This document shows, piece after piece, positions 1-64,000 of a DNA stretch of 64,000 bases. The translations under genes and the position numbers were made by a program. Location of the stretch: contig JAIORP010000178.1 in assembly GCA_021108075.1 (NCBI GenBank), positions 31,811 to 95,810 of the forward strand, in the 5' to 3' direction. Numbering within the stretch: position 1 is the first letter of the stretch; each line of letters begins with the position of its first letter. The notes beneath the pieces are model-generated. The model saw only the letters and a program-made list of their open reading frames with translations, made no database searches and had not been told where the DNA came from. Origin of the DNA: Candidatus Omnitrophota bacterium (GTDB lineage: Bacteria; Omnitrophota; Gorgyraeia; Zapsychrales; Zapsychraceae).

Positions 1-383
1 AGAAGGCGGAGTGTCCTTTTGAATTGATGCATTGCAATTCGTCATATCCTGTTGAAGATTCAGATCTAAATTTAAGAACAATTGAGTTTTTAAGGGAACA
101 TTTTCAATGCAAAGTCGGCTATAGCGGACATGAAGTTGGTCTGATCCCGACCTGCGCGGCCGTTACGTTAGGAGCCTCATCGATCGAACGCCACATTACT
201 TTAAATCGATCAATGTATGGGTCGGATCAATCTGCTTCAGTTGAAGTTATGGGATTCTACAGATTAACGAAATATATTGAAGCAATACTGGCTGCTCTAG
301 GAACGGGTGAGAAAACCATAGACGAAAAAGAGCAACAAGTTAAGAAGAAGCTTCGTAGAGTCGAAACATTGTTAACACAATAA
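1..383 (+). CDS. NeuB-family (N-acylneuraminate / nonulosonate synthase) C-terminal part of catalytic domain; 5' end lies outside the window. No SAF domain follows.
   Basis: ORF 24..383 translation aligns with the C-terminal half of the NeuB catalytic barrel of the full paralog at 9898..10896 (GYSGHE / ERHITL versus LSDHTPG / EKHFTL). The reading frame is open to the window start. Confidence 0.55.
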   Translation, partial: KAECPFELMHCNSSYPVEDSDLNLRTIEFLREHFQCKVGYSGHEVGLIPTCAAVTLGASSIERHITLNRSMYGSDQSASVEVMGFYRLTKYIEAILAALGTGEKTIDEKEQQVKKKLRRVETLLTQ

Positions 384-420
384 TTAGATGTGAATTTTTT
401 TTAAACATTTAACGAGAAGG

Positions 421-1161
421 ATGTGGATGAAGATCGTAGCGCTCATTCCAGCCCGAGGTGGCAGCAAAAGTATTCCATTCAAGAATATTATGAAGTTAGG
501 CAACCATCCCTTAATTGCTTATTCAATTGCGGAAGCAAAATTGTCACAATATATCAATGAAGTTGTTGTTACCACCGATTCAACAAAGATTGCTGATATT
601 GCCAGGAAATATCGAGCTTATGTTCCTTTTCTAAGGCCAAAGAATATCTCCCGTGATCACTCGTTGGATGTTGAGTTTTTTAAACATTACCTTAATTATT
701 TAAAAAGAAAAGCTTTTCAAATACCTGATATAATTGTTCATTTGAGACCAACAACCCCTTTGAGAGAAATTAGCGTCATTGATTGTGCTATTCAGTACAT
801 GGTTGAGAATAAAAAAGCTAGTGCGCTGCGTTCCATGCACAAGACACATCTCACGCCGTATAAAATGTTTAAGAAAAAAGGCGAATATGCATGTGCGTTT
901 TTAAAATATAAAAATGTTCAAGAATCTTACAACCTGCCTCGTCAGAAATTTGACGAAGTATATATCCCCAATGGGTATGTGGATATTGTCAGACCATCAA
1001 TATTATTAAAGACAAACCTCCTGCATGGGAGAAGAATGAAGATTTGGGAAACGGATAATGTCGCTGACATAGATGGGATCGAAGATTATCACTTTGCCGC
1101 CAAATTGTTAAAAGAAAGAAGATTTAATGAGATTCGGAACTATTTAAAAGATTATCAATAG
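421..1161 (+). CDS. Acylneuraminate cytidylyltransferase family (CMP-nonulosonic acid synthetase)
   Basis: N-terminal IPARGGSKSIPFKNI motif typical of the CMP-NeuAc synthetase / CMP-Kdo synthetase fold; 246 aa; sits directly downstream of the NeuB-like fragment. Confidence 0.75.
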   Translation: MWMKIVALIPARGGSKSIPFKNIMKLGNHPLIAYSIAEAKLSQYINEVVVTTDSTKIADIARKYRAYVPFLRPKNISRDHSLDVEFFKHYLNYLKRKAFQIPDIIVHLRPTTPLREISVIDCAIQYMVENKKASALRSMHKTHLTPYKMFKKKGEYACAFLKYKNVQESYNLPRQKFDEVYIPNGYVDIVRPSILLKTNLLHGRRMKIWETDNVADIDGIEDYHFAAKLLKERRFNEIRNYLKDYQ

Positions 1162-1203
1162 TCCGCATCGTTAAATGATTAATGAAAAGGGAGGAAAACG
1201 TCA

Positions 1204-1899
1204 ATGGGAACTTATTTAGAAACAATTTATTTTAGAGACGAATATTCAGAAGATAAGTATCCCCAAAAGTTGTGCAATTATATTATTGATAAATATTTTA
1301 CAAGCAATGGCAGCCTTGAAGGAAAAAAAGTTCTTGATATCGGATCAGGGAAAGGAAACCATTTGGTGGGATTTTCCCGAAGAGGTTTGAAGGCGTATGG
1401 TCTTGACAAAAGGAAAGAGTGTATCGACATTTTAAAAGATTTTGATATTAAAGAATGTAACATTGAAAAAGAGCCGTTTCCTTTCAAGGACAATTTTTTT
1501 GATTTTATATACTCAAAATCTGTTTTAGAACATGTTGTTAATGCGGATAATTTTCTGTCGGAATCCTTGCGGGTATTAAAGCCCGGAGGAACCGCTGTTA
1601 TGATGACGCCCGACTGGACAAGCCAGCATAAATATTTCTGGGATGATTACACCCATGTTAAAGCTTTTACGCGAAAATCTCTTCAAAACGCGATGATGAT
1701 CAATGGCTTTAAAGATGTGGACTGTTCCTATTTTTTACAGTTACCCATTGTATGGGAACGTCCTTGGATGATGATCGCCGTTAAACTCGTAAGGTTATTG
1801 CCGGATTTTTTAAAATGGAAAGATAAGGAAGAAAAGGTCTTCTGGGAATTTATCCGGTTTAGCAAAGAGGAAATGCTGCTTTCAGTTGGGAGTAAGTAA
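1204..1899 (+). CDS. Class I SAM-dependent methyltransferase
   Basis: VLDIGSGKGNH glycine-rich SAM-binding motif and later acidic loop; 231 aa; GGAGG-like RBS upstream (gggaggaaaacgtca ATG). Confidence 0.6.
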   Translation: MGTYLETIYFRDEYSEDKYPQKLCNYIIDKYFTSNGSLEGKKVLDIGSGKGNHLVGFSRRGLKAYGLDKRKECIDILKDFDIKECNIEKEPFPFKDNFFDFIYSKSVLEHVVNADNFLSESLRVLKPGGTAVMMTPDWTSQHKYFWDDYTHVKAFTRKSLQNAMMINGFKDVDCSYFLQLPIVWERPWMMIAVKLVRLLPDFLKWKDKEEKVFWEFIRFSKEEMLLSVGSK

Positions 1900-2734
1900 A
1901 AAAATGAATAACATTGGTATCATGCAAGGCAGAATTCTACCCAAGCGGTTGGACCGGTTGCAACTGTTCCCTGACAGGACCTGGGAAGAGGAATTATCGA
2001 AAGCAAAAGAGTTGGGATTTTCATGTGTCGAATTATTGTATGATAAAGAGTTGGTTTGCCGAACAATGTTGTCCGACAATAAACGGAGTGGTCGCCTTTG
2101 GGAGTATCTCAATAAGGAGATGCGTCGTGTTGTATTTAAATCTACCTGTTTAGATTATTTTACCGGTATTTCCTTGCTGGACCGGAAAAGTTTTTTTTGT
2201 TCGGAAATAGTAGCTATCATAGAAGAATTAAAAAAATCAAGCATTAAAATATTTGTCCTGCCCTTCTTTGATGAAAATATGATTCATTCTCAAGATGAGT
2301 TTCGGCAGGTCCTTCAAATCCTTCAGGATAATAATTTAGATTGTTTGGCGCGCTCAAATGATGTTGCATTAGCCCTTGAACTATGTCTGCCCGCTCATCA
2401 AGTTAGAAATTCAATGGATGCATATGCTTTTACAAATATTAAAATCTGCTATGACACTGGGAACGCGCGTGCTTCCGGTTATATCCCTGAAGAAGAAATA
2501 ATCGAATTATCGGGTTTGATAGGACATGTCCATATCAAGGACCGGAATGTGGGTGGACCCAACGTGCCTTTAGGTTCCGGCGCCGTCAATTTCAACGCAT
2601 GTTTGGAGGCTCTTCAACGCATCCGTTATGACGGGCTAATGATCCTTGAAACAATTTACACGGATAATCCCATTTTAGACGCCCGAAACAACTTCGCTTA
2701 TTTGCAAGGATTGTTGGGAAGGATGGTGTCATGA
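1886..2734 (+). CDS. Sugar phosphate isomerase/epimerase, xylose-isomerase-like TIM barrel
   Basis: LGFSCVELL ... HVHIKD pattern of AP-endonuclease-2 / xylose isomerase-like TIM barrels; 282 aa; overlaps next gene by 4 bp. Confidence 0.55.
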   Translation: MGVSKKMNNIGIMQGRILPKRLDRLQLFPDRTWEEELSKAKELGFSCVELLYDKELVCRTMLSDNKRSGRLWEYLNKEMRRVVFKSTCLDYFTGISLLDRKSFFCSEIVAIIEELKKSSIKIFVLPFFDENMIHSQDEFRQVLQILQDNNLDCLARSNDVALALELCLPAHQVRNSMDAYAFTNIKICYDTGNARASGYIPEEEIIELSGLIGHVHIKDRNVGGPNVPLGSGAVNFNACLEALQRIRYDGLMILETIYTDNPILDARNNFAYLQGLLGRMVS

Positions 2735-3738
2735 GAGCATTATTTGTTGGATTAGGCTCGATCGGCCAGCGTCATTTAATAAACTTCAAACATTTAGTTG
2801 GAAATAAAGCGGAAATATTCGCTTACCGGCAAACGAATCATAATCTAATAATAAGAGAAGGCAAAGCGAAAACATGCCGATCTCTTGCGCAATATTACGG
2901 TTTTCAGACATGTCCAAGTTTATCCGAAGCATTTAACGTTTATCCGGATGTTGTCTTTATCACGAATCCTAGTGCATACCATTTAGCGCCAGCGATAAAA
3001 GCGGCGTCACATGGGTGTCATTTGTTCATTGAAAAACCCTTATCACATAGTCTCAAGGGTGTGACTTCCTTGCAAAATATAATTCATAGGAAGAAATTGG
3101 TTGTTATGGTGGGCTATCAGACCAGGTTCCATCCGTGTTATCAATTTTTAGAAAAAATGATATCCAGAAAAAGATATGGCCGTTTACTTTCCGCAGATTT
3201 TGAGTGGGGCACATATCTTCCTGCGCATCATCCGTATGAAGATTATCGAAAAGGCTATGCCGCACTTAACAAATTAGGCGGAGGCGTTCTGCTCGGTTTG
3301 AGTCATGAACTGGATATGATTTGTAACCTTTGGGGGCAGCCGGATGAACTATTCGCCGTTGGGGGACAACTGAGTCCGCTGAGCATGGATACGGAGGATA
3401 CGGTATCTGTTTTGATGAAATACAGACGGCATTCTCAGTCTTTTCCTGTTTCGTTATTTTTATCCTACGCGCAAACAAAGGAAACACGTCGATTTAAGGT
3501 GCAGATGGCACGGGCGACGATCTTAGGCGACTTCATGGAAAACACGGTGCAAGTTTTTGATCAAAAAGGGAACGTCATTATTTTTGAATCTTTTATCGAA
3601 TTCGACAGGAATGAATTATTTATCAGTGAAATGAAGGAATTCGTTAAAGCTGTTAAAATTAAACGGAAACCATTGGTTGATATAGACGACGGGATTGAAA
3701 GTTTAAAACTAGCATTAAGGATTAAAAAAAAATTATAG
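2731..3738 (+). CDS. Gfo/Idh/MocA-family NAD(P)-dependent oxidoreductase
   Basis: N-terminal Rossmann motif LFVGLGSIGQRH and hallmark FIEKP motif; 335 aa. Confidence 0.7.
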   Translation: MRALFVGLGSIGQRHLINFKHLVGNKAEIFAYRQTNHNLIIREGKAKTCRSLAQYYGFQTCPSLSEAFNVYPDVVFITNPSAYHLAPAIKAASHGCHLFIEKPLSHSLKGVTSLQNIIHRKKLVVMVGYQTRFHPCYQFLEKMISRKRYGRLLSADFEWGTYLPAHHPYEDYRKGYAALNKLGGGVLLGLSHELDMICNLWGQPDELFAVGGQLSPLSMDTEDTVSVLMKYRRHSQSFPVSLFLSYAQTKETRRFKVQMARATILGDFMENTVQVFDQKGNVIIFESFIEFDRNELFISEMKEFVKAVKIKRKPLVDIDDGIESLKLALRIKKKL

Positions 3739-3744
3739 AAGGAA

Positions 3745-4578
3745 GTGCTCAAAATGATGGATAAATTTAAATTAGATAATAAAAATATCATCATCACCGG
3801 CGGTGCCGGATTTCTCGGGCGCATGCATGCTGAGGCCATTGCGCAAGCGGGAGGCCATCCGATCCTGGGCGATTTGTATGTTGAAGAGGCACAAGAAATT
3901 GCTGCACAGATATCTACAACGTTTCATGTCAGGGCCTGCGGTATTCAGTTAGACGTTACAAAAAAAGAAAGCATTAGTGAGATGCTTCAGACGGTTCTGA
4001 ACGAATACGGACAAGTGGATGCGTTAATCAACAATGCCGCTAATGATCCAAAGGTAAAGGAGACGAGCGATGGATTAGAGCATAGTCGATTTGAGAATTT
4101 TTCTTTGGAGCAATGGAATAATGATATTGAGGTCGGTTTAACGGGTTCATTTTTATGCAGCCAAATTATTGGCCGCGAGATGGAAAAAAAAGGAAAAGGC
4201 GTCATTCTCAATATTTCTTCAGATCTGGGACTAAATGCGCCGGATCAAAGGATATATCGCAAAGAGGGTTGTCCAGAGCATTTACAGCCGGTCAAGCCCG
4301 TTTCTTATTCTGTTGTCAAACATGCATTAATTGGTCTGACCAAGTATCTGGCTACTTATTGGGCCGATAAAGGGATAAGGGTCAATACACTTTGCCCCGG
4401 AGGAGTTTACAATAATCAACCCGATGCCTTTGTTACTAAATTAACTCATTTAATTCCGATGGGAAGAATGGCGAATAAAGATGAATATATGGCAGCCGTA
4501 TTATTTTTACTTTCGGATGCTTCTTCATATATGACGGGTTCGACATTAGTTATTGATGGTGGCCGACATTGTTGGTAG
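3745..4578 (+). CDS. Short-chain dehydrogenase/reductase (SDR), PtmA/flagellin-modification-protein-A-like
   Basis: ITGGAGFLG cofactor motif, NNAA, catalytic YSVVKHAL (YxxxK); 277 aa. Confidence 0.75.
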   Translation: MLKMMDKFKLDNKNIIITGGAGFLGRMHAEAIAQAGGHPILGDLYVEEAQEIAAQISTTFHVRACGIQLDVTKKESISEMLQTVLNEYGQVDALINNAANDPKVKETSDGLEHSRFENFSLEQWNNDIEVGLTGSFLCSQIIGREMEKKGKGVILNISSDLGLNAPDQRIYRKEGCPEHLQPVKPVSYSVVKHALIGLTKYLATYWADKGIRVNTLCPGGVYNNQPDAFVTKLTHLIPMGRMANKDEYMAAVLFLLSDASSYMTGSTLVIDGGRHCW

Positions 4579-4625
4579 GCATTTTCATTCATTCTTAATA
4601 AAATCAGATTAAGAGGAACTTTTTA

Positions 4626-5126
4626 ATGCTAAATATAGAATTATTTCGTCGTATTAAGTTGTTGGTTTGTGATTTCGACGGTGTATTCACAGACAATTCT
4701 GTCATTGTCGATGAAAATGGCAAAGAGTCTGTCATTTGTTCTCGTTCAGACAGCTTGGGCGTAGAGATGCTAAAGAAAAAAGGAATAAATGTCATCGTCA
4801 TTTCAAAAGAGAGAAACAATGTCGTTCAATCGCGGTGTCAAAAGATGGGGATTCCCTGTTTTTGGGGGATAGATGAAAAACTTTCAGTTATGCAAAAAGA
4901 AATGAAAGAATATGGTTTAGAGCCAGATGAAGTTTGTTATCTGGGCAATGATATCAATGATTTGGAGTGCATGCGATATGTTATTGGCGTCGCTGTTGGT
5001 GATGCGAATGATCAGGCTAAGGAAATTGCCCGATATGTCACAAAAGCCAACGGCGGCAGGGGCGCGGTCAGGGAAGTCGCTGACCATATTCTGAATAGCG
5101 GAAGAACCTTGAAGGAGTCTTTATAA
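4626..5126 (+). CDS. HAD-superfamily phosphatase, KdsC family (Kdo-8-P / NeuAc-9-P phosphatase-like)
   Basis: LLVCDFDGVFTDN motif I and GNDINDL motif; 166 aa, the size of KdsC-type phosphatases. Confidence 0.7.
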   Translation: MLNIELFRRIKLLVCDFDGVFTDNSVIVDENGKESVICSRSDSLGVEMLKKKGINVIVISKERNNVVQSRCQKMGIPCFWGIDEKLSVMQKEMKEYGLEPDEVCYLGNDINDLECMRYVIGVAVGDANDQAKEIARYVTKANGGRGAVREVADHILNSGRTLKESL

Positions 5127-5137
5127 GACCGTCACAT

Positions 5138-6958
5138 ATGAATCAGACAAAAAATTATCAGACATTCTTTTTTACTTTGCGACAGCTTTTTAAAAGACTG
5201 CAGCCTATCCATAAAAAGCAGTTTGGCCTGTTGCTGATCTTTATGCTGTTCGCGTCGTTCATCGCGACAGTTTCGGCCGGCATCATCGCGCTCTTTGCCG
5301 CGGCGTTTACAGCGCCTGATCAAATCATGAATTCGAAATATTTTGTCATGGCCCGGGATGTCTTTGATGTGGATTTCCTATATACGCCAAAGGGCCTGAT
5401 GGTTTTATTGAGTGTCTTAATGGTTTTGTTTGTGGGGTTAAAAAATATTTTGGATTGCGTCCTTTTTTATTTTCTCGCCTGCTATAGCGCGGCCATCGAA
5501 GCCCATTTTGGTGTTGTTTTGTTTAATGGTTTTATTCATATGCCGTATGAATGGCATTTGAACCGTAATTCTGCTGATCTGATTCTCGCCCTGCAATGGC
5601 GGAGCTATGTCGGGCAGAGCTTTTTTAATGTGGCCTTGAAATCGATCAATGATGTCTTTGTTGTCCTGTTTCTCATCTCAGCGGTTTTTTTGGCCAGTCC
5701 TTTTATTGCTCTGGTTGTGTTTATGATTTCAGGTGTTACCGCTTTTCTGATCTACCGCAAAATTCACCGCCTGCAGGAGATGGAAGCGGAAAAGTGTTTG
5801 GTTTACAGCCAATCCATTAACCGGCAGGTGACCAAGGGCATTCATGGTATAAAGGATGTCAAGGTTTCCGGTCAAACCTCGTTTATTGATGACTTTGAAA
5901 CAGATGCCTATGATGTGGCCCGTATTCGCGGTATGCGCAGTTTTTACGGCCGGTTGCCGATCGGTTTATTGGAGACCATCGGCTTTGCCATTCTATCCAT
6001 ATCGATTATTTTTATGCTTTTTTTCACCGCGTCATCAAATTTGGAGATCACAGCCGTTATCAGCTTGTTGATTGTTGCCGCCTGGAGAATTCTGCCGGCG
6101 ACAAGCCGGATCATGACCGGTTTTATCGCGATCAGAAACATTATTCCTTTTGTTAAACGCATCATGGAGTATATTGAAGACATTGAGTCAAAAGCTGTTT
6201 ACCCCGCGGAGCCTGTCACGGGTGTATCCGATCCGCTGGATTTCAAACGCGACATTCAAGTGCAAGATATTAATTTTATTTATCACGACCGGCAAGTCCA
6301 TGTCCTGCATGATATCAGTTTTCATATTAAGAAAGGGCAGACCGTCGGGATTGTCGGTTGTTCAGGCGTTGGTAAAAGTACTTTAGTTGACATTATTATC
6401 GGGTTATTGATCCCCAATAAAGGACGGATTGTCGTCGATGGCAATGAGGTCACGGAGCATAACCGTTACACCTGGCTCAAGAAGCTGAGTTATGTTTCGC
6501 AATCACCTTACATTTGTGATGGAAGTATCGCTGAGAATATCGCTTTCGGGATAGTCCCGGATCGTATTGATCGGGACCATGTGCTTGAATGCTGTCGCAT
6601 GGCCTATATGCAGGACATTTTGAGCATGCTCCCGCAGGGCATTGATACGGTTATTGGTGAGAGGGGTATGCGTCTTTCCGGCGGGCAACGTCAGCGGGTC
6701 GCGATCGCGCGGGCATTATATACAAATCCGGAACTCATGATTTTTGATGAAGCGACAAGTTCATTAGATAGTAAAAGTGAGAATGCCATTCAGGAAACCA
6801 TCGCTTCCTTGAAAGGAAACAAGACATTGCTGGTCATCGCCCATCGCCTAAAAACAGTCGAAAATTGTGATTCTTTGATATGGTTGGAAGACGGGAGAGT
6901 AAAAATGTTTGACACGCCGGACAACGTTTTATGTCAGTATGAGGAGTCATTGCGCTGA
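5138..6958 (+). CDS. ABC exporter, fused transmembrane domain + ATP-binding domain
   Basis: N-terminal multi-TM region, Walker A GCSGVGKST, signature LSGGQRQRVAIARAL, Walker B MIFDEATS; 606 aa. Confidence 0.8.
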   Translation: MNQTKNYQTFFFTLRQLFKRLQPIHKKQFGLLLIFMLFASFIATVSAGIIALFAAAFTAPDQIMNSKYFVMARDVFDVDFLYTPKGLMVLLSVLMVLFVGLKNILDCVLFYFLACYSAAIEAHFGVVLFNGFIHMPYEWHLNRNSADLILALQWRSYVGQSFFNVALKSINDVFVVLFLISAVFLASPFIALVVFMISGVTAFLIYRKIHRLQEMEAEKCLVYSQSINRQVTKGIHGIKDVKVSGQTSFIDDFETDAYDVARIRGMRSFYGRLPIGLLETIGFAILSISIIFMLFFTASSNLEITAVISLLIVAAWRILPATSRIMTGFIAIRNIIPFVKRIMEYIEDIESKAVYPAEPVTGVSDPLDFKRDIQVQDINFIYHDRQVHVLHDISFHIKKGQTVGIVGCSGVGKSTLVDIIIGLLIPNKGRIVVDGNEVTEHNRYTWLKKLSYVSQSPYICDGSIAENIAFGIVPDRIDRDHVLECCRMAYMQDILSMLPQGIDTVIGERGMRLSGGQRQRVAIARALYTNPELMIFDEATSSLDSKSENAIQETIASLKGNKTLLVIAHRLKTVENCDSLIWLEDGRVKMFDTPDNVLCQYEESLR

Positions 6959-7020
6959 TTGGGGCGCTCCCGATGAAAGTGAGCGTTTGAACAGGTAAGG
7001 TTATTTTTTGGAAAAAGTTA

Positions 7021-7127
7021 ATACCAAATCCATTAATTAATTGTTCTATTTCGATTCTGATATTCTCGCCTTAGCGTCAATAAATGCTGAATCGGGTTTG
7101 GTAATTATTTAACGTAATTGGTATAAG
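7021..7127 (+). repeat. Promoter/operator repeat element, copy A (diverged), upstream of the 7172 operon
   Basis: ATACCAAATCCATTAATTAATTGTTCTATTTCGATTCTGATATTCTCGCC ... GGTTTGGTAATTATTTAACGTAATTGGTATAAG is alignable to the copies at 28410, 54828 and 49112. Confidence 0.75.
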
Positions 7128-7171
7128 TTATGAATTGAAAGTTTAGAAGAGACAAATGTGGAGCCTTTAAA

Positions 7172-8176
7172 GTGAACGGGAAAAGATCTCAGAAAAAAGT
7201 TTTAGTAACAGGTGCTGACGGTTTTATCGGCAGTCATCTCGTTGAAGATCTGGTTGCTCAAGGCTTCAACGTAAAAGCCTTTGTCTATTACAACTCGTTT
7301 AACACCTGGGGCTGGTTGGATTCAATCCCTAAAGATATCCTTGAAGAAATTGATGTTTTTGCCGGTGATGTGCGTGATCCGAATGGGGTTAAAGAAGCGC
7401 TGAAGGGTTGTGACATGGTTTTTCATTTGGCCGCGTTAATCGGCATCCCTTTTTCCTATCATTCTCCGGACAGTTATGTTGACACAAACGTCAAGGGAAC
7501 CCTGAATATTTTGCAATCAGCCCGTGATTCGGGAACAAAAAGAATTTTGGTAACCTCGACATCTGAGGTGTATGGAACGGCACAATATGTTCCCATTGAT
7601 GAACAGCATCCACGGCAGGCACAATCGCCGTATTCAGCAACAAAGATTGCGGCTGACAGTCTGGCGGAATCTTTTTATCGCTCTTTTGATTTGCCGGTAA
7701 CGATCGTGCGCCCATTCAATACTTTTGGCCCCCGGCAATCCGCCCGGGCCATCATTCCGACGGTGATAACACAGGCCTTAACTGGAAAAAAAGAGATCAA
7801 GCTGGGTGATTTGCGTCCATCACGTGATCTGAATTATGTGCAGGATGTGTGTCAGGCCTTCATTCAAATCGCGAAATGTGAAGAAACCCGCGGAATGGAC
7901 TTGAATATTGCCAGGGGAGAAGATATAACGGTCGGTGATTTAGCCCAGGAAGTAATCAGATTGACCGGCTCCGGGGCAAAGATCGTCTGCGATCAGCAAC
8001 GCTTGCGGCCCGAACGCTCAGAAGTTATGCGGCTTTGCGGTGATAACAAGAAAATCAAAGAACTAACAGGATGGTCTCCGTCAACGTCTTTGCAGGAAGG
8101 TTTAAAGCAAACGATTGAGTGGTTTTCAGTAAAAGACAATCTGGATTTATATAAGGCGGATATTTACAATGTTTAA
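7172..8176 (+). CDS. NAD-dependent nucleotide-sugar epimerase/dehydratase (extended SDR)
   Basis: VLVTGADGFIGSHLVEDL Rossmann motif and catalytic YSATK; 334 aa; GTG start; preceded by a promoter-repeat copy. Confidence 0.75.
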   Translation: MNGKRSQKKVLVTGADGFIGSHLVEDLVAQGFNVKAFVYYNSFNTWGWLDSIPKDILEEIDVFAGDVRDPNGVKEALKGCDMVFHLAALIGIPFSYHSPDSYVDTNVKGTLNILQSARDSGTKRILVTSTSEVYGTAQYVPIDEQHPRQAQSPYSATKIAADSLAESFYRSFDLPVTIVRPFNTFGPRQSARAIIPTVITQALTGKKEIKLGDLRPSRDLNYVQDVCQAFIQIAKCEETRGMDLNIARGEDITVGDLAQEVIRLTGSGAKIVCDQQRLRPERSEVMRLCGDNKKIKELTGWSPSTSLQEGLKQTIEWFSVKDNLDLYKADIYNV

Positions 8177-9266
8177 AATTTTATTGGATTCACCGAATGT
8201 GGGAGAACTTGAGAAGAAATACTTGAATGATGCCGTTGATTCGGGCTTTGTCTCAACATATGGACCGTATGTGACGGATTTTGAGAACCGGATCGCTGAA
8301 TTGCTCCATGTGCCCTGTACCGTTGGGCTTCAAAGTGGAACCGCCGCATTGCATATTGCTTTATATGAATGTGGTATCGGTCCCGGGGATGAAGTTATTA
8401 TCCCCGCGATAACGTTTGCCGCCACAGCGCATGCTGTTCTTTATGTCGGGGCAACACCTGTTATTGTTGATGTGGAATCTGATACCTGGTGCATTTCTCC
8501 TTCTGCCACTGAATCCGCGATAACGAGTCAGACGAAAGCGGTTATACCCGTTCACCTTTATGGCAATCCCTGTGATATGGGGAGGATGACCCAAATTGCG
8601 CAGGCCAACAATTTTTTTATTATTGAAGATGCTGCTGAAAGTTTAGGATCAAAATATCAGGGTCAGTATACAGGCACATTAGGTGATTTGGGATGTTTAA
8701 GCTTTAACGGCAATAAGACCATAACATCTGCAAGTGGGGGAATGATCGCGCTTAAAGATCCAAAAAGAGCGGAGCACATTCGATATTTAATAAATCAGTC
8801 CAATCCGGGCTATGGATTCGATAACCATGGAGAAATCGGTTATAACTACCGCCTGACAAATTTATCGGCAGCGATGGGTTTAGCCCAGGTTGAGCGGGTT
8901 CATTCGTTTCTAAACAAAAAAAAGGATTTTTTTCAAATATATAAAAAACATCTTTCCGGAATGCCGGATGTATTCTTCCAGGCCGAATATCCTGGCGCTG
9001 AGAATTCATATTGGCTGACAGCGATATTGTTGCCATTTCATCAGGATGTTGATCGAGTTATTCATCAATTAAAAGACAAGAATATTCCTGCCCGACGTTT
9101 TTTTAATCCATTAAATACTTTTAAGTTTATGTCCGGTTTCTGCCAGGGAACATTAAAGAATGCCAATGACATCTACGCGCGCGGAATATGCTTGCCGTCA
9201 TCAACCCTGAATGAGGCTGAAGGGATTGAGCACGTCTGTGATGTTTTAAAGGAGCTGATTACGTGA
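8169..9266 (+). CDS. DegT/DnrJ/EryC1/StrS-family PLP-dependent sugar aminotransferase
   Basis: Fold-type I aminotransferase layout with SFNGNKTITSASGG lysine region; 365 aa; 4-bp overlap with both neighbours. Confidence 0.8.
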   Translation: MFKILLDSPNVGELEKKYLNDAVDSGFVSTYGPYVTDFENRIAELLHVPCTVGLQSGTAALHIALYECGIGPGDEVIIPAITFAATAHAVLYVGATPVIVDVESDTWCISPSATESAITSQTKAVIPVHLYGNPCDMGRMTQIAQANNFFIIEDAAESLGSKYQGQYTGTLGDLGCLSFNGNKTITSASGGMIALKDPKRAEHIRYLINQSNPGYGFDNHGEIGYNYRLTNLSAAMGLAQVERVHSFLNKKKDFFQIYKKHLSGMPDVFFQAEYPGAENSYWLTAILLPFHQDVDRVIHQLKDKNIPARRFFNPLNTFKFMSGFCQGTLKNANDIYARGICLPSSTLNEAEGIEHVCDVLKELIT

Positions 9267-9901
9267 AAGAGAATATTATTTTAGTTGGCGGGGGAGGGCA
9301 TTGCCGGTCCTGTATTGATGTTATCGAGCAGCAAGGCCGTTACGCGATTTATGGCATCATCGATGGCAAAGAGAATATCGGTCAAGAGGTTTGCGGTTAT
9401 AAAATGATCGGATCTGATCAAGATATCCCCCATTATATGACAGAGTGCCCGAATTTCATTGTTACTGTCGGGCAAGTAAAGGGCGGTTCGAGAAGGAAAG
9501 ATTTATTTGAGATGCTCAAGGTCCACAAAGCGAATGTGCCTGTTATCATATCGCCGTTAGCGCGCGTATCCCCTGACGCTCAATTAGGTGAAGGCACGAT
9601 CATTATGCATCATGCCCTCGTCAATCGAAGGGCGGTGATCGGGTGCAACGCCATCGTGAACACAAAAGCGTTAATTGAACATGATGTTCGTCTGGGAGAC
9701 CATGTTTGCGTTTCCACGGGCGCGATCATTAATGGAGAGTGTGATATCGGACATCATGTTTTTATCGGCAGCGGCAGTGTCGTGAACCAATGTGTTTCCG
9801 TTGTTGATGGCACCGTGCTTGGGTCAGGCGCGGTTGTTGTGAGAGATATTGTTCAGCCAGGGACTTATGTGGGCTGCCCCGCAAGGAGGTTGCGTGTATG
9901 A
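9263..9901 (+). CDS. NeuD/PglD-family sugar N/O-acetyltransferase (left-handed beta-helix)
   Basis: N-terminal ILVGGGGHCRSCIDVIE Rossmann-like region followed by hexapeptide repeats; 212 aa. Confidence 0.7.
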   Translation: MKENIILVGGGGHCRSCIDVIEQQGRYAIYGIIDGKENIGQEVCGYKMIGSDQDIPHYMTECPNFIVTVGQVKGGSRRKDLFEMLKVHKANVPVIISPLARVSPDAQLGEGTIIMHHALVNRRAVIGCNAIVNTKALIEHDVRLGDHVCVSTGAIINGECDIGHHVFIGSGSVVNQCVSVVDGTVLGSGAVVVRDIVQPGTYVGCPARRLRV

Positions 9902-10896
9902 ATGACCATGTCTACATTATCGCGGAAGCCGGGGTAAACCATAATGGGGATATGACGCTCGCTAAAGAAATGATTGATGTTGCTTCAGATTGTGGTGTTG
10001 ACGCGGTGAAATTTCAATCCTTTAATGCGGATTGTTTGGTCACACCACAAGCGCCAAAAGCGGAATATCAACAAGCGGACGTGAACAGTACCCAATACGA
10101 AATGTTAAAGAAATTGGAGTTGTCTGAAGATCAGACGGGTCTGTTAGCCGATCATTGTCAGACCAAACAGATCGATTTCATTTCGAGTCCGTTTGATATG
10201 GAAAGTTTGCGGATGCTTAGCTCAATGCCCTTGCGTATTTTGAAGATACCGTCGGGAGAAATAACAAATTTGCCGTATTTGCGGTTGGCCGGAAGATCGC
10301 GTAAAAGAATCATATTATCAACGGGGATGTCCACCCTCGATGAGGTTCAAACCGCTTGTGATATTTTGTTTCAAGCGGGTACAGCCAAAAAGGATATTAT
10401 TGTCTTGCAGTGTAATAGCGCGTACCCTTCGCCGGATCATGATGTGAATTTACGCGCCATGCTTTCGATGAAAGAATGTCTGGACCTGGAGGTTGGCCTT
10501 TCCGACCATACCCCTGGCATTGACATTGCTTTGGCAGCCGCGGGCATGGGCGCAAAAGTGATTGAGAAGCATTTCACGCTTGATCGAAATTTTAGCGGAC
10601 CGGACCATAAAGCCTCAATCGAACCGGATGAGTTAAAATTTTTAGTTCAGGGGATACGCCGGGTGGAAAAGGCCTTGGGCTCCTCTCAAAAGGCCCCGTC
10701 ACCATCGGAGAAAAAGAATATCAGCATTGTCCGCAAAAGCATTGTTGCCCTTCGAGACATCAAAAAGGGTGAAACGTATTCGGATCAGAATTTAACCACC
10801 AAAAGGCCGGCCTTTGGGCTGTCTCCGATGCGGTGGGATGATGTTGTCGGGGCAGTCGCTAATCGGGATTATAAAAAGGATGAGTTTATCGAATGA
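9898..10896 (+). CDS. neuB: N-acylneuraminate (nonulosonic acid) synthase, NeuB family with C-terminal SAF domain
   Basis: IIAEAGVNHNGD start, KFQ, LSDHTPG, EKHFTLD motifs and C-terminal SAF-like region; 332 aa. Could be a legI/pseI-type paralog rather than strict neuB. Confidence 0.8.
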   Translation: MNDHVYIIAEAGVNHNGDMTLAKEMIDVASDCGVDAVKFQSFNADCLVTPQAPKAEYQQADVNSTQYEMLKKLELSEDQTGLLADHCQTKQIDFISSPFDMESLRMLSSMPLRILKIPSGEITNLPYLRLAGRSRKRIILSTGMSTLDEVQTACDILFQAGTAKKDIIVLQCNSAYPSPDHDVNLRAMLSMKECLDLEVGLSDHTPGIDIALAAAGMGAKVIEKHFTLDRNFSGPDHKASIEPDELKFLVQGIRRVEKALGSSQKAPSPSEKKNISIVRKSIVALRDIKKGETYSDQNLTTKRPAFGLSPMRWDDVVGAVANRDYKKDEFIE

Positions 10897-12077
10897 TGAA
10901 AAGGATTTGTTTCATCACAGGATCCAGGGCTGAATATGGGTTGCTCCACGCGTTGATGAAGAACGTTGAGGCGGAGCCGGATTTCGAGTTGCAGATTATA
11001 GCGACAGGCGCGCATTTCTCGCCCGGTCTCGGTCGTACCTATTTAGAAATTGAAGCGGATGGCTTTGCTATCGATGAAAAAGTGGATATTCCATTGCCAA
11101 AGACGTCAGCGGCCATGTTAACCTATGTCGCTAACGCTGTTGATCAGACAGGTCATGCGCTTCAGCGCCTGCAACCGGATTTGGTTATTGTTTTGGGTGA
11201 CCGTTATGAAATATTTGCGGCTGCCTCGGCGGCGTGTTTACTGAAAATTCCTCTCGCGCATATACATGGCGGCGAGCTGACAGAGGGCGCCATCGATGAT
11301 GTGTTCCGGCATTGTGTGACCAAGATGAGTCATTTGCATTTTGTGTCAGCGGATGAATACCGGCGAAGAGTCATTCAGCTTGGCGAGAACCCTGATAGCG
11401 TTTATAATGTCGGAGCGCTTGCGATTGACAATATCAAAAACATGCCGTTATTAGCCAAACAAGATTTGGAAAATGATCTGAATCTCGCTTTTGACAGGCA
11501 GGTTTTACTTGTAACGTTTCACCCGGAGACATTATCGGATATATCGGTGTCTGAACAATGTCAAATTATGTTAGACGCCCTGGATACGTTTAAGGACGTG
11601 ATAATGATTTTTACAAAAGCCAATGCTGATCAGGGGGGAGATGTTGTCAATCACATGCTTGAGACATATGCCGCAAAGCGTCCGGCGGATAGAAAAGTAT
11701 TCGCTTCATTGGGTTGCCTGCGCTATCTGTCTTTTTTACAGTATGTTGATGGTGTTGTCGGTAATTCGTCAAGCGGGATCATTGAGGTCCCGTCATTTCA
11801 CATCGGAACAGTCAATGTCGGGGATCGGCAAAAAGGCCGGATAAGGGCGGACAGCGTTGTTGATTGTCCGTTTGATAAGGACAGGATCTGCCAGAGCATA
11901 CAAAAGATATTAAGTCCCGCGTTTAAAGACGGGATCAAGACAATGGCCAATCCGTATGGAGACGGATCGACCGGTGGTCGTATACTGGATGTTCTTAAGA
12001 CGTCTCATTTTAAAAATTTAACATTAAAGTCTTTTTTTGATTGTAAATTCGATAATAAGGAAGAGGTCTGGAAATGA
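10893..12077 (+). CDS. neuC: UDP-N-acetylglucosamine 2-epimerase (hydrolysing), NeuC/LegG family
   Basis: ICFITGSRAEYGLL N-terminus and HIHGGE motif; 394 aa. Confidence 0.8.
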   Translation: MMKRICFITGSRAEYGLLHALMKNVEAEPDFELQIIATGAHFSPGLGRTYLEIEADGFAIDEKVDIPLPKTSAAMLTYVANAVDQTGHALQRLQPDLVIVLGDRYEIFAAASAACLLKIPLAHIHGGELTEGAIDDVFRHCVTKMSHLHFVSADEYRRRVIQLGENPDSVYNVGALAIDNIKNMPLLAKQDLENDLNLAFDRQVLLVTFHPETLSDISVSEQCQIMLDALDTFKDVIMIFTKANADQGGDVVNHMLETYAAKRPADRKVFASLGCLRYLSFLQYVDGVVGNSSSGIIEVPSFHIGTVNVGDRQKGRIRADSVVDCPFDKDRICQSIQKILSPAFKDGIKTMANPYGDGSTGGRILDVLKTSHFKNLTLKSFFDCKFDNKEEVWK

Positions 12078-13462
12078 AGGTTTTATTAGTCGTCTATGAT
12101 AACGATTCCTATGTTTGTTGGTTTCCTCAAGGCTTAGGGTACATCGCGTCTATCTTATTAAAAGAAGGTTATGAGGTCGAAGTGTATAATCAGGACATCC
12201 ACCATTATCCGGATGAACATTTAACGGATTTTTTAAACAAGAATCATTTTGATGTCATTGCCGTGAGTGTTATCGCGGGATATTACCAATACCGGAAACT
12301 TTTATCCTTATCAAAAGCCATCAATACCGCGCGAGACCGTCCTTTTTATATGATCGGTGGCCACGGCCCGGCTCCTGATCCGGCGCATTTTTTTAAGAAG
12401 ACCGGAGCGGATGTGATCGTGATCGGTGAAGGGGAAGATACAATAAAAGAATTATTCGCATGTTTGGGATCGGGTCAAAGCTTGAAAGATGTTAAGGGTT
12501 TGGCCTATCAGAGTGATGGACAGATGGTTATGAATGAACGCCGCGATCTCATCAAGGACGTCGATAGCATTCCCTGGCCGGCCTATGATTTGTTTCCCAT
12601 CGACCATTACAAATTATTAAGGATGCCGAATTGCTCTAGCCGTGATTTTGTCATGCCTGTTTTATCCGGACGGGGCTGTACGTTTAAATGCAACTTTTGT
12701 TACCGTATGGATAAGGGTTTTCGGCCGCGGAGCAATGAAAGCATTATTGACGAGATCAAATATCTTAAAAAAGAATTCGGTATTACGTATATCGCTTTCT
12801 CTGATGAATTATTAATGTCATCGGTCAGTCGGACCGTATCCCTTTGCGAAGCATTTTTAAAAGCGGACTTAAATGTGAAATGGGATTGCAATGGGCGTTT
12901 AAATTACGCGAGGCCGGACATGTTAAAAGTGATGAAGCGGTCAGGATGTGTCTTTATAAACTATGGCATCGAAGCGGTCGACGACCAAGTTTTGAAGAAC
13001 ATGAATAAACATTTAACCGTTGAGATGATTATTAAAGGAATTGAAGCGACTTTAAAAGAAAGCATCAGTCCTGGTTTTAATGTTATCTGGGGCAACCTCG
13101 GTGATAATCTCGACACCTTAAATAAAGGCGTTGAATTTTTACTAAAATATGATGACAGCGTTCAATTGCGTAATATCCGCCCTGTGACGCCATATCCCGG
13201 TTGTGAGCTTTATGATATCGCCATTGAAAGAGGACTTGTCAAAGACATTGAAGATTTTTATGAAAACAAACATGTGAATTCTGATTTGCTGGCCGTTAAT
13301 TTCACCGATCTGAGTGACAAAGAATTTCATAAGGCTTTGTACGATGCGAATAAACGGTTATTAAATAATTATTTTGATAAGAAAAAAGCTTCCTATATCA
13401 AGCAATCTTATGATTTATATGTGGGCGGAAACACCAACTTTCGTGGTTTTCGTCACACTTAG
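12074..13462 (+). CDS. B12-binding-domain radical SAM enzyme (class B; candidate C-methyltransferase/modifying enzyme)
   Basis: N-terminal B12-binding-like Rossmann region then CTFKCNFC (CxxxCxxC) cluster; 462 aa. Confidence 0.7.
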   Translation: MKVLLVVYDNDSYVCWFPQGLGYIASILLKEGYEVEVYNQDIHHYPDEHLTDFLNKNHFDVIAVSVIAGYYQYRKLLSLSKAINTARDRPFYMIGGHGPAPDPAHFFKKTGADVIVIGEGEDTIKELFACLGSGQSLKDVKGLAYQSDGQMVMNERRDLIKDVDSIPWPAYDLFPIDHYKLLRMPNCSSRDFVMPVLSGRGCTFKCNFCYRMDKGFRPRSNESIIDEIKYLKKEFGITYIAFSDELLMSSVSRTVSLCEAFLKADLNVKWDCNGRLNYARPDMLKVMKRSGCVFINYGIEAVDDQVLKNMNKHLTVEMIIKGIEATLKESISPGFNVIWGNLGDNLDTLNKGVEFLLKYDDSVQLRNIRPVTPYPGCELYDIAIERGLVKDIEDFYENKHVNSDLLAVNFTDLSDKEFHKALYDANKRLLNNYFDKKKASYIKQSYDLYVGGNTNFRGFRHT

Positions 13463-13477
13463 AATGAATGGTCTCCA

Positions 13478-14329
13478 ATGAAAAATATCCGTGTTATTCC
13501 TAGAATTGATATTAAAGGACCCAATCTCGTCAAAGGGATTCACTTAGAAGGGTTGCGCGTTTTAGGCAAGCCCGAAGATTTTGCCCGCTATTATTATGAG
13601 CATGGCGCGGATGAGCTTATTTATATGGATATCGTCGCCAGCCTGTATGGCCGCAACAGTCTGCGTGATATTATCGAAAAAACCGCCCGGGAAATATTTA
13701 TTCCCTTTACCGTCGGTGGAGGGATTCGAACGCTTGAAGATATTCGTGCCATATTACGCGCGGGAGCGGACAAAGTGTCGGTCAACACAGCCGCTATTAA
13801 GGACGCCAACATGATCAGGGAGGCCGCGCGGAAATTTGGTTCGTCGACGATTGTCATTTCGATCGAAGCGATCAAAGAGCCTGACGGCCGGTATTTGGCA
13901 TATACTGATTGCGGACGGGAACATACAGGAATTGAAATTGTCGCGTGGGCAAAAAAAGTTGAAGACCTTGGCGCCGGAGAAATTTTTTTAACGTCGGTTG
14001 ATAAAGATGGCACAGGTGAGGGGTATGACATTGAACTTATACGCCGTGTTTCAGAAACGGTATCCATTCCTGTGATCGCTTACGGCGGGGCAGGTAATTG
14101 TGAAGATATTGTTAATGTGATTAAGGATGGAAAGGCGGACGCGGTCAGCATGTCATCTGTTCTTCATTACGGCGTGATTGGAAATAAGGCCCTGGATGAG
14201 AGCAGTTTCCAGAGTGAGGGTAATATCACTTATTTGAAAAGCGGCAAGGTGTTTTCAAAGATTGAACCGCATACCATTGAATCGATAAAGAATTCTTTAA
14301 AAGCAAGCGGTATTATGTGCCGGCATTGA
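13478..14329 (+). CDS. HisF-like cyclase subunit (WbuZ-like) of imidazole-glycerol-phosphate-synthase-type amidotransferase
   Basis: RVIPRIDIKG ... VKG start and GGGI phosphate-binding motifs characteristic of HisF; 283 aa. Confidence 0.8.
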   Translation: MKNIRVIPRIDIKGPNLVKGIHLEGLRVLGKPEDFARYYYEHGADELIYMDIVASLYGRNSLRDIIEKTAREIFIPFTVGGGIRTLEDIRAILRAGADKVSVNTAAIKDANMIREAARKFGSSTIVISIEAIKEPDGRYLAYTDCGREHTGIEIVAWAKKVEDLGAGEIFLTSVDKDGTGEGYDIELIRRVSETVSIPVIAYGGAGNCEDIVNVIKDGKADAVSMSSVLHYGVIGNKALDESSFQSEGNITYLKSGKVFSKIEPHTIESIKNSLKASGIMCRH

Positions 14330-14344
14330 TCAAAGGAAGGGGAT

Positions 14345-14977
14345 ATGAAGGCCGTTGTTGTTGATTATCATATGGGAAATTTATTCAGTGTGAGACAGGC
14401 CTGTGAGCAAGTCGGTTTTGAGAGTGTGATTTCATCGAAGAAAGAAGATGTTGATCACGCGGATGCCATTATCCTGCCCGGCGTCGGGGCTTTCGGGGTT
14501 GCGATGGAACATTTGAAAAAGAATGATTTGGTCGATGTCTTAAAGAGAAATATTGAACAGAAAAAACCGTTCTTGGGTGTCTGCCTCGGATTTCAGCTTT
14601 TAATGGATAGAAGCACGGAATTTGGTGAATATGAAGGGTTAGGCGTTTTTCGCGGAAGTGTTAAAAAATTTCCCGCGCGGGTGAGAAAAATTCCGCATGT
14701 GGGTTGGAATACCCTGCGCGTTAATGAAGGAAACGCGTCATGCTCCCGGGTCTTTAAGGACATCGGTTATGACGAATATTATTATTTTGTGCATTCATAT
14801 TATGTCGACACGCGAGAAGATGTGCTGACGACGACCGATTATGAGGGGTTTTCTTTTTGTTCGGCTATTGCTAAAGATCATATTTGGGGACTGCAATTTC
14901 ATCCCGAGAAAAGCGCCCGGCAAGGATTAAAGCTTTACGAGAATTTTTTTCAATATGTGAAAGGTATAAATAGATGA
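14345..14977 (+). CDS. HisH-like glutamine amidotransferase subunit (WbuY-like)
   Basis: GVCLGFQLL catalytic Cys motif and HPEKS; 210 aa. Confidence 0.8.
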   Translation: MKAVVVDYHMGNLFSVRQACEQVGFESVISSKKEDVDHADAIILPGVGAFGVAMEHLKKNDLVDVLKRNIEQKKPFLGVCLGFQLLMDRSTEFGEYEGLGVFRGSVKKFPARVRKIPHVGWNTLRVNEGNASCSRVFKDIGYDEYYYFVHSYYVDTREDVLTTTDYEGFSFCSAIAKDHIWGLQFHPEKSARQGLKLYENFFQYVKGINR

Positions 14978-16185
14978 ATACTGAAGTGTTAGAAGTTAAA
15001 TACGGATTGCCGCGTGACGTGAAGTTTTGTGCGAAATGCGTGATATCCAATCAACGCCCGGCTTCAAGTGTGGAGTTTAAACACAGCAGATCCAAAAAAC
15101 ACCGGACGATGAATTTTGATGACCGGGGCGTTTGTGATGCTTGCCGTGTCGCTGAAACAAAAGAGAATATCGATTGGGCTGAACGTGAAGAAGAATTGCT
15201 ACGGTTGTTAGAACAGTACCGCAGCAAAGATGGTTCGTATGATTGTATCGTGCCCGGCAGCGGGGGCAAGGATAGTGTTTATGCCGCGCATGTTTTGAAG
15301 TATAAATACGGCATGCATCCTTTGACCGTCACGTGGGCCCCGATGATGTATACGGACTACGGTTACCAGAATTTTCGTAACTGGATCGAAATAGGCGGGT
15401 TTGATAACCTCAGCTTTAATCAAAACGGACGGGTCATGAAATTGTTGACCAGGCTGTCGATTGAAAATTTATTGCATCCGTTCCAAACATTTATTTTAGG
15501 CCAAAAGAATATCGCTCCCAAACTGGCGTTGAAATACGAAATTCCTTTAATCTTTTATGGTGAAAGTGAAGGTGAGTACGGCAACCCCATCGCCGAAACA
15601 CAAACAGCATTAAGGGACCGTTCGTATTACACGATGAACAATTTAGATGAGATATATTTAGGCGGGGTCTCGATCCCGGAGCTTTTAGAGAAGCATGATG
15701 TTGAGCTTGTGGATCTCATGGCCTTCTTGCCCCCCAATCATAAAGAAGTTGAAAGGAAGAAAATTGACGTGCATTATTTGGGGTATTATTTAAAATGGCT
15801 TCCGCAGGAAGTTTATTATTACTCCGTCGAGCATGTTAATTTTAAAGCGCGTCCATTTCGCAGTCAGGGAACATACAGCAAATACAATAGCATTGATGAC
15901 AAAATTGATGATCTGCATTATTATACAACCTATATTAAATTCGGGATAGGCCGGGCGACTTATGATGCCTCACAAGAAATCAGGAACAAACATTTAACGC
16001 GTGAAGAAGGTGTCGCGCTCGTGCATAAATTCGATGGTGAGTTTCCTGACCGGTATTTTAAAGAAGTCATGGCGTATCTAGATATGAACCCGGAGCGGTT
16101 CTTAGAACTTTGTGATCAGGCCCGCTCGCCGCATTTATGGATGAAAGATGGAAGTGAATGGAAACTAAAATACAGGGTGTCTTAA
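14974..16185 (+). CDS. N-acetyl sugar amidotransferase (WbuX / PseA-like, PP-loop ATP pyrophosphatase)
   Basis: PP-loop VPGSGGKDS; 403 aa; sits directly after the HisF/HisH pair. Confidence 0.75.
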   Translation: MNTEVLEVKYGLPRDVKFCAKCVISNQRPASSVEFKHSRSKKHRTMNFDDRGVCDACRVAETKENIDWAEREEELLRLLEQYRSKDGSYDCIVPGSGGKDSVYAAHVLKYKYGMHPLTVTWAPMMYTDYGYQNFRNWIEIGGFDNLSFNQNGRVMKLLTRLSIENLLHPFQTFILGQKNIAPKLALKYEIPLIFYGESEGEYGNPIAETQTALRDRSYYTMNNLDEIYLGGVSIPELLEKHDVELVDLMAFLPPNHKEVERKKIDVHYLGYYLKWLPQEVYYYSVEHVNFKARPFRSQGTYSKYNSIDDKIDDLHYYTTYIKFGIGRATYDASQEIRNKHLTREEGVALVHKFDGEFPDRYFKEVMAYLDMNPERFLELCDQARSPHLWMKDGSEWKLKYRVS

Positions 16186-16189
16186 AATT

Positions 16190-17266
16190 ATGGATATAGA
16201 CAGCAATATAAAAAAATTATTTATCAATGGTACGATTTCTTTAAAAGAGGCCATGAAGAAAATCAGCAAAGAAGGACAGGGTGTTCTCATTGTGGTGGAC
16301 GGCCAATCAATGTTAATGGGAATGTTAACGGATGGAGACATTCGCCGGGCGATATTATCCGGTCATCCTTACAGCGACGCGATTGACGGTATTTATAATG
16401 ATCATCCGCACTTTGTATCAGAGCCTACTTCACATGAACAGATTCGAAACATTATGCTGCAGGACCGGATTGAGGCCGTTCCTGTCGTTGATGATAATAA
16501 GCGCATTATAGATGTTGTTTTCTGGGATGATATCATCAGTGAAACGGTTCAAAGGCCTAAACGGAAACTGAATGTTCCGGTCGTGATTATGGCTGGAGGG
16601 AAAGGGACCCGTCTGGACCCTTTCACGAGAATTTTGCCAAAATTGCTTATACCCATCGGAGAAAAAGCGATTATCGACATTATTATCGACAAATTTGCTT
16701 TTTATGGAATCACACAATTTTATATATCCATCAATAACAAAGCTAAAATTGTGAAAGCTTATTTTGAAGAGAGATATTCTGATTATCATTTGCATTATTT
16801 AGAAGAAACCAGGCCTTTAGGAACGGCCGGGAGTTTGAAGGCTTTACCACGGAAGTTCAAGGGTTCTTTTTTTGTGTCAAACTGTGACATTATTGTTGAT
16901 TGTGATTATTCGGATATTTACGGTTTTCATTGTGAGAAAAATAATGATATAACGATTGTCGGCTCTCACCGGCATTTTGTGATCCCCTACGGCGTCTGTG
17001 AGATCAAGAACGGTGGCACATTGAAATCTATCAATGAGAAGCCGGAATATGATTTTTTAGTGAATACAGGCATGGTTGTTCTTAAGCGGAGTGTTTTGAA
17101 ATATATCCCGAGAAATAAAGAATTTCATATGACTGATTTAATTTCCTCTGTGCAGCAAAAAGGCGGGAAGGTGGGCGTTTATCCGATTGATGAAAAATCC
17201 TGGATTGATGTCGGGCAGTGGGATGAATATAAGAAGGTCATGGAAAACTTCGAGAAAAAGTTATGA
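16190..17266 (+). CDS. CBS-pair + sugar-phosphate nucleotidyltransferase (PtmE-like guanylyl/nucleotidyl-transferase)
   Basis: N-terminal CBS region, then VVIMAGGKGTRL nucleotidyltransferase motif; 358 aa. Architecture matches C. jejuni PtmE. Confidence 0.75.
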   Translation: MDIDSNIKKLFINGTISLKEAMKKISKEGQGVLIVVDGQSMLMGMLTDGDIRRAILSGHPYSDAIDGIYNDHPHFVSEPTSHEQIRNIMLQDRIEAVPVVDDNKRIIDVVFWDDIISETVQRPKRKLNVPVVIMAGGKGTRLDPFTRILPKLLIPIGEKAIIDIIIDKFAFYGITQFYISINNKAKIVKAYFEERYSDYHLHYLEETRPLGTAGSLKALPRKFKGSFFVSNCDIIVDCDYSDIYGFHCEKNNDITIVGSHRHFVIPYGVCEIKNGGTLKSINEKPEYDFLVNTGMVVLKRSVLKYIPRNKEFHMTDLISSVQQKGGKVGVYPIDEKSWIDVGQWDEYKKVMENFEKKL

Positions 17267-18204
17267 GAGTCTGTCTATTTGGGTTAGGGTCGATTGGTCG
17301 ACGGCATGCCAAGCTGTTATCCCAGTTTGATGCTATTGATCTGGTTGCTTTTCGTACAGGAAAAGGACAACAAAAAAATGGTTCAGGTGTGCCTGAAATT
17401 TTTTCATGGGATGAGGTGAAAGAGTTCCACCCGGATATCGCTGTCATATCTAATCCAACTTTTTTACATATTGACACAGCCTTGCTTTGTGCTGAGATGG
17501 GGATGCACTTGTTTATTGAGAAGCCTATTGACGTTTCGGTAAGACGTTTAAAAGAATTAACACGAATTGTTTCGGATAAGGATTTATTAACGTATGTCGC
17601 TTATGTCTTGAGGTTCCATCCTGCGATCAAGTATATAAAGGATCAACTGCAATCTCATCAAGTATTAAATGTTTCCGTGCGGTCTTCATCCTATTTGCCT
17701 GATTGGCGCCCGGGTTTTAATTATAAGGAGATGTTTTCTGTGAGAAAAGATCAGGGTGGCGGAGTTATCCTGGATTTGTCCCATGAATTTGATTATATTC
17801 AATATTTGTTTGGATCGATTGAAACAATGGAGGGGAAGTTCGGTCAGGCTTCCAATATAACCATCGACGCGGAAGATTATTGTGACGCCATTATTCGGAC
17901 GGAAAACTGTCCAAGCATCAATTTGCATCTTGATTATTTCAGCCGGTATGCCGAGCGGTATTTGAAAATAGATGTGGCCGGAGGGGCCTTTATGGTGGAC
18001 CTGATAAAAAGCACGGTTGAATGGCATCATGACGGGCGTGTTGACAGGAAGGATTTCCCGTTTGAACGTGATGACATATACAGGGAACAATTGGAACTTT
18101 TTATGGATCATGTTAAACAGGGTCGGCCGATGAGTAACAATCTTGAAGAAGCTTCCGTGTTGTTCGAAAAAATAATCGCATTCAAGGAAAGAGGGTCCCT
18201 GTGA
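17263..18204 (+). CDS. Gfo/Idh/MocA-family oxidoreductase (PtmF-position)
   Basis: VCLFGLGSIGRRH and FIEKP motifs; 313 aa. Confidence 0.7.
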   Translation: MRVCLFGLGSIGRRHAKLLSQFDAIDLVAFRTGKGQQKNGSGVPEIFSWDEVKEFHPDIAVISNPTFLHIDTALLCAEMGMHLFIEKPIDVSVRRLKELTRIVSDKDLLTYVAYVLRFHPAIKYIKDQLQSHQVLNVSVRSSSYLPDWRPGFNYKEMFSVRKDQGGGVILDLSHEFDYIQYLFGSIETMEGKFGQASNITIDAEDYCDAIIRTENCPSINLHLDYFSRYAERYLKIDVAGGAFMVDLIKSTVEWHHDGRVDRKDFPFERDDIYREQLELFMDHVKQGRPMSNNLEEASVLFEKIIAFKERGSL

Positions 18205-18917
18205 ACGTATTAGCCACCATAGCGGCGCGGGGCGGATCAAAAGGAGTTCCCGGTAAAAACATTAAGGAATTGCTGGGAAGACCGCTGATCGCCTATACCA
18301 TTGAACAGGCCGTAGCCTGTGATTTTATCGACAGGGTTGTCTGTTCCACGGATTCTGAGGAAATTTTAGACATCGCTAAACAATATGGCGCTGAAGGGCC
18401 GTTCATCAGGCCCCTTGAACTGGCACAAGATTCTTCCGCGAAATTGCCTGTTATTCAACACGCGGCGCGTTATTATATCGACCGTATGGGTTTTGTTCCT
18501 GATGTTATTATTGACCTGGACCCGACATCGCCTTTGCGTGCCATTGATGATATCAAGAAATGTTTTGATGTTTTGCTCTCAGACGAGGATTGTGACACGG
18601 TTATCACCGGATACCTCGCCCGCAAAAATCCATATTTTAACATGGTTGAAGACACCGGCGACGGATATGTTCAGGTGTGTAAAGGTGATGGTTTGGTTGT
18701 CTCCCGCCAGTCAGCACCGACGGTATATTCGATGAACGCCTCCATTTACGCCTGGCGGACAGAGGACCTGTTTAAACTGGATAATGTGCTGAGGGGCCGG
18801 ACGCGTATCGTTGAAATGCCCTATGAGTCGTCTGTTGATATTGACAGTTTATTTGATTTTAAGACAGTTGAATTTTTAATGAAAGAAAAGGGGAATCATG
18901 GGATTGGATCGTTTTAG
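18201..18917 (+). CDS. Acylneuraminate cytidylyltransferase family (PtmB/LegF-like CMP-sugar synthetase)
   Basis: IAARGGSKGVPGKNI motif; 238 aa; GTG start. Confidence 0.75.
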   Translation: MNVLATIAARGGSKGVPGKNIKELLGRPLIAYTIEQAVACDFIDRVVCSTDSEEILDIAKQYGAEGPFIRPLELAQDSSAKLPVIQHAARYYIDRMGFVPDVIIDLDPTSPLRAIDDIKKCFDVLLSDEDCDTVITGYLARKNPYFNMVEDTGDGYVQVCKGDGLVVSRQSAPTVYSMNASIYAWRTEDLFKLDNVLRGRTRIVEMPYESSVDIDSLFDFKTVEFLMKEKGNHGIGSF

Positions 18918-19683
18918 TTTAAAAGATAAAATTGCTGTCGTAACAGGCGGGGCAGGTTTACTTGGATCAGCCATGTGTCAGCTTTTTGCTGAAGCGGGCG
19001 CGAAAGTTTATATCGCGGAATTTGATCAGGATAAAGCGCGAATATTAAAAGAAGACATCCTTAAACAAGGCAACCAGGCAGAGTTTGTCTTTTTGGATAT
19101 CACGCAAGAGGAATCGGTTGAACAATGTATCAACAGCATTGCCTCGCAGGACGAGCGGATTGATATCTGGGTGAACAATGCTTATCCGCGGACGCCTGAT
19201 TGGGGTGATAAATTTGAAAATGTTAAGATCGATTCTATCCGGAAAAATGTTGACGCGCATATGAATGGTTATTTTATGTGTTGCCAGAAAGTATTGTTGC
19301 GGATGAAAACCGCCGGGGGAGGGACTGTCGTTAATATCGGTTCGCATTATGGCGTGCTGGGCCCGAATTTCAGTGTTTATGACGGCACTGAGATGACCAT
19401 GCCGGTGGCCTATTCAATGATAAAAGGCGGTATTGTTAATTTAACGCGCTATTTAGCCACATACTTTGCGAAAGATAATATTCGCGTTAATACCGTTTGT
19501 CCGGGTGGTGTTTTTGACTCTCAGCCTTCCGCTTTTGTCCAACGTTACAATGACAAGGTCCCTTTGGGCCGTATGGCAAATCCGGATGAGATTGCCAACA
19601 GCGTCTTGTTTCTAGTGTCAGACGCGGCCTCTTACATCACGGGGCAAACACTAATGGTTGATGGGGGCTTATCAATCTGGTAA
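18898..19683 (+). CDS. SDR oxidoreductase (PtmA-like)
   Basis: VTGGAGLLG, NNAY, YSMIKGG (YxxxK); 261 aa; similar to the 3745..4578 paralog. Confidence 0.75.
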   Translation: MGLDRFSLKDKIAVVTGGAGLLGSAMCQLFAEAGAKVYIAEFDQDKARILKEDILKQGNQAEFVFLDITQEESVEQCINSIASQDERIDIWVNNAYPRTPDWGDKFENVKIDSIRKNVDAHMNGYFMCCQKVLLRMKTAGGGTVVNIGSHYGVLGPNFSVYDGTEMTMPVAYSMIKGGIVNLTRYLATYFAKDNIRVNTVCPGGVFDSQPSAFVQRYNDKVPLGRMANPDEIANSVLFLVSDAASYITGQTLMVDGGLSIW

Positions 19684-21484
19684 TCCAATGAACAAACAGA
19701 AGATTTTTTTAATATCTCCGATATCCTTCTTATCTAAAACATTTTATTCATTTCTTAAGAAGTTTAACTACGACGTTTACTGTAGAGGTCGATTTGATAA
19801 GGACGTTTTAAGTGATACGGCTAATGATCATTATGATCAAGCTAGCGACGCGTTTCGCGCGTTTACGGATGACCATATTCAGCAAGACAGAATTAAAGCT
19901 ATTGCCGAAAAATATGGCTTAGATCCAACCTGTTTAGGTAAATTTTCTCGAGATGTCATGATGAGTGTTTGGCACTTTGATTTTTGTTTTACGTTTACTG
20001 CTGTCAAGAAGTTTGCCTCTTCAAACGCGATTATCGGATTTGTCAGTTATCCTCCAACCTGGTGGAAGTCATTAGAAGATATCCTCGGATACAAAACAAA
20101 TATTTTTTTCTCTGCGATCTTAATGTTTGAAAGACGATGTCGTATCTTTGTCAAATCGACACTAAAAATGATTTTATTTAGCATAAAATTATTGTCTTGG
20201 CTTTTTTTAAGATCTAAAGAAAATTATGGATATTGGCAACAAAATTATATTTGGCTCTCAGGTGATAAGAAAAACGTTCTCACCCGGGATTCAAAGAAGA
20301 ATTCATTGCCCTGTTTCCTGTCACAATTAAGGGTTGAGGGGAAAATACAGCAAAAGTTCATAATCATTGCTCCCGCGTTAAAAAAAGATGAATGGTGGGA
20401 GGATGAGGATGTTGTTGCCAGAAGCAATGTTTGGGATTTCTTTCCTGATGTGTCTTTATCTGAAGTGGGGGGAATTCTTAAACAATTTTTTTATCTATAT
20501 ATTCATTTATTTTTTAATTTCTTTAGCTCTAAGCCGGATTTTGAAATATTAATTGCTCTTTTTGATTATATCTTTATTGGATTTGTACTTCAGAAGCTGG
20601 ATCCTAAAGCTGTTTTATATTCTCAATCGACTTTTGGCGCGGGCAATAGTTTTGTTTACGCGAGTGCAGAGAAAAAGATTAAATCATTTCTTATTTATTA
20701 TGGGGCTTCAAATTTCAGGCCCGCCGTTGAATCCAAAGTGACGTATCAATTATTCACTAGCGAGTGCCAAAACGTTATCGCGGATCACATTTTTGTTTGG
20801 AATGAGCATACGAGAAAGCATTTTGAATCGATTGGTCGAGAAAAAAATGTTCATATTGTTGGAACTCAAATATTTTCACCGTGTTATCCGTTAAATCATT
20901 TTAAACCTAATACCAGATTTACAATAGGTGTATTCTTCGGGGTGCCGTTTGCCAAAGAACACATTTACCGAATGGGCCTGGGCAACTATTTCCATGATGT
21001 TTCTTATTGCGCGGAGTTTTGGCGCAGCTTATTCTCTGTGGTATCGAAAGTCTATCAGGAACAATTCATGTTTTTGGTTAAATTAAAAATTCGGGGGAAT
21101 AATCAGAAGCACTATGATACCTGGTTTCGTTCGTTGAAAAAAGAATATCCTTTCTTTGATGACGTCGTTCAGATCTGTTCAGAGACTGAGAATTTATGGG
21201 ATCTTGTTCAACGCACGGATTGCTGCGTCTCAACAGCTTTAAGCTCTGCGGCATGTGTTCCGCTTGATTTTGGCATTCCTTCAATTCATTATGATCAGGC
21301 GGGCATCGTTAAACCGATTGATAATCTTGGCATTCCCTTACTTTGCGATGAAAATTTTTTGATTCAATGGTTTCGAGACCTTAGAAATGGGCGTATAAAA
21401 AAGTATAAGATTGATGGAAAAAAATTTGATCTAGGAGCCGTCTCATTAGCCCGAATGTTGAATTTAATCATGTCTGAAAGCTAA
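19658..21484 (+). CDS. Hypothetical protein, 608 aa; possible glycan-modifying transferase (Maf-like by size and context only)
   Basis: Long ORF in AT-rich DNA immediately after the ptm-like block; no motif I can name. Alternative start at 19688 (MNKQKIF). Confidence 0.4.
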   Translation: MMGAYQSGNPMNKQKIFLISPISFLSKTFYSFLKKFNYDVYCRGRFDKDVLSDTANDHYDQASDAFRAFTDDHIQQDRIKAIAEKYGLDPTCLGKFSRDVMMSVWHFDFCFTFTAVKKFASSNAIIGFVSYPPTWWKSLEDILGYKTNIFFSAILMFERRCRIFVKSTLKMILFSIKLLSWLFLRSKENYGYWQQNYIWLSGDKKNVLTRDSKKNSLPCFLSQLRVEGKIQQKFIIIAPALKKDEWWEDEDVVARSNVWDFFPDVSLSEVGGILKQFFYLYIHLFFNFFSSKPDFEILIALFDYIFIGFVLQKLDPKAVLYSQSTFGAGNSFVYASAEKKIKSFLIYYGASNFRPAVESKVTYQLFTSECQNVIADHIFVWNEHTRKHFESIGREKNVHIVGTQIFSPCYPLNHFKPNTRFTIGVFFGVPFAKEHIYRMGLGNYFHDVSYCAEFWRSLFSVVSKVYQEQFMFLVKLKIRGNNQKHYDTWFRSLKKEYPFFDDVVQICSETENLWDLVQRTDCCVSTALSSAACVPLDFGIPSIHYDQAGIVKPIDNLGIPLLCDENFLIQWFRDLRNGRIKKYKIDGKKFDLGAVSLARMLNLIMSES

Positions 21485-21661
21485 AAGCTGACTTTTGTAT
21501 TGGTATAAAAGGGTTCTTTATGCAATGCATTGACATTTGATCAGATTCTAATAGAATATATTAAATCTTATTAAATATAAATTTTTTATATAGTAATTCT
21601 TTTAATAATTATATTAATATACTACAATTTGTATAATTTTTAGCGAAAAAGGAGGCGTGCG

Positions 21662-22390
21662 ATGAGCGAAGATAAGATTTTTGCAGATGATAAAGAAAAA
21701 ATAAATGATTTTGAGTTTGGAGAAGAGACAGCCCAAGTATTTGATGACATGTTGGATCGCAGTGTTCCGCTTTATCGCGAATTACAACGCATGATCGGTG
21801 AAATCGCGAATGAATTTGCCCAATCGGATACGAATATTGTTGATTTGGGGTGTTCAACCGGTATCACGCTTTTAACATTAAATAAAATGGTAGAGAAGAA
21901 TGTGAAGTTGATAGGTGTCGATTATTCACAGGCTATGCTCGATAAATGTAAAAAGAATTTGATAAAGGGTCATGTTAAAAAAGAATATGAATTTTTATGC
22001 CGCGACCTGAATAATGGCTTGGTCATAAAGAATGCATCTGTCGTTGTTTTGAATTTAACCCTTCAATTTATTCGTCCGCTTCAAAGAGATCTGCTGATTC
22101 AACATATTTACAATGGTTTGGTTGATAACGGATGTTTAATTTTAGTTGAGAAAGTCTTGGGGAATGATTCGGTTTTTAATCGGACATTTATTCAATTTTA
22201 TTATGATATGAAACAACGGAATGGTTATTCGGAGTTGGAGATTGCCCAGAAGCGTGAAGCATTGGAAAATGTGCTAATACCGTATCGAATGAGTGAAAAT
22301 GATCAAATGTTGCATCGTAATGGGTTTAGATACATGGATATTTTTTATAAGTGGTACAATTTTTATGGTGTGATAGCAATGAAAATGTAA
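21662..22390 (+). CDS. CmoA-like carboxy-S-adenosyl-L-methionine synthase homolog (class I SAM MTase fold)
   Basis: Near-colinear similarity to E. coli CmoA blocks: FDDMLDRSVPLY, VDLGCSTGITLL, NASVVVLNLTLQFIRP, NGYSELEIAQKREALENVL; 242 aa; strong AAAGGAGG RBS upstream. Confidence 0.65.
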   Translation: MSEDKIFADDKEKINDFEFGEETAQVFDDMLDRSVPLYRELQRMIGEIANEFAQSDTNIVDLGCSTGITLLTLNKMVEKNVKLIGVDYSQAMLDKCKKNLIKGHVKKEYEFLCRDLNNGLVIKNASVVVLNLTLQFIRPLQRDLLIQHIYNGLVDNGCLILVEKVLGNDSVFNRTFIQFYYDMKQRNGYSELEIAQKREALENVLIPYRMSENDQMLHRNGFRYMDIFYKWYNFYGVIAMKM

Positions 22391-22399
22391 AGGAGATTT

Positions 22400-23560
22400 A
22401 TGTTTGTTAACTCTACAAGCCAGAAAGAAGTTGAACAGGACATTGATTCTTTTATAAAAGATCAACACACACAAGGTGATCGAAATCGTTTATCCGCTAA
22501 ATTAAAAGGCGTCAAAATATGTGATACGGATCGCGAAAAGCGACTATTAAAGGTTATTCAGCAGGATCTGCATATATTAGAACGCATTGATGTGTCTGGA
22601 ATTCCCGGGGAATTGGATATTAAGTGGAAAAAATTAACAACAAGCGAACCGAACCGTTTTTTGAATGAGGACCGTTCTCCTAAGGCGGATGTTTTACGTA
22701 ATTTTAGAAAATTATCGATATTCATACCAGATGTGCCAACCTGTGACTTATCCGGGACTAATCCTATTAATATTGTTAGCGGTGGACGTCGAGGTGCGAG
22801 AAAACTCTTGTGTGAAAATTTAGAAATGCTTAAAGATAGGAAATGTCTTGATCTTTTGAAAAAATATCCTGTCAGCCGTATTGGAAACCCGAACGTTTTT
22901 ATTAAAGAAGGGTATGAATACACACATCGATGGACAAAGCATATATACTCATTGAGTTTATTTAAAAAGTATTTGGAGTCAGAATTAACAAATGATTTTG
23001 TTTTATTGGATTTGGGGTCAAGCTATGGGATTTTTTCCTATTTGATTAAGAAAGAGTATCCGAAAACAACACATATTCTGGTAGATTTTCCTGAACAACT
23101 AACGTTGGCCCATTATTTTTTAGGGATGAGTTTCCCTGAAGCAAAAATCGCGACAGTATCCGATCTAAAAGACATAGCTGCTTTGACAAATAACACTATA
23201 TCAGAGTATGATTTCCTTTTAGTCCCATGGTTTTATTATGATAAGTTAAGGTCGATCAAGATTGATGTGTATGCTAATTTTGCTTCTTTGGGAGAAATGC
23301 GGAGGGAATGGTTTGATTTTTATCTGAGTCATCCTGTCTTTAAATCTGCGAAGTGTTTGTTTATGATGAATAGTTTTATGTCAGGACAGGTTTATGATAA
23401 TGATTTAACTTTTTTAGATTATCCTTTTCGTGATTTTGATCAGTTGTATTTAGGGATTTGGCCCTATTCCCACTATACTTATGATAAAAAGCAGTTTTTT
23501 TTCTATGAAAAAGTTTGTTTCGCCTCCCAATATTTTGAATATATCGGCAAGAGAAAATGA
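22400..23560 (+). CDS. Hypothetical protein with methyltransferase-like fold (LDLGSSYGI motif); candidate partner of the CmoA-like enzyme
   Basis: 386 aa; glycine-rich LLDLGSSYGIFSYL then acidic VDFPE; no further recognisable motifs. Confidence 0.4.
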   Translation: MFVNSTSQKEVEQDIDSFIKDQHTQGDRNRLSAKLKGVKICDTDREKRLLKVIQQDLHILERIDVSGIPGELDIKWKKLTTSEPNRFLNEDRSPKADVLRNFRKLSIFIPDVPTCDLSGTNPINIVSGGRRGARKLLCENLEMLKDRKCLDLLKKYPVSRIGNPNVFIKEGYEYTHRWTKHIYSLSLFKKYLESELTNDFVLLDLGSSYGIFSYLIKKEYPKTTHILVDFPEQLTLAHYFLGMSFPEAKIATVSDLKDIAALTNNTISEYDFLLVPWFYYDKLRSIKIDVYANFASLGEMRREWFDFYLSHPVFKSAKCLFMMNSFMSGQVYDNDLTFLDYPFRDFDQLYLGIWPYSHYTYDKKQFFFYEKVCFASQYFEYIGKRK

Positions 23561-24591
23561 ATATGAATAAATCAAAATGTATCATCATCGGTTTCGGCTA
23601 TATGGGGGAAATTCGCGGGCGGGTTATTGATCAGCACGGGCGGCTTGAGCTCATCGGTGTGTGCGAGCCCGACAACGTCAAACGCGAGAAGATCAAGGGT
23701 GTGGCGGCGGTTTCGACCTACCAGGAGGCTTTGGCCTTAAACCCGGATATTGTTTTTGTCTGCGCCCCCAACTGTTTCGCGCCTGAAATAACCATCCAAA
23801 GTTTAAGGCGAGGTGTCCACGTTTTTTGTGAAAAGCCCCCTGGCCGTAATGTGCAGGATGTCCTGGATATGCGGGCGGCAGAACATTCGTCTGTTAAGTT
23901 GATGTTCGGCTTTAATCACCGTTACCATCCCGGGATACTGAAAGCAAAAGCGGTTTTAGAGACCGGCCGCCTGGGCCGGATCATCTCTTTGCGTGGTGTT
24001 TATGGTAAATCAGGCGGTGCTCAATACCATACGTCCTGGCGGAATGATATAAAAATTTCCGGCGGCGGGATATTACTGGACCAGGGTATTCATATGTTAG
24101 ACCTGTTCCGTTTTTTTTGCGATGATTTTGATCAGGTTAAATGTTTTGCCTCAACGTCTTATTGGAAATTCAACGACTTAGAAGATAATGCTTTTGTTAT
24201 TCTGAAAAATAAGCAGGGGCAAACGGCTTCGCTGTATTCCTCCGCGACACTGTGGAAACACACGTTTCAGATCAACATCATTTGTGAAGACGGCTACATG
24301 ACAGTGGAAGGGTTGCTGTCTAAATCCGGCAGTTATGGCCGTGAACGGCTTAAGATAGCCAAACGTCAGTTTGAAGATGAAGCTGCCGCGGTTGGTAATC
24401 CTTCCGAAGAAATCACATATTTTGACCGGGACCAGTCGTGGAATTTAGAAGTTGATGAATTCGTGGATTGCGTTCAAAATAATAAACCTGTTTCGACCAG
24501 TTCCTCTCATGATGCCTTGCGGGTCATGGAAATTGTTGATCAGGCCTATTCCGATGCCGGAATGAGTTTTTCTCAGGAGATAAAGCGATGA
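23557..24591 (+). CDS. Gfo/Idh/MocA-family oxidoreductase
   Basis: IIGFGYMGEIRG Rossmann motif and CEKPP; 344 aa. Confidence 0.7.
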   Translation: MNMNKSKCIIIGFGYMGEIRGRVIDQHGRLELIGVCEPDNVKREKIKGVAAVSTYQEALALNPDIVFVCAPNCFAPEITIQSLRRGVHVFCEKPPGRNVQDVLDMRAAEHSSVKLMFGFNHRYHPGILKAKAVLETGRLGRIISLRGVYGKSGGAQYHTSWRNDIKISGGGILLDQGIHMLDLFRFFCDDFDQVKCFASTSYWKFNDLEDNAFVILKNKQGQTASLYSSATLWKHTFQINIICEDGYMTVEGLLSKSGSYGRERLKIAKRQFEDEAAAVGNPSEEITYFDRDQSWNLEVDEFVDCVQNNKPVSTSSSHDALRVMEIVDQAYSDAGMSFSQEIKR

Positions 24592-25604
24592 AGACAATTG
24601 TGAGCAATGATGACTTTAACGCGGTTGATTTGAAACCATCCGGACTTTTAGCGCGATATATTGACCTGGCTAAAACGGATGTGCGGACATACATTTTAGA
24701 AGGAAACCCATTAAAGCCCTGTCCTTGCCCGGCCTGTCAACGCGATGAGGCCCGGCCGGCCTTTGTTAAGTTGGGGCTTCATTACCAGGAGTGCCTGGCC
24801 TGTGGCACAATTTTTATAGCACCGCGGCCCGGCGATGAGAGCATCGAAAAATTTTACCGGAAATCAGGATCGCGTAAATTTTGGCAGGAACAATTATCTC
24901 AAAGTACAGACCTTAAAAGAAAACAAAAGATTATCAAACCCCGCTGTGAGTGGATGATGGATTCTACCCAGGAGCATTTACCTGAGGCGCGTTGCCTGGC
25001 GGATATTTATATGAACCATACGGGGTATGTTCACGAACTGGAAAGCCTGGCCTGTTTTGAACAGAAATTGTTGGTCAATCCATGGGTGTCGTTTGATAAC
25101 CGTCAAACGCCTGACGGAATAAAGATTGTCCAGGCGCGGGATTGGGAAAAACTTCTCGAGCGTCAAGTTGATGTGCTGGTCTTGTTTGAGGTCTTAGACC
25201 GCGTGGCTGATGTTGAGACATTTATGACGAACGTTCACCGGATATTAAAACCGGGAGGGTTATGCTTTATCACCGCGATCCTTTCCTCCGGGTTTGATAT
25301 TCAGACATTGTGGGATGACGCGAACAATCTCATTCCTCCCGACCGTCTGAACGTGTTTTCGGTGGATGGTCTTTGTTCTTTATTTGACCGGCAGGGATAT
25401 GAATGTTTGGAGTTCAGCACACCGGGGATATTGGATATTGAGCTTGTTAAAGCCGGCCTGAACAAGCAAAAGAAGGTTCATTCACGGTTTGTTAAACAGA
25501 TCATGGAAGCCCGGAATAACACGCGACGGGAATTTCAGCGGTTTTTGCAGGCGAATTTATTAAGTTCTTATGGACGCGTTTTGATACGCAAAAAGGAGCG
25601 GTAG
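24588..25604 (+). CDS. SAM-dependent methyltransferase with N-terminal Cys4 zinc-ribbon (sugar C/O-methyltransferase-like)
   Basis: CPCPACQ ... CLACG zinc-ribbon, then VDVLVLFEVLDRV ... ILKPGG methyltransferase region; 338 aa. Confidence 0.6.
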   Translation: MKTIVSNDDFNAVDLKPSGLLARYIDLAKTDVRTYILEGNPLKPCPCPACQRDEARPAFVKLGLHYQECLACGTIFIAPRPGDESIEKFYRKSGSRKFWQEQLSQSTDLKRKQKIIKPRCEWMMDSTQEHLPEARCLADIYMNHTGYVHELESLACFEQKLLVNPWVSFDNRQTPDGIKIVQARDWEKLLERQVDVLVLFEVLDRVADVETFMTNVHRILKPGGLCFITAILSSGFDIQTLWDDANNLIPPDRLNVFSVDGLCSLFDRQGYECLEFSTPGILDIELVKAGLNKQKKVHSRFVKQIMEARNNTRREFQRFLQANLLSSYGRVLIRKKER

Positions 25605-25607
25605 GAT

Positions 25608-26231
25608 ATGTCTTATGTGAGGCGTTATTTAGAAGAAACCAAAAAAATATCTGAGTTGATCAATCCCCAAGATGTTGAGAACATGATCAACATTCTGTTA
25701 AAGGTCCGTCAAGCTGCGGGGCGCCTGTTCTTTCTTGGTGTTGGCGGGAGCGCTGGTAATTGTTCTCATGCCGTCAACGATTTTCGTAAGATCGGTGGAT
25801 TTGAAGCGTATACTCCGGTTGATAATGTCTCGGAACTAACGGCCCGGACCAATGATGAAGGCTGGGAGACCGTTTTCGCCCAATGGTTAAAGCAGTCACG
25901 GTTAAATGAAAATGATTGTGTTTTTATTTTTTCCGTTGGAGGCGGCAGCAAGGAGAAAAATATCAGCGTGAATTTAGTTTACGCCCTGGATTATGCCAGA
26001 CAGCAATCCGCAAAAGTGATCGGTGTTGTTGGCCGGGATGGCGGGCATACGGGGCAAGTCGCCGATGCCTGTGTGATCATCCCGACGATGTCAGATGACA
26101 CGGTTACCCCGCACGCGGAAGCGTTTCAGGGCGTTGTTTGGCATATGATCGTTTCTGATCCGCGCGTCATGCGGATGACCAACAAATGGGAGTCTGTTGC
26201 CGATCAAAAGACCAGTAAAGAAAATAATTAA
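25608..26231 (+). CDS. SIS-domain sugar-phosphate isomerase (GmhA / sedoheptulose-7-P isomerase-like)
   Basis: LGVGGSAGNCSHAVNDFRK SIS motif; 207 aa. Confidence 0.7.
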   Translation: MSYVRRYLEETKKISELINPQDVENMINILLKVRQAAGRLFFLGVGGSAGNCSHAVNDFRKIGGFEAYTPVDNVSELTARTNDEGWETVFAQWLKQSRLNENDCVFIFSVGGGSKEKNISVNLVYALDYARQQSAKVIGVVGRDGGHTGQVADACVIIPTMSDDTVTPHAEAFQGVVWHMIVSDPRVMRMTNKWESVADQKTSKENN

Positions 26232-26242
26232 AGGAGTACGCG

Positions 26243-26929
26243 ATGGCCATTTTTATAGATTCAGGTAACATTGAAGAAATCAAGACGTATCATTCCATGG
26301 GCATCATCCGCGGAGTGACGACCAATCCGACGATTCTTCTTCAAGACGGCATCAAAGGCGGTATGGCTGAGATCAAGCGGTGTTCGGTTGATCTCGCCAA
26401 ATTGATCCATCCGTATCCTTTGTCCGTTGAAGTCACAACCAATGATCCGCGGAAGATGTTGGAAGAAGCCCTTGAGATGGCGTCCTGGGCGGATAATATC
26501 AACGTAAAATTGACGATCCACGGCCCTGACGGCGAGTTAGACAATTTGACGGTTATCCATGAATTAGAGACGAAACACAATGTCCGTGTAAATGTCACGG
26601 CCATGATGAGCGCGCAGCAATGTTTTGTGGCGGCTTTAGCCGGCGCGACTTACGTCTCGCTTTTTTGCGGGCGGGTGAACAATATGGGTTACAACAGTAT
26701 GGAGGAATTGAGCAAGCTCCGTAACTTGATTGACAGTTTTGATCTAAAGGCTCAGATTATCGCGGCCTCGACCCGTGAGATTTTGAACATTGTTGAGTGG
26801 TTGGACGCCGGCGCCCATATCGTCACGGTTCTGCCCAAATTCATGAACGGGATGATCGTGCACCCGTACACCAAAGAGACGGTCCAACAATTTTTGGATG
26901 ACGCAGCTAAAGGAGAAGGCGCTAAATGA
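26243..26929 (+). CDS. Fructose-6-phosphate aldolase / TalC-type transaldolase family
   Basis: MAIFIDSGNIEEIK ... GVTTNPTIL N-terminus and overall colinearity with E. coli FSA (about 220 aa class); 228 aa. Confidence 0.75.
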   Translation: MAIFIDSGNIEEIKTYHSMGIIRGVTTNPTILLQDGIKGGMAEIKRCSVDLAKLIHPYPLSVEVTTNDPRKMLEEALEMASWADNINVKLTIHGPDGELDNLTVIHELETKHNVRVNVTAMMSAQQCFVAALAGATYVSLFCGRVNNMGYNSMEELSKLRNLIDSFDLKAQIIAASTREILNIVEWLDAGAHIVTVLPKFMNGMIVHPYTKETVQQFLDDAAKGEGAK

Positions 26930-27720
26930 AAAGTATTATTAATCGACGGAAGAAATTAAAGAAAAAGTTTAAGAATAAAGAGAGGGTTTTCGGGGCATGG
27001 ACATCACTCGCCCATTCGGGTATCACAGAAATTTTTTGTCAATCCGGGGTCGACTTTGTCGGTATTGATATCGAGCACAGCACGATCAGTCAAGGCGAAG
27101 CGCGAAGGATTATATCTGCCGCCCAAGCCGGAGGTTCCTTATGTTTACCGCGTATCGCTTCGCATAATATGGAGATGGTCAAACGCCTGTTAGACTCCGG
27201 CGCGGACGGGATTATTGTTCCGATGGTCTCAACAGCGGAAGAGGTCCGGGACATTATCTCCTGGTTGAAATATCCACCGAAAGGTAACCGCAGTTACGGT
27301 ATAGCCCGCGGGCAGGATTATGGATTTGATTTTGAAAATTATACCAGTTCATGGAACGACACCTCGACGTTAATCGTCCAGATCGAGTCGGTTGAAGGCG
27401 TGGAGAACATTGAAGCGATCACGGCCTTTGAAGAGGTCGATGGCATTATGATCGGTCCGTATGACTTATCCGGGTCATTAGGCATCCCCGGTCAACTGAA
27501 TCATCCCAAAGTTCAGGACGCCTGTATCAAGGCCTTACAGATGGCGCATGTGGCCCAGAAATCGTGCGGGACCCAATTGATCGAACCCAACGCGGAGAAT
27601 ATGAAGGCTTCTTTTGATCATGGTTATGACTTTGTGATCTTAGCCTCTGATGTCTTTCTCTTATGGAAGTGGAGCGAGGCGATGAAAGTTTTCATTAAGC
27701 AATTGAGAGGCACGCAGTAA
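26926..27720 (+). CDS. HpcH/HpaI-family (class II, pyruvate-dependent) aldolase
   Basis: GVDFVGIDIEHS and VENIEAI / GPYDL motifs of the HpcH/HpaI-citrate lyase beta fold; 264 aa. Confidence 0.65.
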   Translation: MKSIINRRKKLKKKFKNKERVFGAWTSLAHSGITEIFCQSGVDFVGIDIEHSTISQGEARRIISAAQAGGSLCLPRIASHNMEMVKRLLDSGADGIIVPMVSTAEEVRDIISWLKYPPKGNRSYGIARGQDYGFDFENYTSSWNDTSTLIVQIESVEGVENIEAITAFEEVDGIMIGPYDLSGSLGIPGQLNHPKVQDACIKALQMAHVAQKSCGTQLIEPNAENMKASFDHGYDFVILASDVFLLWKWSEAMKVFIKQLRGTQ

Positions 27721-27722
27721 GC

Positions 27723-28373
27723 ATGGCAACTTTAAGGACGGTTGTTTTGGATTTCGACGGTGTGCTGGTTGAGTCTGTCGGGATAAAAGATCAGGCCTTT
27801 GAAGAAATTTTTTCTGAATTCCCTGAGCATTTTGACCGGATTATGCGGTATCATCTGGCGCGCAACGCGACAATCCGTTATGAAAAGTTTAAACATATTT
27901 GGACGGAAATCCTCGGACGGCCTTATTCCGTTGATGTTGAACAGGAGTTATGCGGTCGATATGAGCGGCGTATCGTTGATAAAATTATTCAATGTCCTGA
28001 GGTTACGGGCGCGTCGGACTTTTTGAGCTTTCTCAGCAAAAAAATGCCTTTGTATATCGTTTCGATGAATCCATTGGAAGAGTTGAGGTCGATATTGCGA
28101 AAGCGGGGTTTTCTCTCCTTTTTTAGAGACGTGTACGCTTTTCCCTGGAAAAAGAAAGACGCTTTAGCGGATATTCTCAAGAAAGAAGGCCTGACGGCAC
28201 AGCAGTGCGTCTTTATCGGTGATACCCCGGAAGACCACATGGCGGCAAAAGAGAACGGCCTGACTTTTATCGGACGGCAATCAAATAGGAAGTTATCCGA
28301 TGATATTCCCGTATTTAAAACCCTGACGGATATTCAAAATTTTTTAGTGGATCAATATAACATTTATGAATAA
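27723..28373 (+). CDS. HAD-superfamily hydrolase (phosphatase, subfamily IA-like)
   Basis: VVLDFDGVLVES motif I and GDTPEDHMAA motif; 216 aa. Confidence 0.7.
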   Translation: MATLRTVVLDFDGVLVESVGIKDQAFEEIFSEFPEHFDRIMRYHLARNATIRYEKFKHIWTEILGRPYSVDVEQELCGRYERRIVDKIIQCPEVTGASDFLSFLSKKMPLYIVSMNPLEELRSILRKRGFLSFFRDVYAFPWKKKDALADILKKEGLTAQQCVFIGDTPEDHMAAKENGLTFIGRQSNRKLSDDIPVFKTLTDIQNFLVDQYNIYE

Positions 28374-28409
28374 AGACATTCTATCAACTCTTTATGATCA
28401 TACCAAATC

Positions 28410-28506
28410 TATTAATAAATTGTTCTATATTAATTTTGATATTCTCGCTAAATCGTCGAGAAAAGCAGAATTGGTGTTGGTCATTATTTAATGGAATTGG
28501 TATAAT
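28410..28506 (+). repeat. Promoter/operator repeat element, copy B (near-consensus), upstream of the 28651 operon
   Basis: Contains the 5' end ATACCAAATCTATTAAT, dyad TTCTCG-N9-CGAGAA (28443..28462), TTGGTC (-35-like), an 18-bp spacer, and TGGTATAAT (28498..28506). Confidence 0.8.
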
Positions 28507-28650
28507 TATATCAGTCAAGACTTGATGATTTTGACCTGCCGGGTTATGGTTTTGGAGATTTGCCTTTGTAGTCGATCCCGATCGCATTTTCCGGGTTAAC
28601 AAAATTGGCGATCAAAGAATAAAACAGATCAACGCGGAAAGGATAATATT

Positions 28651-29433
28651 TTGGAGCAACATTATTTAACAAAATTTTTTAATTTGGAAGGAAAAGTCGC
28701 GGTTGTGATCGGATCGGCCGGTTTTTTATGCAGTGAGATGGCGATAGGTTTAGCCCGGGCCGGTGTCGCGGTCGCTTTGTTAGATAAGAACGAAACGGGT
28801 TTAAGAAAGGTTTTAGCCAGGATTAAGAAACACCGGTCGCGGGCGATTACTTACCGGATGGATGTAACCGATAAAAACGCCCATCAACAGGCGCTTCAGG
28901 CTGTTCTTAAGGAATTCAAGAGAGTGGATATTTTGATTAACGGGGCGGGCATCAATGCTCCGACCCCGGTGATGGATATCGCGTTAGAGGAGTGGCACGC
29001 GATCATTGATTCGCATGTCACGGCGACGCTCTTCGGTTGCCAGGTTTTTGGCGCTCATATGATCAAACGCAAGAAGGGTTCTATTATCAATATGTCCTCA
29101 GCGTCCGCCGGTCCGCCCTTGTCCAGGGCGTTTACCTATTCGGTCGCCAAAGCGGGCATAAGAAACCTGACGCAGAATTTGGGGCGGGAGTGGGCCCCTT
29201 ATAACGTGCGCGTGAATGCCCTGCGCCCCGGGTTCTTCCCGACGGAATGGAGTAAGAAGCATTTTATTGATCCAGGCCGAAATGACGCGATCCTGGGGCA
29301 CACGCCCATGGGCCGTTATGGGAAACCGAAAGAATTGGTCGGTGGAGTGTTGTGGCTGGCTTCTGACGCGGCAAGCTTTGTGACCGGGTCCGAAGTCAGC
29401 ATCGATGGTGGTTTTAGCTGTATGACAATATAA
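28651..29433 (+). CDS. SDR oxidoreductase
   Basis: VIGSAGFLCSE, NGAG, YSVAKAG (YxxxK); 260 aa. TTG start as given by the ORF track; the first operon gene after a promoter-repeat copy. Confidence 0.7.
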   Translation: MEQHYLTKFFNLEGKVAVVIGSAGFLCSEMAIGLARAGVAVALLDKNETGLRKVLARIKKHRSRAITYRMDVTDKNAHQQALQAVLKEFKRVDILINGAGINAPTPVMDIALEEWHAIIDSHVTATLFGCQVFGAHMIKRKKGSIINMSSASAGPPLSRAFTYSVAKAGIRNLTQNLGREWAPYNVRVNALRPGFFPTEWSKKHFIDPGRNDAILGHTPMGRYGKPKELVGGVLWLASDAASFVTGSEVSIDGGFSCMTI

Positions 29434-29459
29434 AATACGGACATAAAAAAAGGTCAACA

Positions 29460-30209
29460 ATGAGCAAAACAGTTATTATTACCGGTGGAACAAAAGGTAT
29501 CGGCGCCGCGATCAGTCAGGTTTTTTATGAAGCGGGGTACCACGTGTTAATCGGCGCCAGGAATAATAACGGCCTGGCGTCCAGACTGGGTGAGCGCGCC
29601 CGTTTTTTGAAAATAGATGTCACGAAAGAACCGGACCACATCCGCCTTGCCAAAACAGCCTTGCGGTGGACAAAACGTTTAGATGTGTATATTAACAATG
29701 CCGGTTTTTCGCAATGGAAGCCCATCCATGAGTTCGACGCTGTGTTCTGGGATAAAATGATGGACACGAATTTAAAGGGCACGATGTGGGGCTGTAAAAC
29801 AGCCGCGGAATATTTATCCACAGGCGGTGTGATTATCAATATTTCGAGTTTGGCCGGTAAAAGGGGCAGCGCGAACAATTCCGCTTATTGCGCTTCTAAA
29901 TTCGGCGTGACCGGTTTAACCCAGGCACTCGCCAAAGAACTTGGCCAACAGGGTGTCCGCGTTAACGCCATTTGCCCTGTTTATGTCGAAACTGAAGGTT
30001 TACTCAGGGCCTTAAGGGACAAACGTTCACCGGCAAAAGGAAAAAGTATTAAGATTTATTTTCAGCGATTTAAAGAATCGCAGTCTGCCTTACAACGATT
30101 ACCCAAAGGAGAAGAGGTGGCCCAAACGTGTTTGTTTTTCGCGTCCGATGCGTCCTCCGCGATTACAGGGCAGTCGTTAAACGTGGATTGCGGGGTTTTG
30201 CCGTCCTGA
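29460..30209 (+). CDS. SDR oxidoreductase
   Basis: ITGGTKGIGAAI, NNAG, YCASKFG; 249 aa. Confidence 0.75.
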   Translation: MSKTVIITGGTKGIGAAISQVFYEAGYHVLIGARNNNGLASRLGERARFLKIDVTKEPDHIRLAKTALRWTKRLDVYINNAGFSQWKPIHEFDAVFWDKMMDTNLKGTMWGCKTAAEYLSTGGVIINISSLAGKRGSANNSAYCASKFGVTGLTQALAKELGQQGVRVNAICPVYVETEGLLRALRDKRSPAKGKSIKIYFQRFKESQSALQRLPKGEEVAQTCLFFASDASSAITGQSLNVDCGVLPS

Positions 30210-30241
30210 TGCAAGCCATCTGAATTCAAAGAAAGGTTTAT

Positions 30242-31021
30242 ATGCAGAAACAATTTCGAACAGTGGCTGTTATCCCGGCGCGGATGGGGGCGTCCCGGTT
30301 TCCGGGTAAACCACTTGTAAAAATATTAGATTTACCCATGATTGAACATGTGCGCCGGCGGGTTTCCTTGTGTTCCTGTATCGACGAGGTCTATGTCGCG
30401 ACATGTGATGAGGAGATCAAGCGGGCGGTTGAACGTTACGGCGGAAAAGCGATTATGACGGCGGACACCCATGAACGCTGCACGGACCGGGTTGAAGAAG
30501 CGATTCAGGATATCGACTGCGATATTGTCTTTATTTTTCAAGGAGACGAACCGCTGTTTGATTTGTCGGTCGCGGATAAATTGCTGCGGCCTTTTATCGA
30601 TCATTCCCAGACTCTTTGCAGCAATCTTATATCAACGATCAAGAACGAAGATGATTTACGCGACATGAATATTGTTAAAGCTGTCTTAGACCGGCGGCAA
30701 CGCGTCCTTTGTTTTTCACGGGCCGCGCTTCCGTATAAACGCGTCGGCACAGCCTGCCCCTTGTACCGCCAGACGGGTTTGTCAGCCTTTAAGCGGGATT
30801 TTTTGGTCCAGTTCTCGAATTTGGCACCGACTCCTTTAGAAATGAGGGAATCCATTGATTTTATGCGTATCCTGGAGCATGGCTTTGCTATTCAGGGTGT
30901 GGTCTTTGAACAAGAGCTTTTTGGAGTTGATGAGCCGCGGCATATCGCCATCATAGAAAAAATTTTACAGGAAAATCCAACACAAAAAGCTATCTACGAG
31001 GAGATTCGTGTCCATGTCTAA
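30242..31021 (+). CDS. KdsB-like CMP-ulosonic-acid cytidylyltransferase (CMP-Kdo synthetase family)
   Basis: VAVIPARMGASRFPGKPL N-terminal motif diagnostic for the KdsB / NeuA cytidylyltransferase fold; 259 aa. Confidence 0.75.
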   Translation: MQKQFRTVAVIPARMGASRFPGKPLVKILDLPMIEHVRRRVSLCSCIDEVYVATCDEEIKRAVERYGGKAIMTADTHERCTDRVEEAIQDIDCDIVFIFQGDEPLFDLSVADKLLRPFIDHSQTLCSNLISTIKNEDDLRDMNIVKAVLDRRQRVLCFSRAALPYKRVGTACPLYRQTGLSAFKRDFLVQFSNLAPTPLEMRESIDFMRILEHGFAIQGVVFEQELFGVDEPRHIAIIEKILQENPTQKAIYEEIRVHV

Positions 31022-31934
31022 AAAAATTTTTGTGGCATTAACGACCTTTGCCCAATACGGTCAAGAACCCGTTGAACGACTGGAAAAAAGCGGGTTTGAT
31101 TTTACGGTCAACAAACTCGGCCGGCGCCTGGTCAAAGAGGAAGTGATCCAGTACGGTCAGGGATGTCAGGGCATTATTGCCGGAGTGGAACCCTATGACG
31201 CGGATGTGATCGATCAAATTCCGTCTTTGGAATGCATCAGCCGGGTTGGTGTCGGGTTGGATAATATTGACTTACGCAAAGCGAAAGAAAAGGGCCTCAT
31301 CATCTGCAACACACCGGATGTGGTGATCCAGCCGGTCGCGGAGATGGCGGTCGCGATGATGTTTGATATGCTGCGGCGGTTATCTTTTCACACCTTAAAA
31401 ATGTGTTCGAAACAATGGGTCAAAAAAGCCGGAAATATGCTGTGCGGTAAAACAGTGGGGATTTTGGGCCTGGGCCGGATCGGCCGAAGGGTCGCGGAAA
31501 TGATGCGAAAACTTGATTTGGAAGTTCGCGGGTATGATGTTCATCCCGATCAGGACTGGGCTAAAAAGAATGGCGTATCTTTAGTTGGATTAGACGACGT
31601 GTTGTCAACGGCCGATATTCTCAGCCTGCACCTGGCCAGTGATAAGGACCATCCTTTTGTGTTGGGCTCAGCAGAGATATCAAAGATGAAAGACGGGGCG
31701 ATGCTCATCAATTTAGCGCGTGGCCAATTTGTTGATGAACAGGCCTTATATGACGCGCTTAAAGAAGAGAAGCTGGCGGGCGCGGCGCTTGATGTGTATT
31801 CACGTGAACCGTATGACGGCCCTTTATGCGGGTTGGATTCGGTGATCTTAACCCCGCATGTGGCCACATTAACGAAAGAATCGCGGCTGCAGATGGAAGT
31901 CGAAGCGACCGGGAACTTGATGAAAAACTTATAA
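31008..31934 (+). CDS. D-isomer-specific 2-hydroxyacid dehydrogenase (NAD-binding)
   Basis: GILGLGRIGRRVA NAD motif and catalytic R ... E ... H layout; 308 aa. Confidence 0.75.
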   Translation: MSMSKKIFVALTTFAQYGQEPVERLEKSGFDFTVNKLGRRLVKEEVIQYGQGCQGIIAGVEPYDADVIDQIPSLECISRVGVGLDNIDLRKAKEKGLIICNTPDVVIQPVAEMAVAMMFDMLRRLSFHTLKMCSKQWVKKAGNMLCGKTVGILGLGRIGRRVAEMMRKLDLEVRGYDVHPDQDWAKKNGVSLVGLDDVLSTADILSLHLASDKDHPFVLGSAEISKMKDGAMLINLARGQFVDEQALYDALKEEKLAGAALDVYSREPYDGPLCGLDSVILTPHVATLTKESRLQMEVEATGNLMKNL

Positions 31935-32030
31935 TAAATATGTTCAAACTTATCATTGAATAGTGATGTTGCTATTTGATCAGCGTTGGTATTTTAAAAG
32001 GTTAATCAGTGATATTGAGGCATGAAGTTT

Positions 32031-32064
32031 CCCCCTTATCTTGCTGCGGGGTGCGGGGTTCATT
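32031..32064. repeat. GC-rich hairpin motif (CCCCNTANCTTGCTGCGGGGTGCNGGGTTCATT family), copy 1, at the left boundary of the defense island
   Basis: CCCCCTTATCTTGCTGCGGGGTGCGGGGTTCATT is near-identical to 49353..49385. Confidence 0.7.
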
Positions 32065-32296
32065 CAAATCAATTCATGCACCGTTTTTATTCTGACAAGA
32101 GAAAGAAAAGAATAGTTGTCGTGCCACGCAAATGTGTGGTATAAAAGAGTTATCCCCTACACATAGTAATTCCCCGAATCACGTTTATTTAAACTTCAAA
32201 TCATTGTCCCGCATTAGAGAGGGAAAATTTGGACGTTAAAAAAGTAAAACCTTTGCTGGTAAATTATGGCGGGGTTTCTTTCATTTATATATAAGA

Positions 32297-33670
32297 ATGG
32301 GATTTAAAGCGAACAATAACAAAGGGGGCTTTCGTATGGAAAATGTTAATAATATTGATATAATACAAATTAAGAAGGGTACAACATCAGAACAATTAGA
32401 TAGCGATGAACAAATGAAAAAAGAAAAAAAGGATTTAAAGGTCTTATCATTATTCTCAGGTTGCGGCGGTTTAGATTTAGGATTTGAGGGTGATTTTTCA
32501 GTTTTAAAAAACTGTTTAAATAAAAGCGTTCATCCCGAATGGTTTAATGGTGGAAATAATTCTCAGTGGGTGAAAGTTCCTAAAACAAAATTTAAGGTTG
32601 TCTTCGCTAATGATATTATGCCTGCCGCTCGATCTTCATGGTTACCTTATTTCCAAAGTAAAGGAAATAGTGTGATTTTTCATACGGAAAGCATAGTCGA
32701 ACTTGTTAAAAAACATAAAAAAGGTAAAAAGATTTTTCCAAAGGTTGACGTGGTGACTGGTGGGTTCCCCTGTCAGGATTTCAGCGTCGCTGGAAAACGG
32801 AAAGGTTTTAATTCTCATAAAGGACATCATGGGGATCTTTTAACCTCAAAAGATAAGCCTACAGAAGAAAACAGAGGTAAGTTATACATGTGGATGAGGC
32901 ATGTTATCGATATAGTGCGCCCTAAAATGTTTATCGCTGAAAATGTCAAAGGTTTGGTTACTTTAGCGGACGCTAAAGTAATTATAGAAAATGATTTTCG
33001 TTCGATAGGTGAAGGTGGGTACGTGGTTGTTAGCGCTAAAGTGTTGTCCGCCGCTGATTATGGTGTTTCACAACGACGGGAACGCGTTCTTTTCATTGGT
33101 TTTAGAAAAGACACGTTGAAGAAGAAAGCTCTTCAGGCTTTTTCGAACGGGATTATACCTGAAGAGTTTGACCCATATCCAAGACCCACGCATGGCACGT
33201 CAAGAAACAATTGCGTTAGACCTTATGTTACCGTTAAACAAGCTTTGGTGGGTTTATATGAACCTGAAAGATCTTCTGATCTAGCGCAAAAATCTTTTTC
33301 AAGAGCGAAATGGTATGGCAGACATTGCCAAGGGCAAAATGAAGTCAATTTAAATGGCTTGGGGCCAACTATTCGTTCTGAACATCACGGAAACATTGAG
33401 TTTAGACGATTATCTCCAGATAATGGAGGTAAATACCTTGATGAAATTAAAAAGGGCATGAAAGAAAGAAGGTTAACTGTAAGGGAGTGCGCCAGATTAC
33501 AAACTTTTCCTGATGATTACGCGTTTGTTAGAAATTCTTCCACGAATGGAAATGGCTATAATCTCAGCGCTTCTGAGGGTTATAAATTAATTGGCAATGC
33601 GGTGCCTCCACTACTTGGTTTCCATTTGGCTTGGCGGTTGCAAGAAATATGGTCGGACGTTTTTAAATGA
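32297..33670 (+). CDS. DNA (cytosine-5)-methyltransferase, restriction-modification type
   Basis: Motif I LFSGCGGLDLGFE, motif IV GGFPCQDFSVAG, motif VI ENVKGL, motif VIII QRRERV, motif X GNAVPP; 457 aa. More likely start at 32336 (MENVNN). Confidence 0.85.
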   Translation: MGFKANNNKGGFRMENVNNIDIIQIKKGTTSEQLDSDEQMKKEKKDLKVLSLFSGCGGLDLGFEGDFSVLKNCLNKSVHPEWFNGGNNSQWVKVPKTKFKVVFANDIMPAARSSWLPYFQSKGNSVIFHTESIVELVKKHKKGKKIFPKVDVVTGGFPCQDFSVAGKRKGFNSHKGHHGDLLTSKDKPTEENRGKLYMWMRHVIDIVRPKMFIAENVKGLVTLADAKVIIENDFRSIGEGGYVVVSAKVLSAADYGVSQRRERVLFIGFRKDTLKKKALQAFSNGIIPEEFDPYPRPTHGTSRNNCVRPYVTVKQALVGLYEPERSSDLAQKSFSRAKWYGRHCQGQNEVNLNGLGPTIRSEHHGNIEFRRLSPDNGGKYLDEIKKGMKERRLTVRECARLQTFPDDYAFVRNSSTNGNGYNLSASEGYKLIGNAVPPLLGFHLAWRLQEIWSDVFK

Positions 33671-34797
33671 TACTATCTTCCAAGCGTGAAACGAAAAACA
33701 AACAATTTGAAGAACTGCTATCTTCCAGCCAACAGATTTTAGAAAAGAAAAATAAGTCTCACCCACCTTATTTCTCCAAGCGAACACCAACGGAATTTGA
33801 GAAGGATGTGCATGCCGCCATGGAGAAAGCCTCTATTGGCACGCCTTTTGAAGGCACTATTCAGTTAGTTTCTGGCCACCGTTTCCCAGATATTATTGAC
33901 GATGGATATTACGGTGTCGAAGTCAAAACCACTAAGACTAATTGGAAGAGTACGGGTAATAGCGTTTTAGAATCCACGAGAGTGGATAAAATTGAAAGAA
34001 TTTATTTGTTTTTCGGGCGTCTTTCTGACGCGGTCGCTTTCAAATTTCGAAGGTACGAAGAATGTTTGCATGAGGTTGCGGTAACGCATTCCCCCAGATA
34101 TTTAATTGACATGAATTTAGACGCTGGTAAAAGCATATTTGATAAAATGAAAATATCTTATGACGAGTTAAGAAAATTAGATAAACCAATAAAGCCTTTT
34201 GTTCAATATTATCGTTCAATCGCTCAATCGGGTGAAGAGCCATGGTGGATGGAAGGCGCTGATGATGAGGAAGAAACACTCGTGAAGCCCACGGTGTCTT
34301 TATGGAATAGTCTTCCCGTTGATGAGCAAGAAACCATGCGCAATCAAGCGATGGCCTTATTCCCGGAAGTGTTTAGTAATCGTTCCACGAAATACCATAA
34401 TCTTTCTTTATGGTTAGCGACCAGAAAAGGCGTTGTGGATTCATCACTAAGAGATAGGTTCACGGCTGGTGGACGAGAAACGCTTATAGTTAATGGTAAA
34501 AAATATAAAGATGTTCCAAAAATATTTTATCATTTAAAAGGAAATTTAGATAAAGTCGTTAAGCTCGTTAAAAAATTAGATCCTGAAGAAGCGAAATATT
34601 TTTGGAAAGTGGATCAAAACTTAGGTTCTTACACACTCCTGCCAACCTGGCTTGATTTAGTTGTTGGCTACGCGGAGAAGAACCTTGGGAGTAAAGGGAA
34701 GTTTATTGTGCATCTGATAGGTGATTATGCTGGTGAAAAGAACTCCTCACTATTTCTAAAAGAGGAAATGGCGAAATATGGATTAGATTATTCTTAA
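33667..34797 (+). CDS. Putative type II restriction endonuclease (PD-(D/E)XK candidate) cognate to the C5-MTase
   Basis: 376 aa ORF placed between the MTase and vsr with a 4-bp overlap; contains FPDIIDDGYYGVEVKT, which fits a PD-x(n)-ExK nuclease core. Confidence 0.45.
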   Translation: MILSSKRETKNKQFEELLSSSQQILEKKNKSHPPYFSKRTPTEFEKDVHAAMEKASIGTPFEGTIQLVSGHRFPDIIDDGYYGVEVKTTKTNWKSTGNSVLESTRVDKIERIYLFFGRLSDAVAFKFRRYEECLHEVAVTHSPRYLIDMNLDAGKSIFDKMKISYDELRKLDKPIKPFVQYYRSIAQSGEEPWWMEGADDEEETLVKPTVSLWNSLPVDEQETMRNQAMALFPEVFSNRSTKYHNLSLWLATRKGVVDSSLRDRFTAGGRETLIVNGKKYKDVPKIFYHLKGNLDKVVKLVKKLDPEEAKYFWKVDQNLGSYTLLPTWLDLVVGYAEKNLGSKGKFIVHLIGDYAGEKNSSLFLKEEMAKYGLDYS

Positions 34798-34798
34798 T

Positions 34799-35263
34799 AT
34801 GAAAAGAAAAATTAAAAATAAGTTGGGGAGAAATTTTAATCGTGAACGGCAAAAAGATAAGATTACGACTGATAAACGTTCCTCTGTGATGTCAAAAATA
34901 CGATCACGGGGAACAAAGTTTGAGACGGATTTCATAGACGAACTTTCGAGAATGGTAAAAGAAAAATTTGAAACGCACGTTAAGGATATTAGGGGTAAAC
35001 CAGACATTGTGTTCCGCGGTAAAAAGGTTTGTGTTTTTTTGGACAGCAACTTCTGGCACGGTTGGCAGTATCCTCGTTGGAAGCATTTATTAAAGAATGA
35101 TTTTTGGCGAAATAAGATAGAAAAAAATAGACTACGAGATCGAAATACAACCCAGTATTTACGACGTGAGGGATGGGCGGTTATTAGGATTTGGGAACAC
35201 TCCATAAAGAATGATATAGGGGTAGCCTTGAGGAGAATAATGGATGGAGTTGCCAATGGGTAA
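34799..35263 (+). CDS. vsr: Very short patch repair endonuclease
   Basis: RGKPDIVFRGKKVCVFLDSNFWHGW and C-terminal GWAVIRIWEH match the Vsr signature (DxxFWHG ... W.VLR.WE); 154 aa. Confidence 0.85.
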   Translation: MKRKIKNKLGRNFNRERQKDKITTDKRSSVMSKIRSRGTKFETDFIDELSRMVKEKFETHVKDIRGKPDIVFRGKKVCVFLDSNFWHGWQYPRWKHLLKNDFWRNKIEKNRLRDRNTTQYLRREGWAVIRIWEHSIKNDIGVALRRIMDGVANG

Positions 35264-35416
35264 AGAAATTAATATAGATAGTTGATTATTGTAATTGGGC
35301 GATATTCCGTGAATGGGAAACTCAAGACATAAGATCTTATGAATTAATCAGGAAGGCTGTTAAGAGTGAATATAATATTTTTCGGAGTGGCGAGACTTTT
35401 TATTATTGATTATAAA

Positions 35417-35455
35417 TGATGACCGCCCTGACTACTCTTTCGAGAGAGCCTTCTG
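35417..35455. repeat. 39-bp direct repeat, left copy (TGATGACCGCCCTGACTACTCTTTCGAGAGAGCCTTCTG) flanking the TIR-NTPase gene
   Basis: Identical 39-mer found again at 38185..38223; read directly from the sequence. Confidence 0.9.
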
Positions 35456-35543
35456 TCAAAATAAAAGATGTCAGGTATTATATGTTGTTATTCCTGGATT
35501 TATTATTCATTATTTCAGGTGAGAAATTATAAAGGAGAAAACA

Positions 35544-38171
35544 TTGGATATGAAAAATTATGCATCAAAAATGTTTATTAGCTATTCTCATGAAGACGAA
35601 TTATATATGGTTGAATTAAGGAAGCACTTAATTCTCTTAGAAAAAAAAGGCATATTAAACCAATGGTGTGATAAGGAGTTGGTCGCTGGGGATGAATTAC
35701 AGCCCGAGATAATGAAACATTTAGAAGATGCAGATATTATAGCATTTTTAGTAAGTATTGACTTCCAGAGTTCGGATTTCTGTGTTCGAGTAGAATTAGC
35801 GAAGGCTTTGGAGAAGAAAAAGAATCAGGGTGCTGTTATTATTCCAATAATAGTTCGAACATGTAGATGGCAAGATAGTGTGCTTGGCCAATTTGTAGCA
35901 GCAACAAAAAACGGCAACCCTATTTCGGATTATGAGAATGCCGACAAAGCTTGGGTTGAGGTTAGCATGTCTATTGAAAAAGTTGTTGAAAAATTCAATA
36001 AACAAAGAATTGAAAATAAGCCTGAGGATCAAGGCAAAACATTTTTTTTGAAAGAAGAATTTTTAAATGAATTAAACAATACAGAAATAATATTTCAGCA
36101 TAAACATAAAGAGTTTGTAACTCTGGAGGATATATATGTTTTTCCTGATGTAAAAGATTTAAAGAAGGAATACGATAAAATAGAATTGTTGATAAATTCT
36201 GAGCATATTCTTTCATTTGAAGAAGAACAACACCAAGATAAAATATTAATATTAGGAACGGAACAAGCTGGTAAAACTTCTTTAGCGAAAATGATGTTAA
36301 AAATTAGTTTGAATGCTAGCTGGCTGCCTGTTTTTGTTAAAGGGACAGAAATTAAAAGCTCTGATACAAGTGATATGTTGATGAAGTTGATTCCTGAGCA
36401 ATATCAAAAATTGACAAGAGATGAATATTTTAATCAATCTAGAAAGAAAATTTTATTTGTAGATGATTATCATCAATCGAAGTTGAATTCTAAGTATAGA
36501 TTTAGATTTGTTGATTCAGTAGTGAAGCAGTTTGATAAAGTTATTTTGTTTTCTGATAGTATGATGAAGTTTGATGAAATTAATTATTCCCATTTTTCAG
36601 GCTTCTATCAATACGAAATATTGCCTTTGGGGCATGAGCGAAGAGGGGTATTGATTGATAAATGGAATAGCATGGGGCAATCTGAAACGATTGATATTAA
36701 TGCTCTTTATCAAAGAAATGATATTGCAACTATGCACTTGAACGCCATACTAAGGAAGAATGTTGTTCCATCAAAACCACTATATGTTCTGACAATTATA
36801 CAATTGTTAGATACATCAGTTCCATCCGACTATACTTTGACATCTTATGGACATTGTTATCAAACGTTAATTCAACAAGCATTGCAAAAGGTGAAGGTGA
36901 CCATTAAGGATTTTGAGTTATATATTAATTACTTGTCAGAACTAGCATATTATATATTTGAATCAGGTAAAGACATAATAAATGAAGATGCCTTGTTTGC
37001 TTTTCAGCATGAATATTCTAATAAATATATTTTGGATTCTCACAAGAATGTTTTAAGTGTTCTAACAAAAGCAGGCATTTTGAGAATTGGTGATTCAGGG
37101 AATTGTTTTTGTTATCGTTATATTTATTATTTTTACGTGGCAAAGTATATTGCAGACCATCTTCAGACAGCTGATTGTAAAAAGACTGTAGAATATCTTT
37201 GCAAACGGATGCACACGGAGAGAAACGCAAATATTTTAATATTTCTAACTCATCACAGTAAAAATCAGGAGATTTTAGATAAAATATATTCATATACCAC
37301 AGATATATTTAAAGGAATAAATCAGGCTAAGTTGGACTCAGAAGAAACTGATTATTTGGCGGAATTTATGGGAGCAATTCCTCAGTTAGTTATTGAGCAG
37401 AGAAATGCTGAAGAGGAAAGAAAGAAAAAAGTTATAAGAAAAGATAAGATTGAAAGAGATGAGCAGGGCGAAGAGAATGAAGCTGACGATTTGAACGAAA
37501 GTACTCTAGCCGAAATCAATAAATCTTATAGGGCTGTTGATATTATTGGACAAATATTGAGGAATCGGCAGAATTCCTTAACAAGAAAGCAATTGTATGA
37601 TTTGACTTCGTCAGCATTTTCTTCAGGATTAAGATTTCTGAAATTTTTTCTTAATTTAACAACAAAATCAAAAGATGAAATATTAAACGTTATTAAGCAT
37701 CTGATTGAAGAGGATTCCAAGGTGTCTGGAGATGAGATGCCAAAGAAACATAAAATATCCGATGAGGACATAACAAAAAAAGCAAAAAGAATATTTCTAA
37801 TGATAAGTTATGGGATGTCATACTCGGTGATTAAGAAAATAGCTAATTCTACTGGGTCAAAAGAACTTATGCCAATCCTTAATAAAATTGATGAAGACAA
37901 TCCTGGTTCACCCGCTATTAAGCTAATTCAAATAGCAGCTCACCTTGAATTTGCAAAAACTATACCTGAAAAAGAAATACTTGCGTTGGATAAGACTTTA
38001 GAGAAAAATTTAATTGCTAAAAGGTTGTTGCAAGAAATAATTGTTCAATATTTATATTTACATAATGTTGACTACAAAAAAAGACAATGGATAGCTAGTA
38101 AATTAAAAATACCTTTAAGTTTTCAGCGAGAACTTCAACACGAAAAAGCTACAAAGGTGTTGGCTAAGTAG
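35544..38171 (+). CDS. TIR-domain + P-loop NTPase (STAND-like) protein with long alpha-helical C-terminal region; candidate antiphage defense protein
   Basis: N-terminus KMFISYSHEDE ... ADIIAFLVS ... RVELAKAL fits a bacterial TIR domain. Walker A LGTEQAGKTS and Walker B ILFVDDYHQ follow. 875 aa; conspicuously AT-rich codon usage. Confidence 0.75.
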   Translation: MDMKNYASKMFISYSHEDELYMVELRKHLILLEKKGILNQWCDKELVAGDELQPEIMKHLEDADIIAFLVSIDFQSSDFCVRVELAKALEKKKNQGAVIIPIIVRTCRWQDSVLGQFVAATKNGNPISDYENADKAWVEVSMSIEKVVEKFNKQRIENKPEDQGKTFFLKEEFLNELNNTEIIFQHKHKEFVTLEDIYVFPDVKDLKKEYDKIELLINSEHILSFEEEQHQDKILILGTEQAGKTSLAKMMLKISLNASWLPVFVKGTEIKSSDTSDMLMKLIPEQYQKLTRDEYFNQSRKKILFVDDYHQSKLNSKYRFRFVDSVVKQFDKVILFSDSMMKFDEINYSHFSGFYQYEILPLGHERRGVLIDKWNSMGQSETIDINALYQRNDIATMHLNAILRKNVVPSKPLYVLTIIQLLDTSVPSDYTLTSYGHCYQTLIQQALQKVKVTIKDFELYINYLSELAYYIFESGKDIINEDALFAFQHEYSNKYILDSHKNVLSVLTKAGILRIGDSGNCFCYRYIYYFYVAKYIADHLQTADCKKTVEYLCKRMHTERNANILIFLTHHSKNQEILDKIYSYTTDIFKGINQAKLDSEETDYLAEFMGAIPQLVIEQRNAEEERKKKVIRKDKIERDEQGEENEADDLNESTLAEINKSYRAVDIIGQILRNRQNSLTRKQLYDLTSSAFSSGLRFLKFFLNLTTKSKDEILNVIKHLIEEDSKVSGDEMPKKHKISDEDITKKAKRIFLMISYGMSYSVIKKIANSTGSKELMPILNKIDEDNPGSPAIKLIQIAAHLEFAKTIPEKEILALDKTLEKNLIAKRLLQEIIVQYLYLHNVDYKKRQWIASKLKIPLSFQRELQHEKATKVLAK

Positions 38172-38184
38172 AATTCAGAATAAC

Positions 38185-38223
38185 TGATGACCGCCCTGAC
38201 TACTCTTTCGAGAGAGCCTTCTG
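38185..38223. repeat. 39-bp direct repeat, right copy, followed by an inverted-repeat stem (CCGCCCTG ... CAGGGCGG) and a T-run
   Basis: Identical to 35417..35455. The downstream GGGCTCTTATTATCAGGGCGGAACCTTTTTT can pair with the CCGCCCTGA inside the repeat. Confidence 0.9.
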
Positions 38224-38538
38224 GGGCTCTTATTATCAGGGCGGAACCTTTTTTAAATTTAATAAGTATAGCACATTGATTAAACTTGTGTATGAAAGTG
38301 TACTTATAATAATGAAAACAATTTTTTTAGTGGCGAATATGTGTTAGATACCTTTTCTTTGGGATACGTTCGTATGCAATTATGAAAATGAAAAGTATCA
38401 GTTTTCATTTTTTGCGTATTACATGTTTTTTATGATGTTCGTGTATTTTTCAATATAGAAAGAAAAGACGGTTCGTCATGCCTGTTTCCAAGAAGCATTG
38501 ATCGGATTCGGAAAAGATATCGAGAAGAAATTTATTTA

Positions 38539-39459
38539 ATGAGTTCAATTTTAAATTGTCCGGTTTGCGATCATCCATTTGATGAAGGTGACGCGAAAAG
38601 CACGGCCTATCCGCAGGCAGGAACCGCGGGTTTTGGGCCTATGCCGCGGTCCATTCATTTTTGTCCGGAATGTCAGGCGGGTTTTATCACGACGGTCATT
38701 AACCAGGAGGAATTGGACCGGTACTATCAACAGGGCCGTTATTGGGACCAATCTTTTAACCGGCTTTCTATCCACACGCATCCGGGGCAATTTGTGCTCG
38801 CTCAATCCAGATGGGATATCATTAAAAACCAGATGTCCGCCGGCGAGTGTTCGATCTTAGATATCGGCGCGGGGCAGGCCTTCTTAGGCTGGATCGCGGC
38901 AAAAGACCCGTCTGTTTCGGTGGAGCGTTATTGCGCTGTCGAATCTGATGACAACTTGCGCGCGTCGGTCCAAAAGACATGGTCTGCTGGCGCGATCGAC
39001 GCGAAGTTGTCATTAAAGGAGAGTTTAGATCACGTTGAAGGGCGTTATGACTTGATCGTCTTATCGCATATTCTGGAACATATTTCCCGCCCGCAGGAAT
39101 TTTTAAGGCAAGCGCTGTCGTTCCTGACGGGAGACGGTTTGCTGTTTATTGACGTGCCCAATCAGGATTATCGGTTTAAGCCGGATGTCTTTCCGCATTT
39201 GCTCTTTTTTGATATTATGAGTTTAACGCGTTTGATCCAACATTCAGGATTGAGTGTGCTGAGTATAAACACATATGGTCCTTCGATCACACAGAAATTG
39301 AAAAGGCCAGGCGCGATGGAAAGAACGCTGGAACGCTGTGTTTATCGATTCAGAAAAATATTGCCTTCAGCCGCGTTACAAGGATTTTTCAGCGGACATT
39401 TTAAGGTTAATCGTTGCCAGGAAGATGGTCTCTGGCTCAGGGCTTTAGCCCGTCGGTAG
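38539..39459 (+). CDS. Class I SAM-dependent methyltransferase with N-terminal zinc-ribbon
   Basis: CPVCDHPFDEGD ... CPECQAGF then ILDIGAGQAFLGW SAM motif; 306 aa; GC-richer than the preceding island. Confidence 0.6.
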   Translation: MSSILNCPVCDHPFDEGDAKSTAYPQAGTAGFGPMPRSIHFCPECQAGFITTVINQEELDRYYQQGRYWDQSFNRLSIHTHPGQFVLAQSRWDIIKNQMSAGECSILDIGAGQAFLGWIAAKDPSVSVERYCAVESDDNLRASVQKTWSAGAIDAKLSLKESLDHVEGRYDLIVLSHILEHISRPQEFLRQALSFLTGDGLLFIDVPNQDYRFKPDVFPHLLFFDIMSLTRLIQHSGLSVLSINTYGPSITQKLKRPGAMERTLERCVYRFRKILPSAALQGFFSGHFKVNRCQEDGLWLRALARR

Positions 39460-39462
39460 GGG

Positions 39463-40044
39463 ATGATGTTTATTCGTCAAGTTGATAGAATTTTAGGCGG
39501 CCTTTATTGCAAGGCCCGGGGAGTCACATGCCCGGCAAGCGTTAATGTCTACGGCTTTCCCATCATAAAAAAGGATAAAGCCGCGTCCATTACTCTTGCT
39601 GACGGAGTGACTTTAACCAGTCGCAAAACGATCAATCTGGCAGGTATCGCCCATCCGGTTATCCTGGCCGCGCCGTATCCCCGAAGCCATATCGCGATCG
39701 GCCGGAATTCAGGAATGTCGGGCGGCGTTCTTTACGCGGTCAAATCTATTGTGATTGGAAAACACGTGAATATCGGTGTGAACACGTGCGTTTATGACAC
39801 GGATTTTCATCCCCTGGATTTTAAATTGCGGCGCGGGAATGACCCGCGAGATGCTGTCTGCGCGCCTGTTACCATTGAAGATGATGTCTGGATAGGCGGC
39901 GGCTGTTTGATCCTGAAAGGCGTTATGGTAGGAACAGGGGCGGTCATCGGTGCCAGGAGTGTTATCACAAAAGATATTCCACCGTTTACATTATGGGCGG
40001 GTAATCCCGCCCGGTTGATCAAAGAAATTCATCCCTCAAAATGA
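39463..40044 (+). CDS. Hexapeptide-repeat (LbH) acetyltransferase
   Basis: Repeating [LIV]G-x4 hexapeptides (IGRNSGMSGGVLYAV ... IGKHVNIGVN ... IGGGCLILKGVMVGTGAVIGARSVI); 193 aa. Confidence 0.65.
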   Translation: MMFIRQVDRILGGLYCKARGVTCPASVNVYGFPIIKKDKAASITLADGVTLTSRKTINLAGIAHPVILAAPYPRSHIAIGRNSGMSGGVLYAVKSIVIGKHVNIGVNTCVYDTDFHPLDFKLRRGNDPRDAVCAPVTIEDDVWIGGGCLILKGVMVGTGAVIGARSVITKDIPPFTLWAGNPARLIKEIHPSK

Positions 40045-41861
40045 TATCAATTATATTTATAAACAAGGCAAATCGGTTGAAGGCTGTTCTGGACGCCTGT
40101 TCGGATTCAACATGCGCCGTGCTGCGGGTGTTGTATAACCAACAGACGCCCGTGATACTGAACAAGCTAAGGGAACGCGGGGTTAAATATAAACAGATCA
40201 AAGGCCGGGATTATATCGCGCGGTATCAAAATAGTTATTCGCGATTCATAGGAGCTCTGAACATGAAATACGCGGGGCTTCATTGGTGGGCCCTGGACCT
40301 GACCAATAAAAATCCGATTACAACCCGTTTATTTGACGCGGTTTATTGCACCCTCTTAATTGAGAAGCTTGTTGAAAAAGGGGAATTTCAGACGATTGTC
40401 GTTATCAGTGAGGACAAAGACTGTTGTCGGCAGATACAGAGAAATCACGCGGAAAGTGTGAATGTCCATGTTCAAGATTTGACCGTGACCTTCCCGGTGA
40501 AAAAGTTTCTTCAACGGATATTCCCTTTAGGCCCCGTGTATAAGTTTTTATGGGCTTTAACAGGAAAATGTTGGGCCGCGTTGAATCTTCCCGCCCAAAA
40601 AAATTGGGAGAAAGCACCCACGCATTTTATTATGTCTTTGCTTTATGATCCCTGTTTTAAGACCGGCGAATATCAGGATGTCTACTTTGGCCCGTTTGTT
40701 GAATTCATGGCTGAGCGGAATATTCCGTTTGTCAATGTGATGGAGGTCTGCGCCCCGTATCATAAGATGATGAAACAGACCAAACAGAAAGCAAAACGTT
40801 TTGCCGTCTATCCGAAAGAATCGTTTTTATCCGTGAAGCACATGTTCATGAGCCTGATAGCCGCCCTCAAAGCTTTTTATCGCCCGGTCCGTTTGGACGC
40901 CCCGTGCGAGATCGATGGTGTTTGTTGTCAGTATCTCCTCAGACGATATATGCGTTATGAATATGTTTCAACCCGTTATTGTTCCAATCTGCTCATGTTT
41001 TACGCGTTTACCGATATTGCCCGGCAGTTTCCCGGTTGCACCATTTATTATCCTTTTGAAAACCGGTCGTTTGAAAAGATGATCATCAGCGCCGTCCGGC
41101 AGCATCCGTCGCGGATAAAATTAATCGCGTATCAACATGCCTCGGCAACGCTGCGTCATACGAATTTTTTGTTGGCGCAGGGAGAAGAAAAAATATTACC
41201 GCTACCGGACCGCGTTTACACTTTGGGAAGCATTACCCGGAATTTTATCATTGAGCAGGGCGGCTTTCCGCGGGAACTGTTTGTTGAGGGATGTGCTCTG
41301 CGGCAAAAACCTTATACCGGTGCGATCAAAAAGAAGTCCCCGGGCGTGAAGAAATTGCTGGTTGCCTTAGCGACCAACATTGAAGAATATGTCAAAGCTT
41401 TGTTATTTCTGTCTGAAGCGTTTGAATCCGGACAGGGTGAGTATGAGGTCTGGATCCGGCCGCATCCGGTTTTTCCGCTTGAAGACGCCCTGGCGATCAC
41501 GGGCCCGTTATCATTTCATTTTCATCAAGCGGATCAAGAGACCTTACCCGCATCCTTTCAATGGGCGGATATTCTTCTTTTTGTTCATTCTATGGTCGCG
41601 ATTGAAGGTTTGATGTATGGACTGCCGTGCCTGCGCCTCGTGGTGGATAACCCGGTTGATCCTGATCCATTGTTAGGGTGGACAGATTTTAAATGGGATG
41701 TCGCGCGACCGAAGAATTTGATAAAAACTATTGCGTCGATAGAGGCTCTTAGTGATAATGATTTCTATTCCAGGCAGAAAAAAGGCTGTTGTTTTCCTCA
41801 GGAATACATGCGGCCGGTTACAAAGGCGTTTTTAAACACACTTTTATACCAATTCCATTAA
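40041..41861 (+). CDS. Hypothetical protein, 606 aa; possible glycosyl/nonulosonyl transferase, about the same size as 19658..21484
   Basis: Long ORF with ATGA overlap to the acetyltransferase; no recognisable catalytic motif. Confidence 0.4.
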   Translation: MISIIFINKANRLKAVLDACSDSTCAVLRVLYNQQTPVILNKLRERGVKYKQIKGRDYIARYQNSYSRFIGALNMKYAGLHWWALDLTNKNPITTRLFDAVYCTLLIEKLVEKGEFQTIVVISEDKDCCRQIQRNHAESVNVHVQDLTVTFPVKKFLQRIFPLGPVYKFLWALTGKCWAALNLPAQKNWEKAPTHFIMSLLYDPCFKTGEYQDVYFGPFVEFMAERNIPFVNVMEVCAPYHKMMKQTKQKAKRFAVYPKESFLSVKHMFMSLIAALKAFYRPVRLDAPCEIDGVCCQYLLRRYMRYEYVSTRYCSNLLMFYAFTDIARQFPGCTIYYPFENRSFEKMIISAVRQHPSRIKLIAYQHASATLRHTNFLLAQGEEKILPLPDRVYTLGSITRNFIIEQGGFPRELFVEGCALRQKPYTGAIKKKSPGVKKLLVALATNIEEYVKALLFLSEAFESGQGEYEVWIRPHPVFPLEDALAITGPLSFHFHQADQETLPASFQWADILLFVHSMVAIEGLMYGLPCLRLVVDNPVDPDPLLGWTDFKWDVARPKNLIKTIASIEALSDNDFYSRQKKGCCFPQEYMRPVTKAFLNTLLYQFH

Positions 41862-41924
41862 AGAATTGTACAAATAACGAGAGCAAATCCAATAAATGTG
41901 CGCCACGATAATTCTTCTGACTTC

Positions 41925-42000
41925 TCATCGCTATTCGCGTAAAAGCGTTCGCGAAATACGATGAGAATTTTTGGCAATTATTTTATGGATTTGGTATTAA
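41925..42000 (+). repeat. Diverged partial copy of the promoter/operator element upstream of the radical SAM operon
   Basis: TTCGCG-N10-CGCGAA dyad followed by TTGGCAATTATTTTATGGATTTGGTATTAA, alignable to the 3' half of the consensus. Confidence 0.55.
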
Positions 42001-42009
42001 CAGGAAGCC

Positions 42010-43122
42010 ATGAAAAGACTCCATAGGTTATTATTCATCAATATCCCTTTATTGATACGCGCGGCCATCATTAAGGTTTGTCCGCCGATATATCCTGTTT
42101 TACGGTTTAAACCGTATTTAGCCACATTGAACGTCACGGAGAAATGTTGTCTGCGGTGTATCATGTGCAATCTATGGCGGGAATCTCATCCTGATGAGTT
42201 GAAAAAAGATGATTGGTTCAGGATTTTGGATGAGCTAAAGCTGGCAGGGGTTCAGGAAGTTAATTTCACCGGAGGGGAAGCCTTGATGCGCACGGATATC
42301 TTTGATTTGATTCATCACGCGAACACGTCAGGGATGAAATGCGGGTTAACCACAAACGGCTACCTTTTAACAGAAAAGAATATTAACCGTTTGATTCAAT
42401 CCGGGGTCAGGATTTTTAATATTTCCATGGATGCTGTCGGTTCCGCGTATGATGACATTCGGGGTGTCCAGGGCGGCTATGAACGGTTATATTCCGCCTG
42501 CCAACGTTTAAGCCGGGTTAAGAAAGAACAGGGTGTTGACGTGTATCTGTGTTTTTTATTGATGAAAAAAACGTTGGCGCATTATAAAAGTGTTCTGGCG
42601 ATCGGCGAAGAGTCAGGGTTGCCTGTTGTGATTAACCTGTTTGATGTGAACCCTTATTTTTTTCAATCGGCGGCTAAAAAAGATGATTTTTGGATCGGGC
42701 GGGAAGAGCAAAAGGAGTTTAAGGAATTCTTAAAATATATGGTGAATCAAAAAAGTCAAAACAAAGACTTTACGTATCATTCTTTCATCGAAATCGATTA
42801 TTTCTCAAAATATTTTAAGGACCCCCTGCAGAAGACCCTGCCGTGCGTCGTGTCACAAAGCCGGCTGTGCGTCGGACCAAAAGGGCAAGTTTACGGGGGT
42901 TGTTGGGCGATGGGAGAATATGGCCAGCTGCGTCAGCAATCATTAAAGGATATCATGCGTTCGGATAAGTTTAAAACGGCCCATAAAAAGATGTTTTTTA
43001 AAGATTGTCCCGGGTGTTCTTGCGGTTACGCCACGAATTTAAGATATTCGTTTAGAAATGTTTTAACAGAACTGGGGTACAGAATGTTCCCTAAAAAAAG
43101 AGAGAAGATTTATATTTCATGA
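42010..43122 (+). CDS. Radical SAM protein with C-terminal Cys-rich (SPASM-like) region
   Basis: CCLRCIMC (CxxxCxxC) near the N-terminus, C-terminal CPGCSCGY cluster; 370 aa. Confidence 0.7.
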   Translation: MKRLHRLLFINIPLLIRAAIIKVCPPIYPVLRFKPYLATLNVTEKCCLRCIMCNLWRESHPDELKKDDWFRILDELKLAGVQEVNFTGGEALMRTDIFDLIHHANTSGMKCGLTTNGYLLTEKNINRLIQSGVRIFNISMDAVGSAYDDIRGVQGGYERLYSACQRLSRVKKEQGVDVYLCFLLMKKTLAHYKSVLAIGEESGLPVVINLFDVNPYFFQSAAKKDDFWIGREEQKEFKEFLKYMVNQKSQNKDFTYHSFIEIDYFSKYFKDPLQKTLPCVVSQSRLCVGPKGQVYGGCWAMGEYGQLRQQSLKDIMRSDKFKTAHKKMFFKDCPGCSCGYATNLRYSFRNVLTELGYRMFPKKREKIYIS

Positions 43123-44036
43123 TATTACCAACGATTAGTTTTATTATCCCGACCAAAGACAGACAGGAAGACCTGGAAAGATTACTCTGTAGTGTGATCA
43201 AACAAGAGGTCCACCCGGATCAAATTGTCATCGTTGATGGGAGCGCTCAATCGCGACCTGATTATTACGCCCAACGGTTTCCCGACTTAAATATCGTTTA
43301 CACACATACAAAATTTCCACGCCTGACGGCCCAAAGAAATACAGGATTGTCCTTGCTTAATGGAGATATCGATTTAGTATGTTTTTTAGATGATGATATT
43401 GTTTTTTGTGACCGCTCTTTGAAGGCCATGCTGTTATTCTGGGCGAAAGCGCCGGAAACTGTCGGGGGAGCGGTTTTTAACATCATGAATGAAAAGAAAC
43501 CTTCGGCCATCGTGTCTGTTAAGGCCTTATTCTGTACCGGGAGCAAACAACGGGGACGGGTTTTAAAGTCCGGGTACAACACACTCATTTGTCCGGCCGA
43601 AGAGACGAAAGAGGTTCAATGGTTGTTCGGCGGGGGCACGGTCTGGCGCAGAGAGGTCTTCGCGGATTACCGTTTTGATGAATGGTTTGAGGGAACGGGC
43701 CTTTGTGAGGACTTGGATTTCAGTTATCAGGTTGGTAAGGCCTATGGCTTGATGGTTGTCGCTGACGCTCAAGTGCTGCATTTAACGGACCTGGTGCAAC
43801 GTCGCGACAATGTCCAGTTTGGCGTAACGCAAATGTTGAACCGTTATTATTTTGTCCGTAAGAACAAAGAGCTGTCGACATGGTTATGCTTTTGGGGTGG
43901 GATTGGACAATTTTTTGAGAACTGTTTAAGGTCCTTATTTGGGCTGCGGTCAGCCTATCTGCGGCGGGCTTATGGCAATATCATTGGCATGACGCGATTA
44001 AAATCCGTTAAATCAACACAAGCCGTTCGGGATTAG
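43119..44036 (+). CDS. Family 2 glycosyltransferase
   Basis: ISFIIPTKDRQEDL N-terminus, DDD region (FLDDDIVF); 305 aa. Confidence 0.7.
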   Translation: MILPTISFIIPTKDRQEDLERLLCSVIKQEVHPDQIVIVDGSAQSRPDYYAQRFPDLNIVYTHTKFPRLTAQRNTGLSLLNGDIDLVCFLDDDIVFCDRSLKAMLLFWAKAPETVGGAVFNIMNEKKPSAIVSVKALFCTGSKQRGRVLKSGYNTLICPAEETKEVQWLFGGGTVWRREVFADYRFDEWFEGTGLCEDLDFSYQVGKAYGLMVVADAQVLHLTDLVQRRDNVQFGVTQMLNRYYFVRKNKELSTWLCFWGGIGQFFENCLRSLFGLRSAYLRRAYGNIIGMTRLKSVKSTQAVRD

Positions 44037-44045
44037 CCGTCATTT

Positions 44046-45470
44046 ATGGAAAGCAAAAAGAATTATTATCTGAACTTTATCGGGATGGCCTTACTGGGCA
44101 GTTTATCGTGGGGCTATATGTTGTGGGGGAATTATCTCGCGGAGTTTAACCTTTCATTTTCTTTTCTCGATTTCCCGATCTTCATCAGTGAAATTGTTTT
44201 ATTTGTCTGTTTTTTGCTGTTCGTGATCAGAAACCATGGAAAAAATATTTCTGAACGACCTGTTTATTTAATGATCACCGGATATATTTTATTTGTGCTT
44301 CTGAAAGCTCTTTATGGATATTTCAAGTGGGGTCCGCTCGCGCTCCGGAATGCTGCCTTGTTATATTATCCGTTTACAGCTGTTTTAACCTGTTTTTTCT
44401 ATAAAAGGGATTTTTTTAAGTCGAAAAATTCTTATTTATTATTAATGTTGTTATTTGTGATTTTTTTGAATATTGTCGAAACAAAGCGATGGATTTTCGC
44501 GTGTTCGATACTCAGTTTTGTTATTTTGTTCAGGCATAAAGAATTTTTATTGAACAAAATATTATTGTTTCTGCTTTTGTTCTTGTTGCCCTATCCGTAT
44601 TTTTTTCAGACCTCACGGATGATGATTGTTAGTAATTTAATGTCTTTGCTGTATGTTGCCTGGGTGGTCCTGGTTATTGTCAAAGCAAAAAGGGTATGGA
44701 AGTGGGGTATTGCCGGTCTGATCATTATTAGCGTAGGGATTCTATTAAGTTGCTTTTCGAGTAAGTCGGGAATCCTGTCGATGTTGAAGGTCGACTTGAT
44801 CAGGGATGAATATGCCAAAGCGAATAAGAAGTACGAGAAGCAGAGAGATTATTACCGCCCCATTGCTCTGCGTGTAAAAGTTTATAATCCTCGCGCGGAT
44901 AGTTCAATAACGGATATTCCTTCTCATATCGCTCGTAAAAGCAGTGTTGATCATAAAAAAATGATAAAGGAGGAAATAGAGTCCCCTTTGAAAACCAGGG
45001 TTTACGATCAAGCCGTTGAACAGGATCAGGGGGCTAATCTTAGAATCGGTAATATCGTGTTCCGAATTTTTATATGGCAAGATATGTTAGAGGATATGAT
45101 ATCAAAGAAGAGGATATTGGGTTTTGATTTTGGAAAACCGGTACGGTCAAAACGTTTAGAGGTTTTAAACTGGGGGAGCACGGAATGGAGAAGGGATGGT
45201 TGGATCGCGGCGCACAACTCCTATTTGCACATGATTTACCGGACGGGTATTGTTGGCGTCGCCTTGATTGCCTTTTTGATCGGCCATCTGTTAAAAATGA
45301 TCCATGGTTTTAAAAAGAGACGTGACTTGATCGGTTTGTTATTATGCGCCATAATTATCAATTATTTTATAGCCGCCAATTTTTTATTGATTTTTGAGTT
45401 GCCCTACACAGCCATACCCATTTGGTCGTTATACGGGGTTATTATGGCCTATCACAAAAAGTTAGTCTAG
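44046..45470 (+). CDS. Polytopic membrane protein, O-antigen ligase/polymerase (Wzy_C)-like
   Basis: More than 10 predicted hydrophobic helices; C-terminal AHNSYLHMIYRTGIVG resembles the conserved His-containing loop of WaaL/Wzy-family proteins; 474 aa. Confidence 0.5.
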   Translation: MESKKNYYLNFIGMALLGSLSWGYMLWGNYLAEFNLSFSFLDFPIFISEIVLFVCFLLFVIRNHGKNISERPVYLMITGYILFVLLKALYGYFKWGPLALRNAALLYYPFTAVLTCFFYKRDFFKSKNSYLLLMLLFVIFLNIVETKRWIFACSILSFVILFRHKEFLLNKILLFLLLFLLPYPYFFQTSRMMIVSNLMSLLYVAWVVLVIVKAKRVWKWGIAGLIIISVGILLSCFSSKSGILSMLKVDLIRDEYAKANKKYEKQRDYYRPIALRVKVYNPRADSSITDIPSHIARKSSVDHKKMIKEEIESPLKTRVYDQAVEQDQGANLRIGNIVFRIFIWQDMLEDMISKKRILGFDFGKPVRSKRLEVLNWGSTEWRRDGWIAAHNSYLHMIYRTGIVGVALIAFLIGHLLKMIHGFKKRRDLIGLLLCAIIINYFIAANFLLIFELPYTAIPIWSLYGVIMAYHKKLV

Positions 45471-45473
45471 GAT

Positions 45474-46640
45474 ATGAGAATATTAATTGTTCATAATCAA
45501 TACACTGAGCCCGGAGGAGAAGATAAGATTGTTGAGGCGGAACAATCTTTGTTGACTTCTCATGGGCATGATGTTGAGCTTTATCTCCGTTCAAATAACG
45601 AACTGAAGCGGAAGAGTATATTCAGAAAACTCAAATTTGTCTATCTAGAGGTGTTTTCCTCCAAGAAAACGTATTACGATGTATTAGATATGATTAATGC
45701 GTTTGGACCGGACATTGTTCATGTCCATAATATTTTTTTGATGATATCCCCCGCCATTTATGATGTTTGTTTTCAAAAAAAAATCCCTGTCGTGCAAACA
45801 ATTCACAACTACCGTTTTTTTTGCAGCAATGGTTTATTTTTTCGGGAGGGGCGGGTGTGTGAAGACTGTATCTCAAAAGGACCAATTTCTGCTATCACTT
45901 ATCGCTGTTGGCGCAGGTCCATGCTGGCGTCAGGATTGATGACAAAAGTACAGGATAAACTTCATCGAGAATATTTAAATAGTGATAAAATATCGCGCTA
46001 TATCGCTCCTTCGGAATTTACCCGCAAGAAATGCGTTGAATGTGGATTGCCCGAAGATAAGATCGCCGTGAAACCGCATTTTTCACCGGATAAACCGTTT
46101 GAAAATAAGAGCCCCGGGGAATATGTCGCGTTCGTCGGGCGACTTATTGATTACAAGGGGATTATCCTGCTGCTGGAATGTTTTAAAGACTTAAAGGATA
46201 TTCCTTTAAAGATCATTGGTGACGGGCCGTTACATGCTGATGTTGAGCGCGTGGCCGCGGACAATCCACAGATTTCCTTTCTAGGTTACCGGTCGTCCGA
46301 ACAGGTTGGTGAACTATTGTCCAAAGCCGCTTATATTGTTTGTCCGTCTCCTTGTTATGAAACGTTTGGCCGGGTTGTCGTCGAAGCGTTTAGCCAGGGA
46401 ACACCCGCGCTCGTATCAAGAGGCGGGGCGTTAGAAGAGCTGATAACAGATCCTTGTCTCGGTGTTATTGCCGAAGACAATCAACCTCAATATTTCAGAT
46501 CTGCGGCAAAGGATTTGTGGCTGAACGTGCAAAGGGGCGGGGTCGATTTTCAAAAGATCAGGGATATCTATGACCGTCGATATACAGCAGATATTAATTA
46601 TAAGATGATGATGTCCATTTATACCAGTTCCATTAAATAA
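45474..46640 (+). CDS. Family 4 (GT-B, retaining) glycosyltransferase
   Basis: C-terminal E-x7-E region CPSPCYETFGRVVVEAFSQGTPAL; 388 aa. Confidence 0.75.
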   Translation: MRILIVHNQYTEPGGEDKIVEAEQSLLTSHGHDVELYLRSNNELKRKSIFRKLKFVYLEVFSSKKTYYDVLDMINAFGPDIVHVHNIFLMISPAIYDVCFQKKIPVVQTIHNYRFFCSNGLFFREGRVCEDCISKGPISAITYRCWRRSMLASGLMTKVQDKLHREYLNSDKISRYIAPSEFTRKKCVECGLPEDKIAVKPHFSPDKPFENKSPGEYVAFVGRLIDYKGIILLLECFKDLKDIPLKIIGDGPLHADVERVAADNPQISFLGYRSSEQVGELLSKAAYIVCPSPCYETFGRVVVEAFSQGTPALVSRGGALEELITDPCLGVIAEDNQPQYFRSAAKDLWLNVQRGGVDFQKIRDIYDRRYTADINYKMMMSIYTSSIK

Positions 46641-46712
46641 TGACCAAAACCAATTCTGCTGTTCAGAATTAAGATAGAACAATTTATTAATGGATTTGGT
46701 ATTACCAGAACG
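46641..46712 (-). repeat. Promoter/operator repeat element, inverted (minus-orientation) copy, upstream of the 46743 gene
   Basis: The reverse complement of 46641..46706 reads ATACCAAATCCATTAATAAATTGTTCTATCTTAATTCTGAACAGCAGAATTGGTTTTGGTCA. Confidence 0.75.
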
Positions 46713-46742
46713 TTATGAATAAAAAAATATCGCAATAATATT

Positions 46743-48188
46743 ATGACGCGTAATCAATCAAAAAAAATTTTAACCACCTGGTGTTTAATTTTTCTTTGTT
46801 GCTTTTTTTATTGGGGGTACTTATTTTTTGCTTCATCGTTTGATATTGCCCATGACGCGGTCGGGTATCAAAACCTGGGGAAGATGGTCCATCAAAAAGG
46901 CTGGAAAGAATATTTCATCACCGGACCTAACAGGGAGCCGGTCTATATCGCGACAATAGCGTTATCGATGAAGTTGGGTGAAATGTTTTCTCTGAATTAT
47001 CAATATTTTCAGAAATTGACACAGGTTTTATGTCTTTTTATCAGCCAATTGATGGTTTTGGTTCTTCTGCGGCGTTTACAGATAAGGCGGGGAGTGCAGA
47101 TGCTTGTTATTTTTTATATGGGTTTTTCACCCGCGTTGGTGAATGCCGCGTTCAGCTTGTACTCGGAAATAGCCGCGTTGCCGTTTGTTCCATTGCTGTT
47201 AGTATGTTGTTTGATGTCTTTTCAAAGGATCTTTTCAAGCGAGAATAAGAATCCTGTGTCATTTGGGATTTACACGGCTTTCGTTTTTATGGCCGCGACT
47301 CTTTGCAAAGGCATTTTTCATTATGTTTTTCTGACATTGGCCGGAATATTGGGGATGGCGGTTTTGTTTGCGTTATACAAAAAGAGGAAATCGCTTTTGG
47401 TCTCCATTATACTGTTTTTGTGTCCGCTGGTCATGATCTATTCTTTAGGGATCGGTGGTTTTATGGCGTTGAACAAACACTATAATGGTCATTTTGAGAT
47501 AACAAACCGTTATGCCGGGGCGTTATTCGGAGTGGCCTATAAAAGGACAAATCCCGTGACCTCACGTATTGTGATGTCGCATGTTGCCGCAATTCCCGGC
47601 TGGGGTGTGTGCCGGATGTTTTTTACGGAGGAAGAGTGCCGGTATACCGAGTTTTATGCGAGTGATATGTATTATATGGGACCGACATTAACCAATCAAT
47701 TGAAAGATCTCCCGGAAGAAGAACATTATACGGCAACGATTCAGTTTGCTTTTGATAGAATAAAACAACATCCGTTCCGTTATACTATGTTTTGTTTGAT
47801 TGAGGCGCCCAAGATGTTTTTCTGGGAGTCGACACGCATTGGTTTTGTGAACTATCCGCAATGGTTGCATCAGTTGTTTGTGTTTAAGCCGGTCAGGTTA
47901 GGCGTCAGACTGCTTATGTCGTTGCTGACGATGATCGCGCTGGGATATCTTTTGTTGCTGTCGATTAAAAGAAGATCTATGCTGGTTGGTCCAACCCAGG
48001 GCTTAAATATGGACCAGCAAAGATTACAGACCAGCTTGATGATTTTACTTATTGTGTTTTTTTTCACAGGGTTGTATTCTTTATTTTTAATCCTGACAAG
48101 ATACGCCTTGCCGGTCGCGCCGTTATATCTCATCGCGATTGCCATATTTGTGGATGAAATGTGCCCTAAGCCGAAAAGAATCGTTTGA
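46743..48188 (+). CDS. Polytopic membrane protein, possible GT-C-fold glycosyltransferase (ArnT/PMT-like)
   Basis: 481 aa with many hydrophobic segments; preceded by an inverted copy of the promoter-repeat element. Confidence 0.45.
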   Translation: MTRNQSKKILTTWCLIFLCCFFYWGYLFFASSFDIAHDAVGYQNLGKMVHQKGWKEYFITGPNREPVYIATIALSMKLGEMFSLNYQYFQKLTQVLCLFISQLMVLVLLRRLQIRRGVQMLVIFYMGFSPALVNAAFSLYSEIAALPFVPLLLVCCLMSFQRIFSSENKNPVSFGIYTAFVFMAATLCKGIFHYVFLTLAGILGMAVLFALYKKRKSLLVSIILFLCPLVMIYSLGIGGFMALNKHYNGHFEITNRYAGALFGVAYKRTNPVTSRIVMSHVAAIPGWGVCRMFFTEEECRYTEFYASDMYYMGPTLTNQLKDLPEEEHYTATIQFAFDRIKQHPFRYTMFCLIEAPKMFFWESTRIGFVNYPQWLHQLFVFKPVRLGVRLLMSLLTMIALGYLLLLSIKRRSMLVGPTQGLNMDQQRLQTSLMILLIVFFFTGLYSLFLILTRYALPVAPLYLIAIAIFVDEMCPKPKRIV

Positions 48189-48389
48189 TGAAACACACTG
48201 TTAAAAATCAGGTAACGATACAGGTCTCACCCGGTCCAAAGATCCGGAAAACGCTCATTGACAAAAATTGTATTTATTTTTTGACGATACGAGAAAATAA
48301 TGTTTAAGTATTATTCATGAAAGAGACAACATCAGAAGAAGCCCGCGTGAATTAATCTTTATTTATGAACGATTCGATCAGGCCTGGGC

Positions 48390-48910
48390 CAATCATATGG
48401 TTGATTGTCAGGTCAAAATCAAAAATAAAGTCGATACGGCCAAAGCTAACGGTTTAGATCAACTCAGTCAAGGACAACAAAATTATTGACACAAGCAATA
48501 TCGGGAAATTATTACTGAAGGTCATCAGGCCAATCCGTGGAGGATCCTCCTGACACACAGCGTAAGCGCGGTCGTCCGTAAAAAGGAAAAACACGATGTT
48601 TGCTTGAGCGTTTGGATGGTCATTGGCGCAAGGTATTACGCTTCATGTATGATTTTCGTATTCCTTTTGACAACAACTTATCCGAGCGGGATGTACGCAT
48701 GATGAAAGTCCGTCAGAAAATTTCAGGAACATTCCATCCGCCGGATATGGCCTCAATCTTCCGCGAGATGCGCCGTTTTATCTCAACGGTTCGTAAGCAG
48801 TGAATCCCTCTTCTGCATGCCATCGACCTGATCTTCACGGGCCAACCGTTAAAGCTGTTCGTTCACCAAATTATCGGTGAGCGCCTGTCGAGCTTTTGGG
48901 CCGGGTGAGA
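48390..48910 (+). pseudogene. IS66-family transposase (TnpC) C-terminal remnant, frameshifted
   Basis: Pieces in different frames: QYREIITEGHQANP, PPDTQRKRGRPKKGK, LERLDGHWRKVLRFMYDFRIPFDNNLSERDVRMMKVRQKISGTFH, then ...LHAIDLIFTGQP. Together they match the conserved C-terminus of IS66 transposases. There is no intact ORF or N-terminal part. Confidence 0.55.
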
Positions 48911-49111
48911 CCGGAATAGTTACATATAAAGAAAGTCTTCCCGATCATGCATCCTGAAACCACCTTTGCCAGAAAGTGTGTCGACTTGTATTCAGATAGC
49001 TGCAAAAAATAGTTGAAGGGAATGATCGGGACGAAGAAGGCTGTTTTTTAGATTAACGTTTATTTTATATTTATTACAGGAGTTTATTTGTGCTGGCGAA
49101 TCATCGTGTTT

Positions 49112-49190
49112 ATACCAAATCCATTAATAAATTGCTCTATCTTAATTCTGAAAAGCAGAATTTGTTTTGGTCATTATTTAATCGAAAGAA
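49112..49190 (+). repeat. Promoter/operator repeat element, internally deleted/interrupted copy in the IS-remnant region
   Basis: ATACCAAATCCATTAATAAATTGCTCTATCTTAATTCTGAAAAGCAGAATTTGTTTTGGTCATTATTTAAT. The dyad segment is missing. The 3' end, TCATTGGAATTGGTATTATT, is displaced to 49381..49400. Confidence 0.65.
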
Positions 49191-49352
49191 TTCCCCTGAG
49201 CTTGCTCCGGGGTTGCCGCCTGAAGGAAGAGTTCGAGAAAACATGGGTTTCTCGAATACAGAATTCCATCGTAGCATGGATTCGACCGTCGCAAATTTTC
49301 TCGAGGGTAAACAAAGGGTTTACTCAAATCGAGCTATAGCCGTAATAGGATA

Positions 49353-49385
49353 CCCCGTAGCTTGCTGCGGGGTGCTGGGTTCATT
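49353..49385. repeat. GC-rich hairpin motif, copy 2 (a partial third copy lies at 49194..49220)
   Basis: CCCCGTAGCTTGCTGCGGGGTGCTGGGTTCATT; CCCCG/CGGGG forms a 5-bp stem around a 10-nt loop. Confidence 0.7.
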
Positions 49386-49749
49386 GGAATTGGTATTATT
49401 AGAAGATTTCAGGGGTAGCCCACATCCCGACAATTTTGCTTCTGGTTGGCTATGTGTTTTTCTGGATAGAACTTTTTTTCCTGGAGCATCCGACCGGACA
49501 TACGACCTGAATGGCTTGGGTCGTTCTTGCGCTAAGCATTATTATTATTTGTGTAAATAACGCAAAAGACATCAGGGATTTGGCCTATCAAAGCCGGTTC
49601 CTCCACAAAATATCCGCTCGACATTTGTTATCAAGCAGGCGGATTCCTCCCAATAATATTAATAAATATTTTATAAATAATTGTGTGCTGTTTGGTCGAT
49701 ATTCTTTATAATTAATAACGTACGACAATAAATAAGATAAGGATACAAT

Positions 49750-50454
49750 ATGAAACTAAGTGTCTTGATGCCGGTCTATAATGAATCCCGCTGGATTGAT
49801 GAAATCGTCAGGAAAGTTTTATCACAGACGGTCGAAGGGATCCGCGAGGTGGAGCTTATCATCGTTGATGACGGTTCAACAGATGACACTTCGGAGCATA
49901 TTAAACAATTAGCTGAAAAATATGGACAACAAATTTGTTTATATTTTCATGAAAAGAATAAAGGCAAGGGAGCGGCTCTGCAGACAGCTATTCAACACAT
50001 GAGCGGTGATATCTGTATTGTTCAAGACGCGGATTTAGAATATGATCCCCATGATTATCCTTTGCTCCTCGAACCGATTATCCAGGGGCGGGCGGACTGT
50101 GTCTACGGGTCACGTTTTATCGGGAAGCAATCCAAACGGGTTTTGTTTTTTTGGCATTATGTCGGGAACAGGGCGTTAACATTATTGAGCAACATGCTCA
50201 CGAACCTGAACCTGACAGATATGGAAACCTGTTATAAGGCTTTCCGTTCAACCGTCTTAAAATCCATTCCTTTGCGTTCGCGTCGGTTTGGTTTCGATCC
50301 CGAGGTGACCGCGAAGATCGCCAAGAAAAAGTGCCGGATTTTTGAGGTGGGGATTAGTTATAATGGCCGCACTTATGAAGACGGTAAGAAAATAACCTGG
50401 CTGGATGGAGTCCAAGCGATTCTTTTGATCATTAAATATAGAATTATTGATTAA
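49750..50454 (+). CDS. Family 2 glycosyltransferase, polyprenyl-phosphate sugar synthase type (DPM1/ArnC/GtrB-like)
   Basis: KLSVLMPVYNESRWI, IVDDGSTDDT, VQDADLEYDP; 234 aa. Confidence 0.75.
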   Translation: MKLSVLMPVYNESRWIDEIVRKVLSQTVEGIREVELIIVDDGSTDDTSEHIKQLAEKYGQQICLYFHEKNKGKGAALQTAIQHMSGDICIVQDADLEYDPHDYPLLLEPIIQGRADCVYGSRFIGKQSKRVLFFWHYVGNRALTLLSNMLTNLNLTDMETCYKAFRSTVLKSIPLRSRRFGFDPEVTAKIAKKKCRIFEVGISYNGRTYEDGKKITWLDGVQAILLIIKYRIID

Positions 50455-50530
50455 TTCAGTGACTTCTGATAATCTGCTGGTTCTGTGATAACACGTTTCA
50501 GGAGTGCCGTTAAATAAAAGATGATGCTAA

Positions 50531-51307
50531 ATGAGCGCGGATAACTTTTTTGATGTTTTAGGCGTTCGGGTTTCGGCAACGAACCTGGAGCTGACCAGCC
50601 GGCGGATTGAAGCTTGGATCCAATCAAAATCCCGGCAATATATTTGTGTTGCTCCTGTCGCTACGATCATTGATTGCCAGAGAGACAGTGAGTACTTAAA
50701 AGTTATTAATCAAGCGGGTCTTGTTACTCCTGATGGAATGCCGATTGTTTGGCTGGGGCAAAAGACCGTTGGGCCACGGGTTCAGCGGACGTATGGTCCT
50801 GATTTGATGATGGCATTTTGTGGGTTCAGTGCCGCAAAAGGCTACCGGCATTTTTTTTACGGCGGAAGTGAACAGACAAATCAGATTTTAATTAAGACGT
50901 TAAGCGAAACATTTCCAGGGATCACCATTGCGGGTTCTTACGCTCCTCCTCACATTCAATTGCATCAAAAAGAGCGGGGCGATATTGTTGAAAAGATCAA
51001 TGCCTCGCGTGCAGATGTTTTGTGGGTGGGGCTGGGTTCTCCCAAACAAGATTTCTGGATGGCCGAACACCGGGGACGTTTAAACGCGCCTGTGTTAATC
51101 GGTGTCGGTGCCGCATTTGATTTCCTCGCGGGGACCAAGAAGCAAGCGCCGAGATGGATGCAGCGTTCAGGACTGGAATGGTTGTTCCGTTTGTGTCAGG
51201 AACCCCGGAGGCTATGGAAAAGATATTTGATCGGAAATAGTTTGTTTATTTTCCTGTGTATTAAAGAGACTTTGTTCTTTTCGAAGAATAAACACAATAA
51301 AAATTAG
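50531..51307 (+). CDS. WecB/TagA/CpsF-family (GT26) glycosyltransferase
   Basis: FDVLGVRVSATNLE, TPDGMPIVW, WVGLGSPKQDFWMAE motifs; 258 aa. Confidence 0.75.
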   Translation: MSADNFFDVLGVRVSATNLELTSRRIEAWIQSKSRQYICVAPVATIIDCQRDSEYLKVINQAGLVTPDGMPIVWLGQKTVGPRVQRTYGPDLMMAFCGFSAAKGYRHFFYGGSEQTNQILIKTLSETFPGITIAGSYAPPHIQLHQKERGDIVEKINASRADVLWVGLGSPKQDFWMAEHRGRLNAPVLIGVGAAFDFLAGTKKQAPRWMQRSGLEWLFRLCQEPRRLWKRYLIGNSLFIFLCIKETLFFSKNKHNKN

Positions 51308-51317
51308 AGAGGGATAA

Positions 51318-52751
51318 ATGCCGTTTGCGTCACGTATAAAGTATTCAACGATCCGTCTGGCCTATATCCTGATCGATTTGTTCTGTATTCATTTTGGCAT
51401 CCTGATCGCCAGCAAAATCCGCTACACAACCTTGCCGTTTGAGGTCACCCTGCAAAGCATTTTGTTTGATCCGCGGAATCCTTTTCAGATAATATTCGCT
51501 TTATGGATGGTCACAACGGTCCTGATGCTCAATGTGAAGGATCTATACCAGACTCACCGGGAGATGTTTGAAGCCTATGAAACCGCTCTGGTTGTTAAAT
51601 CGACGATTTATTCGTCCATGATCGTTATCATCGCCCTTTATGTGCTTAAAGTGGAAGGTTTTCCCCGTACGGTTCTGATGATCGGCACATTGTTCAATCT
51701 CATTTCGTTATCGTTGTGGCGTTTTTTAAAACGGATTTTTGTGCATTATTTGGTCGTGCATGGATACAATAATTTTAATGCGCTGATTGTCGGTACTGGA
51801 AAAGTCGGCTGCGCCCTGGCTTTAGAAATTAAAAAGCATCCTCAGCTGGGTATTAAAATTGTGGGTTTTTTGACAGATATTCACAAAGTGGATGAAGAGG
51901 TTACGGATGATTTGAAGGTCCTCGGGAATATATCCGATTTAACAAGGATCGCACGTCAGGAATTCATTAATAAGGTTTTTATTACAGATTATCATGATAA
52001 CCGAACGTTTTTACATTTATTGCAGCGCTCGAAAGATTTGGGTTTGGCTATTCGGGTTATTCCGCACGGTTTTGAATTGATGCCCGGTGATTTTACGAAA
52101 TACAATATCGGTTTTATCCCTGTCCTGGAGTATTGCAACGCACAGCAATACCGTAAGCAGGCGGGCAAAAGGATTTTCGATTTCATTTTTTCCTCGGTCC
52201 TCTTTTTACTGTTTTTACCATTTCTTTTTGTTATTATGGTGCTTATCAAATGGGACAGCCCGGGCCCTGTTTTTTATTTGTCGAAACGGTATGGCCGTGG
52301 GGGGAAAATGTTTAGTATGATCAAATTTCGAAGTATGGTTCAGGAGGCGGAGCAGGTGTTAGGTCACATGAAGGATTTGAATGAAGTGGACGGCCCCATT
52401 TTTAAGATCAGAAAAGATCCTCGGGTGACAAGGGTTGGGCGCTTATTAAGAAAGTATAGTATCGATGAACTGCCGCAATTGATGAATGTGATAAAGGGTA
52501 ATATGAGTTTGGTCGGCCCACGGCCGCTTCCGATTGCGCAAGTTGAGAAGGAAGATTTTCAACAGTTGAGGCGGTTAGAAGTCCGGCCAGGCATTACGGG
52601 GTTGTGGCAAATTCGAGGACGCAGTAATATTTCATTTAAACGATTGGTCCGTTGGGATATCTGGTACATTAATAATTGGTCTTTTTGGTTGGATATCAAT
52701 ATTCTTTGGCAGACGATTCCCGTCGTATTGCGGGGAACAGGCGCGTATTAG
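51318..52751 (+). CDS. Initiating polyprenyl-phosphate glycosyl-1-phosphate transferase (WbaP/PglC-type 'bacterial sugar transferase')
   Basis: N-terminal TM helices plus Rossmann-like region; C-terminal KRIFDFIFS ... MFSMIKFRSM ... DELPQLMNVIKGNMSLVGPRP; 477 aa. Confidence 0.8.
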   Translation: MPFASRIKYSTIRLAYILIDLFCIHFGILIASKIRYTTLPFEVTLQSILFDPRNPFQIIFALWMVTTVLMLNVKDLYQTHREMFEAYETALVVKSTIYSSMIVIIALYVLKVEGFPRTVLMIGTLFNLISLSLWRFLKRIFVHYLVVHGYNNFNALIVGTGKVGCALALEIKKHPQLGIKIVGFLTDIHKVDEEVTDDLKVLGNISDLTRIARQEFINKVFITDYHDNRTFLHLLQRSKDLGLAIRVIPHGFELMPGDFTKYNIGFIPVLEYCNAQQYRKQAGKRIFDFIFSSVLFLLFLPFLFVIMVLIKWDSPGPVFYLSKRYGRGGKMFSMIKFRSMVQEAEQVLGHMKDLNEVDGPIFKIRKDPRVTRVGRLLRKYSIDELPQLMNVIKGNMSLVGPRPLPIAQVEKEDFQQLRRLEVRPGITGLWQIRGRSNISFKRLVRWDIWYINNWSFWLDINILWQTIPVVLRGTGAY

Positions 52752-52967
52752 ACCCGCACGCTTTTCTTCCGCGCGAGTGTTTCGGTTTCATGAGCGTGTT
52801 GACGTGAGGGACGGCAGAGGGTTCCGTGTTATTCCTATTAAAAAAATTAAAATATTCCCGGTGTATCTGTTGAGAAAACATTTGCGCTAAGCAGGGATGC
52901 CCGATAGAGACTGTAAATTTTATCAAATAAGATCTTGCCTGACAGCAGGGTTTAGAAGGGACCTTGA

Positions 52968-54317
52968 ATGGAAATAAAAGATAAATTTGTTTGCATATGC
53001 GATAGAGTTCTGGCATTTAGTTTTTATGTCATGGTGTTCTTTCTTTCAACGGCACCGGCGATCATTGAAAGCTTTTTTGCCGTGATGATGTTTGGTTACG
53101 TGTTTAAGAGGTCGCGTTTATCTTACCTTCAAGGCAGGCGGGACACAAAATCCGGCCAGATAAAAGTGGCTGAAAAATTGAAACGTTTTTTCACCGCGTA
53201 TAAACCGATAGACAATGCCTTAAATGTGCCGATCGCTATCTTTGTCTTGCTTTCGATTCTGTCGATCGTTTTTAATCCCTATTGGGGTTTGGGCTGGAAG
53301 GGTTTTTTTTGTAAATTGTGGGAAAGTTTATTTATTTATTTTATATTTATTGAGACGATGAGGACCCGGGACCGGCAGATGAAGTTTTTATTGGTGAGCC
53401 TTTTTTCTTTGTTTTTTACTTTGGTTAATGGGGTCTATCAGTACATCACCCGGGAAGGATTTATGCTGCATACCCCGATCACCGACGGCAGGGTGACATC
53501 AGCGTTTAGTCATTCAAACGACTTTGGGGCGTATTTGGTCACTTATATTCCATTGTTATTATGTTTATCACTGCGTTTACGTTTGAGTCCGGCAAAACAC
53601 AATCAACCGCATAGCGCTATCGAGCGGTTTATCGATGGCATGCCGTTTCGAGTTCTCTCCTTTTTTGTGTTTATTGTTGCGGTCATTATCCTTGGTCTGA
53701 CCTATTCGAGAAGCGCGTGGATCGCTTTTTTTGTCGCTTTTTTATTTATTGGAGCCAGCCGCCCTAAAATTTTATTGATTGTCTTTTTGATGATTGTCAT
53801 TTTTTTATCGGTCTTTATTCCCAGGATGTTAATAGAAAGACAATCCAATTTTGCCGGCCGACGGTTTATCGACGCGTTCACGTCTTCATCCCGATTGATT
53901 TATTGGGATGAAGCCATTAGGATCGTTCGGGATTATCCTCTTTTGGGTGTTGGACTCAACGCCTATTCAAAGGTTGGGCCTGCGTACAAGACAAATTTAC
54001 ACGGCAGTGGTGGCTACCCGCATAATTGTTATTTACAAACGGCTGCTGAAATCGGAATTTTAGGGTGTTTGGTCTTTCTATGGATGATGTGGCGGCTTAT
54101 AAAGAGCAGTATCCGTTTTATTCGTAACAGCAACCATTTGACCGATGCCAACCTTCAACTGGGTATTATCGCGGGATTAATTGGGCTGTGGGTGCATAGT
54201 TTTTTTGATACAAGTTTTTATAATATTAAACTGAATTCCTTGATGTGGCTGATGATGGGGTTTGCGATAGCGGTTCAAAAACTTCATACTGAGGCCCACA
54301 ATGTTGAATCTCAATGA
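52968..54317 (+). CDS. O-antigen ligase / polymerase family membrane protein (Wzy_C)
   Basis: Multi-TM; LTYSRSAWIAF motif typical of the Wzy_C domain; 449 aa. Confidence 0.6.
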   Translation: MEIKDKFVCICDRVLAFSFYVMVFFLSTAPAIIESFFAVMMFGYVFKRSRLSYLQGRRDTKSGQIKVAEKLKRFFTAYKPIDNALNVPIAIFVLLSILSIVFNPYWGLGWKGFFCKLWESLFIYFIFIETMRTRDRQMKFLLVSLFSLFFTLVNGVYQYITREGFMLHTPITDGRVTSAFSHSNDFGAYLVTYIPLLLCLSLRLRLSPAKHNQPHSAIERFIDGMPFRVLSFFVFIVAVIILGLTYSRSAWIAFFVAFLFIGASRPKILLIVFLMIVIFLSVFIPRMLIERQSNFAGRRFIDAFTSSSRLIYWDEAIRIVRDYPLLGVGLNAYSKVGPAYKTNLHGSGGYPHNCYLQTAAEIGILGCLVFLWMMWRLIKSSIRFIRNSNHLTDANLQLGIIAGLIGLWVHSFFDTSFYNIKLNSLMWLMMGFAIAVQKLHTEAHNVESQ

Positions 54318-54847
54318 AGAACGTTAAAAAATTGATCATTGGAAGTGCGGGAAAGAAACATCCCGATGCGATAACCCTCGACATCGATCCTGAACATCAT
54401 CCGGATGTGGTCCACAATATTGAGACCTCTCCGTGGCCTTTTGAGGATAATGCTTTTCAAAAGATTGTGGCGCATCATATCCTGGAACATGTGTCTCAAT
54501 TAAGTGTGGTCATGTCCGAAATGCATCGCGTTTGCGCGCAAGATGGAGAGATCCATATTGAGGTTCCGCACCACACTTCTTGGATGGCCTATGATCCAGC
54601 TCATTTGACTTATTTTAATTATTTTTCGTTGGATAGCTATTTGCATAATAAAGATACTTGGGTGCACGGCCGAAAGTTTGCCTGTCTGAATCAAGAGCTG
54701 ACTTTTCATCGTTTTTTCCGGTCTTGCGGATTGCAAAAAATATTTAACCGTTGGCCGTTAATGTATGAGCGCTTTTTTTGCTATCGTTGCCCTGCCGAAC
54801 ACATCAAGTTTGTCCTGCGACCACATCATACCAAATCCATTAATTAA
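54314..54847 (+). CDS. Small SAM-dependent methyltransferase-fold protein
   Basis: 177 aa; acidic SAM-pocket-like LDIDPEHHPDVVHNI ... HHILEHV; its stop codon lies inside the repeat element. Confidence 0.45.
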   Translation: MKNVKKLIIGSAGKKHPDAITLDIDPEHHPDVVHNIETSPWPFEDNAFQKIVAHHILEHVSQLSVVMSEMHRVCAQDGEIHIEVPHHTSWMAYDPAHLTYFNYFSLDSYLHNKDTWVHGRKFACLNQELTFHRFFRSCGLQKIFNRWPLMYERFFCYRCPAEHIKFVLRPHHTKSIN

Positions 54848-54933
54848 ATGTTCTATTTTAGTTTTTATATTCTCGCTAAAGCGTCGAGAAAAGCAGAATT
54901 GGTTTTGGTCATTATTTAATGGAATTGGTATCA
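54828..54933 (+). repeat. Promoter/operator repeat element, copy D (near-consensus), overlapping the stop codon of the 54314..54847 CDS
   Basis: ATACCAAATCCATTAATTAAATGTTCTATTTTAGTTTTTATATTCTCGCTAAAGCGTCGAGAAAAGCAGAATTGGTTTTGGTCATTATTTAATGGAATTGGTATCAG, with dyad TTCTCG (54870..54875) / CGAGAA (54885..54890). Confidence 0.8.
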
Positions 54934-55383
54934 GTCATCGGATAAGTCCTCTGCGGCGCATTCATTTTCGGGGCGAAACCCCGATGATTGACTCGGGAGC
55001 ATCGCCGGGCGGGGATGAACCATATGAGTTGACCGGAGATAAGAAATGAATTCGGGCCTGTTATTGCGCCCGGTTTTAGCGACGTGTATATGCACAAAAT
55101 TTAGATTGAATGAGCGAGATTTTGCTTATAGAGTGGACTTAAATTTGCTCATTCAGGTGATTCAATCTCGGCCGTATAAAACAAAATAAAGAACTGCGGC
55201 TCGGAATCCTTAAAAAGAATCCCTGCCTTGATGTATAAATATCTGAAATAAAAAGATTTGGCACTATTTATGATCATTTTTTTATGAATTGACAAAACGA
55301 AAAGGTTCGCTATAATAATTAAAATTTTCAATAAATTATATTATTTATAATAATTTATAATAAATTATAGAAAGGGTCGATGA

Positions 55384-56565
55384 ATGAATAAGTTAACTGT
55401 CAAAGATGTAGCCTTTAAGGGCAAGAAAGTCATCATGCGGGTTGATTTTAACGTGCCGTTGGATGAACATTTGAATATTACTGATGACCGTCGGGTCAAG
55501 GCATCCTTACCAACGATTAAATATATTCTGGAAAAAGAGCCGGCTAAGCTCATTTTAATGAGTCATCTGGGGCGTCCAAAAGGCGAAGTGATCAATAAGC
55601 TGCGGCTAAATCCTGTCGCAAAAAAATTACAGGAATTTTTGGGGGAAGATGTCCTGAAGCTCGATGATTGCGTTGGTGAATCTGTTGAACAGGCGATTGC
55701 CGACAGCACGGAACGTGTGATTGTTTTGGAAAATTTGCGCTTTCACAAAGCTGAGACGAAGAATGACCCTGACTTCGCTAAAAAATTAGCCTCTTTAGCG
55801 GATGTTTATGTTAACGATGCCTTTGGCACCGCTCACCGCGCGCATGCCTCAACGCATGGTGTCGCGGAGAATTTAACCTCTGTCGCTGGATTTTTATTGG
55901 AAAAAGAGATCACCTATTTGAGCAAGGCTGTTGACACGCCGGAGAAACCTTTTGTTGTGATTTTAGGCGGGGCAAAAGTATCGGATAAAATTTTATTGAT
56001 CGATAAACTCCTAAAAAAAGCCGACCGCATTCTTATCGGCGGGGGAATGGCCTATACGTTTTTAAAAGCTCAGGGTAAAAATACAGGAAATTCTATCCTG
56101 GAAGCGGATAAAGTTGACTTAGCAAAGGATTTACTGGATAAAGCTATAGCGGCCAATGTGCACATTGAGTTGAGCTCAGACTTTATTGCCGTGGAGGATT
56201 TCGGGAAACCGGAGACAAAGAAAATTGTTGATGATATTCCGGATGGTTGGGAAGCGTTAGATATCGGACCCAAGACCATCGCAAGATTTGAAGAATTGTT
56301 AGCCGATGCCAAGACCATTGTATGGAATGGTCCTGTCGGCGTCTTTGAACAGGATGCCTATGCCCAGGGAACGAAGGCGATAGCAAAATTCCTTGCCTCA
56401 TTGAAGGATGCCACAACGATTATCGGCGGGGGTGATTCAGCCGCGGCTGTAGCTAAATTCGGGTTTGAAGATGCGATGACCCATATCTCGACCGGCGGCG
56501 GCGCTTCTTTAGAATTATTGGAAGGAAAAGAATTACCCGGTTTAGCAGCCTTAACAGATAAATAG
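55384..56565 (+). CDS. pgk: Phosphoglycerate kinase
   Basis: [11 protein letters not shown]-terminus, GGGA/hinge motifs; 393 aa. Confidence 0.9.
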
Positions 56566-56661
56566 TCTTTTCATTTGCCTGAAATTAAATCATGCGCGAA
56601 AAATTTAGATAAATTCATCAATATGAATGTTTCAAACAGCAGTTAGATCAAGGAGAGATAC

Positions 56662-57414
56662 ATGAGAAAGCCAATCATAGCCGGTAATTGGAAAATGAAT
56701 TTGACAACAAAAGATGCGGTTGAGTTGGTCACAGCGTTAAAAAGAGATTTGGCCGATGTTACCACTGTGGATATCATTGTTTGTCCGGTCTTTACTGTCC
56801 TGGATACGGTTAATGATGTTATTATGGATACGAATATTGGTCTGGGCGGTCAAAATTTATATTGGGAAAATTCTGGAGCCTTTACGGGTGAGATTTCAGC
56901 CTCGATGCTGAAAGATGTTGGCGCGGAATATGTGATCATCGGTCACTCAGAAAGACGTCAGTTTTTTGGTGAAACCAATGAAACCGTTAATAAAAAAATT
57001 AAGGCTGCTCAAGCGCAGGGCTTAACCGCGATCGTCTGTGTCGGGGAAGTTCTCGAAGAACGTGAATCAGGCAAGACGCAATCTGTTGTCCAAACGCAAT
57101 GTGAAGGCAGCTTCGCGGGTCTTAGCGCGGATGAAATGAAACAGCTGATCATTGCCTACGAACCGGTCTGGGCTATCGGAACAGGAAAGACGGCAACACC
57201 CCAACAAGCTCAAGAGGTTCATGCGTTTATCCGTGCCTGGTTAAAACAACAATTCAGTGACGACGTAGCCCAAACAGTACGGATTCAATATGGTGGCAGT
57301 GTGAAACCGGGGAATATTAAAGAACTGATGACTCAAGAAGATATTGACGGGGCATTAGTCGGGGGAGCCAGTCTAAAGAGTGCGTCGTTTGTGGATATTA
57401 TTAAAAATTGTTAA
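56662..57414 (+). CDS. tpiA: Triosephosphate isomerase
   Basis: IAGNWKMN, IIGHSERR, AYEPVWAIGTGKTAT catalytic motifs; 250 aa. Confidence 0.9.
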   Translation: MRKPIIAGNWKMNLTTKDAVELVTALKRDLADVTTVDIIVCPVFTVLDTVNDVIMDTNIGLGGQNLYWENSGAFTGEISASMLKDVGAEYVIIGHSERRQFFGETNETVNKKIKAAQAQGLTAIVCVGEVLEERESGKTQSVVQTQCEGSFAGLSADEMKQLIIAYEPVWAIGTGKTATPQQAQEVHAFIRAWLKQQFSDDVAQTVRIQYGGSVKPGNIKELMTQEDIDGALVGGASLKSASFVDIIKNC

Positions 57415-57455
57415 AGATATAAATTAGGAAAATAAATTGTGGCGGAGGAGCAATA

Positions 57456-57875
57456 ATGACAGGTTTTATCATTTTTCTTCATGTGTTAATTTCGATATTT
57501 TTGGTTGTGACTATTTTGATGCAATCAGGAAGAGGTGGGGGATTGACGGAATCGTTTAGTTCTGCAGAAAATGTTTTTGGTGCGAAAACAAATGTTATGA
57601 TGACCAGAATCACAACGGGTCTGGCCGTGCTTTTTCTCATAACAGCTTTATCATTAGCTTTTTTGTCGGCTCAAAAGAGTAAATCATTGATGGCAGGAAA
57701 AGTCGCTATCCCTCAAGGTGAGGAATTGCCAACGAGCAGTTTACCCTCGGAGGAGACCGTTGAGGGTAATGAGTCGGACATGACAGACAAAGTTAATGAC
57801 AGTGCATCAGAAAGTGCAAATGAAACAACATCACAAAATGTGCCGGAAACAGCAACAGTTCCAGCGACCGAGTAG
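57456..57875 (+). CDS. secG: Preprotein translocase subunit SecG with extended Ser/Thr/Glu-rich C-terminal tail
   Basis: LISIFLVVTILMQSGRGGGL N-terminus characteristic of SecG; conserved pgk-tpiA-secG order; 139 aa. Confidence 0.75.
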   Translation: MTGFIIFLHVLISIFLVVTILMQSGRGGGLTESFSSAENVFGAKTNVMMTRITTGLAVLFLITALSLAFLSAQKSKSLMAGKVAIPQGEELPTSSLPSEETVEGNESDMTDKVNDSASESANETTSQNVPETATVPATE

Positions 57876-57918
57876 AGAACATAATATTTCGGCCTTTATT
57901 AAATAAGAATAAAGTGTT

Positions 57919-59736
57919 GTGAAATATTTATCCATTTTTTATACACAATTAGTTTGCCTATCACACGTATCCTTATATCCTTCCTTTGCTCAACGGAGGA
58001 AGGGCCTGGTTCAAGGCCTTTGCTTTATTTTTTTTGGAGCAATCTTCCTGGGATTGATTTCCCCTTTACGTCATATTCAAGCACAAGAGATTTACGGTGG
58101 GAGTTTAGTGCTTTCAACGACGTCAGATCCTAAATCGTTTAATGATATCGTTGCCCAGGAAAGTTCGACAAGCGAGGTAACAGGATATATCTTTGAAGGC
58201 CTAACAACCGTCAGTCCTTTTGATCTAAAGGTTGAACCCCATTTAGCCGAAAGTTGGGAGGTCAGTGAGGATGGTCTGGAATGGCTGTTTTATTTGAGGA
58301 AAGATGTTTATTGGAATGATGGGGAGGCTTTTACGGCTGACGATGTTGTCTTTACTTTTAATCAATTGATTTATAATCCGGATATTCCAAATTCTTCGGC
58401 TGACATATTGATGGTTGACGGTGAAAGGTTTAAGGTGGAAAAGGTTGAGGATCATGTCGTGAAGGTCACTCTTCCAGACAGGTTTGCGCCTTTTTTGCGC
58501 AGCATGGGCCGGGCGATCCTGCCGGAACACAAATTGATTGAAGCGGTTGAAGCCGGAACATTTAATTCGACCTGGGGCATTGATGCCGATCTGGAGGATA
58601 TCGTCGGAACAGGTCCTTTTATGCTGTCAGAGTACCGTCCGGGGGAACGGATTGTCTTTAAACGTAATCCATTCTATTGGAAAAAAAACAGCCGGGGAGA
58701 GTCGATGCCATACCTCGATGGCATCATTACTTTGATTGTCCAAAGCCAGGACACGCAATTCTTAAAATTTCTGGACGGAGAATTGGATTCTTACGGATTA
58801 CGTGGCACGGATTTCCCGTTACTGAAACCTTTGGAGCAAAAGAATCAATTTACTATCTATAATGCTGGCCCGGCAACAAGCACGAATTTTATCTTTTTTA
58901 ACCAGAACAGGGATGCCAATCCCAAGACGAACAAGCCGTTTGTTGATCCCAAGAAATTGAAATGGTTCACGGACTTGAACTTTAGAAAAGCTGTGGCCCA
59001 TTCGATTGACAAGAAAAAGATCATTGAAATTTTGATGAATGACTTAGGTTATGAGCAGCATTCGGCGATGAGTCCCGCGAAAGGATTTTTTCATAAGGCG
59101 GATGTCAGGAAATATGAGTATAACCTCGTGAAGGCGAAATCGATTTTAACCGAGGCCGGCTATATCGACCGGGATGGCGATGGCATCATCGAAGATAGGG
59201 ATGGGCGGGATATAAAATTTAACTTATTTACCAATGCCGGGGCGACAGAACGGGTTCAAATCGCCGGGATTATTCGGCGCGACCTTGAATTTTTGGGGAT
59301 GAAGGTGAATTTCCAATTGTTGGAATTTAACACAGTGGTGAGTAAATTGACCAGTAACTATGATTGGGATGCGATATTGCTGGGGTTATCAGGCGGGGGC
59401 GCTGATCCGCATTTTGGTAACAATGTCTGGACGTCTAGCGGGCAATTGCACATGTGGCACCCCAAACAAAAAGAACCGGCGACAGATTGGGAAAAGCGGG
59501 TTGATGAGATTTTTTTACTGGGCGTCCAGGAGCTGGATGAAAACAAGCGCAAAGTTTTATATGACGAGTTTCAAATGATCATTTCCGAGCAGCTTCCTTT
59601 GATTTACACAGTTCTGAATAGCCGCATTTACGCTGTCCGGAATAAGTTTGGGAACTTAAAGCCGTCAAATCATGGTGGCGCGTTTCATAATATTGAAGAG
59701 ATTTATATTTATCCTGAATGGCGGATTGAACAGTAA
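57919..59736 (+). CDS. ABC transporter substrate-binding protein, family 5 (oligopeptide/dipeptide/nickel type)
   Basis: 605 aa; N-terminal hydrophobic signal-like segment; sits upstream of OppBCDF-like genes. GTG start as given; the true start may be further downstream. Confidence 0.75.
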   Translation: MKYLSIFYTQLVCLSHVSLYPSFAQRRKGLVQGLCFIFFGAIFLGLISPLRHIQAQEIYGGSLVLSTTSDPKSFNDIVAQESSTSEVTGYIFEGLTTVSPFDLKVEPHLAESWEVSEDGLEWLFYLRKDVYWNDGEAFTADDVVFTFNQLIYNPDIPNSSADILMVDGERFKVEKVEDHVVKVTLPDRFAPFLRSMGRAILPEHKLIEAVEAGTFNSTWGIDADLEDIVGTGPFMLSEYRPGERIVFKRNPFYWKKNSRGESMPYLDGIITLIVQSQDTQFLKFLDGELDSYGLRGTDFPLLKPLEQKNQFTIYNAGPATSTNFIFFNQNRDANPKTNKPFVDPKKLKWFTDLNFRKAVAHSIDKKKIIEILMNDLGYEQHSAMSPAKGFFHKADVRKYEYNLVKAKSILTEAGYIDRDGDGIIEDRDGRDIKFNLFTNAGATERVQIAGIIRRDLEFLGMKVNFQLLEFNTVVSKLTSNYDWDAILLGLSGGGADPHFGNNVWTSSGQLHMWHPKQKEPATDWEKRVDEIFLLGVQELDENKRKVLYDEFQMIISEQLPLIYTVLNSRIYAVRNKFGNLKPSNHGGAFHNIEEIYIYPEWRIEQ

Positions 59737-59808
59737 GAGCGCGCGGAATCAAGTTGAATAATTTTTTTTAAAGCCGTTTTAAGCGGCATCAATAAAAGAG
59801 ACATAAAT

Positions 59809-60777
59809 ATGTTATTGGTCTATATCCTAAAAAGAATTTTGATCGCGATACCGTTATTGATTGTCATGACGTTGTTAACCTTTATCTTAATTCAGAAGAC
59901 CCCAGGAAATTTTTTCGATACACTCAAGATGAACCCGCAAATAAGGCCGGAAACAATTCAGCGTTATGAGGACATGTATCGGCTGAATAAAGGTGTCGTA
60001 GATCAATACTGGCATTGGCTTAAAAATATGTTTAAGGGGGAATTTGGTTTCTCCTTTCATTACAATGTTCCCGTGGTTAAGGTCCTGGCCGGCCGTTTAT
60101 GGAATACGTTTATCCTGTCTTTTGTGAGCATGTTATTGACCTGGGGGATTGCTATTCCTCTGGGGATTATCGCGGCGGTCCACCGGAATAAAGCTATTGA
60201 TAAATTTTTATCTCTTCTCTGCTTTGTCTGTTTATCGGTTCCAAGCTTTCTGACAGCGATGCTGTTTTTATTTCTAGCCAGTATGATCGGGGGCATCCCT
60301 TTGGGCGGGATGCATAGCGCCCATTATGAACAGCTAAGCCCTATCGCTCAATTTATTGATCTACTCAGGCATTTGTTCATTCCAGCCGTTGTTATTTCTT
60401 TGGGATCGATTGCGTCCTTACAGCGCATTATGCGCGGGAATTTTTTGGATGTTTTACGCCAGCAATATATTTTAACCGCACGGGCCAAGGGATTGCCAGA
60501 GAATGTGGTTTATTACCGCCATGCCCTGCGCAATGCCATCAATCCATTGATTACGCTTTTTGGCTACAGTCTATCCAGCCTTTTGGGGGGAGCCGCTCTG
60601 GTTGAGATTATCTGTAATTGGCCGGGGTTAGGGTCCTTGATGCTGACGGCCGTCCGCGCGAAAGATGTTTATTTGGTTATGGCCAGTATGCTGATGGGTG
60701 GTGTGATGCTGCTCATCGGAAATTTAATATCGGATGTCTTGTTAGCTTGTTCTGACCCGAGAATAAAATATGAATAA
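59809..60777 (+). CDS. ABC transporter permease (OppB/DppB-like)
   Basis: Binding-protein-dependent transport inner-membrane signature region (ARAKGLPENVVYYRHALRNA); 322 aa. Confidence 0.8.
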   Translation: MLLVYILKRILIAIPLLIVMTLLTFILIQKTPGNFFDTLKMNPQIRPETIQRYEDMYRLNKGVVDQYWHWLKNMFKGEFGFSFHYNVPVVKVLAGRLWNTFILSFVSMLLTWGIAIPLGIIAAVHRNKAIDKFLSLLCFVCLSVPSFLTAMLFLFLASMIGGIPLGGMHSAHYEQLSPIAQFIDLLRHLFIPAVVISLGSIASLQRIMRGNFLDVLRQQYILTARAKGLPENVVYYRHALRNAINPLITLFGYSLSSLLGGAALVEIICNWPGLGSLMLTAVRAKDVYLVMASMLMGGVMLLIGNLISDVLLACSDPRIKYE

Positions 60778-60862
60778 TACCCGGGTCTGTCGATGCCCCA
60801 TCGGATAGATGTGTTCGCTGGACGAATGATTAGATTTAACATGCTTTTAATTTAAAAGAATT

Positions 60863-61960
60863 ATGAGTAAACAAAGAAAATCAAAAACTCAGTTTCAGTT
60901 AGCGTTAGAGAATTACAAGAAAAACGGTTTTGCCGTGCTTTGTCTGGTTATTCTTATCGTCCTGTACGGCGGAGCCATTTTTGCCGATTTCTTTGCGCCG
61001 TATACGTATTTAAGCGAGTCGCGGGATAATTCCTATGCCCCGCCTTCAAAGGTGCACTTTTTTGATGAAGACGGATTGATCACACGTCCATATGTGTATA
61101 ACCGCGTTTTTCATTTTGATGAATATAAACGCCGAATTTATGAGGAAGATTTGTCTCGGGCGTATCCCATTCGGTTATTCCATAAAGGGGAAGAGTATAA
61201 ATTTTTAGGATTTATTCCGATGGATACTCATTTGTTTGGCGTTGAGGAACCCGGCATGCTCTATTTATTCGGCGCGGACTCCCGGGGAAGAGATGTTTTT
61301 TCTCGATTACTGTATGGCGCCAGGATCTCATTATCGATCGGTTTAATCGGCGTGAGCATTTCTTTTAGTATCGGTTTATTAGTGGGCGGTATTGCGGGTT
61401 ATTACGGCGGAAAGATTGACAATGTTTTAATGCGGTTATGCGAGATGTTTATGATGGTTCCGGGTTTTTATCTGATGTTAGCCCTCAGGGCCGCTGTTCC
61501 GGATGATTTCAATTCATTTCAAGTTTATTTAGCGATCGTTGTCATCTTATCTTTTATCGGCTGGGCGAGTTTAGCAAGAATTATCCGCGGGATGAGCATT
61601 TCTCTTAGAGAGCGAGAGTATGTTTTAGCAGCCAAGGCAATGGGCATGACGGATATTCAGATCATTATTAAACATATTTTACCGCACACAGTTTCTTACT
61701 CTATTGTGGCGGTCATGCTTTCGATCCCGGGATATATTTTAGGGGAAGCCGCGTTGAGCTTATTAGGTTTGGGTATACAGGATCCTTTGGCCAGTTGGGG
61801 AAATATGTTGTCCGAAGCCATGGCCATTGCCCATATTCGTTTGCATCCATGGATCCTAATGCCAGGGGTGTTAATATTTTTAACGGTTATGAGTTTTAAT
61901 GTCATCGGTGATAACTTGCGTGACTGTTTAGACCCTTTGTTGAAAGGAGAGAAAAAGTAG
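60863..61960 (+). CDS. ABC transporter permease (OppC/DppC-like)
   Basis: Multi-TM with EAA-like loop (AAKAMGMTDIQIIIKHILPH); 365 aa. Confidence 0.8.
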   Translation: MSKQRKSKTQFQLALENYKKNGFAVLCLVILIVLYGGAIFADFFAPYTYLSESRDNSYAPPSKVHFFDEDGLITRPYVYNRVFHFDEYKRRIYEEDLSRAYPIRLFHKGEEYKFLGFIPMDTHLFGVEEPGMLYLFGADSRGRDVFSRLLYGARISLSIGLIGVSISFSIGLLVGGIAGYYGGKIDNVLMRLCEMFMMVPGFYLMLALRAAVPDDFNSFQVYLAIVVILSFIGWASLARIIRGMSISLREREYVLAAKAMGMTDIQIIIKHILPHTVSYSIVAVMLSIPGYILGEAALSLLGLGIQDPLASWGNMLSEAMAIAHIRLHPWILMPGVLIFLTVMSFNVIGDNLRDCLDPLLKGEKK

Positions 61961-61966
61961 ACCATT

Positions 61967-62749
61967 ATGTCGGAAATACTATTAGACATCCGGAATTTAT
62001 CCGTTAGCGTCAGAGAATCTCAATACAAAAAGAATATTCTGAGCAAGGTCAATCTGCAAGTTAAGGGGCAAAATATATTAGGATTGGTTGGAGGTTCAGG
62101 TAGCGGAAAAACAACCATTGGGTTATCGATCCTACGCTTGCTGGCGCCAGCGCTTAAAACAGAAGAAGGGGTGATCCTTTTTAAAGGCAATGATCTTTTA
62201 AAGTTGTCGCGAAAAGACATGTGCCCGATTCGTGGTAAAGAGATTAGCATGGTTTTTCAGGAACCCTTGTACGCCTTTAATCCTGTTTTTCGTGTTGGAG
62301 ACCAGATAGAAGAAGTTCTCATTTATCATGAACAAATGAAACGTAAAGAACGCAAAGGGTATGTCTTGAACTTATTGGAAAAAGTCGGTATTCCGGACCC
62401 TAAACGGGCAATGCAATCTTATTCCCATCAACTCAGCGGAGGATTGCGCCAGCGCGCTATGATCGCCCAGGCGATAGCTGCTAATCCCAATCTGATTATT
62501 GCGGATGAACCGACGAGCAATTTGGATGTCACCCGTCAGGCGCAAATTATGGATTTATTTCGACGATTGAAAACGCAATTAAAGTTATCCATTTTGTTAG
62601 TGACCCATGATTTAGGTATGGTTAAGCATTTAGCCGATGAAATCGCTGTGATTAAAGATGGAACCGTTGTTGAGCAGGGGGAAACCCGGCAGGTTTTTAA
62701 TCGGCCGTCACATTTGTATACGTGCAAACTGCTCGAAGCATTATCGTAA
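61967..62749 (+). CDS. ABC transporter ATP-binding protein (OppD/DppD-like)
   Basis: Walker A GGSGSGKTT, signature LSGGLRQRAMIA, Walker B IIADEPTS; 260 aa. Confidence 0.85.
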   Translation: MSEILLDIRNLSVSVRESQYKKNILSKVNLQVKGQNILGLVGGSGSGKTTIGLSILRLLAPALKTEEGVILFKGNDLLKLSRKDMCPIRGKEISMVFQEPLYAFNPVFRVGDQIEEVLIYHEQMKRKERKGYVLNLLEKVGIPDPKRAMQSYSHQLSGGLRQRAMIAQAIAANPNLIIADEPTSNLDVTRQAQIMDLFRRLKTQLKLSILLVTHDLGMVKHLADEIAVIKDGTVVEQGETRQVFNRPSHLYTCKLLEALS

Positions 62750-62778
62750 GGACTGTTATCAAACCCTCGAAAGACAAT

Positions 62779-63648
62779 ATGTTATTAGAACTGAAAAATA
62801 TTGAGAAAAAGTTTAAGACAAAGAAAAATTTGTTTGGCGGATCGGCCCATATTGTCAAAGCGGTGAATGATGTTGATTTGAGCCTGCGAAAAGGAGAGAA
62901 CCTGGGTTTGGTCGGTGAGTCCGGGTGTGGAAAAACGACATTGGCGCGAATTATTTTAAAATTGCTCCCGTTAGATCAAGGAAGCATCATTTATGACGGC
63001 ACGGATGTCACCAAGATGAAGAAGGAATTTTTGCCGTTCCGCAAAGACATTCAAATGGTTTTTCAGGACCCCTATAGCAGTTTGGATCCGCGCTACACAA
63101 TAAGCAATATTTTAAGGGAGCCGATGCTGATCAACAATAAAATGTATCCTGCGCGAAAAAGCCAGGATAAGCGCATTGAGGAGGTTTTGCCGACGGTCAA
63201 TTTGAGTGCGGGGATTTTAGATCGTTACCCGCATGAGTTTAGCGGTGGAGAAAGGCAGCGTATTGCTGTCGCGAGGGCTTTAATGCTTCATCCCAAACTC
63301 CTTATTTTGGATGAAGCGGTGTCTTCTCTGGACGTCTTAATCCAAGAAGAAATTATTAAGTTGCTGTTAAAGATTCAAGAAGAGGCAGAGGTCACTTACC
63401 TTTTCATCTCACATAATTTGCGTGTTGTAAAAAAATTATGCCATCGCATTGCGGTTATGTTTAAAGGAAAAGTTGTGGAGTGGGGGACGACGGAGCAGAT
63501 ATTGAATAATCCATTGCATTTATACACGCAGGAATTGCTCAGTTCTGCCTTAGAATACCGTTCCAGCTGTGAGAATAAAGTTATTGATATTAATCCCAAA
63601 GGCCGTTTGATTGATAAAGGCAACGGACATCTGGTTCTGGTTGGATAA
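62779..63648 (+). CDS. ABC transporter ATP-binding protein (OppF/DppF-like)
   Basis: Walker A GESGCGKTT, signature FSGGERQRIAVA, Walker B ILDEAVS. Start taken at the MLLELKNIEKKF ATG (62779) rather than the overlapping 62722 start. Confidence 0.8.
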   Translation: MLLELKNIEKKFKTKKNLFGGSAHIVKAVNDVDLSLRKGENLGLVGESGCGKTTLARIILKLLPLDQGSIIYDGTDVTKMKKEFLPFRKDIQMVFQDPYSSLDPRYTISNILREPMLINNKMYPARKSQDKRIEEVLPTVNLSAGILDRYPHEFSGGERQRIAVARALMLHPKLLILDEAVSSLDVLIQEEIIKLLLKIQEEAEVTYLFISHNLRVVKKLCHRIAVMFKGKVVEWGTTEQILNNPLHLYTQELLSSALEYRSSCENKVIDINPKGRLIDKGNGHLVLVG

Positions 63649-63669
63649 ATAGAAGGAAGGTGCCTGGAT

Positions 63670-64000
63670 ATGATTGAAAGATTGCTGCAGAAATGCGATT
63701 TAATCGTCACGATTTTGGGTGTTATCGTGTTGTTAGGACTCGTTGTCTTTTGCGCCAATATTGAGATAAAGGATTTTGATTTATGGCTTCATTTAACAAC
63801 CGGCCGGTATATTTTACAAAATTCTGATATTCCATTAAATGATGTCTTATCGCATACAATGGATGGTAAGTCTTGGAATAACCATGAATGGCTGTTTCAA
63901 ATCATTATTTACAGTGTGCATTATTTGAATGGTATCGAAGGATTGATTCATTTGCGTGTTTTTATTATTGTGTTGACATTTTTCCTTTTAATAAAAATTG
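63670..64000 (+). CDS. Hypothetical membrane protein, N-terminal part (continues beyond the window)
   Basis: ATG at 63670 after a GGAAGG RBS; open to the window end; hydrophobic stretches (ILGVIVLLGLVVF, IIVLTFFLLIKI). Confidence 0.3.
   Translation, partial: MIERLLQKCDLIVTILGVIVLLGLVVFCANIEIKDFDLWLHLTTGRYILQNSDIPLNDVLSHTMDGKSWNNHEWLFQIIIYSVHYLNGIEGLIHLRVFIIVLTFFLLIKI

Follow-up and report, generated by a model that had tools for sequence, protein, structure and literature searches.

Which sugar could be built by a gene cluster that pairs a KdsB-like CMP-transferase with a pyruvate aldolase? The question arises from a window of 64,000 nucleotides, the whole stretch analysed here, from a Candidatus Omnitrophota genome, in which a sequence-only reading had placed eight genes of a non-canonical sugar-building module at 25608–31934. 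All eight open reading frames lie on the plus strand where that reading put them, and Pfam upholds each of the eight domain calls. On the strength of their sequences we give a probability of roughly 0.6 to the proposal that these genes and two further members make a tailored 3-deoxy-2-ulosonic acid, activated with CMP and destined for a surface polysaccharide.

Extent and distribution of the cassette

The module as first drawn was two genes short: the conserved unit comprises ten genes and extends from 23557 to 31934, with a Gfo/Idh/MocA oxidoreductase and a methyltransferase upstream of the other eight. We compared 44 loci from other genomes, each with enough flanking DNA around a close homologue of the cassette HpcH aldolase. 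The complete set occurs in identical order in 24 of them, and individual genes are present in 34–42 of the 44, a degree of clustering that far exceeds chance. The loci span at least 12 phyla, with carriers in Omnitrophota, Planctomycetota, Chloroflexota, Thermodesulfobacteriota, Elusimicrobiota, Bdellovibrionota, SAR324, Alpha- and Gammaproteobacteria, Acidobacteriota, Actinomycetota, Patescibacteria, and one archaeal MAG. They usually sit in polysaccharide loci, among flippases, glycosyltransferases, a Wzy-like protein, and an initiating transferase. The view of these genes as one conserved module is supported. Because a minimal variant (L028), reduced to the Gfo/Idh/MocA, methyltransferase, isomerase, aldolase, phosphatase, cytidylyltransferase, and 2-hydroxyacid dehydrogenase genes, retains the isomerase, aldolase, phosphatase, and cytidylyltransferase, we regard these four as the core. 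Pfam domain assignment places no KdsA or NeuB gene among the cassette genes, and among ∼66 related loci just 3 have a NeuB homologue at a distance of up to ∼10 kb, in agreement with the earlier suggestion of a route that does not depend on PEP.

Directly upstream in the window lies a Leg-type cluster (7172–19683; LegB, LegC, LegH, NeuB, LegG, PtmE, PtmF, LegF, and PtmA homologues). The operon continues downstream on the plus strand with a Methyltransf_23 methyltransferase (38539–39459), a hexapeptide acyltransferase (39463–40044), and a divergent GT-B protein of 606 aa (40041–41861), the last probably a candidate transferase for the cassette product.

The gap between the phosphatase gene and the first of two short-chain dehydrogenase (SDR) genes holds a 107-nt palindromic repeat (28397–28503), which had been taken for a promoter/operator repeat opening the second half of the module. 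The repeat is real, with further full copies at 7018–7124, 49107–49186, and 54825–54931 (four in total) and two partial inverted copies (41975–42014 and 46680–46719), and a sigma-70-like site, TGGTCA-17-TATAAT, is found at 28478–28506. It is, however, an intergenic element that folds, at −37.2 kcal/mol (z −6.4), into a long hairpin, had no Rfam match, and is genome-specific, lying outside the conserved cassette; in other genomes the same gap is empty or holds an FkbM methyltransferase gene.

Core enzymes and precursor supply

The predicted C–C bond-forming “synthase” is the class II (metal-dependent) pyruvate aldolase of the HpcH/HpaI family (26926–27720, plus strand; Pfam HpcH_HpaI, E 4.9e-33), which we propose for this role from its sequence. 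None of its catalytic residues (H51, R76, E154, D180) varies among 66 homologues, which supports this part of the sequence-only reading. The catalytic His, Arg, Glu, and Asp and the fold family are shared with YfaU/RhmA, GarL, and HpaI, which are catabolic and only ∼30–35% identical to it, whereas the cassette aldolases form a tight separate group (52–70% identity across phyla) with its own conserved loop at 113–144, in which Arg122 and Arg128 are invariant or nearly so. Outgroup HpcH proteins reach 28–39% identity (38–39% in two loci, ≤32% in the others), and their loci lack the cassette, except one of those at 38–39% (L073), which retains most of it. The aldolase gene directly precedes that of an HAD-IA phosphatase (27723–28373, plus strand; Pfam HAD_2/Hydrolase) in 38 of 44 loci; the phosphatase keeps the DxDG motif as DFDGV.

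The isomerase (25608–26231, plus strand; Pfam SIS_2) had been likened to a sedoheptulose-7-phosphate isomerase, and this likeness stands: the protein is a GmhA-like sugar-phosphate aldose-ketose isomerase, encoded in 41 of 44 loci, whose family profile matches Campylobacter jejuni GmhA (1tk9, E 1.1e-14). H54, D58, E171, and H179 align with the Zn/catalytic positions of GmhA and are invariant in 56 homologues. Like GmhA it has a single SIS_2 domain, ND and GGS motifs, and metal/catalytic positions conserved in kind (His, acid, Glu or Gln, His), but it differs in two of these (Glu to Asp, Gln to Glu) and in an insertion in the phosphate loop. Its score against TIGR00441 (gmhA; E 3e-13) is 50 bits against a cut-off of 209, which makes the likeness a distant one; the substrate could be Ru5P or F6P instead. 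Unlike in the ADP/GDP-heptose pathways, its gene is followed by neither a heptose kinase nor a nucleotidyltransferase.

The gene at 26243–26929 (plus strand; Pfam TAL_FSA, E 2.6e-36) had been read as an FSA/TalC-like, dihydroxyacetone-utilising aldolase, an assignment that its residues overturn. The catalytic pair is Glu and Phe in transaldolases, and Gln and Tyr in FSA. Here the pair is Glu63 and Phe141; D6, E63, K89, T119, and R144 are conserved among homologues, and position 141 is Phe in 42 of 51, Leu in 9, and Tyr in none. FSA identity is therefore ruled out in favour of a short (subfamily-5) transaldolase, consistent with its best solved matches, the Bacillus subtilis and Thermoplasma acidophilum transaldolases. 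The gene is present in 34 loci and absent from 10 of 44, the member most often lost. Its product is probably only a booster of precursor supply and, given these residues and this frequent absence, not a second C–C bond-forming “synthase”. The same absence weakens the argument for sedoheptulose 7-phosphate as the precursor.

Proposed pathway and competing readings

We infer the chemistry from protein families, conserved residues, and synteny. The GmhA-like enzyme would convert a central ketose phosphate, most plausibly sedoheptulose 7-phosphate, to the matching aldose phosphate (heptose 7-phosphate), while the transaldolase would replenish the ketose phosphate pool. The aldolase would then condense pyruvate with the aldehyde to a 3-deoxy-2-ulosonate bearing a terminal phosphate, which the HAD enzyme would strip off, drawing the reversible aldol step forward, and the KdsB-like enzyme would couple the free acid to CMP. 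All four oxidoreductases (Gfo/Idh/MocA, two SDRs, and a PGDH-like dehydrogenase) may edit hydroxyl or keto groups by epimerisation or oxidation, the cassette methyltransferase may methylate the sugar, and the nearby GT-B protein would probably transfer it. Active sites are intact in the aldolase, the isomerase, the transaldolase (D6/E63/K89/F141), and the phosphatase (DxD). From an aldose, a pyruvate aldolase makes a 4-hydroxy-2-oxo acid, that is, a 3-deoxy-2-ulosonic acid, and to our knowledge such acids are the sole substrate class of KdsB/NeuA-type enzymes. A heptose-type precursor joined to pyruvate, the first option of the sequence-only reading, is also the most likely one here, and our guess for chain length ranks C10 (heptose-derived) first, ahead of C9 (hexose-derived, Kdn-like) and C8 (Kdo-like). 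Several points count against the proposal: pyruvate aldolases are reversible and mostly catabolic, some variant loci lack the HAD gene, and four oxidoreductases exceed the needs of simple tailoring, among them a PGDH-like enzyme that is always coupled to the cytidylyltransferase gene and fits no clear step.

The same framework might instead lead to known Kdo or Kdn, perhaps O-methylated, from arabinose 5-phosphate or mannose 6-phosphate, with non-orthologous enzymes as the only novelty; we consider this possible, though improbable. The KdsB-like CTP:ulosonate cytidylyltransferase (30242–31021, plus strand; Pfam CTP_transf_3, E 7.5e-36), confirmed as the unit's own copy, bears directly on this reading. 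It scores 258.8 bits against the KdsB subfamily NF009905 (NCBIfam), barely above the cut-off of 255, and its family profile matches Escherichia coli KpsU (1gq9) at 235 bits and NeuA-type chains at <50 bits, placing it in the KdsB branch as a true homologue of KdsB/KpsU. Moreover, SIS-fold enzymes also isomerise Ru5P/A5P and F6P/M6P, and the Kdo (KdsD-KdsA-KdsC-KdsB) and Kdn pathways follow the same four-step logic of ketose phosphate to aldose phosphate, C3 addition to a 3-deoxy-2-ulosonate phosphate, dephosphorylation, and CMP activation. However, while the CTP and Mg motifs are retained (PARxxSSRxPGKP, QGDEP, GVD), the C-terminal domain, the Kdo-binding part of KdsB, has altered motifs that are conserved as such (ATDD to ATCD, SGTDR to RCTDR, HxGxYAYR to QTGxSAF, LEQLR to (V/I)DFLR), which suggests a sugar related to, yet different from, Kdo. 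In addition, the isomerase groups with GmhA rather than KdsD or PGI/PMI, transaldolase cannot supply Ru5P, and neither Kdo nor Kdn requires four oxidoreductases and a methyltransferase. A longer-chain product would have room, as KdsB accepts a C8 extension that points into an open cavity (PMC9535733).

The tailoring genes all lie on the plus strand. The Gfo/Idh/MocA gene (23557–24591; GFO_IDH_MocA and C3 domains) overlaps the gene upstream by 4 nt, occurs in 42 of 44 loci, always directly followed by the methyltransferase gene, and probably encodes a ring-hydroxyl dehydrogenase or ketoreductase, its nearest solved structures being inositol 2-dehydrogenase, DgpA, and YjhC. The SAM methyltransferase (24588–25604, 338 aa; 39 of 44 loci) carries Methyltransf_23 in its C-terminal half; Pfam assigned no family to the N-terminal ∼170 aa, and no solved relative was found at E ≤ 0.01. 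SDR 1 (28651–29433; adh_short) scores 245 bits against NF006132, below the cut-off of 281, and is closest to the sugar-acid dehydrogenases D-mannonate oxidoreductase, gluconate 5-dehydrogenase, and KduD, whose site of action is the penultimate carbon, whereas SDR 2 (29460–30209; adh_short) is a generic classical SDR; both occur in 37 of 44 loci, SDR 1 always ahead. The D-2-hydroxyacid dehydrogenase (31008–31934; 2-Hacid_dh(_C); 37 of 44 loci) overlaps the end of the cytidylyltransferase gene, which always immediately precedes it, and is closest to short 3-phosphoglycerate dehydrogenases (TIGR01327, E 6.5e-65; the ten best solved matches are all PGDHs).

This consistent PGDH affinity allows a reading in which the aldolase uses hydroxypyruvate and gives a 3-hydroxy (Ko-like) rather than a 3-deoxy 2-ulosonic acid, with phosphohydroxypyruvate formed from 3-phosphoglycerate by oxidation on the PGDH-like enzyme and then dephosphorylated by the HAD enzyme. 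Two otherwise unexplained genes would gain roles. Some HpcH-family members take hydroxypyruvate as donor, and enzymes named hydroxyketoacid aldolases are among the solved structures of the family (6r62). Nevertheless, the sugar-phosphate product would be left without a dedicated phosphatase, and the dehydrogenase gene is coupled to that of the cytidylyltransferase rather than to those of the aldolase and the HAD enzyme; we judge this reading unlikely. It is also quite unlikely that the aldolase, 2-hydroxyacid dehydrogenase, and methyltransferase turn pyruvate plus a small aldehyde into a hydroxy- or methoxy-polyhydroxy acyl group to decorate the legionaminic-type nonulosonic acid of the upstream cluster, with no new backbone sugar. 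That cluster is complete, and other bacteria are reported to make nonulosonic acids acylated in this way, but NeuB is rarely nearby in related loci, and the cassette has its own KdsB-like enzyme and sugar-phosphate isomerase and lacks an acyl-activating enzyme or N-acyltransferase. Very improbable is a Dha-like 3-deoxy-heptulosaric acid, for which transaldolase-derived erythrose 4-phosphate would be epimerised via the ketose by the SIS enzyme, converted by the aldolase to 3-deoxy-heptulosonate 7-phosphate, dephosphorylated, and oxidised at C7: the nearest characterised HpcH enzymes (GarL and HpaI) use dicarboxylic 2-keto-3-deoxy acids, several dehydrogenases are on hand, and the 2-hydroxyacid dehydrogenase would suit the distal alpha-hydroxy-acid end, but the transaldolase gene is the one most readily lost while the isomerase is core, the cassette has no aldehyde dehydrogenase, and we know of no GmhA-type enzyme acting on tetrose phosphates.

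Relation to known ulosonic acid pathways

Compared with the Kdo pathway, the cassette would replace the PEP-dependent KdsA (DAHP_synth_1) with the HpcH aldolase, uses a GmhA-like (SIS_2) isomerase rather than KdsD and an HAD-IA rather than a KdsC-type phosphatase, both of them distant or non-orthologous counterparts, and has five tailoring genes as fixed members. With Kdn and nonulosonic acid pathways it would share the end product, an alpha-keto acid sugar that is activated with CMP and used in surface glycans, and with Kdn also the condensation of a phosphorylated aldose that is dephosphorylated afterwards (by Kdn-9-phosphate phosphatase), but it lacks a NeuB/SAF-domain synthase, aminotransferase, and acetyltransferase, and its cytidylyltransferase is not of the NeuA branch (NeuA/LegF/PseF).

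Bacterial CMP-activated ulosonic acids of more than nine carbons do exist: the accessible part of the SugarBase preprint describes C10 compounds in Magnetospirillum gryphiswaldense, to which that part assigns no gene cluster (10.64898/2026.04.20.719630). As described there, they bear two N-acetyl groups, whereas the cassette has no aminotransferase. We found no published description of the cassette in the literature. It looks like an undescribed route to an acidic surface sugar, in which a pyruvate aldolase replaces the PEP-dependent synthase, and we propose that it is self-contained and has spread horizontally.

Extent and conservation of the cassette

The window holds one long run of + strand genes. 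All eight open reading frames listed in the sequence-only reading are present on that strand, and Pfam upheld every domain call: SIS_2 (25608-26231), TAL_FSA (26243-26929), HpcH_HpaI (26926-27720; E 4.9e-33), HAD (27723-28373), two classical SDRs (SDR 1, 28651-29433; SDR 2, 29460-30209), CTP_transf_3 (30242-31021; E 7.5e-36), and a D-2-hydroxyacid dehydrogenase (31008-31934). The module boundary had been placed at 25608, which makes it too short: because the same ten-gene set and order are conserved in other genomes, the unit starts at 23557 and includes a Gfo/Idh/MocA oxidoreductase (23557-24591) and a 338-aa methyltransferase (24588-25604). Genes abut tightly or overlap throughout, except that 277 nt separate SDR 1 from the HAD gene.

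The HpcH aldolase has thousands of relatives, the closest among the matches listed being 59-70% identical. The neighbourhoods of three distant relatives show an identical gene set in identical order (Gfo/Idh/MocA oxidoreductase, methyltransferase, SIS isomerase, transaldolase, HpcH aldolase, HAD phosphatase, two SDRs, cytidylyltransferase, and 2-hydroxyacid dehydrogenase). Scanning one genome per species gave 80 loci, in which genes were mapped by tblastn with the window proteins; presence counts were restricted to the 44 loci with enough flanking DNA. All ten genes occur in identical order in 24 of these 44. The oxidoreductase is present in 42, the SIS isomerase in 41, the methyltransferase in 39, the HAD phosphatase in 38, and SDR 1, SDR 2, the cytidylyltransferase, and the 2-hydroxyacid dehydrogenase in 37 each. 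The transaldolase gene (34/44) is the one most often absent, and its role is therefore probably precursor supply.

Carriers span Omnitrophota, Planctomycetota, Chloroflexota, Thermodesulfobacteriota, Elusimicrobiota, Bdellovibrionota, SAR324, Acidobacteriota (Aminicenantes), and Actinomycetota, together with one Patescibacteria MAG and one Methanomicrobiaceae MAG, whose binning we take as given. Proteobacterial carriers are Kiloniella laminariae, Magnetovibrio, and Halopseudomonas aestusnigri, and at least one carrier, K. laminariae G21630-S1, is cultured. Where identity of the HpcH protein falls to 28-39% (L075-L087), the cassette is lacking, except at one locus (L073) that keeps most of it. 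E. coli genomes gave no match at the DNA level, and a search of viral contigs found no relatives of the aldolase.

The most reduced locus (L028) retains only the oxidoreductase, methyltransferase, SIS, HpcH, HAD, cytidylyltransferase, and 2-hydroxyacid dehydrogenase genes. Expanded loci carry an FkbM-type methyltransferase gene between HAD and SDR 1, and some of them gain extra methyltransferases, glycosyltransferases, a hexapeptide acyltransferase, or a fusion protein with a PEP mutase; the predicted product is therefore a sugar to which additional methyl or acyl groups are often attached. In L074 (4898-6592 of that locus) the fusion joins a PEP mutase to a nucleotidyltransferase and is encoded between the oxidoreductase and isomerase genes, which suggests that phosphonate decorates the same glycan.

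A palindromic intergenic repeat of ~107 nt lies upstream of SDR 1 (28397-28503), with further copies at 7018-7124, 49107-49186, and 54825-54931 and partial inverted copies at 41975-42014 and 46680-46719. All six copies lie between genes, close upstream of one on the + strand. The copy at 28397-28503 folds as a long hairpin (−37.2 kcal/mol, z −6.4), and a sigma-70-like site, TGGTCA-17-TATAAT, a good match, falls at 28478-28506 within the repeat region; Rfam gave no match in window positions 19000-39000. The promoter/operator repeat proposed for the second half of the module is real and may carry a promoter, but it behaves like a REP or MITE element; other genomes have no copy of it at this point. 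The family may represent mobile promoter cassettes or REP-like elements.

Catalytic residues and substrate pockets

The assignment of the HpcH/HpaI protein as a class II pyruvate aldolase holds: the TIM-barrel family domain is present, as are the catalytic His, the Arg, and two acidic metal ligands, with His51, Arg76, Glu154, and Asp180 invariant across 66 homologues. Its solved relatives are YfaU, HpaI, and GarL. The loop at residues 113-144 is clade-specific, and within it Arg122 and Arg128 are invariant or near-invariant.

The second aldolase had been labelled an FSA-type, dihydroxyacetone-utilising enzyme. E. coli FSA carries Gln59 and Tyr131, and the TacTal transaldolase carries Glu60 and Phe132. 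Of 51 homologues of the cassette protein, 50 carry Glu63, and residue 141 is Phe in 42, Leu in 9, and Tyr in none; among solved structures, the transaldolases of B. subtilis and Thermoplasma come closest to it. Because the discriminating residues are of the transaldolase kind, the FSA label is unsupported.

The SIS protein is distantly GmhA-like. It scored 50.1 bits against TIGR00441 (cut-off 209), short of equivalog level, and a profile of 17 homologues retrieved only GmhA structures (E 1e-14 to 1e-6, best 1.1e-14) and, more weakly, DiaA. The SIS_2 fold does retain a conserved catalytic and metal tetrad, His54, Asp58, Glu171, and His179, which aligns with the Zn and catalytic positions of GmhA and is invariant in 56 homologues; the corresponding E. 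coli GmhA residues are presumably His61, Glu65, Gln172, and His180. The HAD protein has the DxDG phosphatase motif.

The call of a KdsB-like CMP-transferase is likewise borne out as a predicted activity, since the N-terminal CTP motif (PARxxSxRxPGKP) and the Mg-binding Asp of QGDEP and GVD are kept in alignment with E. coli KpsU (1gq9). The protein lies just above the KdsB subfamily model NF009905 (258.8 vs 255 bits), and a profile of 18 homologues scored 235 bits against KpsU and <50 bits against NeuA-type enzymes. Four motifs conserved in solved KdsBs are changed in these 18 cassette homologues (ATDD to ATCD, SGT(D/E)R to RCTDR, HxGxYAYR to QTGxSAF, and LEQLR to (V/I)DFLR), and the replacements are equally conserved. 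The cassette cytidylyltransferases thus lack the motifs used to diagnose Kdo specificity (HxGxYAYR, LEQLR, and SGT(D/E)R), which we take to be Kdo-contacting in KdsB; the argument about the substrate pocket rests partly on that assumption. A search of the open literature for the Kdo-contacting residues of KdsB returned only domain-level statements. The C-terminal domain of KdsB is its Kdo-binding domain (PMC3149649), and the enzyme tolerates C8 substituents, the C8 end pointing into an open cavity (PMC9535733).

Among the remaining enzymes, SDR 1 is nearest in NCBIfam to D-mannonate oxidoreductase, gluconate 5-dehydrogenase, and KduD, and the Gfo/Idh/MocA enzyme resembles ring-hydroxyl dehydrogenases (inositol dehydrogenase, DgpA, and YjhC). 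The ten best solved matches of the 2-hydroxyacid dehydrogenase are all 3-phosphoglycerate dehydrogenases (PGDHs); the PGDH model is also its nearest NCBIfam family, though it scores only 220 bits against a cut-off of 454. No solved relatives of the methyltransferase were found. Four oxidoreductases (SDR 1, SDR 2, the Gfo/Idh/MocA enzyme, and the 2-hydroxyacid dehydrogenase) probably act on positions of the sugar, either epimerising or oxidising them; in a comparable case, an SDR and reductase pair makes the 8-epimer from pseudaminic acid (PMC12053666).

The surrounding glycan locus

The cassette is located in a surface-polysaccharide locus. Upstream (7172-19683) lies a complete legionaminic-acid-type cluster (LegB, LegC, LegH, NeuB, LegG, amidotransferase-like genes, PtmE, PtmF, LegF, and PtmA). 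Downstream are methyl- and acyltransferases, glycosyltransferases, a Wzy-like protein, a WecG-type transferase, an initiating sugar-phosphate transferase, and a Wzy_C protein, followed by housekeeping genes. Flippases and glycosyltransferases also flank the cassette in other genomes.

A third sugar-modifying group occupies 421-5126 and comprises a CTP_transf_3 cytidylyltransferase, a methyltransferase, a xylose-isomerase-like TIM barrel, a Gfo/Idh/MocA enzyme, an SDR, and a KdsC-like HAD protein, with an ABC exporter (5138-6958) after it. With the CTP_transf_3 gene of this group, the window therefore encodes three CMP-sugar-type cytidylyltransferases. Four window proteins of 606 aa were considered as paralogues and rejected, as they belong to four different families: an ABC transporter (5138-6958), PF27878 (19658-21484), a GT-B-like protein that is the candidate transferase for the product (40041-41861), and a solute-binding protein (57919-59736).

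Two radical SAM enzymes, one B12-binding and one SPASM/NirJ-like, are encoded within the glycan locus (12074-13462 and 42010-43122), and B12-radical SAM genes repeatedly adjoin the cassette elsewhere (L006, L036). Their proximity suggests C-methylation or other radical tailoring of sugars. A CmoA (carboxy-SAM synthase) equivalog is encoded at 21662-22390 (251.6 bits against TIGR00740, cut-off 193.3), flanked by a PF27878 'PFTS_polysacc' protein and a NanM-like putative sugar O-methyltransferase (19658-23560). Two unrelated metagenomic loci (L090, 10001-13622; L091, 8001-13249) likewise have a CmoA-like gene beside NeuB, with genes for a PF27878 protein and for a ~345-aa protein outside any Pfam family coming next. 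CmoA in glycan loci may serve sugar carboxymethylation using carboxy-SAM, although we know of no such glycan modification.

A low-GC block (32297-38171; 0.31-0.39 vs 0.45-0.48 on both flanks) separates the 2-hydroxyacid dehydrogenase gene from a methyltransferase gene that adjoins it in other genomes. It encodes a type II restriction-modification system (m5C methylase, restriction enzyme, and Vsr nicking endonuclease) and a TIR-domain protein matching PADLOC PDC-S60/ThsB, and is a defence island that landed inside the glycan operon. A 51-nt direct repeat, 92% identical, lies on either side of the TIR-STAND gene (35405-35455 and 38173-38223) and may have arisen by duplication of an insertion target or represent a shared terminator. 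A GC-rich 38-nt intergenic repeat (CCCC.TA.CTTGCTGCGGGGTGC.GGGTTCATT) occurs at 32032-32069 and 49353-49390, and one copy lies at the left edge of the island insertion.

Proposed pathway, product, and significance

The observation is real and stronger than first reported, and the reading given to it is right in outline, though unproven. When a pyruvate aldolase uses an aldose as acceptor, the product is a 3-deoxy-2-ulosonic acid, which belongs to the class of substrates that KdsB-type enzymes take. The four core genes would mirror the logic of Kdo and Kdn synthesis: isomerase, C3-adding enzyme, phosphatase, and cytidylyltransferase. We propose that the acceptor is phosphorylated, which would be why the cassette carries a sugar-phosphate isomerase, a transaldolase, and a phosphatase; the phosphatase step would make the reversible aldol reaction effectively irreversible. 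No PEP-dependent KdsA- or NeuB-type synthase domain occurs among the ten genes. We put the probability of the general mechanism, CMP-ulosonic acid synthesis with a non-orthologous pyruvate-dependent synthase, at roughly 0.6.

Sedoheptulose 7-phosphate (S7P) is favoured as the starting ketose because the isomerase groups only with GmhA and because transaldolase can raise S7P or F6P, not Ru5P; this is the weakest link in the argument. Starting from S7P, the product would be a C10 acid, which we regard as a tentative assignment. The alternatives are a C9 acid from F6P, within reach of the transaldolase, or a C8 acid from Ru5P, outside it. It is possible, if doubtful, that the product is an undescribed non-amino ulosonic acid of at least 10 carbons (a 'homo-Kdn' from heptose phosphate and pyruvate) that is then methylated and epimerised. 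Hydroxypyruvate in place of pyruvate as aldol donor would give the PGDH-like enzyme a role. We downgrade the idea that the cassette decorates the upstream legionaminic acid, because a NeuB homologue lies within ~10 kb of the cassette in only 3 of ~66 loci; the cassette is therefore unlikely to be an accessory of a nonulosonic acid pathway. The window's NeuB (9898-10896) is part of the separate legionaminic-acid-type cluster.

To our knowledge, PEP-dependent synthases make all those CMP-activated acidic sugars whose pathway has been assigned (Kdo, Kdn, and the sialic, legionaminic, and pseudaminic acids), a rule that a widespread pyruvate-aldolase pathway, if true, would break. Full-text literature searches turned up no description of the gene set, and no NCBIfam model is specific to any cassette protein. 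The one near match is a preprint on Leptospira serovar Hardjo, which places an HpcH-type aldolase, a phosphoheptose isomerase, and KdsB, uninterpreted, in one LPS-associated locus ('sru'), a likeness by annotation only. A 2026 preprint (10.64898/2026.04.20.719630) describes as yet unassigned C10 CMP-ulosonic acids from Magnetospirillum, so such acids do exist on that account, though those are N-acetylated. What is new here, judged from sequence, is a predicted pyruvate-dependent non-orthologous synthase within a known type of biosynthesis, and the sugar itself has a fair chance of being new too.

Because NeuB and KdsA are the markers used in genome screens for 'sialic-acid-like' sugars, such screens would overlook the cassette pathway entirely. 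If true, the proposal would explain what thousands of proteins annotated as 'aldolase/citrate lyase' or 'KdsB' do, and the HpcH aldolase would be a possible biocatalyst for long-chain keto-deoxy sugars; the cultured Kiloniella laminariae carrier (L019) makes the proposal directly testable. Should the heptose-derived product prove correct, this would be the first CMP-sugar pathway with a backbone formed by a class II pyruvate aldolase, and its product a sugar commonly found on the surface of Omnitrophota, Planctomycetota, and some ten further phyla. The cassette suggests that mostly uncultured lineages, whose envelopes are unstudied, carry a new surface sugar.

What the first reader, a model, noticed from the sequence alone, without database searches (positions are those of the whole stretch)
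31935..38538. Compositionally distinct defense island (R-M + Vsr + TIR-NTPase) inserted within a glycan biosynthesis supercluster
Both upstream (1..31934) and downstream (38539..54847) genes are polysaccharide / nonulosonic-acid biosynthesis genes on the same strand. The 6.6-kb block between them encodes only defense functions and is visibly more A+T-rich. Its left boundary carries one copy of a GC-rich hairpin motif that recurs next to an IS66 remnant (see the separate finding). Hypervariable surface-glycan loci may double as hotspots for defense-gene acquisition here.
Basis: partly seen in the sequence, partly recalled or inferred. Interest (0 to 1): 0.6.

Follow-up and report, generated by a model that had tools for sequence, protein, structure and literature searches.

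The report
Defence genes inserted in glycan operon
A 6.6-kb block carrying a restriction-modification system, its Vsr repair nuclease and a TIR-NLR-like immune gene was inserted between two adjacent genes of a sugar-biosynthesis operon in an uncultured Omnitrophica bacterium; this is a clean but ordinary case of horizontally acquired phage-defence genes.

Summary
Window 31935-38538 carries four + strand genes:
- a C5 cytosine methyltransferase
- a PD-ExK type II restriction endonuclease
- a Vsr mismatch nuclease
- an 873-aa TIR + STAND/NACHT protein

Its GC is 0.35, against 0.47 (left flank), 0.43 (right flank) and 0.43 (housekeeping).

The insertion reading is supported. A syntenic metagenomic contig (L042, 71-78% nt identity over about 17 kb) has the 2-hydroxyacid dehydrogenase stop codon abutting the methyltransferase ATG. 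Two more distant loci also have the site empty.

The block is composite.
- The M-R-Vsr trio recurs as a 2.8-kb module (75-76% nt identity) on other contigs, twice next to a tyrosine integrase.
- The TIR-STAND gene has its own composition (GC 0.31). It is bracketed by a 44-nt direct repeat that is half of its terminator hairpin.
- Its STAND and C-terminal part matches the validated DS-8 defence protein, with TIR in place of the metallophosphatase.

The window holds no integrase, transposase or tRNA.

The "GC-rich hairpin" motif is a real repeat (three copies). It lies 97 nt inside the insert, folds no better than shuffles, and shows no link to insertion.

The "glycan loci as defence hotspots" idea is untested: this is one event, and the site is empty in all relatives found. 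Verdict: new member of known kinds, modest interest.

The parts
31008..31934 (+). Left flank: D-2-hydroxyacid dehydrogenase of the sugar operon (called start 31014)
   Evidence: PF02826 1.5e-50. Homology to L042 runs up to 31924.
31935..32296 (.). Left spacer of the insert (GC 0.36), absent from the empty-site relative
   Evidence: No integrase remnant by tblastn. No Rfam hit.
32032..32069 (+). GC-rich motif CCCCnnAnCTTGCTnCGGGGT..., one of three copies in the window (also at 49193 and 49353)
   Evidence: The fold is not better than shuffles.
32297..33670 (+). C5 cytosine DNA methyltransferase (M); gene callers start it at 32336
   Evidence: PF00145 2.1e-50; TIGR00675 158 bits; PADLOC MTase_II 2e-75; M.HaeIII and M.HhaI in the PDB.
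33667..34797 (+). Type II restriction endonuclease (R), PD-ExK; overlaps M by 4 nt
   Evidence: PADLOC REase_II 9.4e-34. P74, D75, E85, V86 and K87 are invariant in 39 homologues. The AF2 model is closest to EcoRV, HincII and SwaI, weakly.
34799..35263 (+). Vsr very-short-patch-repair mismatch endonuclease (V)
   Evidence: PF03852 57.7 bits; TIGR00632 95.2 bits (cutoff 97.85); E. coli Vsr 1cw0 E 3e-9.
35412..35455 (+). Direct repeat copy 1 (43/44 identical to copy 2); holds only the 5' half of the hairpin
35550..38171 (+). TIR + STAND/NACHT (nSTAND4) + helical C-terminal protein, 873 aa; single-gene NLR-like defence candidate
38180..38223 (+). Direct repeat copy 2, starting 9 nt after the TIR-STAND stop codon
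38191..38250 (+). Intrinsic-terminator-like hairpin plus U-run. It now sits upstream of the downstream glycan genes.
   Evidence: MFE -30.8 kcal/mol, z -3.8, 0/200 shuffles.
38251..38538 (.). Right spacer of the insert (GC 0.28). It would have to supply a promoter for the downstream glycan genes (inferred).
   Evidence: No convincing sigma-70-type site.
38539..39459 (+). Right flank: class I SAM methyltransferase of the sugar operon
   Evidence: PF13489. 62% identical to P0122 of L042. Homology to L042 resumes at 38548.

Best explanation
A composite defence island, built from at least two independently mobile modules, was acquired horizontally. It was inserted exactly between the stop codon of a 2-hydroxyacid dehydrogenase gene and the start codon of the next gene (a methyltransferase) in a conserved sugar-biosynthesis operon. 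The host is an uncultured Candidatus Omnitrophica bacterium.

Module 1 (32.3-35.3 kb) is a type II restriction-modification operon with its own Vsr.
- The C5 methyltransferase marks host DNA.
- The PD-ExK endonuclease cuts unmarked incoming DNA.
- Vsr nicks T:G mismatches left by 5-methylcytosine deamination, so the methylated sites do not mutate.

Module 2 (35.5-38.2 kb) is a single-gene NLR-like system. By inference from the family, the STAND/NACHT ATPase and helical C-terminal sensor detect an infection cue and oligomerise. That brings the N-terminal TIR domains together into an active NAD+-cleaving enzyme, which halts the infected cell or makes a signal.

Shown: gene identities, intact catalytic motifs, composition, the empty site in relatives, and the modules' separate occurrence elsewhere. 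Inferred: the defence activity itself, the recognition sequence, the trigger, and the route of insertion.
For: Empty site:
- L042 aligns to window 23577-31924 at 78% and to 38548-48157 at 71-73%, with nothing in between. Its sequence there reads ...TAA ATG....
- L048/L049 have a 7-nt gap, and L050 is also contiguous.

Composition: GC 0.35 against 0.43-0.47. GC3 is the lowest in the window. The dinucleotide signature is an outlier.

Module 1 mobility:
- Window 32408-35217 is 75-76% identical in nucleotides to L046 and L047. There the trio follows a tyrosine integrase (PF00589) and is followed by different cargo, GmrSD_N in L046.
- The trio is also intact beside RadC, DpnI and an IS3 transposase in L051-L056.
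- L047 has 46-nt tRNA-3'-end-like direct repeats after vsr.

Module 2:
- GC is 0.31.
- A 44-nt direct repeat brackets only this gene (0/300 shuffles).
- The nearest homologue is 52% identical. Homologues sit in other defence contexts: next to an Eco57I-like RM and ThsB-type TIR genes, and inside a BREX-like locus.
- NCBIfam DS8_antiphage gives 617 bits over profile positions 284-994. DS-8 is experimentally validated (bioRxiv 10.1101/2025.01.08.631726).
- TIR E82 and Walker A G236/G241/K242/T243 and D305 are invariant in 40 homologues.
- The AF2 model is closest to the TIR-NLR RPP1, NLRP3/9, NOD2 and Avs4.

Not an assembly artefact: five other contigs from other samples or runs, besides the source contig, span the left junction. 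An independent assembly spans the right junction.
Against: - There is no integrase, transposase, tRNA gene or target-site duplication in or next to the insert, so the insertion route is unknown.
- The only close relative with an empty site is about 22-29% divergent. No same-species genome without the island was found: all six samples with the identical flank protein carry it.
- Defence activity, recognition sequence and trigger are untested. Palindrome-avoidance analysis gave no clear target.
- The TIGR00632 and DS-8 scores are below their curated cutoffs.
Confidence: 0.85

Rival explanations
1. The block is ancestral to the operon and was deleted in the relatives.
For: Only one moderately close relative (L042) and two distant lineages were available. 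All same-population contigs carry the block.
Against: - Deletion would have to be precise to the stop/start codons in three lineages.
- GC, GC3 and dinucleotide signature are foreign.
- The M-R-Vsr module occurs at 75-76% nt identity in unrelated, integrase-linked contexts.
Confidence: 0.04
2. The island arrived as one piece: an integrase-borne element already carrying M-R-Vsr plus TIR-STAND, which later lost its integrase and att sites.
For: - Relatives of the trio sit directly after an integrase and are followed by a variable defence gene.
- The left spacer of 362 nt is unexplained.
Against: - The two modules differ in GC (0.38 against 0.31) and in signature.
- The 44-nt repeat brackets TIR-STAND alone.
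- There is no integrase remnant by tblastn.
- The left/right 26-nt similarity is not significant (21/300 shuffles).
Confidence: 0.2
3. The genes are not primarily defensive. The R-M pair would be a selfish addiction module or epigenetic regulator, and the TIR-STAND protein would have another signalling role.
For: No function was tested here. R-M systems are known to behave as addiction modules (established knowledge).
Against: - The STAND part is homologous to the validated DS-8.
- Homologues sit in defence neighbourhoods.
- The catalytic motifs are intact.
Confidence: 0.1
4. The arrangement is an assembly chimera caused by the 44-nt repeat.
For: Logan (k=31) contigs break exactly at the repeat.
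Against: Two independent ENA assemblies from different samples read through both repeat copies with the same order (L001, L002). The repeat is shorter than typical reads.
Confidence: 0.03

Closest known systems
Type II restriction-modification operons with a linked Vsr (C5-methyltransferase + REase + V gene, as in Dcm/Vsr-type and HpaII-type arrangements; own knowledge)
   Same: - Same three functions in one tightly packed operon: a 4-nt overlap and a 1-nt gap.
- C5 methyltransferase motifs, a PD-ExK nuclease and Vsr catalytic-region similarity to E. coli Vsr.
   Different: - The REase family has no Pfam, NCBIfam or PDB sequence match and is annotated only as 'hypothetical' in public records.
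- The recognition sequence is unknown.
DS-8 (DefensePredictor system: metallophosphatase + NACHT single protein, validated in E. coli; bioRxiv 10.1101/2025.01.08.631726)
   Same: The STAND/NACHT module and the whole C-terminal region are homologous (NF053861, E 3.9e-185, profile positions 284-994). Both are single-gene systems.
   Different: - The N-terminal effector is a TIR domain instead of the metallophosphatase.
- The score of 617 bits is below the equivalog cutoff of 790.
- More distant homologues carry metallophosphatase, caspase-like or PNP domains instead.
Avs/AVAST and bacterial NACHT proteins; plant TIR-NLRs such as RPP1
   Same: - Tripartite layout of effector, STAND ATPase and helical sensor.
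- The AF2 model's best PDB matches are RPP1, NLRP3/9, NOD2 and Avs4.
- TIR with a conserved catalytic Glu.
   Different: - No PADLOC Avs model matched. Only PDC-S60, ThsB-type TIR models and a SAVED_TIR model matched.
- The sensor domain is all-helical and shows no recognised repeat family.
Thoeris ThsB
   Same: The TIR domain matches PADLOC ThsB1 at 1.8e-42.
   Different: There is no ThsA partner gene in the island. The TIR is fused to its own STAND sensor.
Integrase-borne genomic/defence islands at tRNA genes
   Same: Relatives of the M-R-Vsr module are carried next to tyrosine integrases. One has tRNA-3'-end-like direct repeats.
   Different: In this window there is no integrase, tRNA gene or att-like flanking repeat. 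The target is an intergenic point inside an operon.

Membership tests
Type II restriction-modification system | DNA methyltransferase with the C5 catalytic motifs | tested here: met
   PF00145 at 172.5 bits (cutoff 22); TIGR00675 at 158.3 bits (cutoff 100.65); PDB M.HaeIII E 2e-25.
Type II restriction-modification system | Adjacent separate endonuclease with a nuclease active site | tested here: met
   PADLOC REase_II 9.4e-34. The invariant PD...ExK is P74, D75, E85, V86, K87. The fold match to EcoRV, HincII and SwaI is weak (E 2.6e-3, TM about 0.4).
Type II restriction-modification system | Methyltransferase and endonuclease share one recognition sequence; cleavage is blocked by methylation | not testable with these tools
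   Palindrome under-representation gave no clear candidate.
Vsr (very short patch repair endonuclease) | Match to the Vsr family models and to solved Vsr | tested here: met
   PF03852 at 57.7 bits (cutoff 27); 1cw0 E 3e-9. TIGR00632 at 95.2 bits is just under its 97.85 cutoff.
DS-8 (NF053861 equivalog) | Whole-protein score above the curated cutoff, including the N-terminal metallophosphatase | tested here: not met
   617.4 bits against a cutoff of 790. Only profile positions 284-994 match. The N-terminus is a TIR domain.
PADLOC candidate PDC-S60 | Match to the PDC-S60 model | tested here: met
   E 6.4e-105, profile positions 143-900 of 906. The candidate status of PDC-S60 rests on PADLOC's own labelling. 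No paper in the library mentions it.
STAND/NLR-like TIR effector protein | Intact Walker A/B and TIR catalytic glutamate | tested here: met
   G236, G241, K242, T243, D305 and E82 are invariant in 40 homologues.
STAND/NLR-like TIR effector protein | Trigger-dependent oligomerisation and NADase activity | not testable with these tools
   Inferred from family knowledge and from the structural match to RPP1 and Avs4.
Thoeris | ThsB TIR gene paired with a ThsA effector gene | tested here: not met
   Only four genes lie in the insert, and none is ThsA-like.
Integrase-mediated genomic island | Integrase gene, flanking att direct repeats, often a tRNA target | tested here: not met
   No integrase or remnant. 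No tRNA gene in the window. The left/right repeat is not significant. The features are met only in the relatives L046 and L047.

The most novel reading that the evidence does not exclude
The 44-nt direct repeat that brackets only the TIR-STAND gene ends in the loop of its terminator hairpin. It could be the footprint of an undescribed cassette-type mechanism: a circular single-gene defence cassette recombining at a hairpin core. Such a mechanism would load variable defence genes into the slot downstream of M-R-Vsr modules. That slot holds GmrSD, an unknown gene, or TIR-STAND in different relatives.
Probability: 0.08. Interest if true: 0.6.

Novelty: new member of a known kind. Interest (0 to 1): 0.3.

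Why it matters
- It is a well-documented case, with an empty-site comparison, of defence genes landing inside a surface-glycan operon in the little-studied phylum Omnitrophota.
- It shows that the insertion split two translationally coupled genes and put a strong terminator in front of the downstream glycan genes. Acquiring defence genes may therefore have changed expression of a likely phage-receptor glycan.
- It adds a TIR-effector version to the recently validated DS-8 STAND family.
- It flags an uncharacterised but widespread REase family (more than 2000 homologues) that always travels with a C5 methyltransferase and Vsr in the contexts examined.
- None of this changes current understanding of defence islands.

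Tried and rejected
- GTDB species representatives searched with the 2-hydroxyacid dehydrogenase: best hit 36% identical, so no close genome.
- JGI metagenome scans for the GC-rich motif and for the flank methyltransferase: nothing found.
- IMG/VR scan for the 44-nt repeat: nothing. The REase has only 32-38% relatives in viral contigs (not followed up).
- Rfam, at gathering thresholds on the whole window and at E-value thresholds on the insert and on 49.0-49.5 kb: no hit.
- Synonymous-codon likelihood against the housekeeping genes did not separate the island. GC3 and dinucleotide signature did.
- A 26-nt left/right similarity (32100 and 38457) was considered as an att site and rejected: 21/300 shuffles reach its score.
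- tblastn of relatives' integrases against the three spacers: no remnant.
- Flanking direct repeats around TIR-STAND homologues in L043-L045: none.
- Palindrome avoidance to guess the R-M target: no clear signal in the host DNA. CCGG, GGCC and GATC are mildly depleted within the island only, on tiny counts.
- PDB sequence search for the REase: only chance hits.
- Literature searches for PDC-S60 and nSTAND4 returned nothing useful.
Full report
**What is there.** The interval 31935-38538 holds four + strand genes.
- 32297 (called start 32336)-33670 is a C5 cytosine DNA methyltransferase: PF00145 at 172 bits, TIGR00675 at 158 bits (above its cutoff), PADLOC MTase_II 2e-75. Its best solved relatives are M.HaeIII and M.HhaI.
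- 33667-34797 overlaps it by 4 nt. It matches PADLOC's type II REase model PDLC03508 (9.4e-34) but has no Pfam, NCBIfam or PDB sequence match.
  - In an alignment of 39 homologues, P74, D75, E85, V86 and K87 are invariant. This is a classical PD...ExK nuclease motif.
  - An AlphaFold2 model (pLDDT 83.7) is closest, weakly, to EcoRV, HincII and SwaI.
- 34799-35263 is a Vsr mismatch endonuclease: PF03852 at 57.7 bits, E. coli Vsr 1cw0 at E 3e-9. TIGR00632 at 95.2 bits is just under its cutoff.
- 35550-38171 encodes an 873-aa protein with an N-terminal TIR domain, a STAND/NACHT P-loop module (Pfam nSTAND_NTPase4) and a long helical C-terminal region.

**Composition.**
- The insert has GC 0.348. 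The left flank has 0.472, the right flank 0.434 and the housekeeping genes at the right end of the window (pgk, tpiA, secG, opp) 0.429.
- GC3 is 0.30, 0.36, 0.37 and 0.27 for the four genes, against 0.50-0.60 for the adjacent glycan genes and 0.36-0.51 for the housekeeping genes.
- TIR-STAND has the lowest GC3 of all 58 genes scored.
- The 3-kb window over TIR-STAND has the largest dinucleotide-signature distance in the window: 131-140, against at most 93 outside the island.
- Two caveats apply. The glycan cluster is itself a mosaic, with other AT-rich blocks at 421-1899 and 19658-23560. The immediate flanks are GC-richer than the housekeeping genes, which enlarges the visible step.

**Surroundings.** Every gene from 421 to 54847 is on the + strand.
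- By Pfam and NCBIfam these are nonulosonic-acid or polysaccharide genes. They include NeuB, UDP-GlcNAc 2-epimerase, PglD-like acetyltransferase, DegT aminotransferase, three CMP-sugar-type cytidylyltransferases, WbuX with HisH/HisF-like partners, a NanM-like sugar O-methyltransferase, several glycosyltransferases, a WecG-type and a Bac_transf initiating transferase, and a Wzy_C protein.
- The cluster also holds an ABC transporter and an IS66 remnant.
- The cluster ends at about 54847 and is followed by pgk, tpiA and secG.
- NCBI labels the identical flank methyltransferase and the identical REase 'MAG: Candidatus Omnitrophica bacterium'.
- The window is 100% identical to ENA contig ERZ26872899 NODE_8.

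**Is it an insertion?** Yes, on the evidence available.
- The flank methyltransferase has a 62% identical relative (P0122) on a 35-kb JGI contig, L042.
- blastn aligns L042 923-9981 to window 23577-31924 at 78% identity, and L042 10010-19409 to window 38548-48157 at 71-73%.
- In L042 the dehydrogenase stop codon is immediately followed by the methyltransferase ATG (...TAA ATG...). All 6,604 bp between the two genes in the window are therefore extra, including about 360 bp of spacer at each end.
- Two more distant lineages with the same module order also have the site closed. The order is methyltransferase, SIS, transaldolase-like, HpcH aldolase, HAD, two SDRs, cytidylyltransferase, 2-hydroxyacid dehydrogenase, methyltransferase, hexapeptide acetyltransferase. 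L048/L049 have a 7-nt gap, and L050 runs cytidylyltransferase to methyltransferase.
- With three lineages empty, foreign composition and the modules found elsewhere (below), insertion in this lineage is far more parsimonious than three precise deletions.
- The junctions are not an assembly artefact. Contigs from five other samples or runs cross the left junction, and an independent assembly (L002) crosses both repeat copies and the right junction.
- Limitation: every contig that carries the identical flank protein also carries the island. No same-species empty site was seen. No close genome exists among the GTDB species representatives, where the best hit is 36% identical.

**The island is composite: the M-R-Vsr module.**
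- Window 32408-35217 aligns at 75-76% nucleotide identity to two unrelated contigs, L046 and L047. Similarity stops at the ends of the three genes.
- In both, the trio lies directly downstream of a tyrosine integrase. L046 also has an HTH_17 gene upstream and a GmrSD-type gene downstream. L047 has an unknown 235-aa gene downstream.
- L047 also has a 46-nt perfect direct repeat that looks like a tRNA 3' end (...CCCCGCAACCA). It lies 85 nt after vsr and again 1,228 nt later, as expected of att sites.
- More distant copies of the trio (51-55% REase identity) sit beside RadC, DpnI, an IS3 transposase or a predicted nuclease.
- The trio is thus a conserved three-gene module that moves between varied, defence-rich contexts.

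**The island is composite: the TIR-STAND module.**
- The TIR-STAND gene has a lower GC (0.31 against 0.38).
- Its nearest relative is only 52% identical.
- It is bracketed by a 44-nt direct repeat at 35412-35455 and 38180-38223: 43/44 identical, with an exact run of 39 nt, and 0/300 shuffles reaching the score.
- The downstream copy is the 5' half of a strong terminator-like hairpin followed by a U-run (38191-38250; -30.8 kcal/mol, z -3.8). The upstream copy lacks the 3' half.
- Homologues of the gene occur next to an Eco57I-like R-M and ThsB-type TIR genes (L043), and between a PglX-like methyltransferase and PglZ (L045). None has such repeats.

**What the TIR-STAND protein is.**
- PADLOC assigns it to candidate PDC-S60 (6e-105). 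Its TIR matches ThsB-type models (1.8e-42).
- NCBIfam's DS8_antiphage equivalog matches at E 3.9e-185, but only over profile positions 284-994 and below the cutoff (617 against 790 bits).
- DS-8 is a metallophosphatase-NACHT single-protein system. It protects E. coli from phage and needs both domains (bioRxiv 10.1101/2025.01.08.631726).
- The present protein is therefore an effector-swapped relative. More distant homologues carry metallophosphatase, caspase-like or PNP-type N-termini on the same STAND body.
- TIR E82 and Walker A G236, G241, K242, T243, plus D305, are invariant across 40 homologues.
- The AlphaFold2 model (pLDDT 82.7) is closest to the plant TIR-NLR RPP1, NLRP3/9, NOD2 and Avs4 bound to a phage portal.
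- The likely mechanism is inferred from these families and not shown here. The sensor would recognise an infection cue, nucleotide-dependent oligomerisation would follow, the TIR domains would assemble into an NADase, and NAD+ depletion or signal production would stop the infection.

**How it got there is not resolved.**
- The insert has no integrase, transposase or recognisable remnant. It has no tRNA gene and no significant terminal repeat or target duplication.
- The copy in the island lies 97 nt inside the insert, and there is none at the right end.
- The motif folds no better than shuffled sequence.
- The other two copies bound a nested insert of about 190 nt inside one copy of a separate palindromic, MITE-like element. 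That element's 17-nt ends (ATACCAAWTCCATTAAW) mark six glycan-module junctions in the window.
- This is worth a separate look, but nothing ties it to the insertion of the defence block.

**Consequences and the hotspot idea.**
- The insertion separated two genes that are contiguous in relatives. It placed a terminator-like hairpin 290 nt upstream of the downstream glycan genes, so those genes now need a promoter in the AT-rich right spacer (GC 0.28). This is an inference; a sigma-70-type scan was uninformative.
- The proposal that glycan loci serve as defence-gene hotspots rests here on a single event. The site is empty in all relatives. tblastn with the four island proteins found no homologue in 35 loci (562 kb) around homologues of the flanking sugar genes. 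That test covers only these four families, so the general idea remains untested rather than refuted.

**Verdict.** All components belong to known kinds:
- a type II R-M operon with Vsr;
- a STAND/NLR-like TIR protein of the DS-8/PDC-S60 family;
- modular defence-island assembly.

The one unexplained feature is the 44-nt hairpin-derived repeat around the TIR-STAND gene.

Noticed in passing
window 7021-7124, 28400-28503, 41846-41997, 46621-46702, 49112-49396, 54828-54931: A palindromic MITE-like element of about 82-152 nt (one copy is 285 nt) with 17-nt terminal inverted repeats ATACCAAWTCCATTAAW. It sits at six junctions between glycan gene modules. There are 12 half-sites against 0.1 expected by chance.
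   Followed up: partly
window 49193-49390: Two copies of the GC-rich motif CCCCnnAnCTTGCTnCGGGGT, 160 nt apart, bound a nested insert inside one MITE-like element. A third copy lies at 32032 in the island's left spacer. No Rfam match.
   Followed up: partly
window 48212-48923: IS66 remnant: a 67-aa DDE_Tnp_IS66 fragment (48600-48803) between 53-nt imperfect inverted repeats (48212-48264 and 48871-48923). In the syntenic relative L042 this position holds a UDP-galactopyranose mutase gene instead.
   Followed up: partly
window 37823 (L002 position 4112): In the assembly from sample ERZ26872904, C37823A turns Tyr758 of the TIR-STAND gene into a stop codon (757 + 114 aa). Coverage is only about 4x, so it may be a real decaying allele or an error.
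   Followed up: partly
window 23557-40044; L042, L048-L050: A conserved roughly 11-gene sugar module is shared with several metagenomic loci. Its order is methyltransferase, SIS, transaldolase-like, HpcH aldolase, HAD, two SDRs, CMP-type cytidylyltransferase, 2-hydroxyacid dehydrogenase, methyltransferase, hexapeptide acetyltransferase. It looks like a pathway for an unusual CMP-activated keto-sugar acid.
   Followed up: no
L047 6895-6940 and 8123-8168: A 46-nt perfect direct repeat resembling a tRNA 3' end (ends ...CCCCGCAACCA) lies just downstream of the int-M-R-Vsr block. It suggests tandem tRNA-targeted islands. ARAGORN finds no whole tRNA gene on the 8.8-kb contig.
   Followed up: partly
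L045 2692-10303: A 43% identical TIR-STAND homologue sits between a PglX-like N6/N4 methyltransferase and PglZ, that is, embedded in a BREX-like locus.
   Followed up: no
window 421-1899 and 19658-23560: Further AT-rich blocks (GC3 0.32-0.38) lie within the glycan cluster. They hold glycan genes (cytidylyltransferase, methyltransferases, a PFTS_polysacc protein, a NanM-like O-methyltransferase). The supercluster is therefore a mosaic of differently sourced modules.
   Followed up: no
window 33667-34797 and homologues P0204-P0323: The REase belongs to a large family (2,078 hits at E<=1e-5) annotated only as 'hypothetical protein', with no Pfam or NCBIfam model. In all five contexts examined it is flanked by a C5 methyltransferase and Vsr.
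   Followed up: partly

Follow-up and report, generated by a model that had tools for sequence, protein, structure and literature searches.

The GC-rich motif analysed here is very probably the right-end subterminal hairpin and terminal oligonucleotide (hairpin-N-TTCATT/, where a slash marks an element boundary) of an IS200/IS605-family IS, represented by two transposase-less derivatives in the window, i.e. the whole 64-kb stretch of DNA that we studied. This makes it a small mobile element of an ordinary sort, as opposed to an island attachment site or a sequence derived from a tRNA. The kind of element is already well known; what is new is a further member, in Candidatus Omnitrophica. Our analysis establishes its anatomy, an exact nested insertion, and the homology of its ends to the flanks of tnpA and tnpB in other organisms.

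Copies of the motif in the window

A pattern scan of the window with CCCCNTANCTTGCTGCGGGGTGCNGGGTTCATT gave exact matches at 32032-32064 and 49353-49385, both on the + strand, where 100 shuffles gave none. Hence, the two near-identical copies reported by the first-pass annotation, which was made from the sequence alone, are borne out as 33-nt sequences (copies 1 and 2). Its degenerate third copy is real too, but only as the hairpin part, which is all that it has in common with the 33-nt copies (CCCCTGAGCTTGCTCCGGGG, 49193-49212; copy 3). A scan of the window allowing up to five mismatches returned these three hairpins and no more, compared with 0.17 hairpins per shuffle. Instead of the 4-5-bp stem with a 10-nt loop that had been proposed, copy 2 forms an 8-bp stem with a CUUG tetraloop. 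Copies 2 and 3 had also been placed inside an IS66 remnant, but actually lie ~270-460 nt downstream of it (remnant at ~48300-48923).

Anatomy of the 203-nt element

Copies 3 and 2 are the left-end and right-end hairpins of one element, which lies within a copy of another repeat, D1:

49107..49182, +, left part of the D1 repeat copy (insertion target), from alignment with intact copies
49177..49182, +, target hexanucleotide TTTAAT directly 5' of the element; putative cleavage/target site, equivalent to a transposon-adjacent motif
49183..49385, +, probable transposase-less IS200/IS605 derivative (PATE), 203 nt, CGAAAGAATT... to ...GGGTTCATT
49189..49192, +, putative left guide tetranucleotide AATT, 5' of the left-end hairpin foot
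49193..49212, +, left-end subterminal hairpin (copy 3), CCCCTGAG-CTTG-CTCCGGGG
49232..49256, +, internal 9-bp hairpin, TTCGAGAAA-ACATGGG-TTTCTCGAA
49349..49352, +, putative right guide tetranucleotide GATA, 5' of the right-end hairpin
49353..49372, +, right-end subterminal hairpin (copy 2), CCCCGTAG-CTTG-CTGCGGGG, perfect 8-bp stem with CUUG loop
49373..49385, +, right-end tail TGCTGGGTTCATT, ending in terminal TTCATT; predicted cleavage site after 49385
49386..49396, +, right part of the D1 repeat copy (GGAATTGGTAT), from alignment with intact copies

The two end hairpins lie in direct orientation on the + strand and are identical at 17/20 positions; pair 6/15, which covaries throughout the family, is G-C in copy 3 and U-G in copy 2. 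Together with the following T, the copy 2 hairpin (49353-49373, 21 nt) is the commonest variant of the family, accounting for 55/130 matches. The left-end hairpin is only 10 nt from the element boundary, and comparison of the left terminus CGAAAGAATT with the reverse-complemented right terminus AATGAACCCA revealed no terminal inverted repeats. With 203 nt, the element is too short for a transposase, and tblastn with TnpA and TnpB found no coding sequence for either in the element or elsewhere in the window; the additional ~9 kb of flank have neither gene. Over its left 65 nt, the element shares 83% identity with a PATE at locus L148, which also keeps the internal hairpin with a C-G to T-A double change. 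The right-end tail has 13 nt (TGCNGGGTTCATT), 4 nt more than the 9 nt usual in the wider family (TAGTTCATT), and this variant was found in no database element.

Insertion into a D1 repeat

Aligned to intact copies, the interrupted repeat reads ...GGTCATTATTTAAT/203-nt insert/GGAATTGGTAT..., whereas intact D1 paralogs read ...TTATTTAAT/GGAATTGG..., contiguous as TTTAATGGAATTGG. The filled site is thus TTTAAT/element/GGAATTGG, with neither duplication nor loss of target sequence. Autonomous and mini relatives likewise start directly after TT(T/C)AAT, with a C. The splitting of another repeat by the motif had been noticed before and is confirmed by this alignment, with the two halves corrected to 49107-49182 and 49386-49396. 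An apparent 5-nt duplication, T(C/G)GAA, vanishes when the relatives and the empty sites of the D1 paralogs are used to fix the boundary. A classical MITE derived from a DDE transposon was rejected, given the lack of terminal inverted repeats and of a target-site duplication.

Contigs from three other samples break exactly at 49385/49386, with overlaps of k-1 or k. L043, a SPAdes contig, ends at 49385, and L040, assembled from the same sample, begins 55 nt upstream of this point; two Logan contigs (k=31) begin 30 nt upstream of it. At least 55 shared nt would therefore have another right flank, and these assembly breakpoints suggest, indirectly, that the right end is multi-copy in this Candidatus Omnitrophica genome. 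Sequence searches retrieved no second copy of the 203-nt unit from this genome.

The same hairpin flanks transposase genes in other organisms

In a metagenome search of the kind that the first-pass annotation had suggested, the same hairpin stands beside tnpA and tnpB in other organisms. On cyanobacterial plasmids, on IMG/VR contigs and on at least 120 contigs from metagenomes, the 21-nt hairpin CCCCGYAGCTTGCTGCGGGGT occurs at the flanks of Y1 (IS200) tnpA genes and at the end of tnpB genes, usually with the right-end layout GATA-hairpin-NN-TTCATT/. Among 130 hairpin matches in viral and metagenome loci, 68 have a right-end-type tail (N1-5 + TTYAYT), and in 33 of these 68 the 5' tetranucleotide is GATA, the commonest one. 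Past TTCATT the base composition is random and conservation stops. The option of an "end of another mobile element", one of several raised earlier, was thus the right one, hairpin and TTCATT tail being an IS200/IS605-family right end.

The stem itself is well conserved, with G at the free stem positions in 124/130 and 128/130 matches, pairing with a fixed C. Pair 6/15 is C-G in 57, U-G in 56, G-C in 5, U-A in 4 and A-U in 3 of the 130 matches, and unpaired in 5. This stem pairing indicates that the hairpin is under selection. The covariation check proposed earlier hence gave a positive result for pair 6/15, although covariation fits a DNA hairpin as well as an RNA hairpin.

The closest autonomous counterpart is L055, an IS200-type element on IMG/VR contig 2534682207_000010 with near-identical copies in L172, L069/L083 and L062. 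Its tnpA encodes a 156-aa Y1 transposase (Pfam Y1_Tnp, E 4e-35; 125.7 bits with NCBIfam transpos_IS200, whose cut-off is 55) and is flanked by TTTAAT/CAAAAAGAGGGTTTAATT-CCCCGCAGCTTGCTGCG... on the left and ...TTCGATA-CCCCGCAGCTTGCTGCGGGGT-AGTTCATT/ on the right. L055 and the 203-nt element share the TTTAAT/C target, the left tetranucleotide AATT at the same position (...GGGTTTAATT-hairpin), the right tetranucleotide GATA and the terminal CATT, and their hairpins differ at 1 to 3 positions. Unlike the window element, L055 carries a transposase, lacks the outer GGGG arm in its left-end hairpin and has the tail TAGTTCATT; the interior sequences are unrelated.

Further loci fit this picture. The exact hairpin pattern adjoins a TnpA match in ten loci; the TnpA lies directly upstream of it on the same strand in nine, and between two motif copies in L167. 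TnpA was found in L055, L060, L093, L124, L127, L167, L172, L187 and L202, and TnpB in L059, where the TnpB ORF terminates in the hairpin; all of these belong to other organisms. A Synechocystis plasmid carries a tnpA, annotated as IS200/IS605, between two copies of the hairpin; in L060 and L061, both on cyanobacterial plasmids, a variant of the hairpin is arranged with tnpA in the same way. Two-hairpin mini elements (L057, L070, L148) and single-hairpin fusions (L058, L063, L110, L195) match the published definition of PATEs and their 52-bp terminal-only forms (PMC3119063; PMC10055086).

The copy at the defence island

For copy 1, the likeliest reading is a terminal-only PATE of ~58 nt with a single hairpin, now decayed:

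32002..32006, +, candidate target TTAAT, read from the sequence; the next base is C, which is also the case in relatives
32007..32064, +, candidate terminal-only PATE of 58 nt with one hairpin, CAGTG...AAGTTT-hairpin-TGCGGGGTTCATT
32032..32051, +, degenerate hairpin, CCCCTTAT-CTTG-CTGCGGGG, two broken pairs
32052..32064, +, right-end-type tail TGCGGGGTTCATT

Its layout matches that of single-hairpin elements in L058, L110, L195, L171 and L186, and terminal-only PATEs of 52 bp arise by deletion between the two palindromes (PMC3119063). We consider it decayed because a T at hairpin position 5 is found in 2/130 family hairpins and a T at position 8 in 0/130. The left boundary at 32007 is putative, being set by one TTAAT, which occurs within 25 nt by chance in ~2-3% of cases; GATA and AATT are both absent from copy 1.

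Copy 1 lies 52 nt outside the restriction-modification (R-M) cassette, and nothing ties it to the arrival of the defence island. The motif had been described as marking the boundary of this island, and a copy is indeed present on the left side, but none on the right (38224-38538). Likewise, its proposed tie to two insertion scars stands for copies 2 and 3, which form the nested insertion, whereas for copy 1 it is positional only.

Alternative explanations

An RNA role for the hairpin or for the whole 203-nt unit, as a terminator, a small RNA or a trans-supplied TnpB guide RNA (omega RNA), is unlikely to be its main one. In its favour, a stable CUUG tetraloop caps the hairpin, shuffled sequences fold less well than the 221-nt region (z = -2.5), and the internal hairpin shows one compensatory change relative to L148. 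Moreover, the L059 hairpin is at the tnpB 3' end, where omega RNAs are encoded, and omega RNAs are often encoded by PATEs (PMC10055086). Against this, the stem has no U-tract behind it and was not called as a terminator, the window and its flank revealed no TnpB, and the covariation is as compatible with DNA as with RNA. Rfam 15 gave no gathering-score match in the window or in L054-L059, and near the element only noise with E up to 10. The small structured RNA considered earlier thus matches no Rfam family, but may persist as a secondary role, since in TnpB-carrying members such as L059 the right-end hairpins lie within the guide-RNA region. Such a role would in any case be an added function and not an alternative origin.

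That the copies are REP-like domesticated repeats served by a single-copy RAYT, and not IS derivatives, appears very unlikely. REPs are usually very abundant and form inverted pairs around a single RAYT gene. Like them, the hairpins are short, GC-rich, extragenic palindromes of the type recognised by Y1 HUH enzymes, contain GTAG in the stem, and are apparently multi-copy with no transposase nearby. Yet the TnpAs that adjoin the hairpin are IS200-type, scoring 126 and 143 bits with the IS200 equivalog and 27 and 24 bits with the RAYT model (cut-off 80). In addition, the hairpins flank tnpA as left and right ends in direct orientation, target and end of the element are defined (TTTAAT/...TTCATT/), and no inverted pairs occur in the window.

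Even less probable is an attachment or recombination site for integration of the defence island. Copy 1 does lie within the ~180-nt zone between the stop of the last glycan gene (31934) and the start of the R-M homology, but the right island border has no copy, no integrase occurs in the window, the island ORFs included, and ARAGORN found no tRNA or tmRNA gene in the window. DNA homology of the R-M cassette to relative L047 starts at ~32116, 52 nt past the motif, the motif is missing from related Dcm-Vsr cassettes in L047 and L053, and it flanks IS200 genes in other loci. The likeness between the tail and a tRNA T-loop, described earlier as superficial, is coincidental, TTCATT being a conserved terminal oligonucleotide beyond which the sequences diverge.

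Finally, chance similarity or remnants of a protein gene can practically be discarded. G-A-G-F-I-G-type Rossmann motifs are common in sugar epimerases; the tail GGTGCTGGGTTCATTGGA can be read as such a motif, one frame giving LLRGAGFIG, and the locus is rich in NAD-dependent sugar enzymes. However, the final GG belongs to the D1 repeat and not to the motif, the flanks of the two copies are unrelated, and no matches are expected by chance. Protein searches in all frames gave no match, and in more than 100 loci this DNA forms an IS end that is conserved and non-coding.

Comparison with known systems and a putative mechanism

The IS200/IS605 end thus remains by far the best explanation. PATEs, the transposase-less derivatives of this family, were first defined in Haloquadratum walsbyi (PMC3119063) and have also been seen in Geobacillus stearothermophilus (PMC10055086). 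Like these, the 203-nt element has no terminal inverted repeats, no target duplication and no room for a transposase, and its near-terminal palindromes resemble each other and those of elements carrying tnpA or tnpB. Single-palindrome terminal-only forms of ~50 nt and nesting in other repeats are further common traits. In contrast to the H. walsbyi PATEs, the host is a Candidatus Omnitrophica MAG, and the sequence is unrelated to archaeal PATEs.

IS608 of Helicobacter pylori and ISDra2 of Deinococcus radiodurans are the mechanistic models of peel-and-paste transposition in the IS200/IS605 family. The window element resembles them in its subterminal hairpins on one strand, in the tetranucleotides 5' of each foot, and in its use of a short specific target, 3' of which it is inserted with no duplication. 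It differs in its target (TT(T/C)AAT vs TTAC or TTGAT), its right end (TTCATT vs TCAA) and its hairpin sequence, and in that the window copies are non-autonomous.

By analogy with this model, both hairpins on the single-stranded top strand would be bound by a Y1 HUH transposase (TnpA) whose gene lies in another part of the genome. The tetranucleotides AATT and GATA, whose guide role is suggested by IS608 (PMC5027513), would locate the cleavage sites (TAAT/ in the left flank, CATT/ at the right end). The top strand would then be excised as a circle and pasted 3' of TT(T/C)AAT in single-stranded DNA at a replication fork, without target duplication. Both the action of TnpA in trans and current activity are presumed from the same model. 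In this family the active strand is expected on the lagging-strand template (PMC5027513). All three hairpins, which represent two insertion events only, are on the G-rich + strand (skew +0.145), co-oriented with all genes; this strand would be the lagging-strand template if the replication direction is as we infer, and the orientation then fits IS608 and ISDra2.

Implications

The 203-nt element might be more than an inert remnant and specify a TnpB guide RNA (omega RNA), with the flank GGAATTGGTATTATTAG as the guide, though we regard this as rather improbable. Preceded by TTTAAT, GGAATTGGTATTATTAG forms the right terminal repeat of D1 repeats. If this reading holds, a trans-acting TnpB would be directed at other D1 copies, and the two repeat families would be linked by RNA-guided homing. 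In a still weaker variant, the 4-nt longer right-end tail might mark an Omnitrophota-specific subfamily with altered cleavage geometry.

The main value of our finding is for annotation. It accounts for two GC-rich hairpins that look odd in a glycan/defence locus rich in AT, it removes the spurious "hypothetical protein" K8S27_13990 (ORF 49090-49560), and it shows that the motif should not be taken as a boundary signal of the defence island. The combination of CCCCGYAGCTTGCTGCGGGGT, the target TT(T/C)AAT and the terminal TTCATT recurs in IS200/IS605 elements and in the mini elements derived from them, on cyanobacterial plasmids and viral contigs, in many metagenomes and now in Candidatus Omnitrophica. 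This signature is useful for locating such elements and their TnpB guide-RNA regions.

Results

The first-pass annotation had described a repeated GC-rich hairpin motif, and this motif is real: a 33-nt pattern has two exact matches on the + strand, at 32032-32064 (copy 1) and 49353-49385 (copy 2), where 0 are expected by chance, and a third copy at 49193-49212 (copy 3) has the hairpin part alone in common with them. A hairpin scan of the 64 kb, allowing up to five mismatches, returned these three matches in all, against 0.17 per shuffle. The 8-bp stem of copy 2 is fully paired under a CUUG tetraloop (-18 kcal/mol for a 43-nt stretch); that of copy 3 contains one mismatch, and in copy 1 two pairs are broken. 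The window derives from the chromosome of a Candidatus Omnitrophica MAG (contig ENA ERZ26872899 NODE_8); its G-rich + strand carries all genes, and a very long polysaccharide locus in it is broken by an AT-rich block.

Features of the window, and of one relative of the 203-nt unit
7016-7124, + strand: D1 repeat
28395-28503, + strand: D1 repeat
32.3-38.2 kb: AT-rich block with Dcm, a 376-aa ORF, Vsr and a TIR-STAND gene
41846-41999, - strand: D1 repeat
46632-46704, - strand: D1 repeat
about 48300-48923: IS66 transposase remnant (C-terminal, frame-broken, ...FDNNLSERDVRMMKVRQKISGTF...)
49107-49182 plus 49386-49396, + strand: D1 repeat
54823-54931, + strand: D1 repeat
1090-1196 of contig Ga0066690_10247188 (L148): PATE (palindrome-associated transposable element), with homology to the 203-nt unit at its left end and first internal hairpin

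D1 occurs in six copies in both orientations, intergenic in every case, as a unit of ~85-150 nt (mostly ~85-110 nt) carrying terminal inverted repeats (ATACCAAWTCCATTAAWWAAT); of its two subtypes, one has a central TTCTCG...CGAGAA hairpin and the other lacks it. D1 also interrupts contigs in other assemblies. What had been called a promoter/operator repeat looks more like a MITE than a regulatory region. Alignment with intact D1 copies, which read ...GGTCATTATTTAATGGAATTGGTAT..., revealed an interruption in the copy at 49107, which reads ...GGTCATTATTTAAT, then 203 nt, then GGAATTGGTAT... The boundaries of this 203-nt unit (49183-49385, with copy 3 as left-end and copy 2 as right-end hairpin) fall at 49182/49183, after TTTAAT, and at 49385/49386, after TTCATT, with neither duplication nor loss. 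The ORF annotated across the D1 repeat and the entire element (49090-49560, K8S27_13990, "hypothetical protein" at NCBI) has itself as its only homologue among 5.8 billion proteins and is almost certainly not a real gene. Protein-database searches for ORFs annotated over copies elsewhere, with this 156-aa ORF and separately with the five other frames concatenated, matched the window's own ORF alone.

The full 24-position motif with the window-specific tail had no match in the genome and metagenome contig collections, which do not include the source MAG, and a blastn comparison of the 271-nt region with plasmids and phages stayed at noise level. The 24-position pattern is too specific for database matches, and, among the collections searched, the 13-nt tail variant is known so far from the Omnitrophica genome alone. 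The hairpin alone (CCCCNNANCTTGCTNCGGGGT) matched at least 120 metagenome loci as well as 6 viral ones (handles such as L055 denote contigs or loci from other samples, viruses, plasmids or metagenomes); since these matches have conserved flanks in common, most often (T)GATA-hairpin-AGTTCATT, they are not noise. Two stem positions opposite a fixed C, left free in the search pattern, are G in 124/130 and 128/130 of the matches listed, and pair 6/15 in these 130 is C-G 57, U-G 56, G-C 5, U-A 4 and A-U 3 times, with 5 non-pairs. By these counts, selection acts on the hairpin as a structure. The copy 2 hairpin is the commonest 21-nt variant (55/130 matches listed). Copy 1 carries a T at position 5 and another at position 8, found in 2/130 and 0/130 of them, respectively, and is by this unusual sequence a decayed hairpin.

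A TnpA match adjoins the exact hairpin pattern in ten loci among the matches listed, with the gene directly upstream on the same strand in nine and between two motif copies in L167. In L055, the hairpin follows, at a distance of 19 nt, a 156-aa Y1 transposase ORF (Pfam E 4e-35), which scores 125.7 bits with the NCBIfam IS200 equivalog (cut-off 55) and 27 with the RAYT model (cut-off 80); a second hairpin stands 5' of tnpA, itself after TTTAAT/CAAAAAGAGGGTTTAATT. An annotated IS200/IS605 tnpA on a Synechocystis plasmid has a variant hairpin at each side, and in L059 the hairpin marks the end of a TnpB ORF. In independent copies of the L055 type, the left flanks vary as far as TTAAT, after which the sequences are identical, and the right flanks diverge past TTCATT; base composition is random beyond TTCATT in the 68 listed matches with a right-end-type tail. 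No TnpA or TnpB match was found in the window or in ~9 kb of added flank, the part of the Omnitrophica genome covered, and no cognate transposase was recovered.

Two side observations concern these matches. The same 21-nt hairpin occurs in a second, very abundant repeat (34/130 matches listed; e.g. L097, L122, L136, L179) with other flanks, TTGAATCCAGGAGCGAGCGCATT-hairpin-TAGCGAGCGATTAGAATAA, and no transposase was seen beside repeats of this type. In L167, a 2323-nt metagenome contig, two copies of the right-end type, identical in their left flanks, bracket tnpA, and one IS200 copy begins directly past the TTCATT end of another; this tandem suggests that the terminal CATT is itself usable as a target.

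Assembly breaks provide a view of copy number. L043, a SPAdes contig of the same organism in another sample, ends at 49385; L040, from that sample, begins at 49331, so that the two overlap by 55 nt (k), and two Logan contigs (k=31) from different runs begin at 49356, 30 nt (k-1) before the boundary. Since both k values put the end of the shared node at 49385, the break is an out-branch; an empty-site polymorphism would instead place it at or after 49385. The breaks imply that at least 55 nt of the right end run into another right flank somewhere in the sample, and this end is probably multi-copy. The remaining contig breaks in the region all lie on D1, the IS66 remnant or a 51-nt repeat, and no second full copy of the 203-nt unit was recovered from the Omnitrophica genome.

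Several further features of the locus were noted. Logan contigs stop within the IS66 remnant, at 48608 and 48673, for which reason intact IS66 copies are probably present elsewhere in the genome. The 51-nt direct repeat (35405-35455 and 38173-38223, 92% identical) lies on both sides of the TIR-STAND gene (35544-38171); a Logan contig stops within its first copy at 35446, and its second copy leads into a stem, CCGCCCTGA...TCAGGGCGG, with a T-run. This repeat may mark the edge of a cassette or be a terminator that was duplicated. Three paralogous ~606-aa ORFs (5138-6958, 19658-21484 and 40041-41861), the middle one recorded with Pfam PF27878 (PFTS_polysacc), lie in the single glycan locus, each preceded by a short gene of the acyl- or methyltransferase type; this arrangement suggests a polysaccharide-modification unit that is modular and was duplicated repeatedly. 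The 2-hydroxyacid dehydrogenase neighbour, searched for an island-free allele, had best relatives of at most 38% identity and was uninformative, and exact-protein look-ups for 31008-31934, 421-1161 and P0002 returned no record.

Discussion

With its hairpins in direct orientation and without terminal inverted repeats, target duplication or coding capacity, the 203-nt unit corresponds to the published definition of PATEs (PMC3119063). It shares four short signals with the autonomous element in L055: a target ending in TAAT at the left boundary, the left guide AATT, the right guide GATA and a terminal CATT. Similar minimal elements relying on TnpA in trans are described from Geobacillus (PMC10055086), and two-hairpin mini elements occur among the relatives (L057, L070, L148). 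L148 is 83% identical to the window element over the left 65 nt, its internal hairpin stem is maintained by a C-G to T-A double change, and its contig stops within its own right-end hairpin.

Several other readings of the unit were rejected. A DDE-type MITE that had duplicated 5 bp of its target, T(C/G)GAA, was considered, yet paralogous empty sites and relatives set the left boundary after TTTAAT, and the apparent duplication arises because the insert begins with a chance CGAA. An IS1111/IS110-type element aimed at the D1 inverted repeat was abandoned after tnpA-flanked copies turned up. The motif does not belong to the IS66 remnant, which stops at ~48923, and IS66 elements have other ends; a coding remnant (GAGFIG) was rejected, an intrinsic terminator lacks the T-run after the hairpin, and no Rfam family was matched. 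The element may also have an RNA role, as omega RNA for a TnpB, in which case the transcript would run into D1 sequence on the right flank (GGAATTGGTATT).

For the PATE, a mechanism can be proposed from IS608/ISDra2 (PMC5027513): TnpA would bind the top-strand hairpins, guides 5' of the hairpin feet would choose the cleavage sites, and the top strand would leave as a circle and enter single-stranded fork DNA 3' of the target. The G-rich strand bears 3/3 hairpins and would serve as template for the lagging strand, which agrees with the model, albeit weakly, as only two insertion events are involved.

Copy 1 has the right-end-type tail without GATA, and 25 nt 5' of its hairpin there is a TTAAT with C as the next base. 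Many of the matches are single-hairpin elements that combine a left-end 5' part with a right-end tail (such as L058, L063, L110, L195, L171, L186), and 52-bp "terminal-only" forms in Haloquadratum are products of deletion between two palindromes (PMC3119063). We thus read 32007-32064 as a decayed terminal-only PATE, with a firm right boundary and an inferred left one. The neighbouring Dcm-376aa-Vsr cassette (32336-35263) recurs in L047 (6001-8926), after HipBA, and in L053 (3112-6015), beside a tyrosine integrase and GmrSD; this triad is a mobile restriction-modification module in unrelated contexts. DNA homology between the window and L047 begins with a promoter-like TTG...TATAAAAG at ~32116. 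Neither of these two cassette loci contains the motif, and no copy lies at the right island border, which places copy 1 in the junction zone, outside the cassette. An att site, as had been proposed, is therefore unsupported, as is a tRNA origin, ARAGORN having found no tRNA gene in the window; nothing shows that copy 1 mediated island acquisition. AT-rich intergenic DNA is rich in TTAAT targets, of which the + strand holds 141.

Altogether, among the origins first suggested for the motif, the end of another mobile element was the correct one, the same hairpin flanking IS200/IS605 genes elsewhere, and the Omnitrophica unit is another case of a well-known kind of mobile element.
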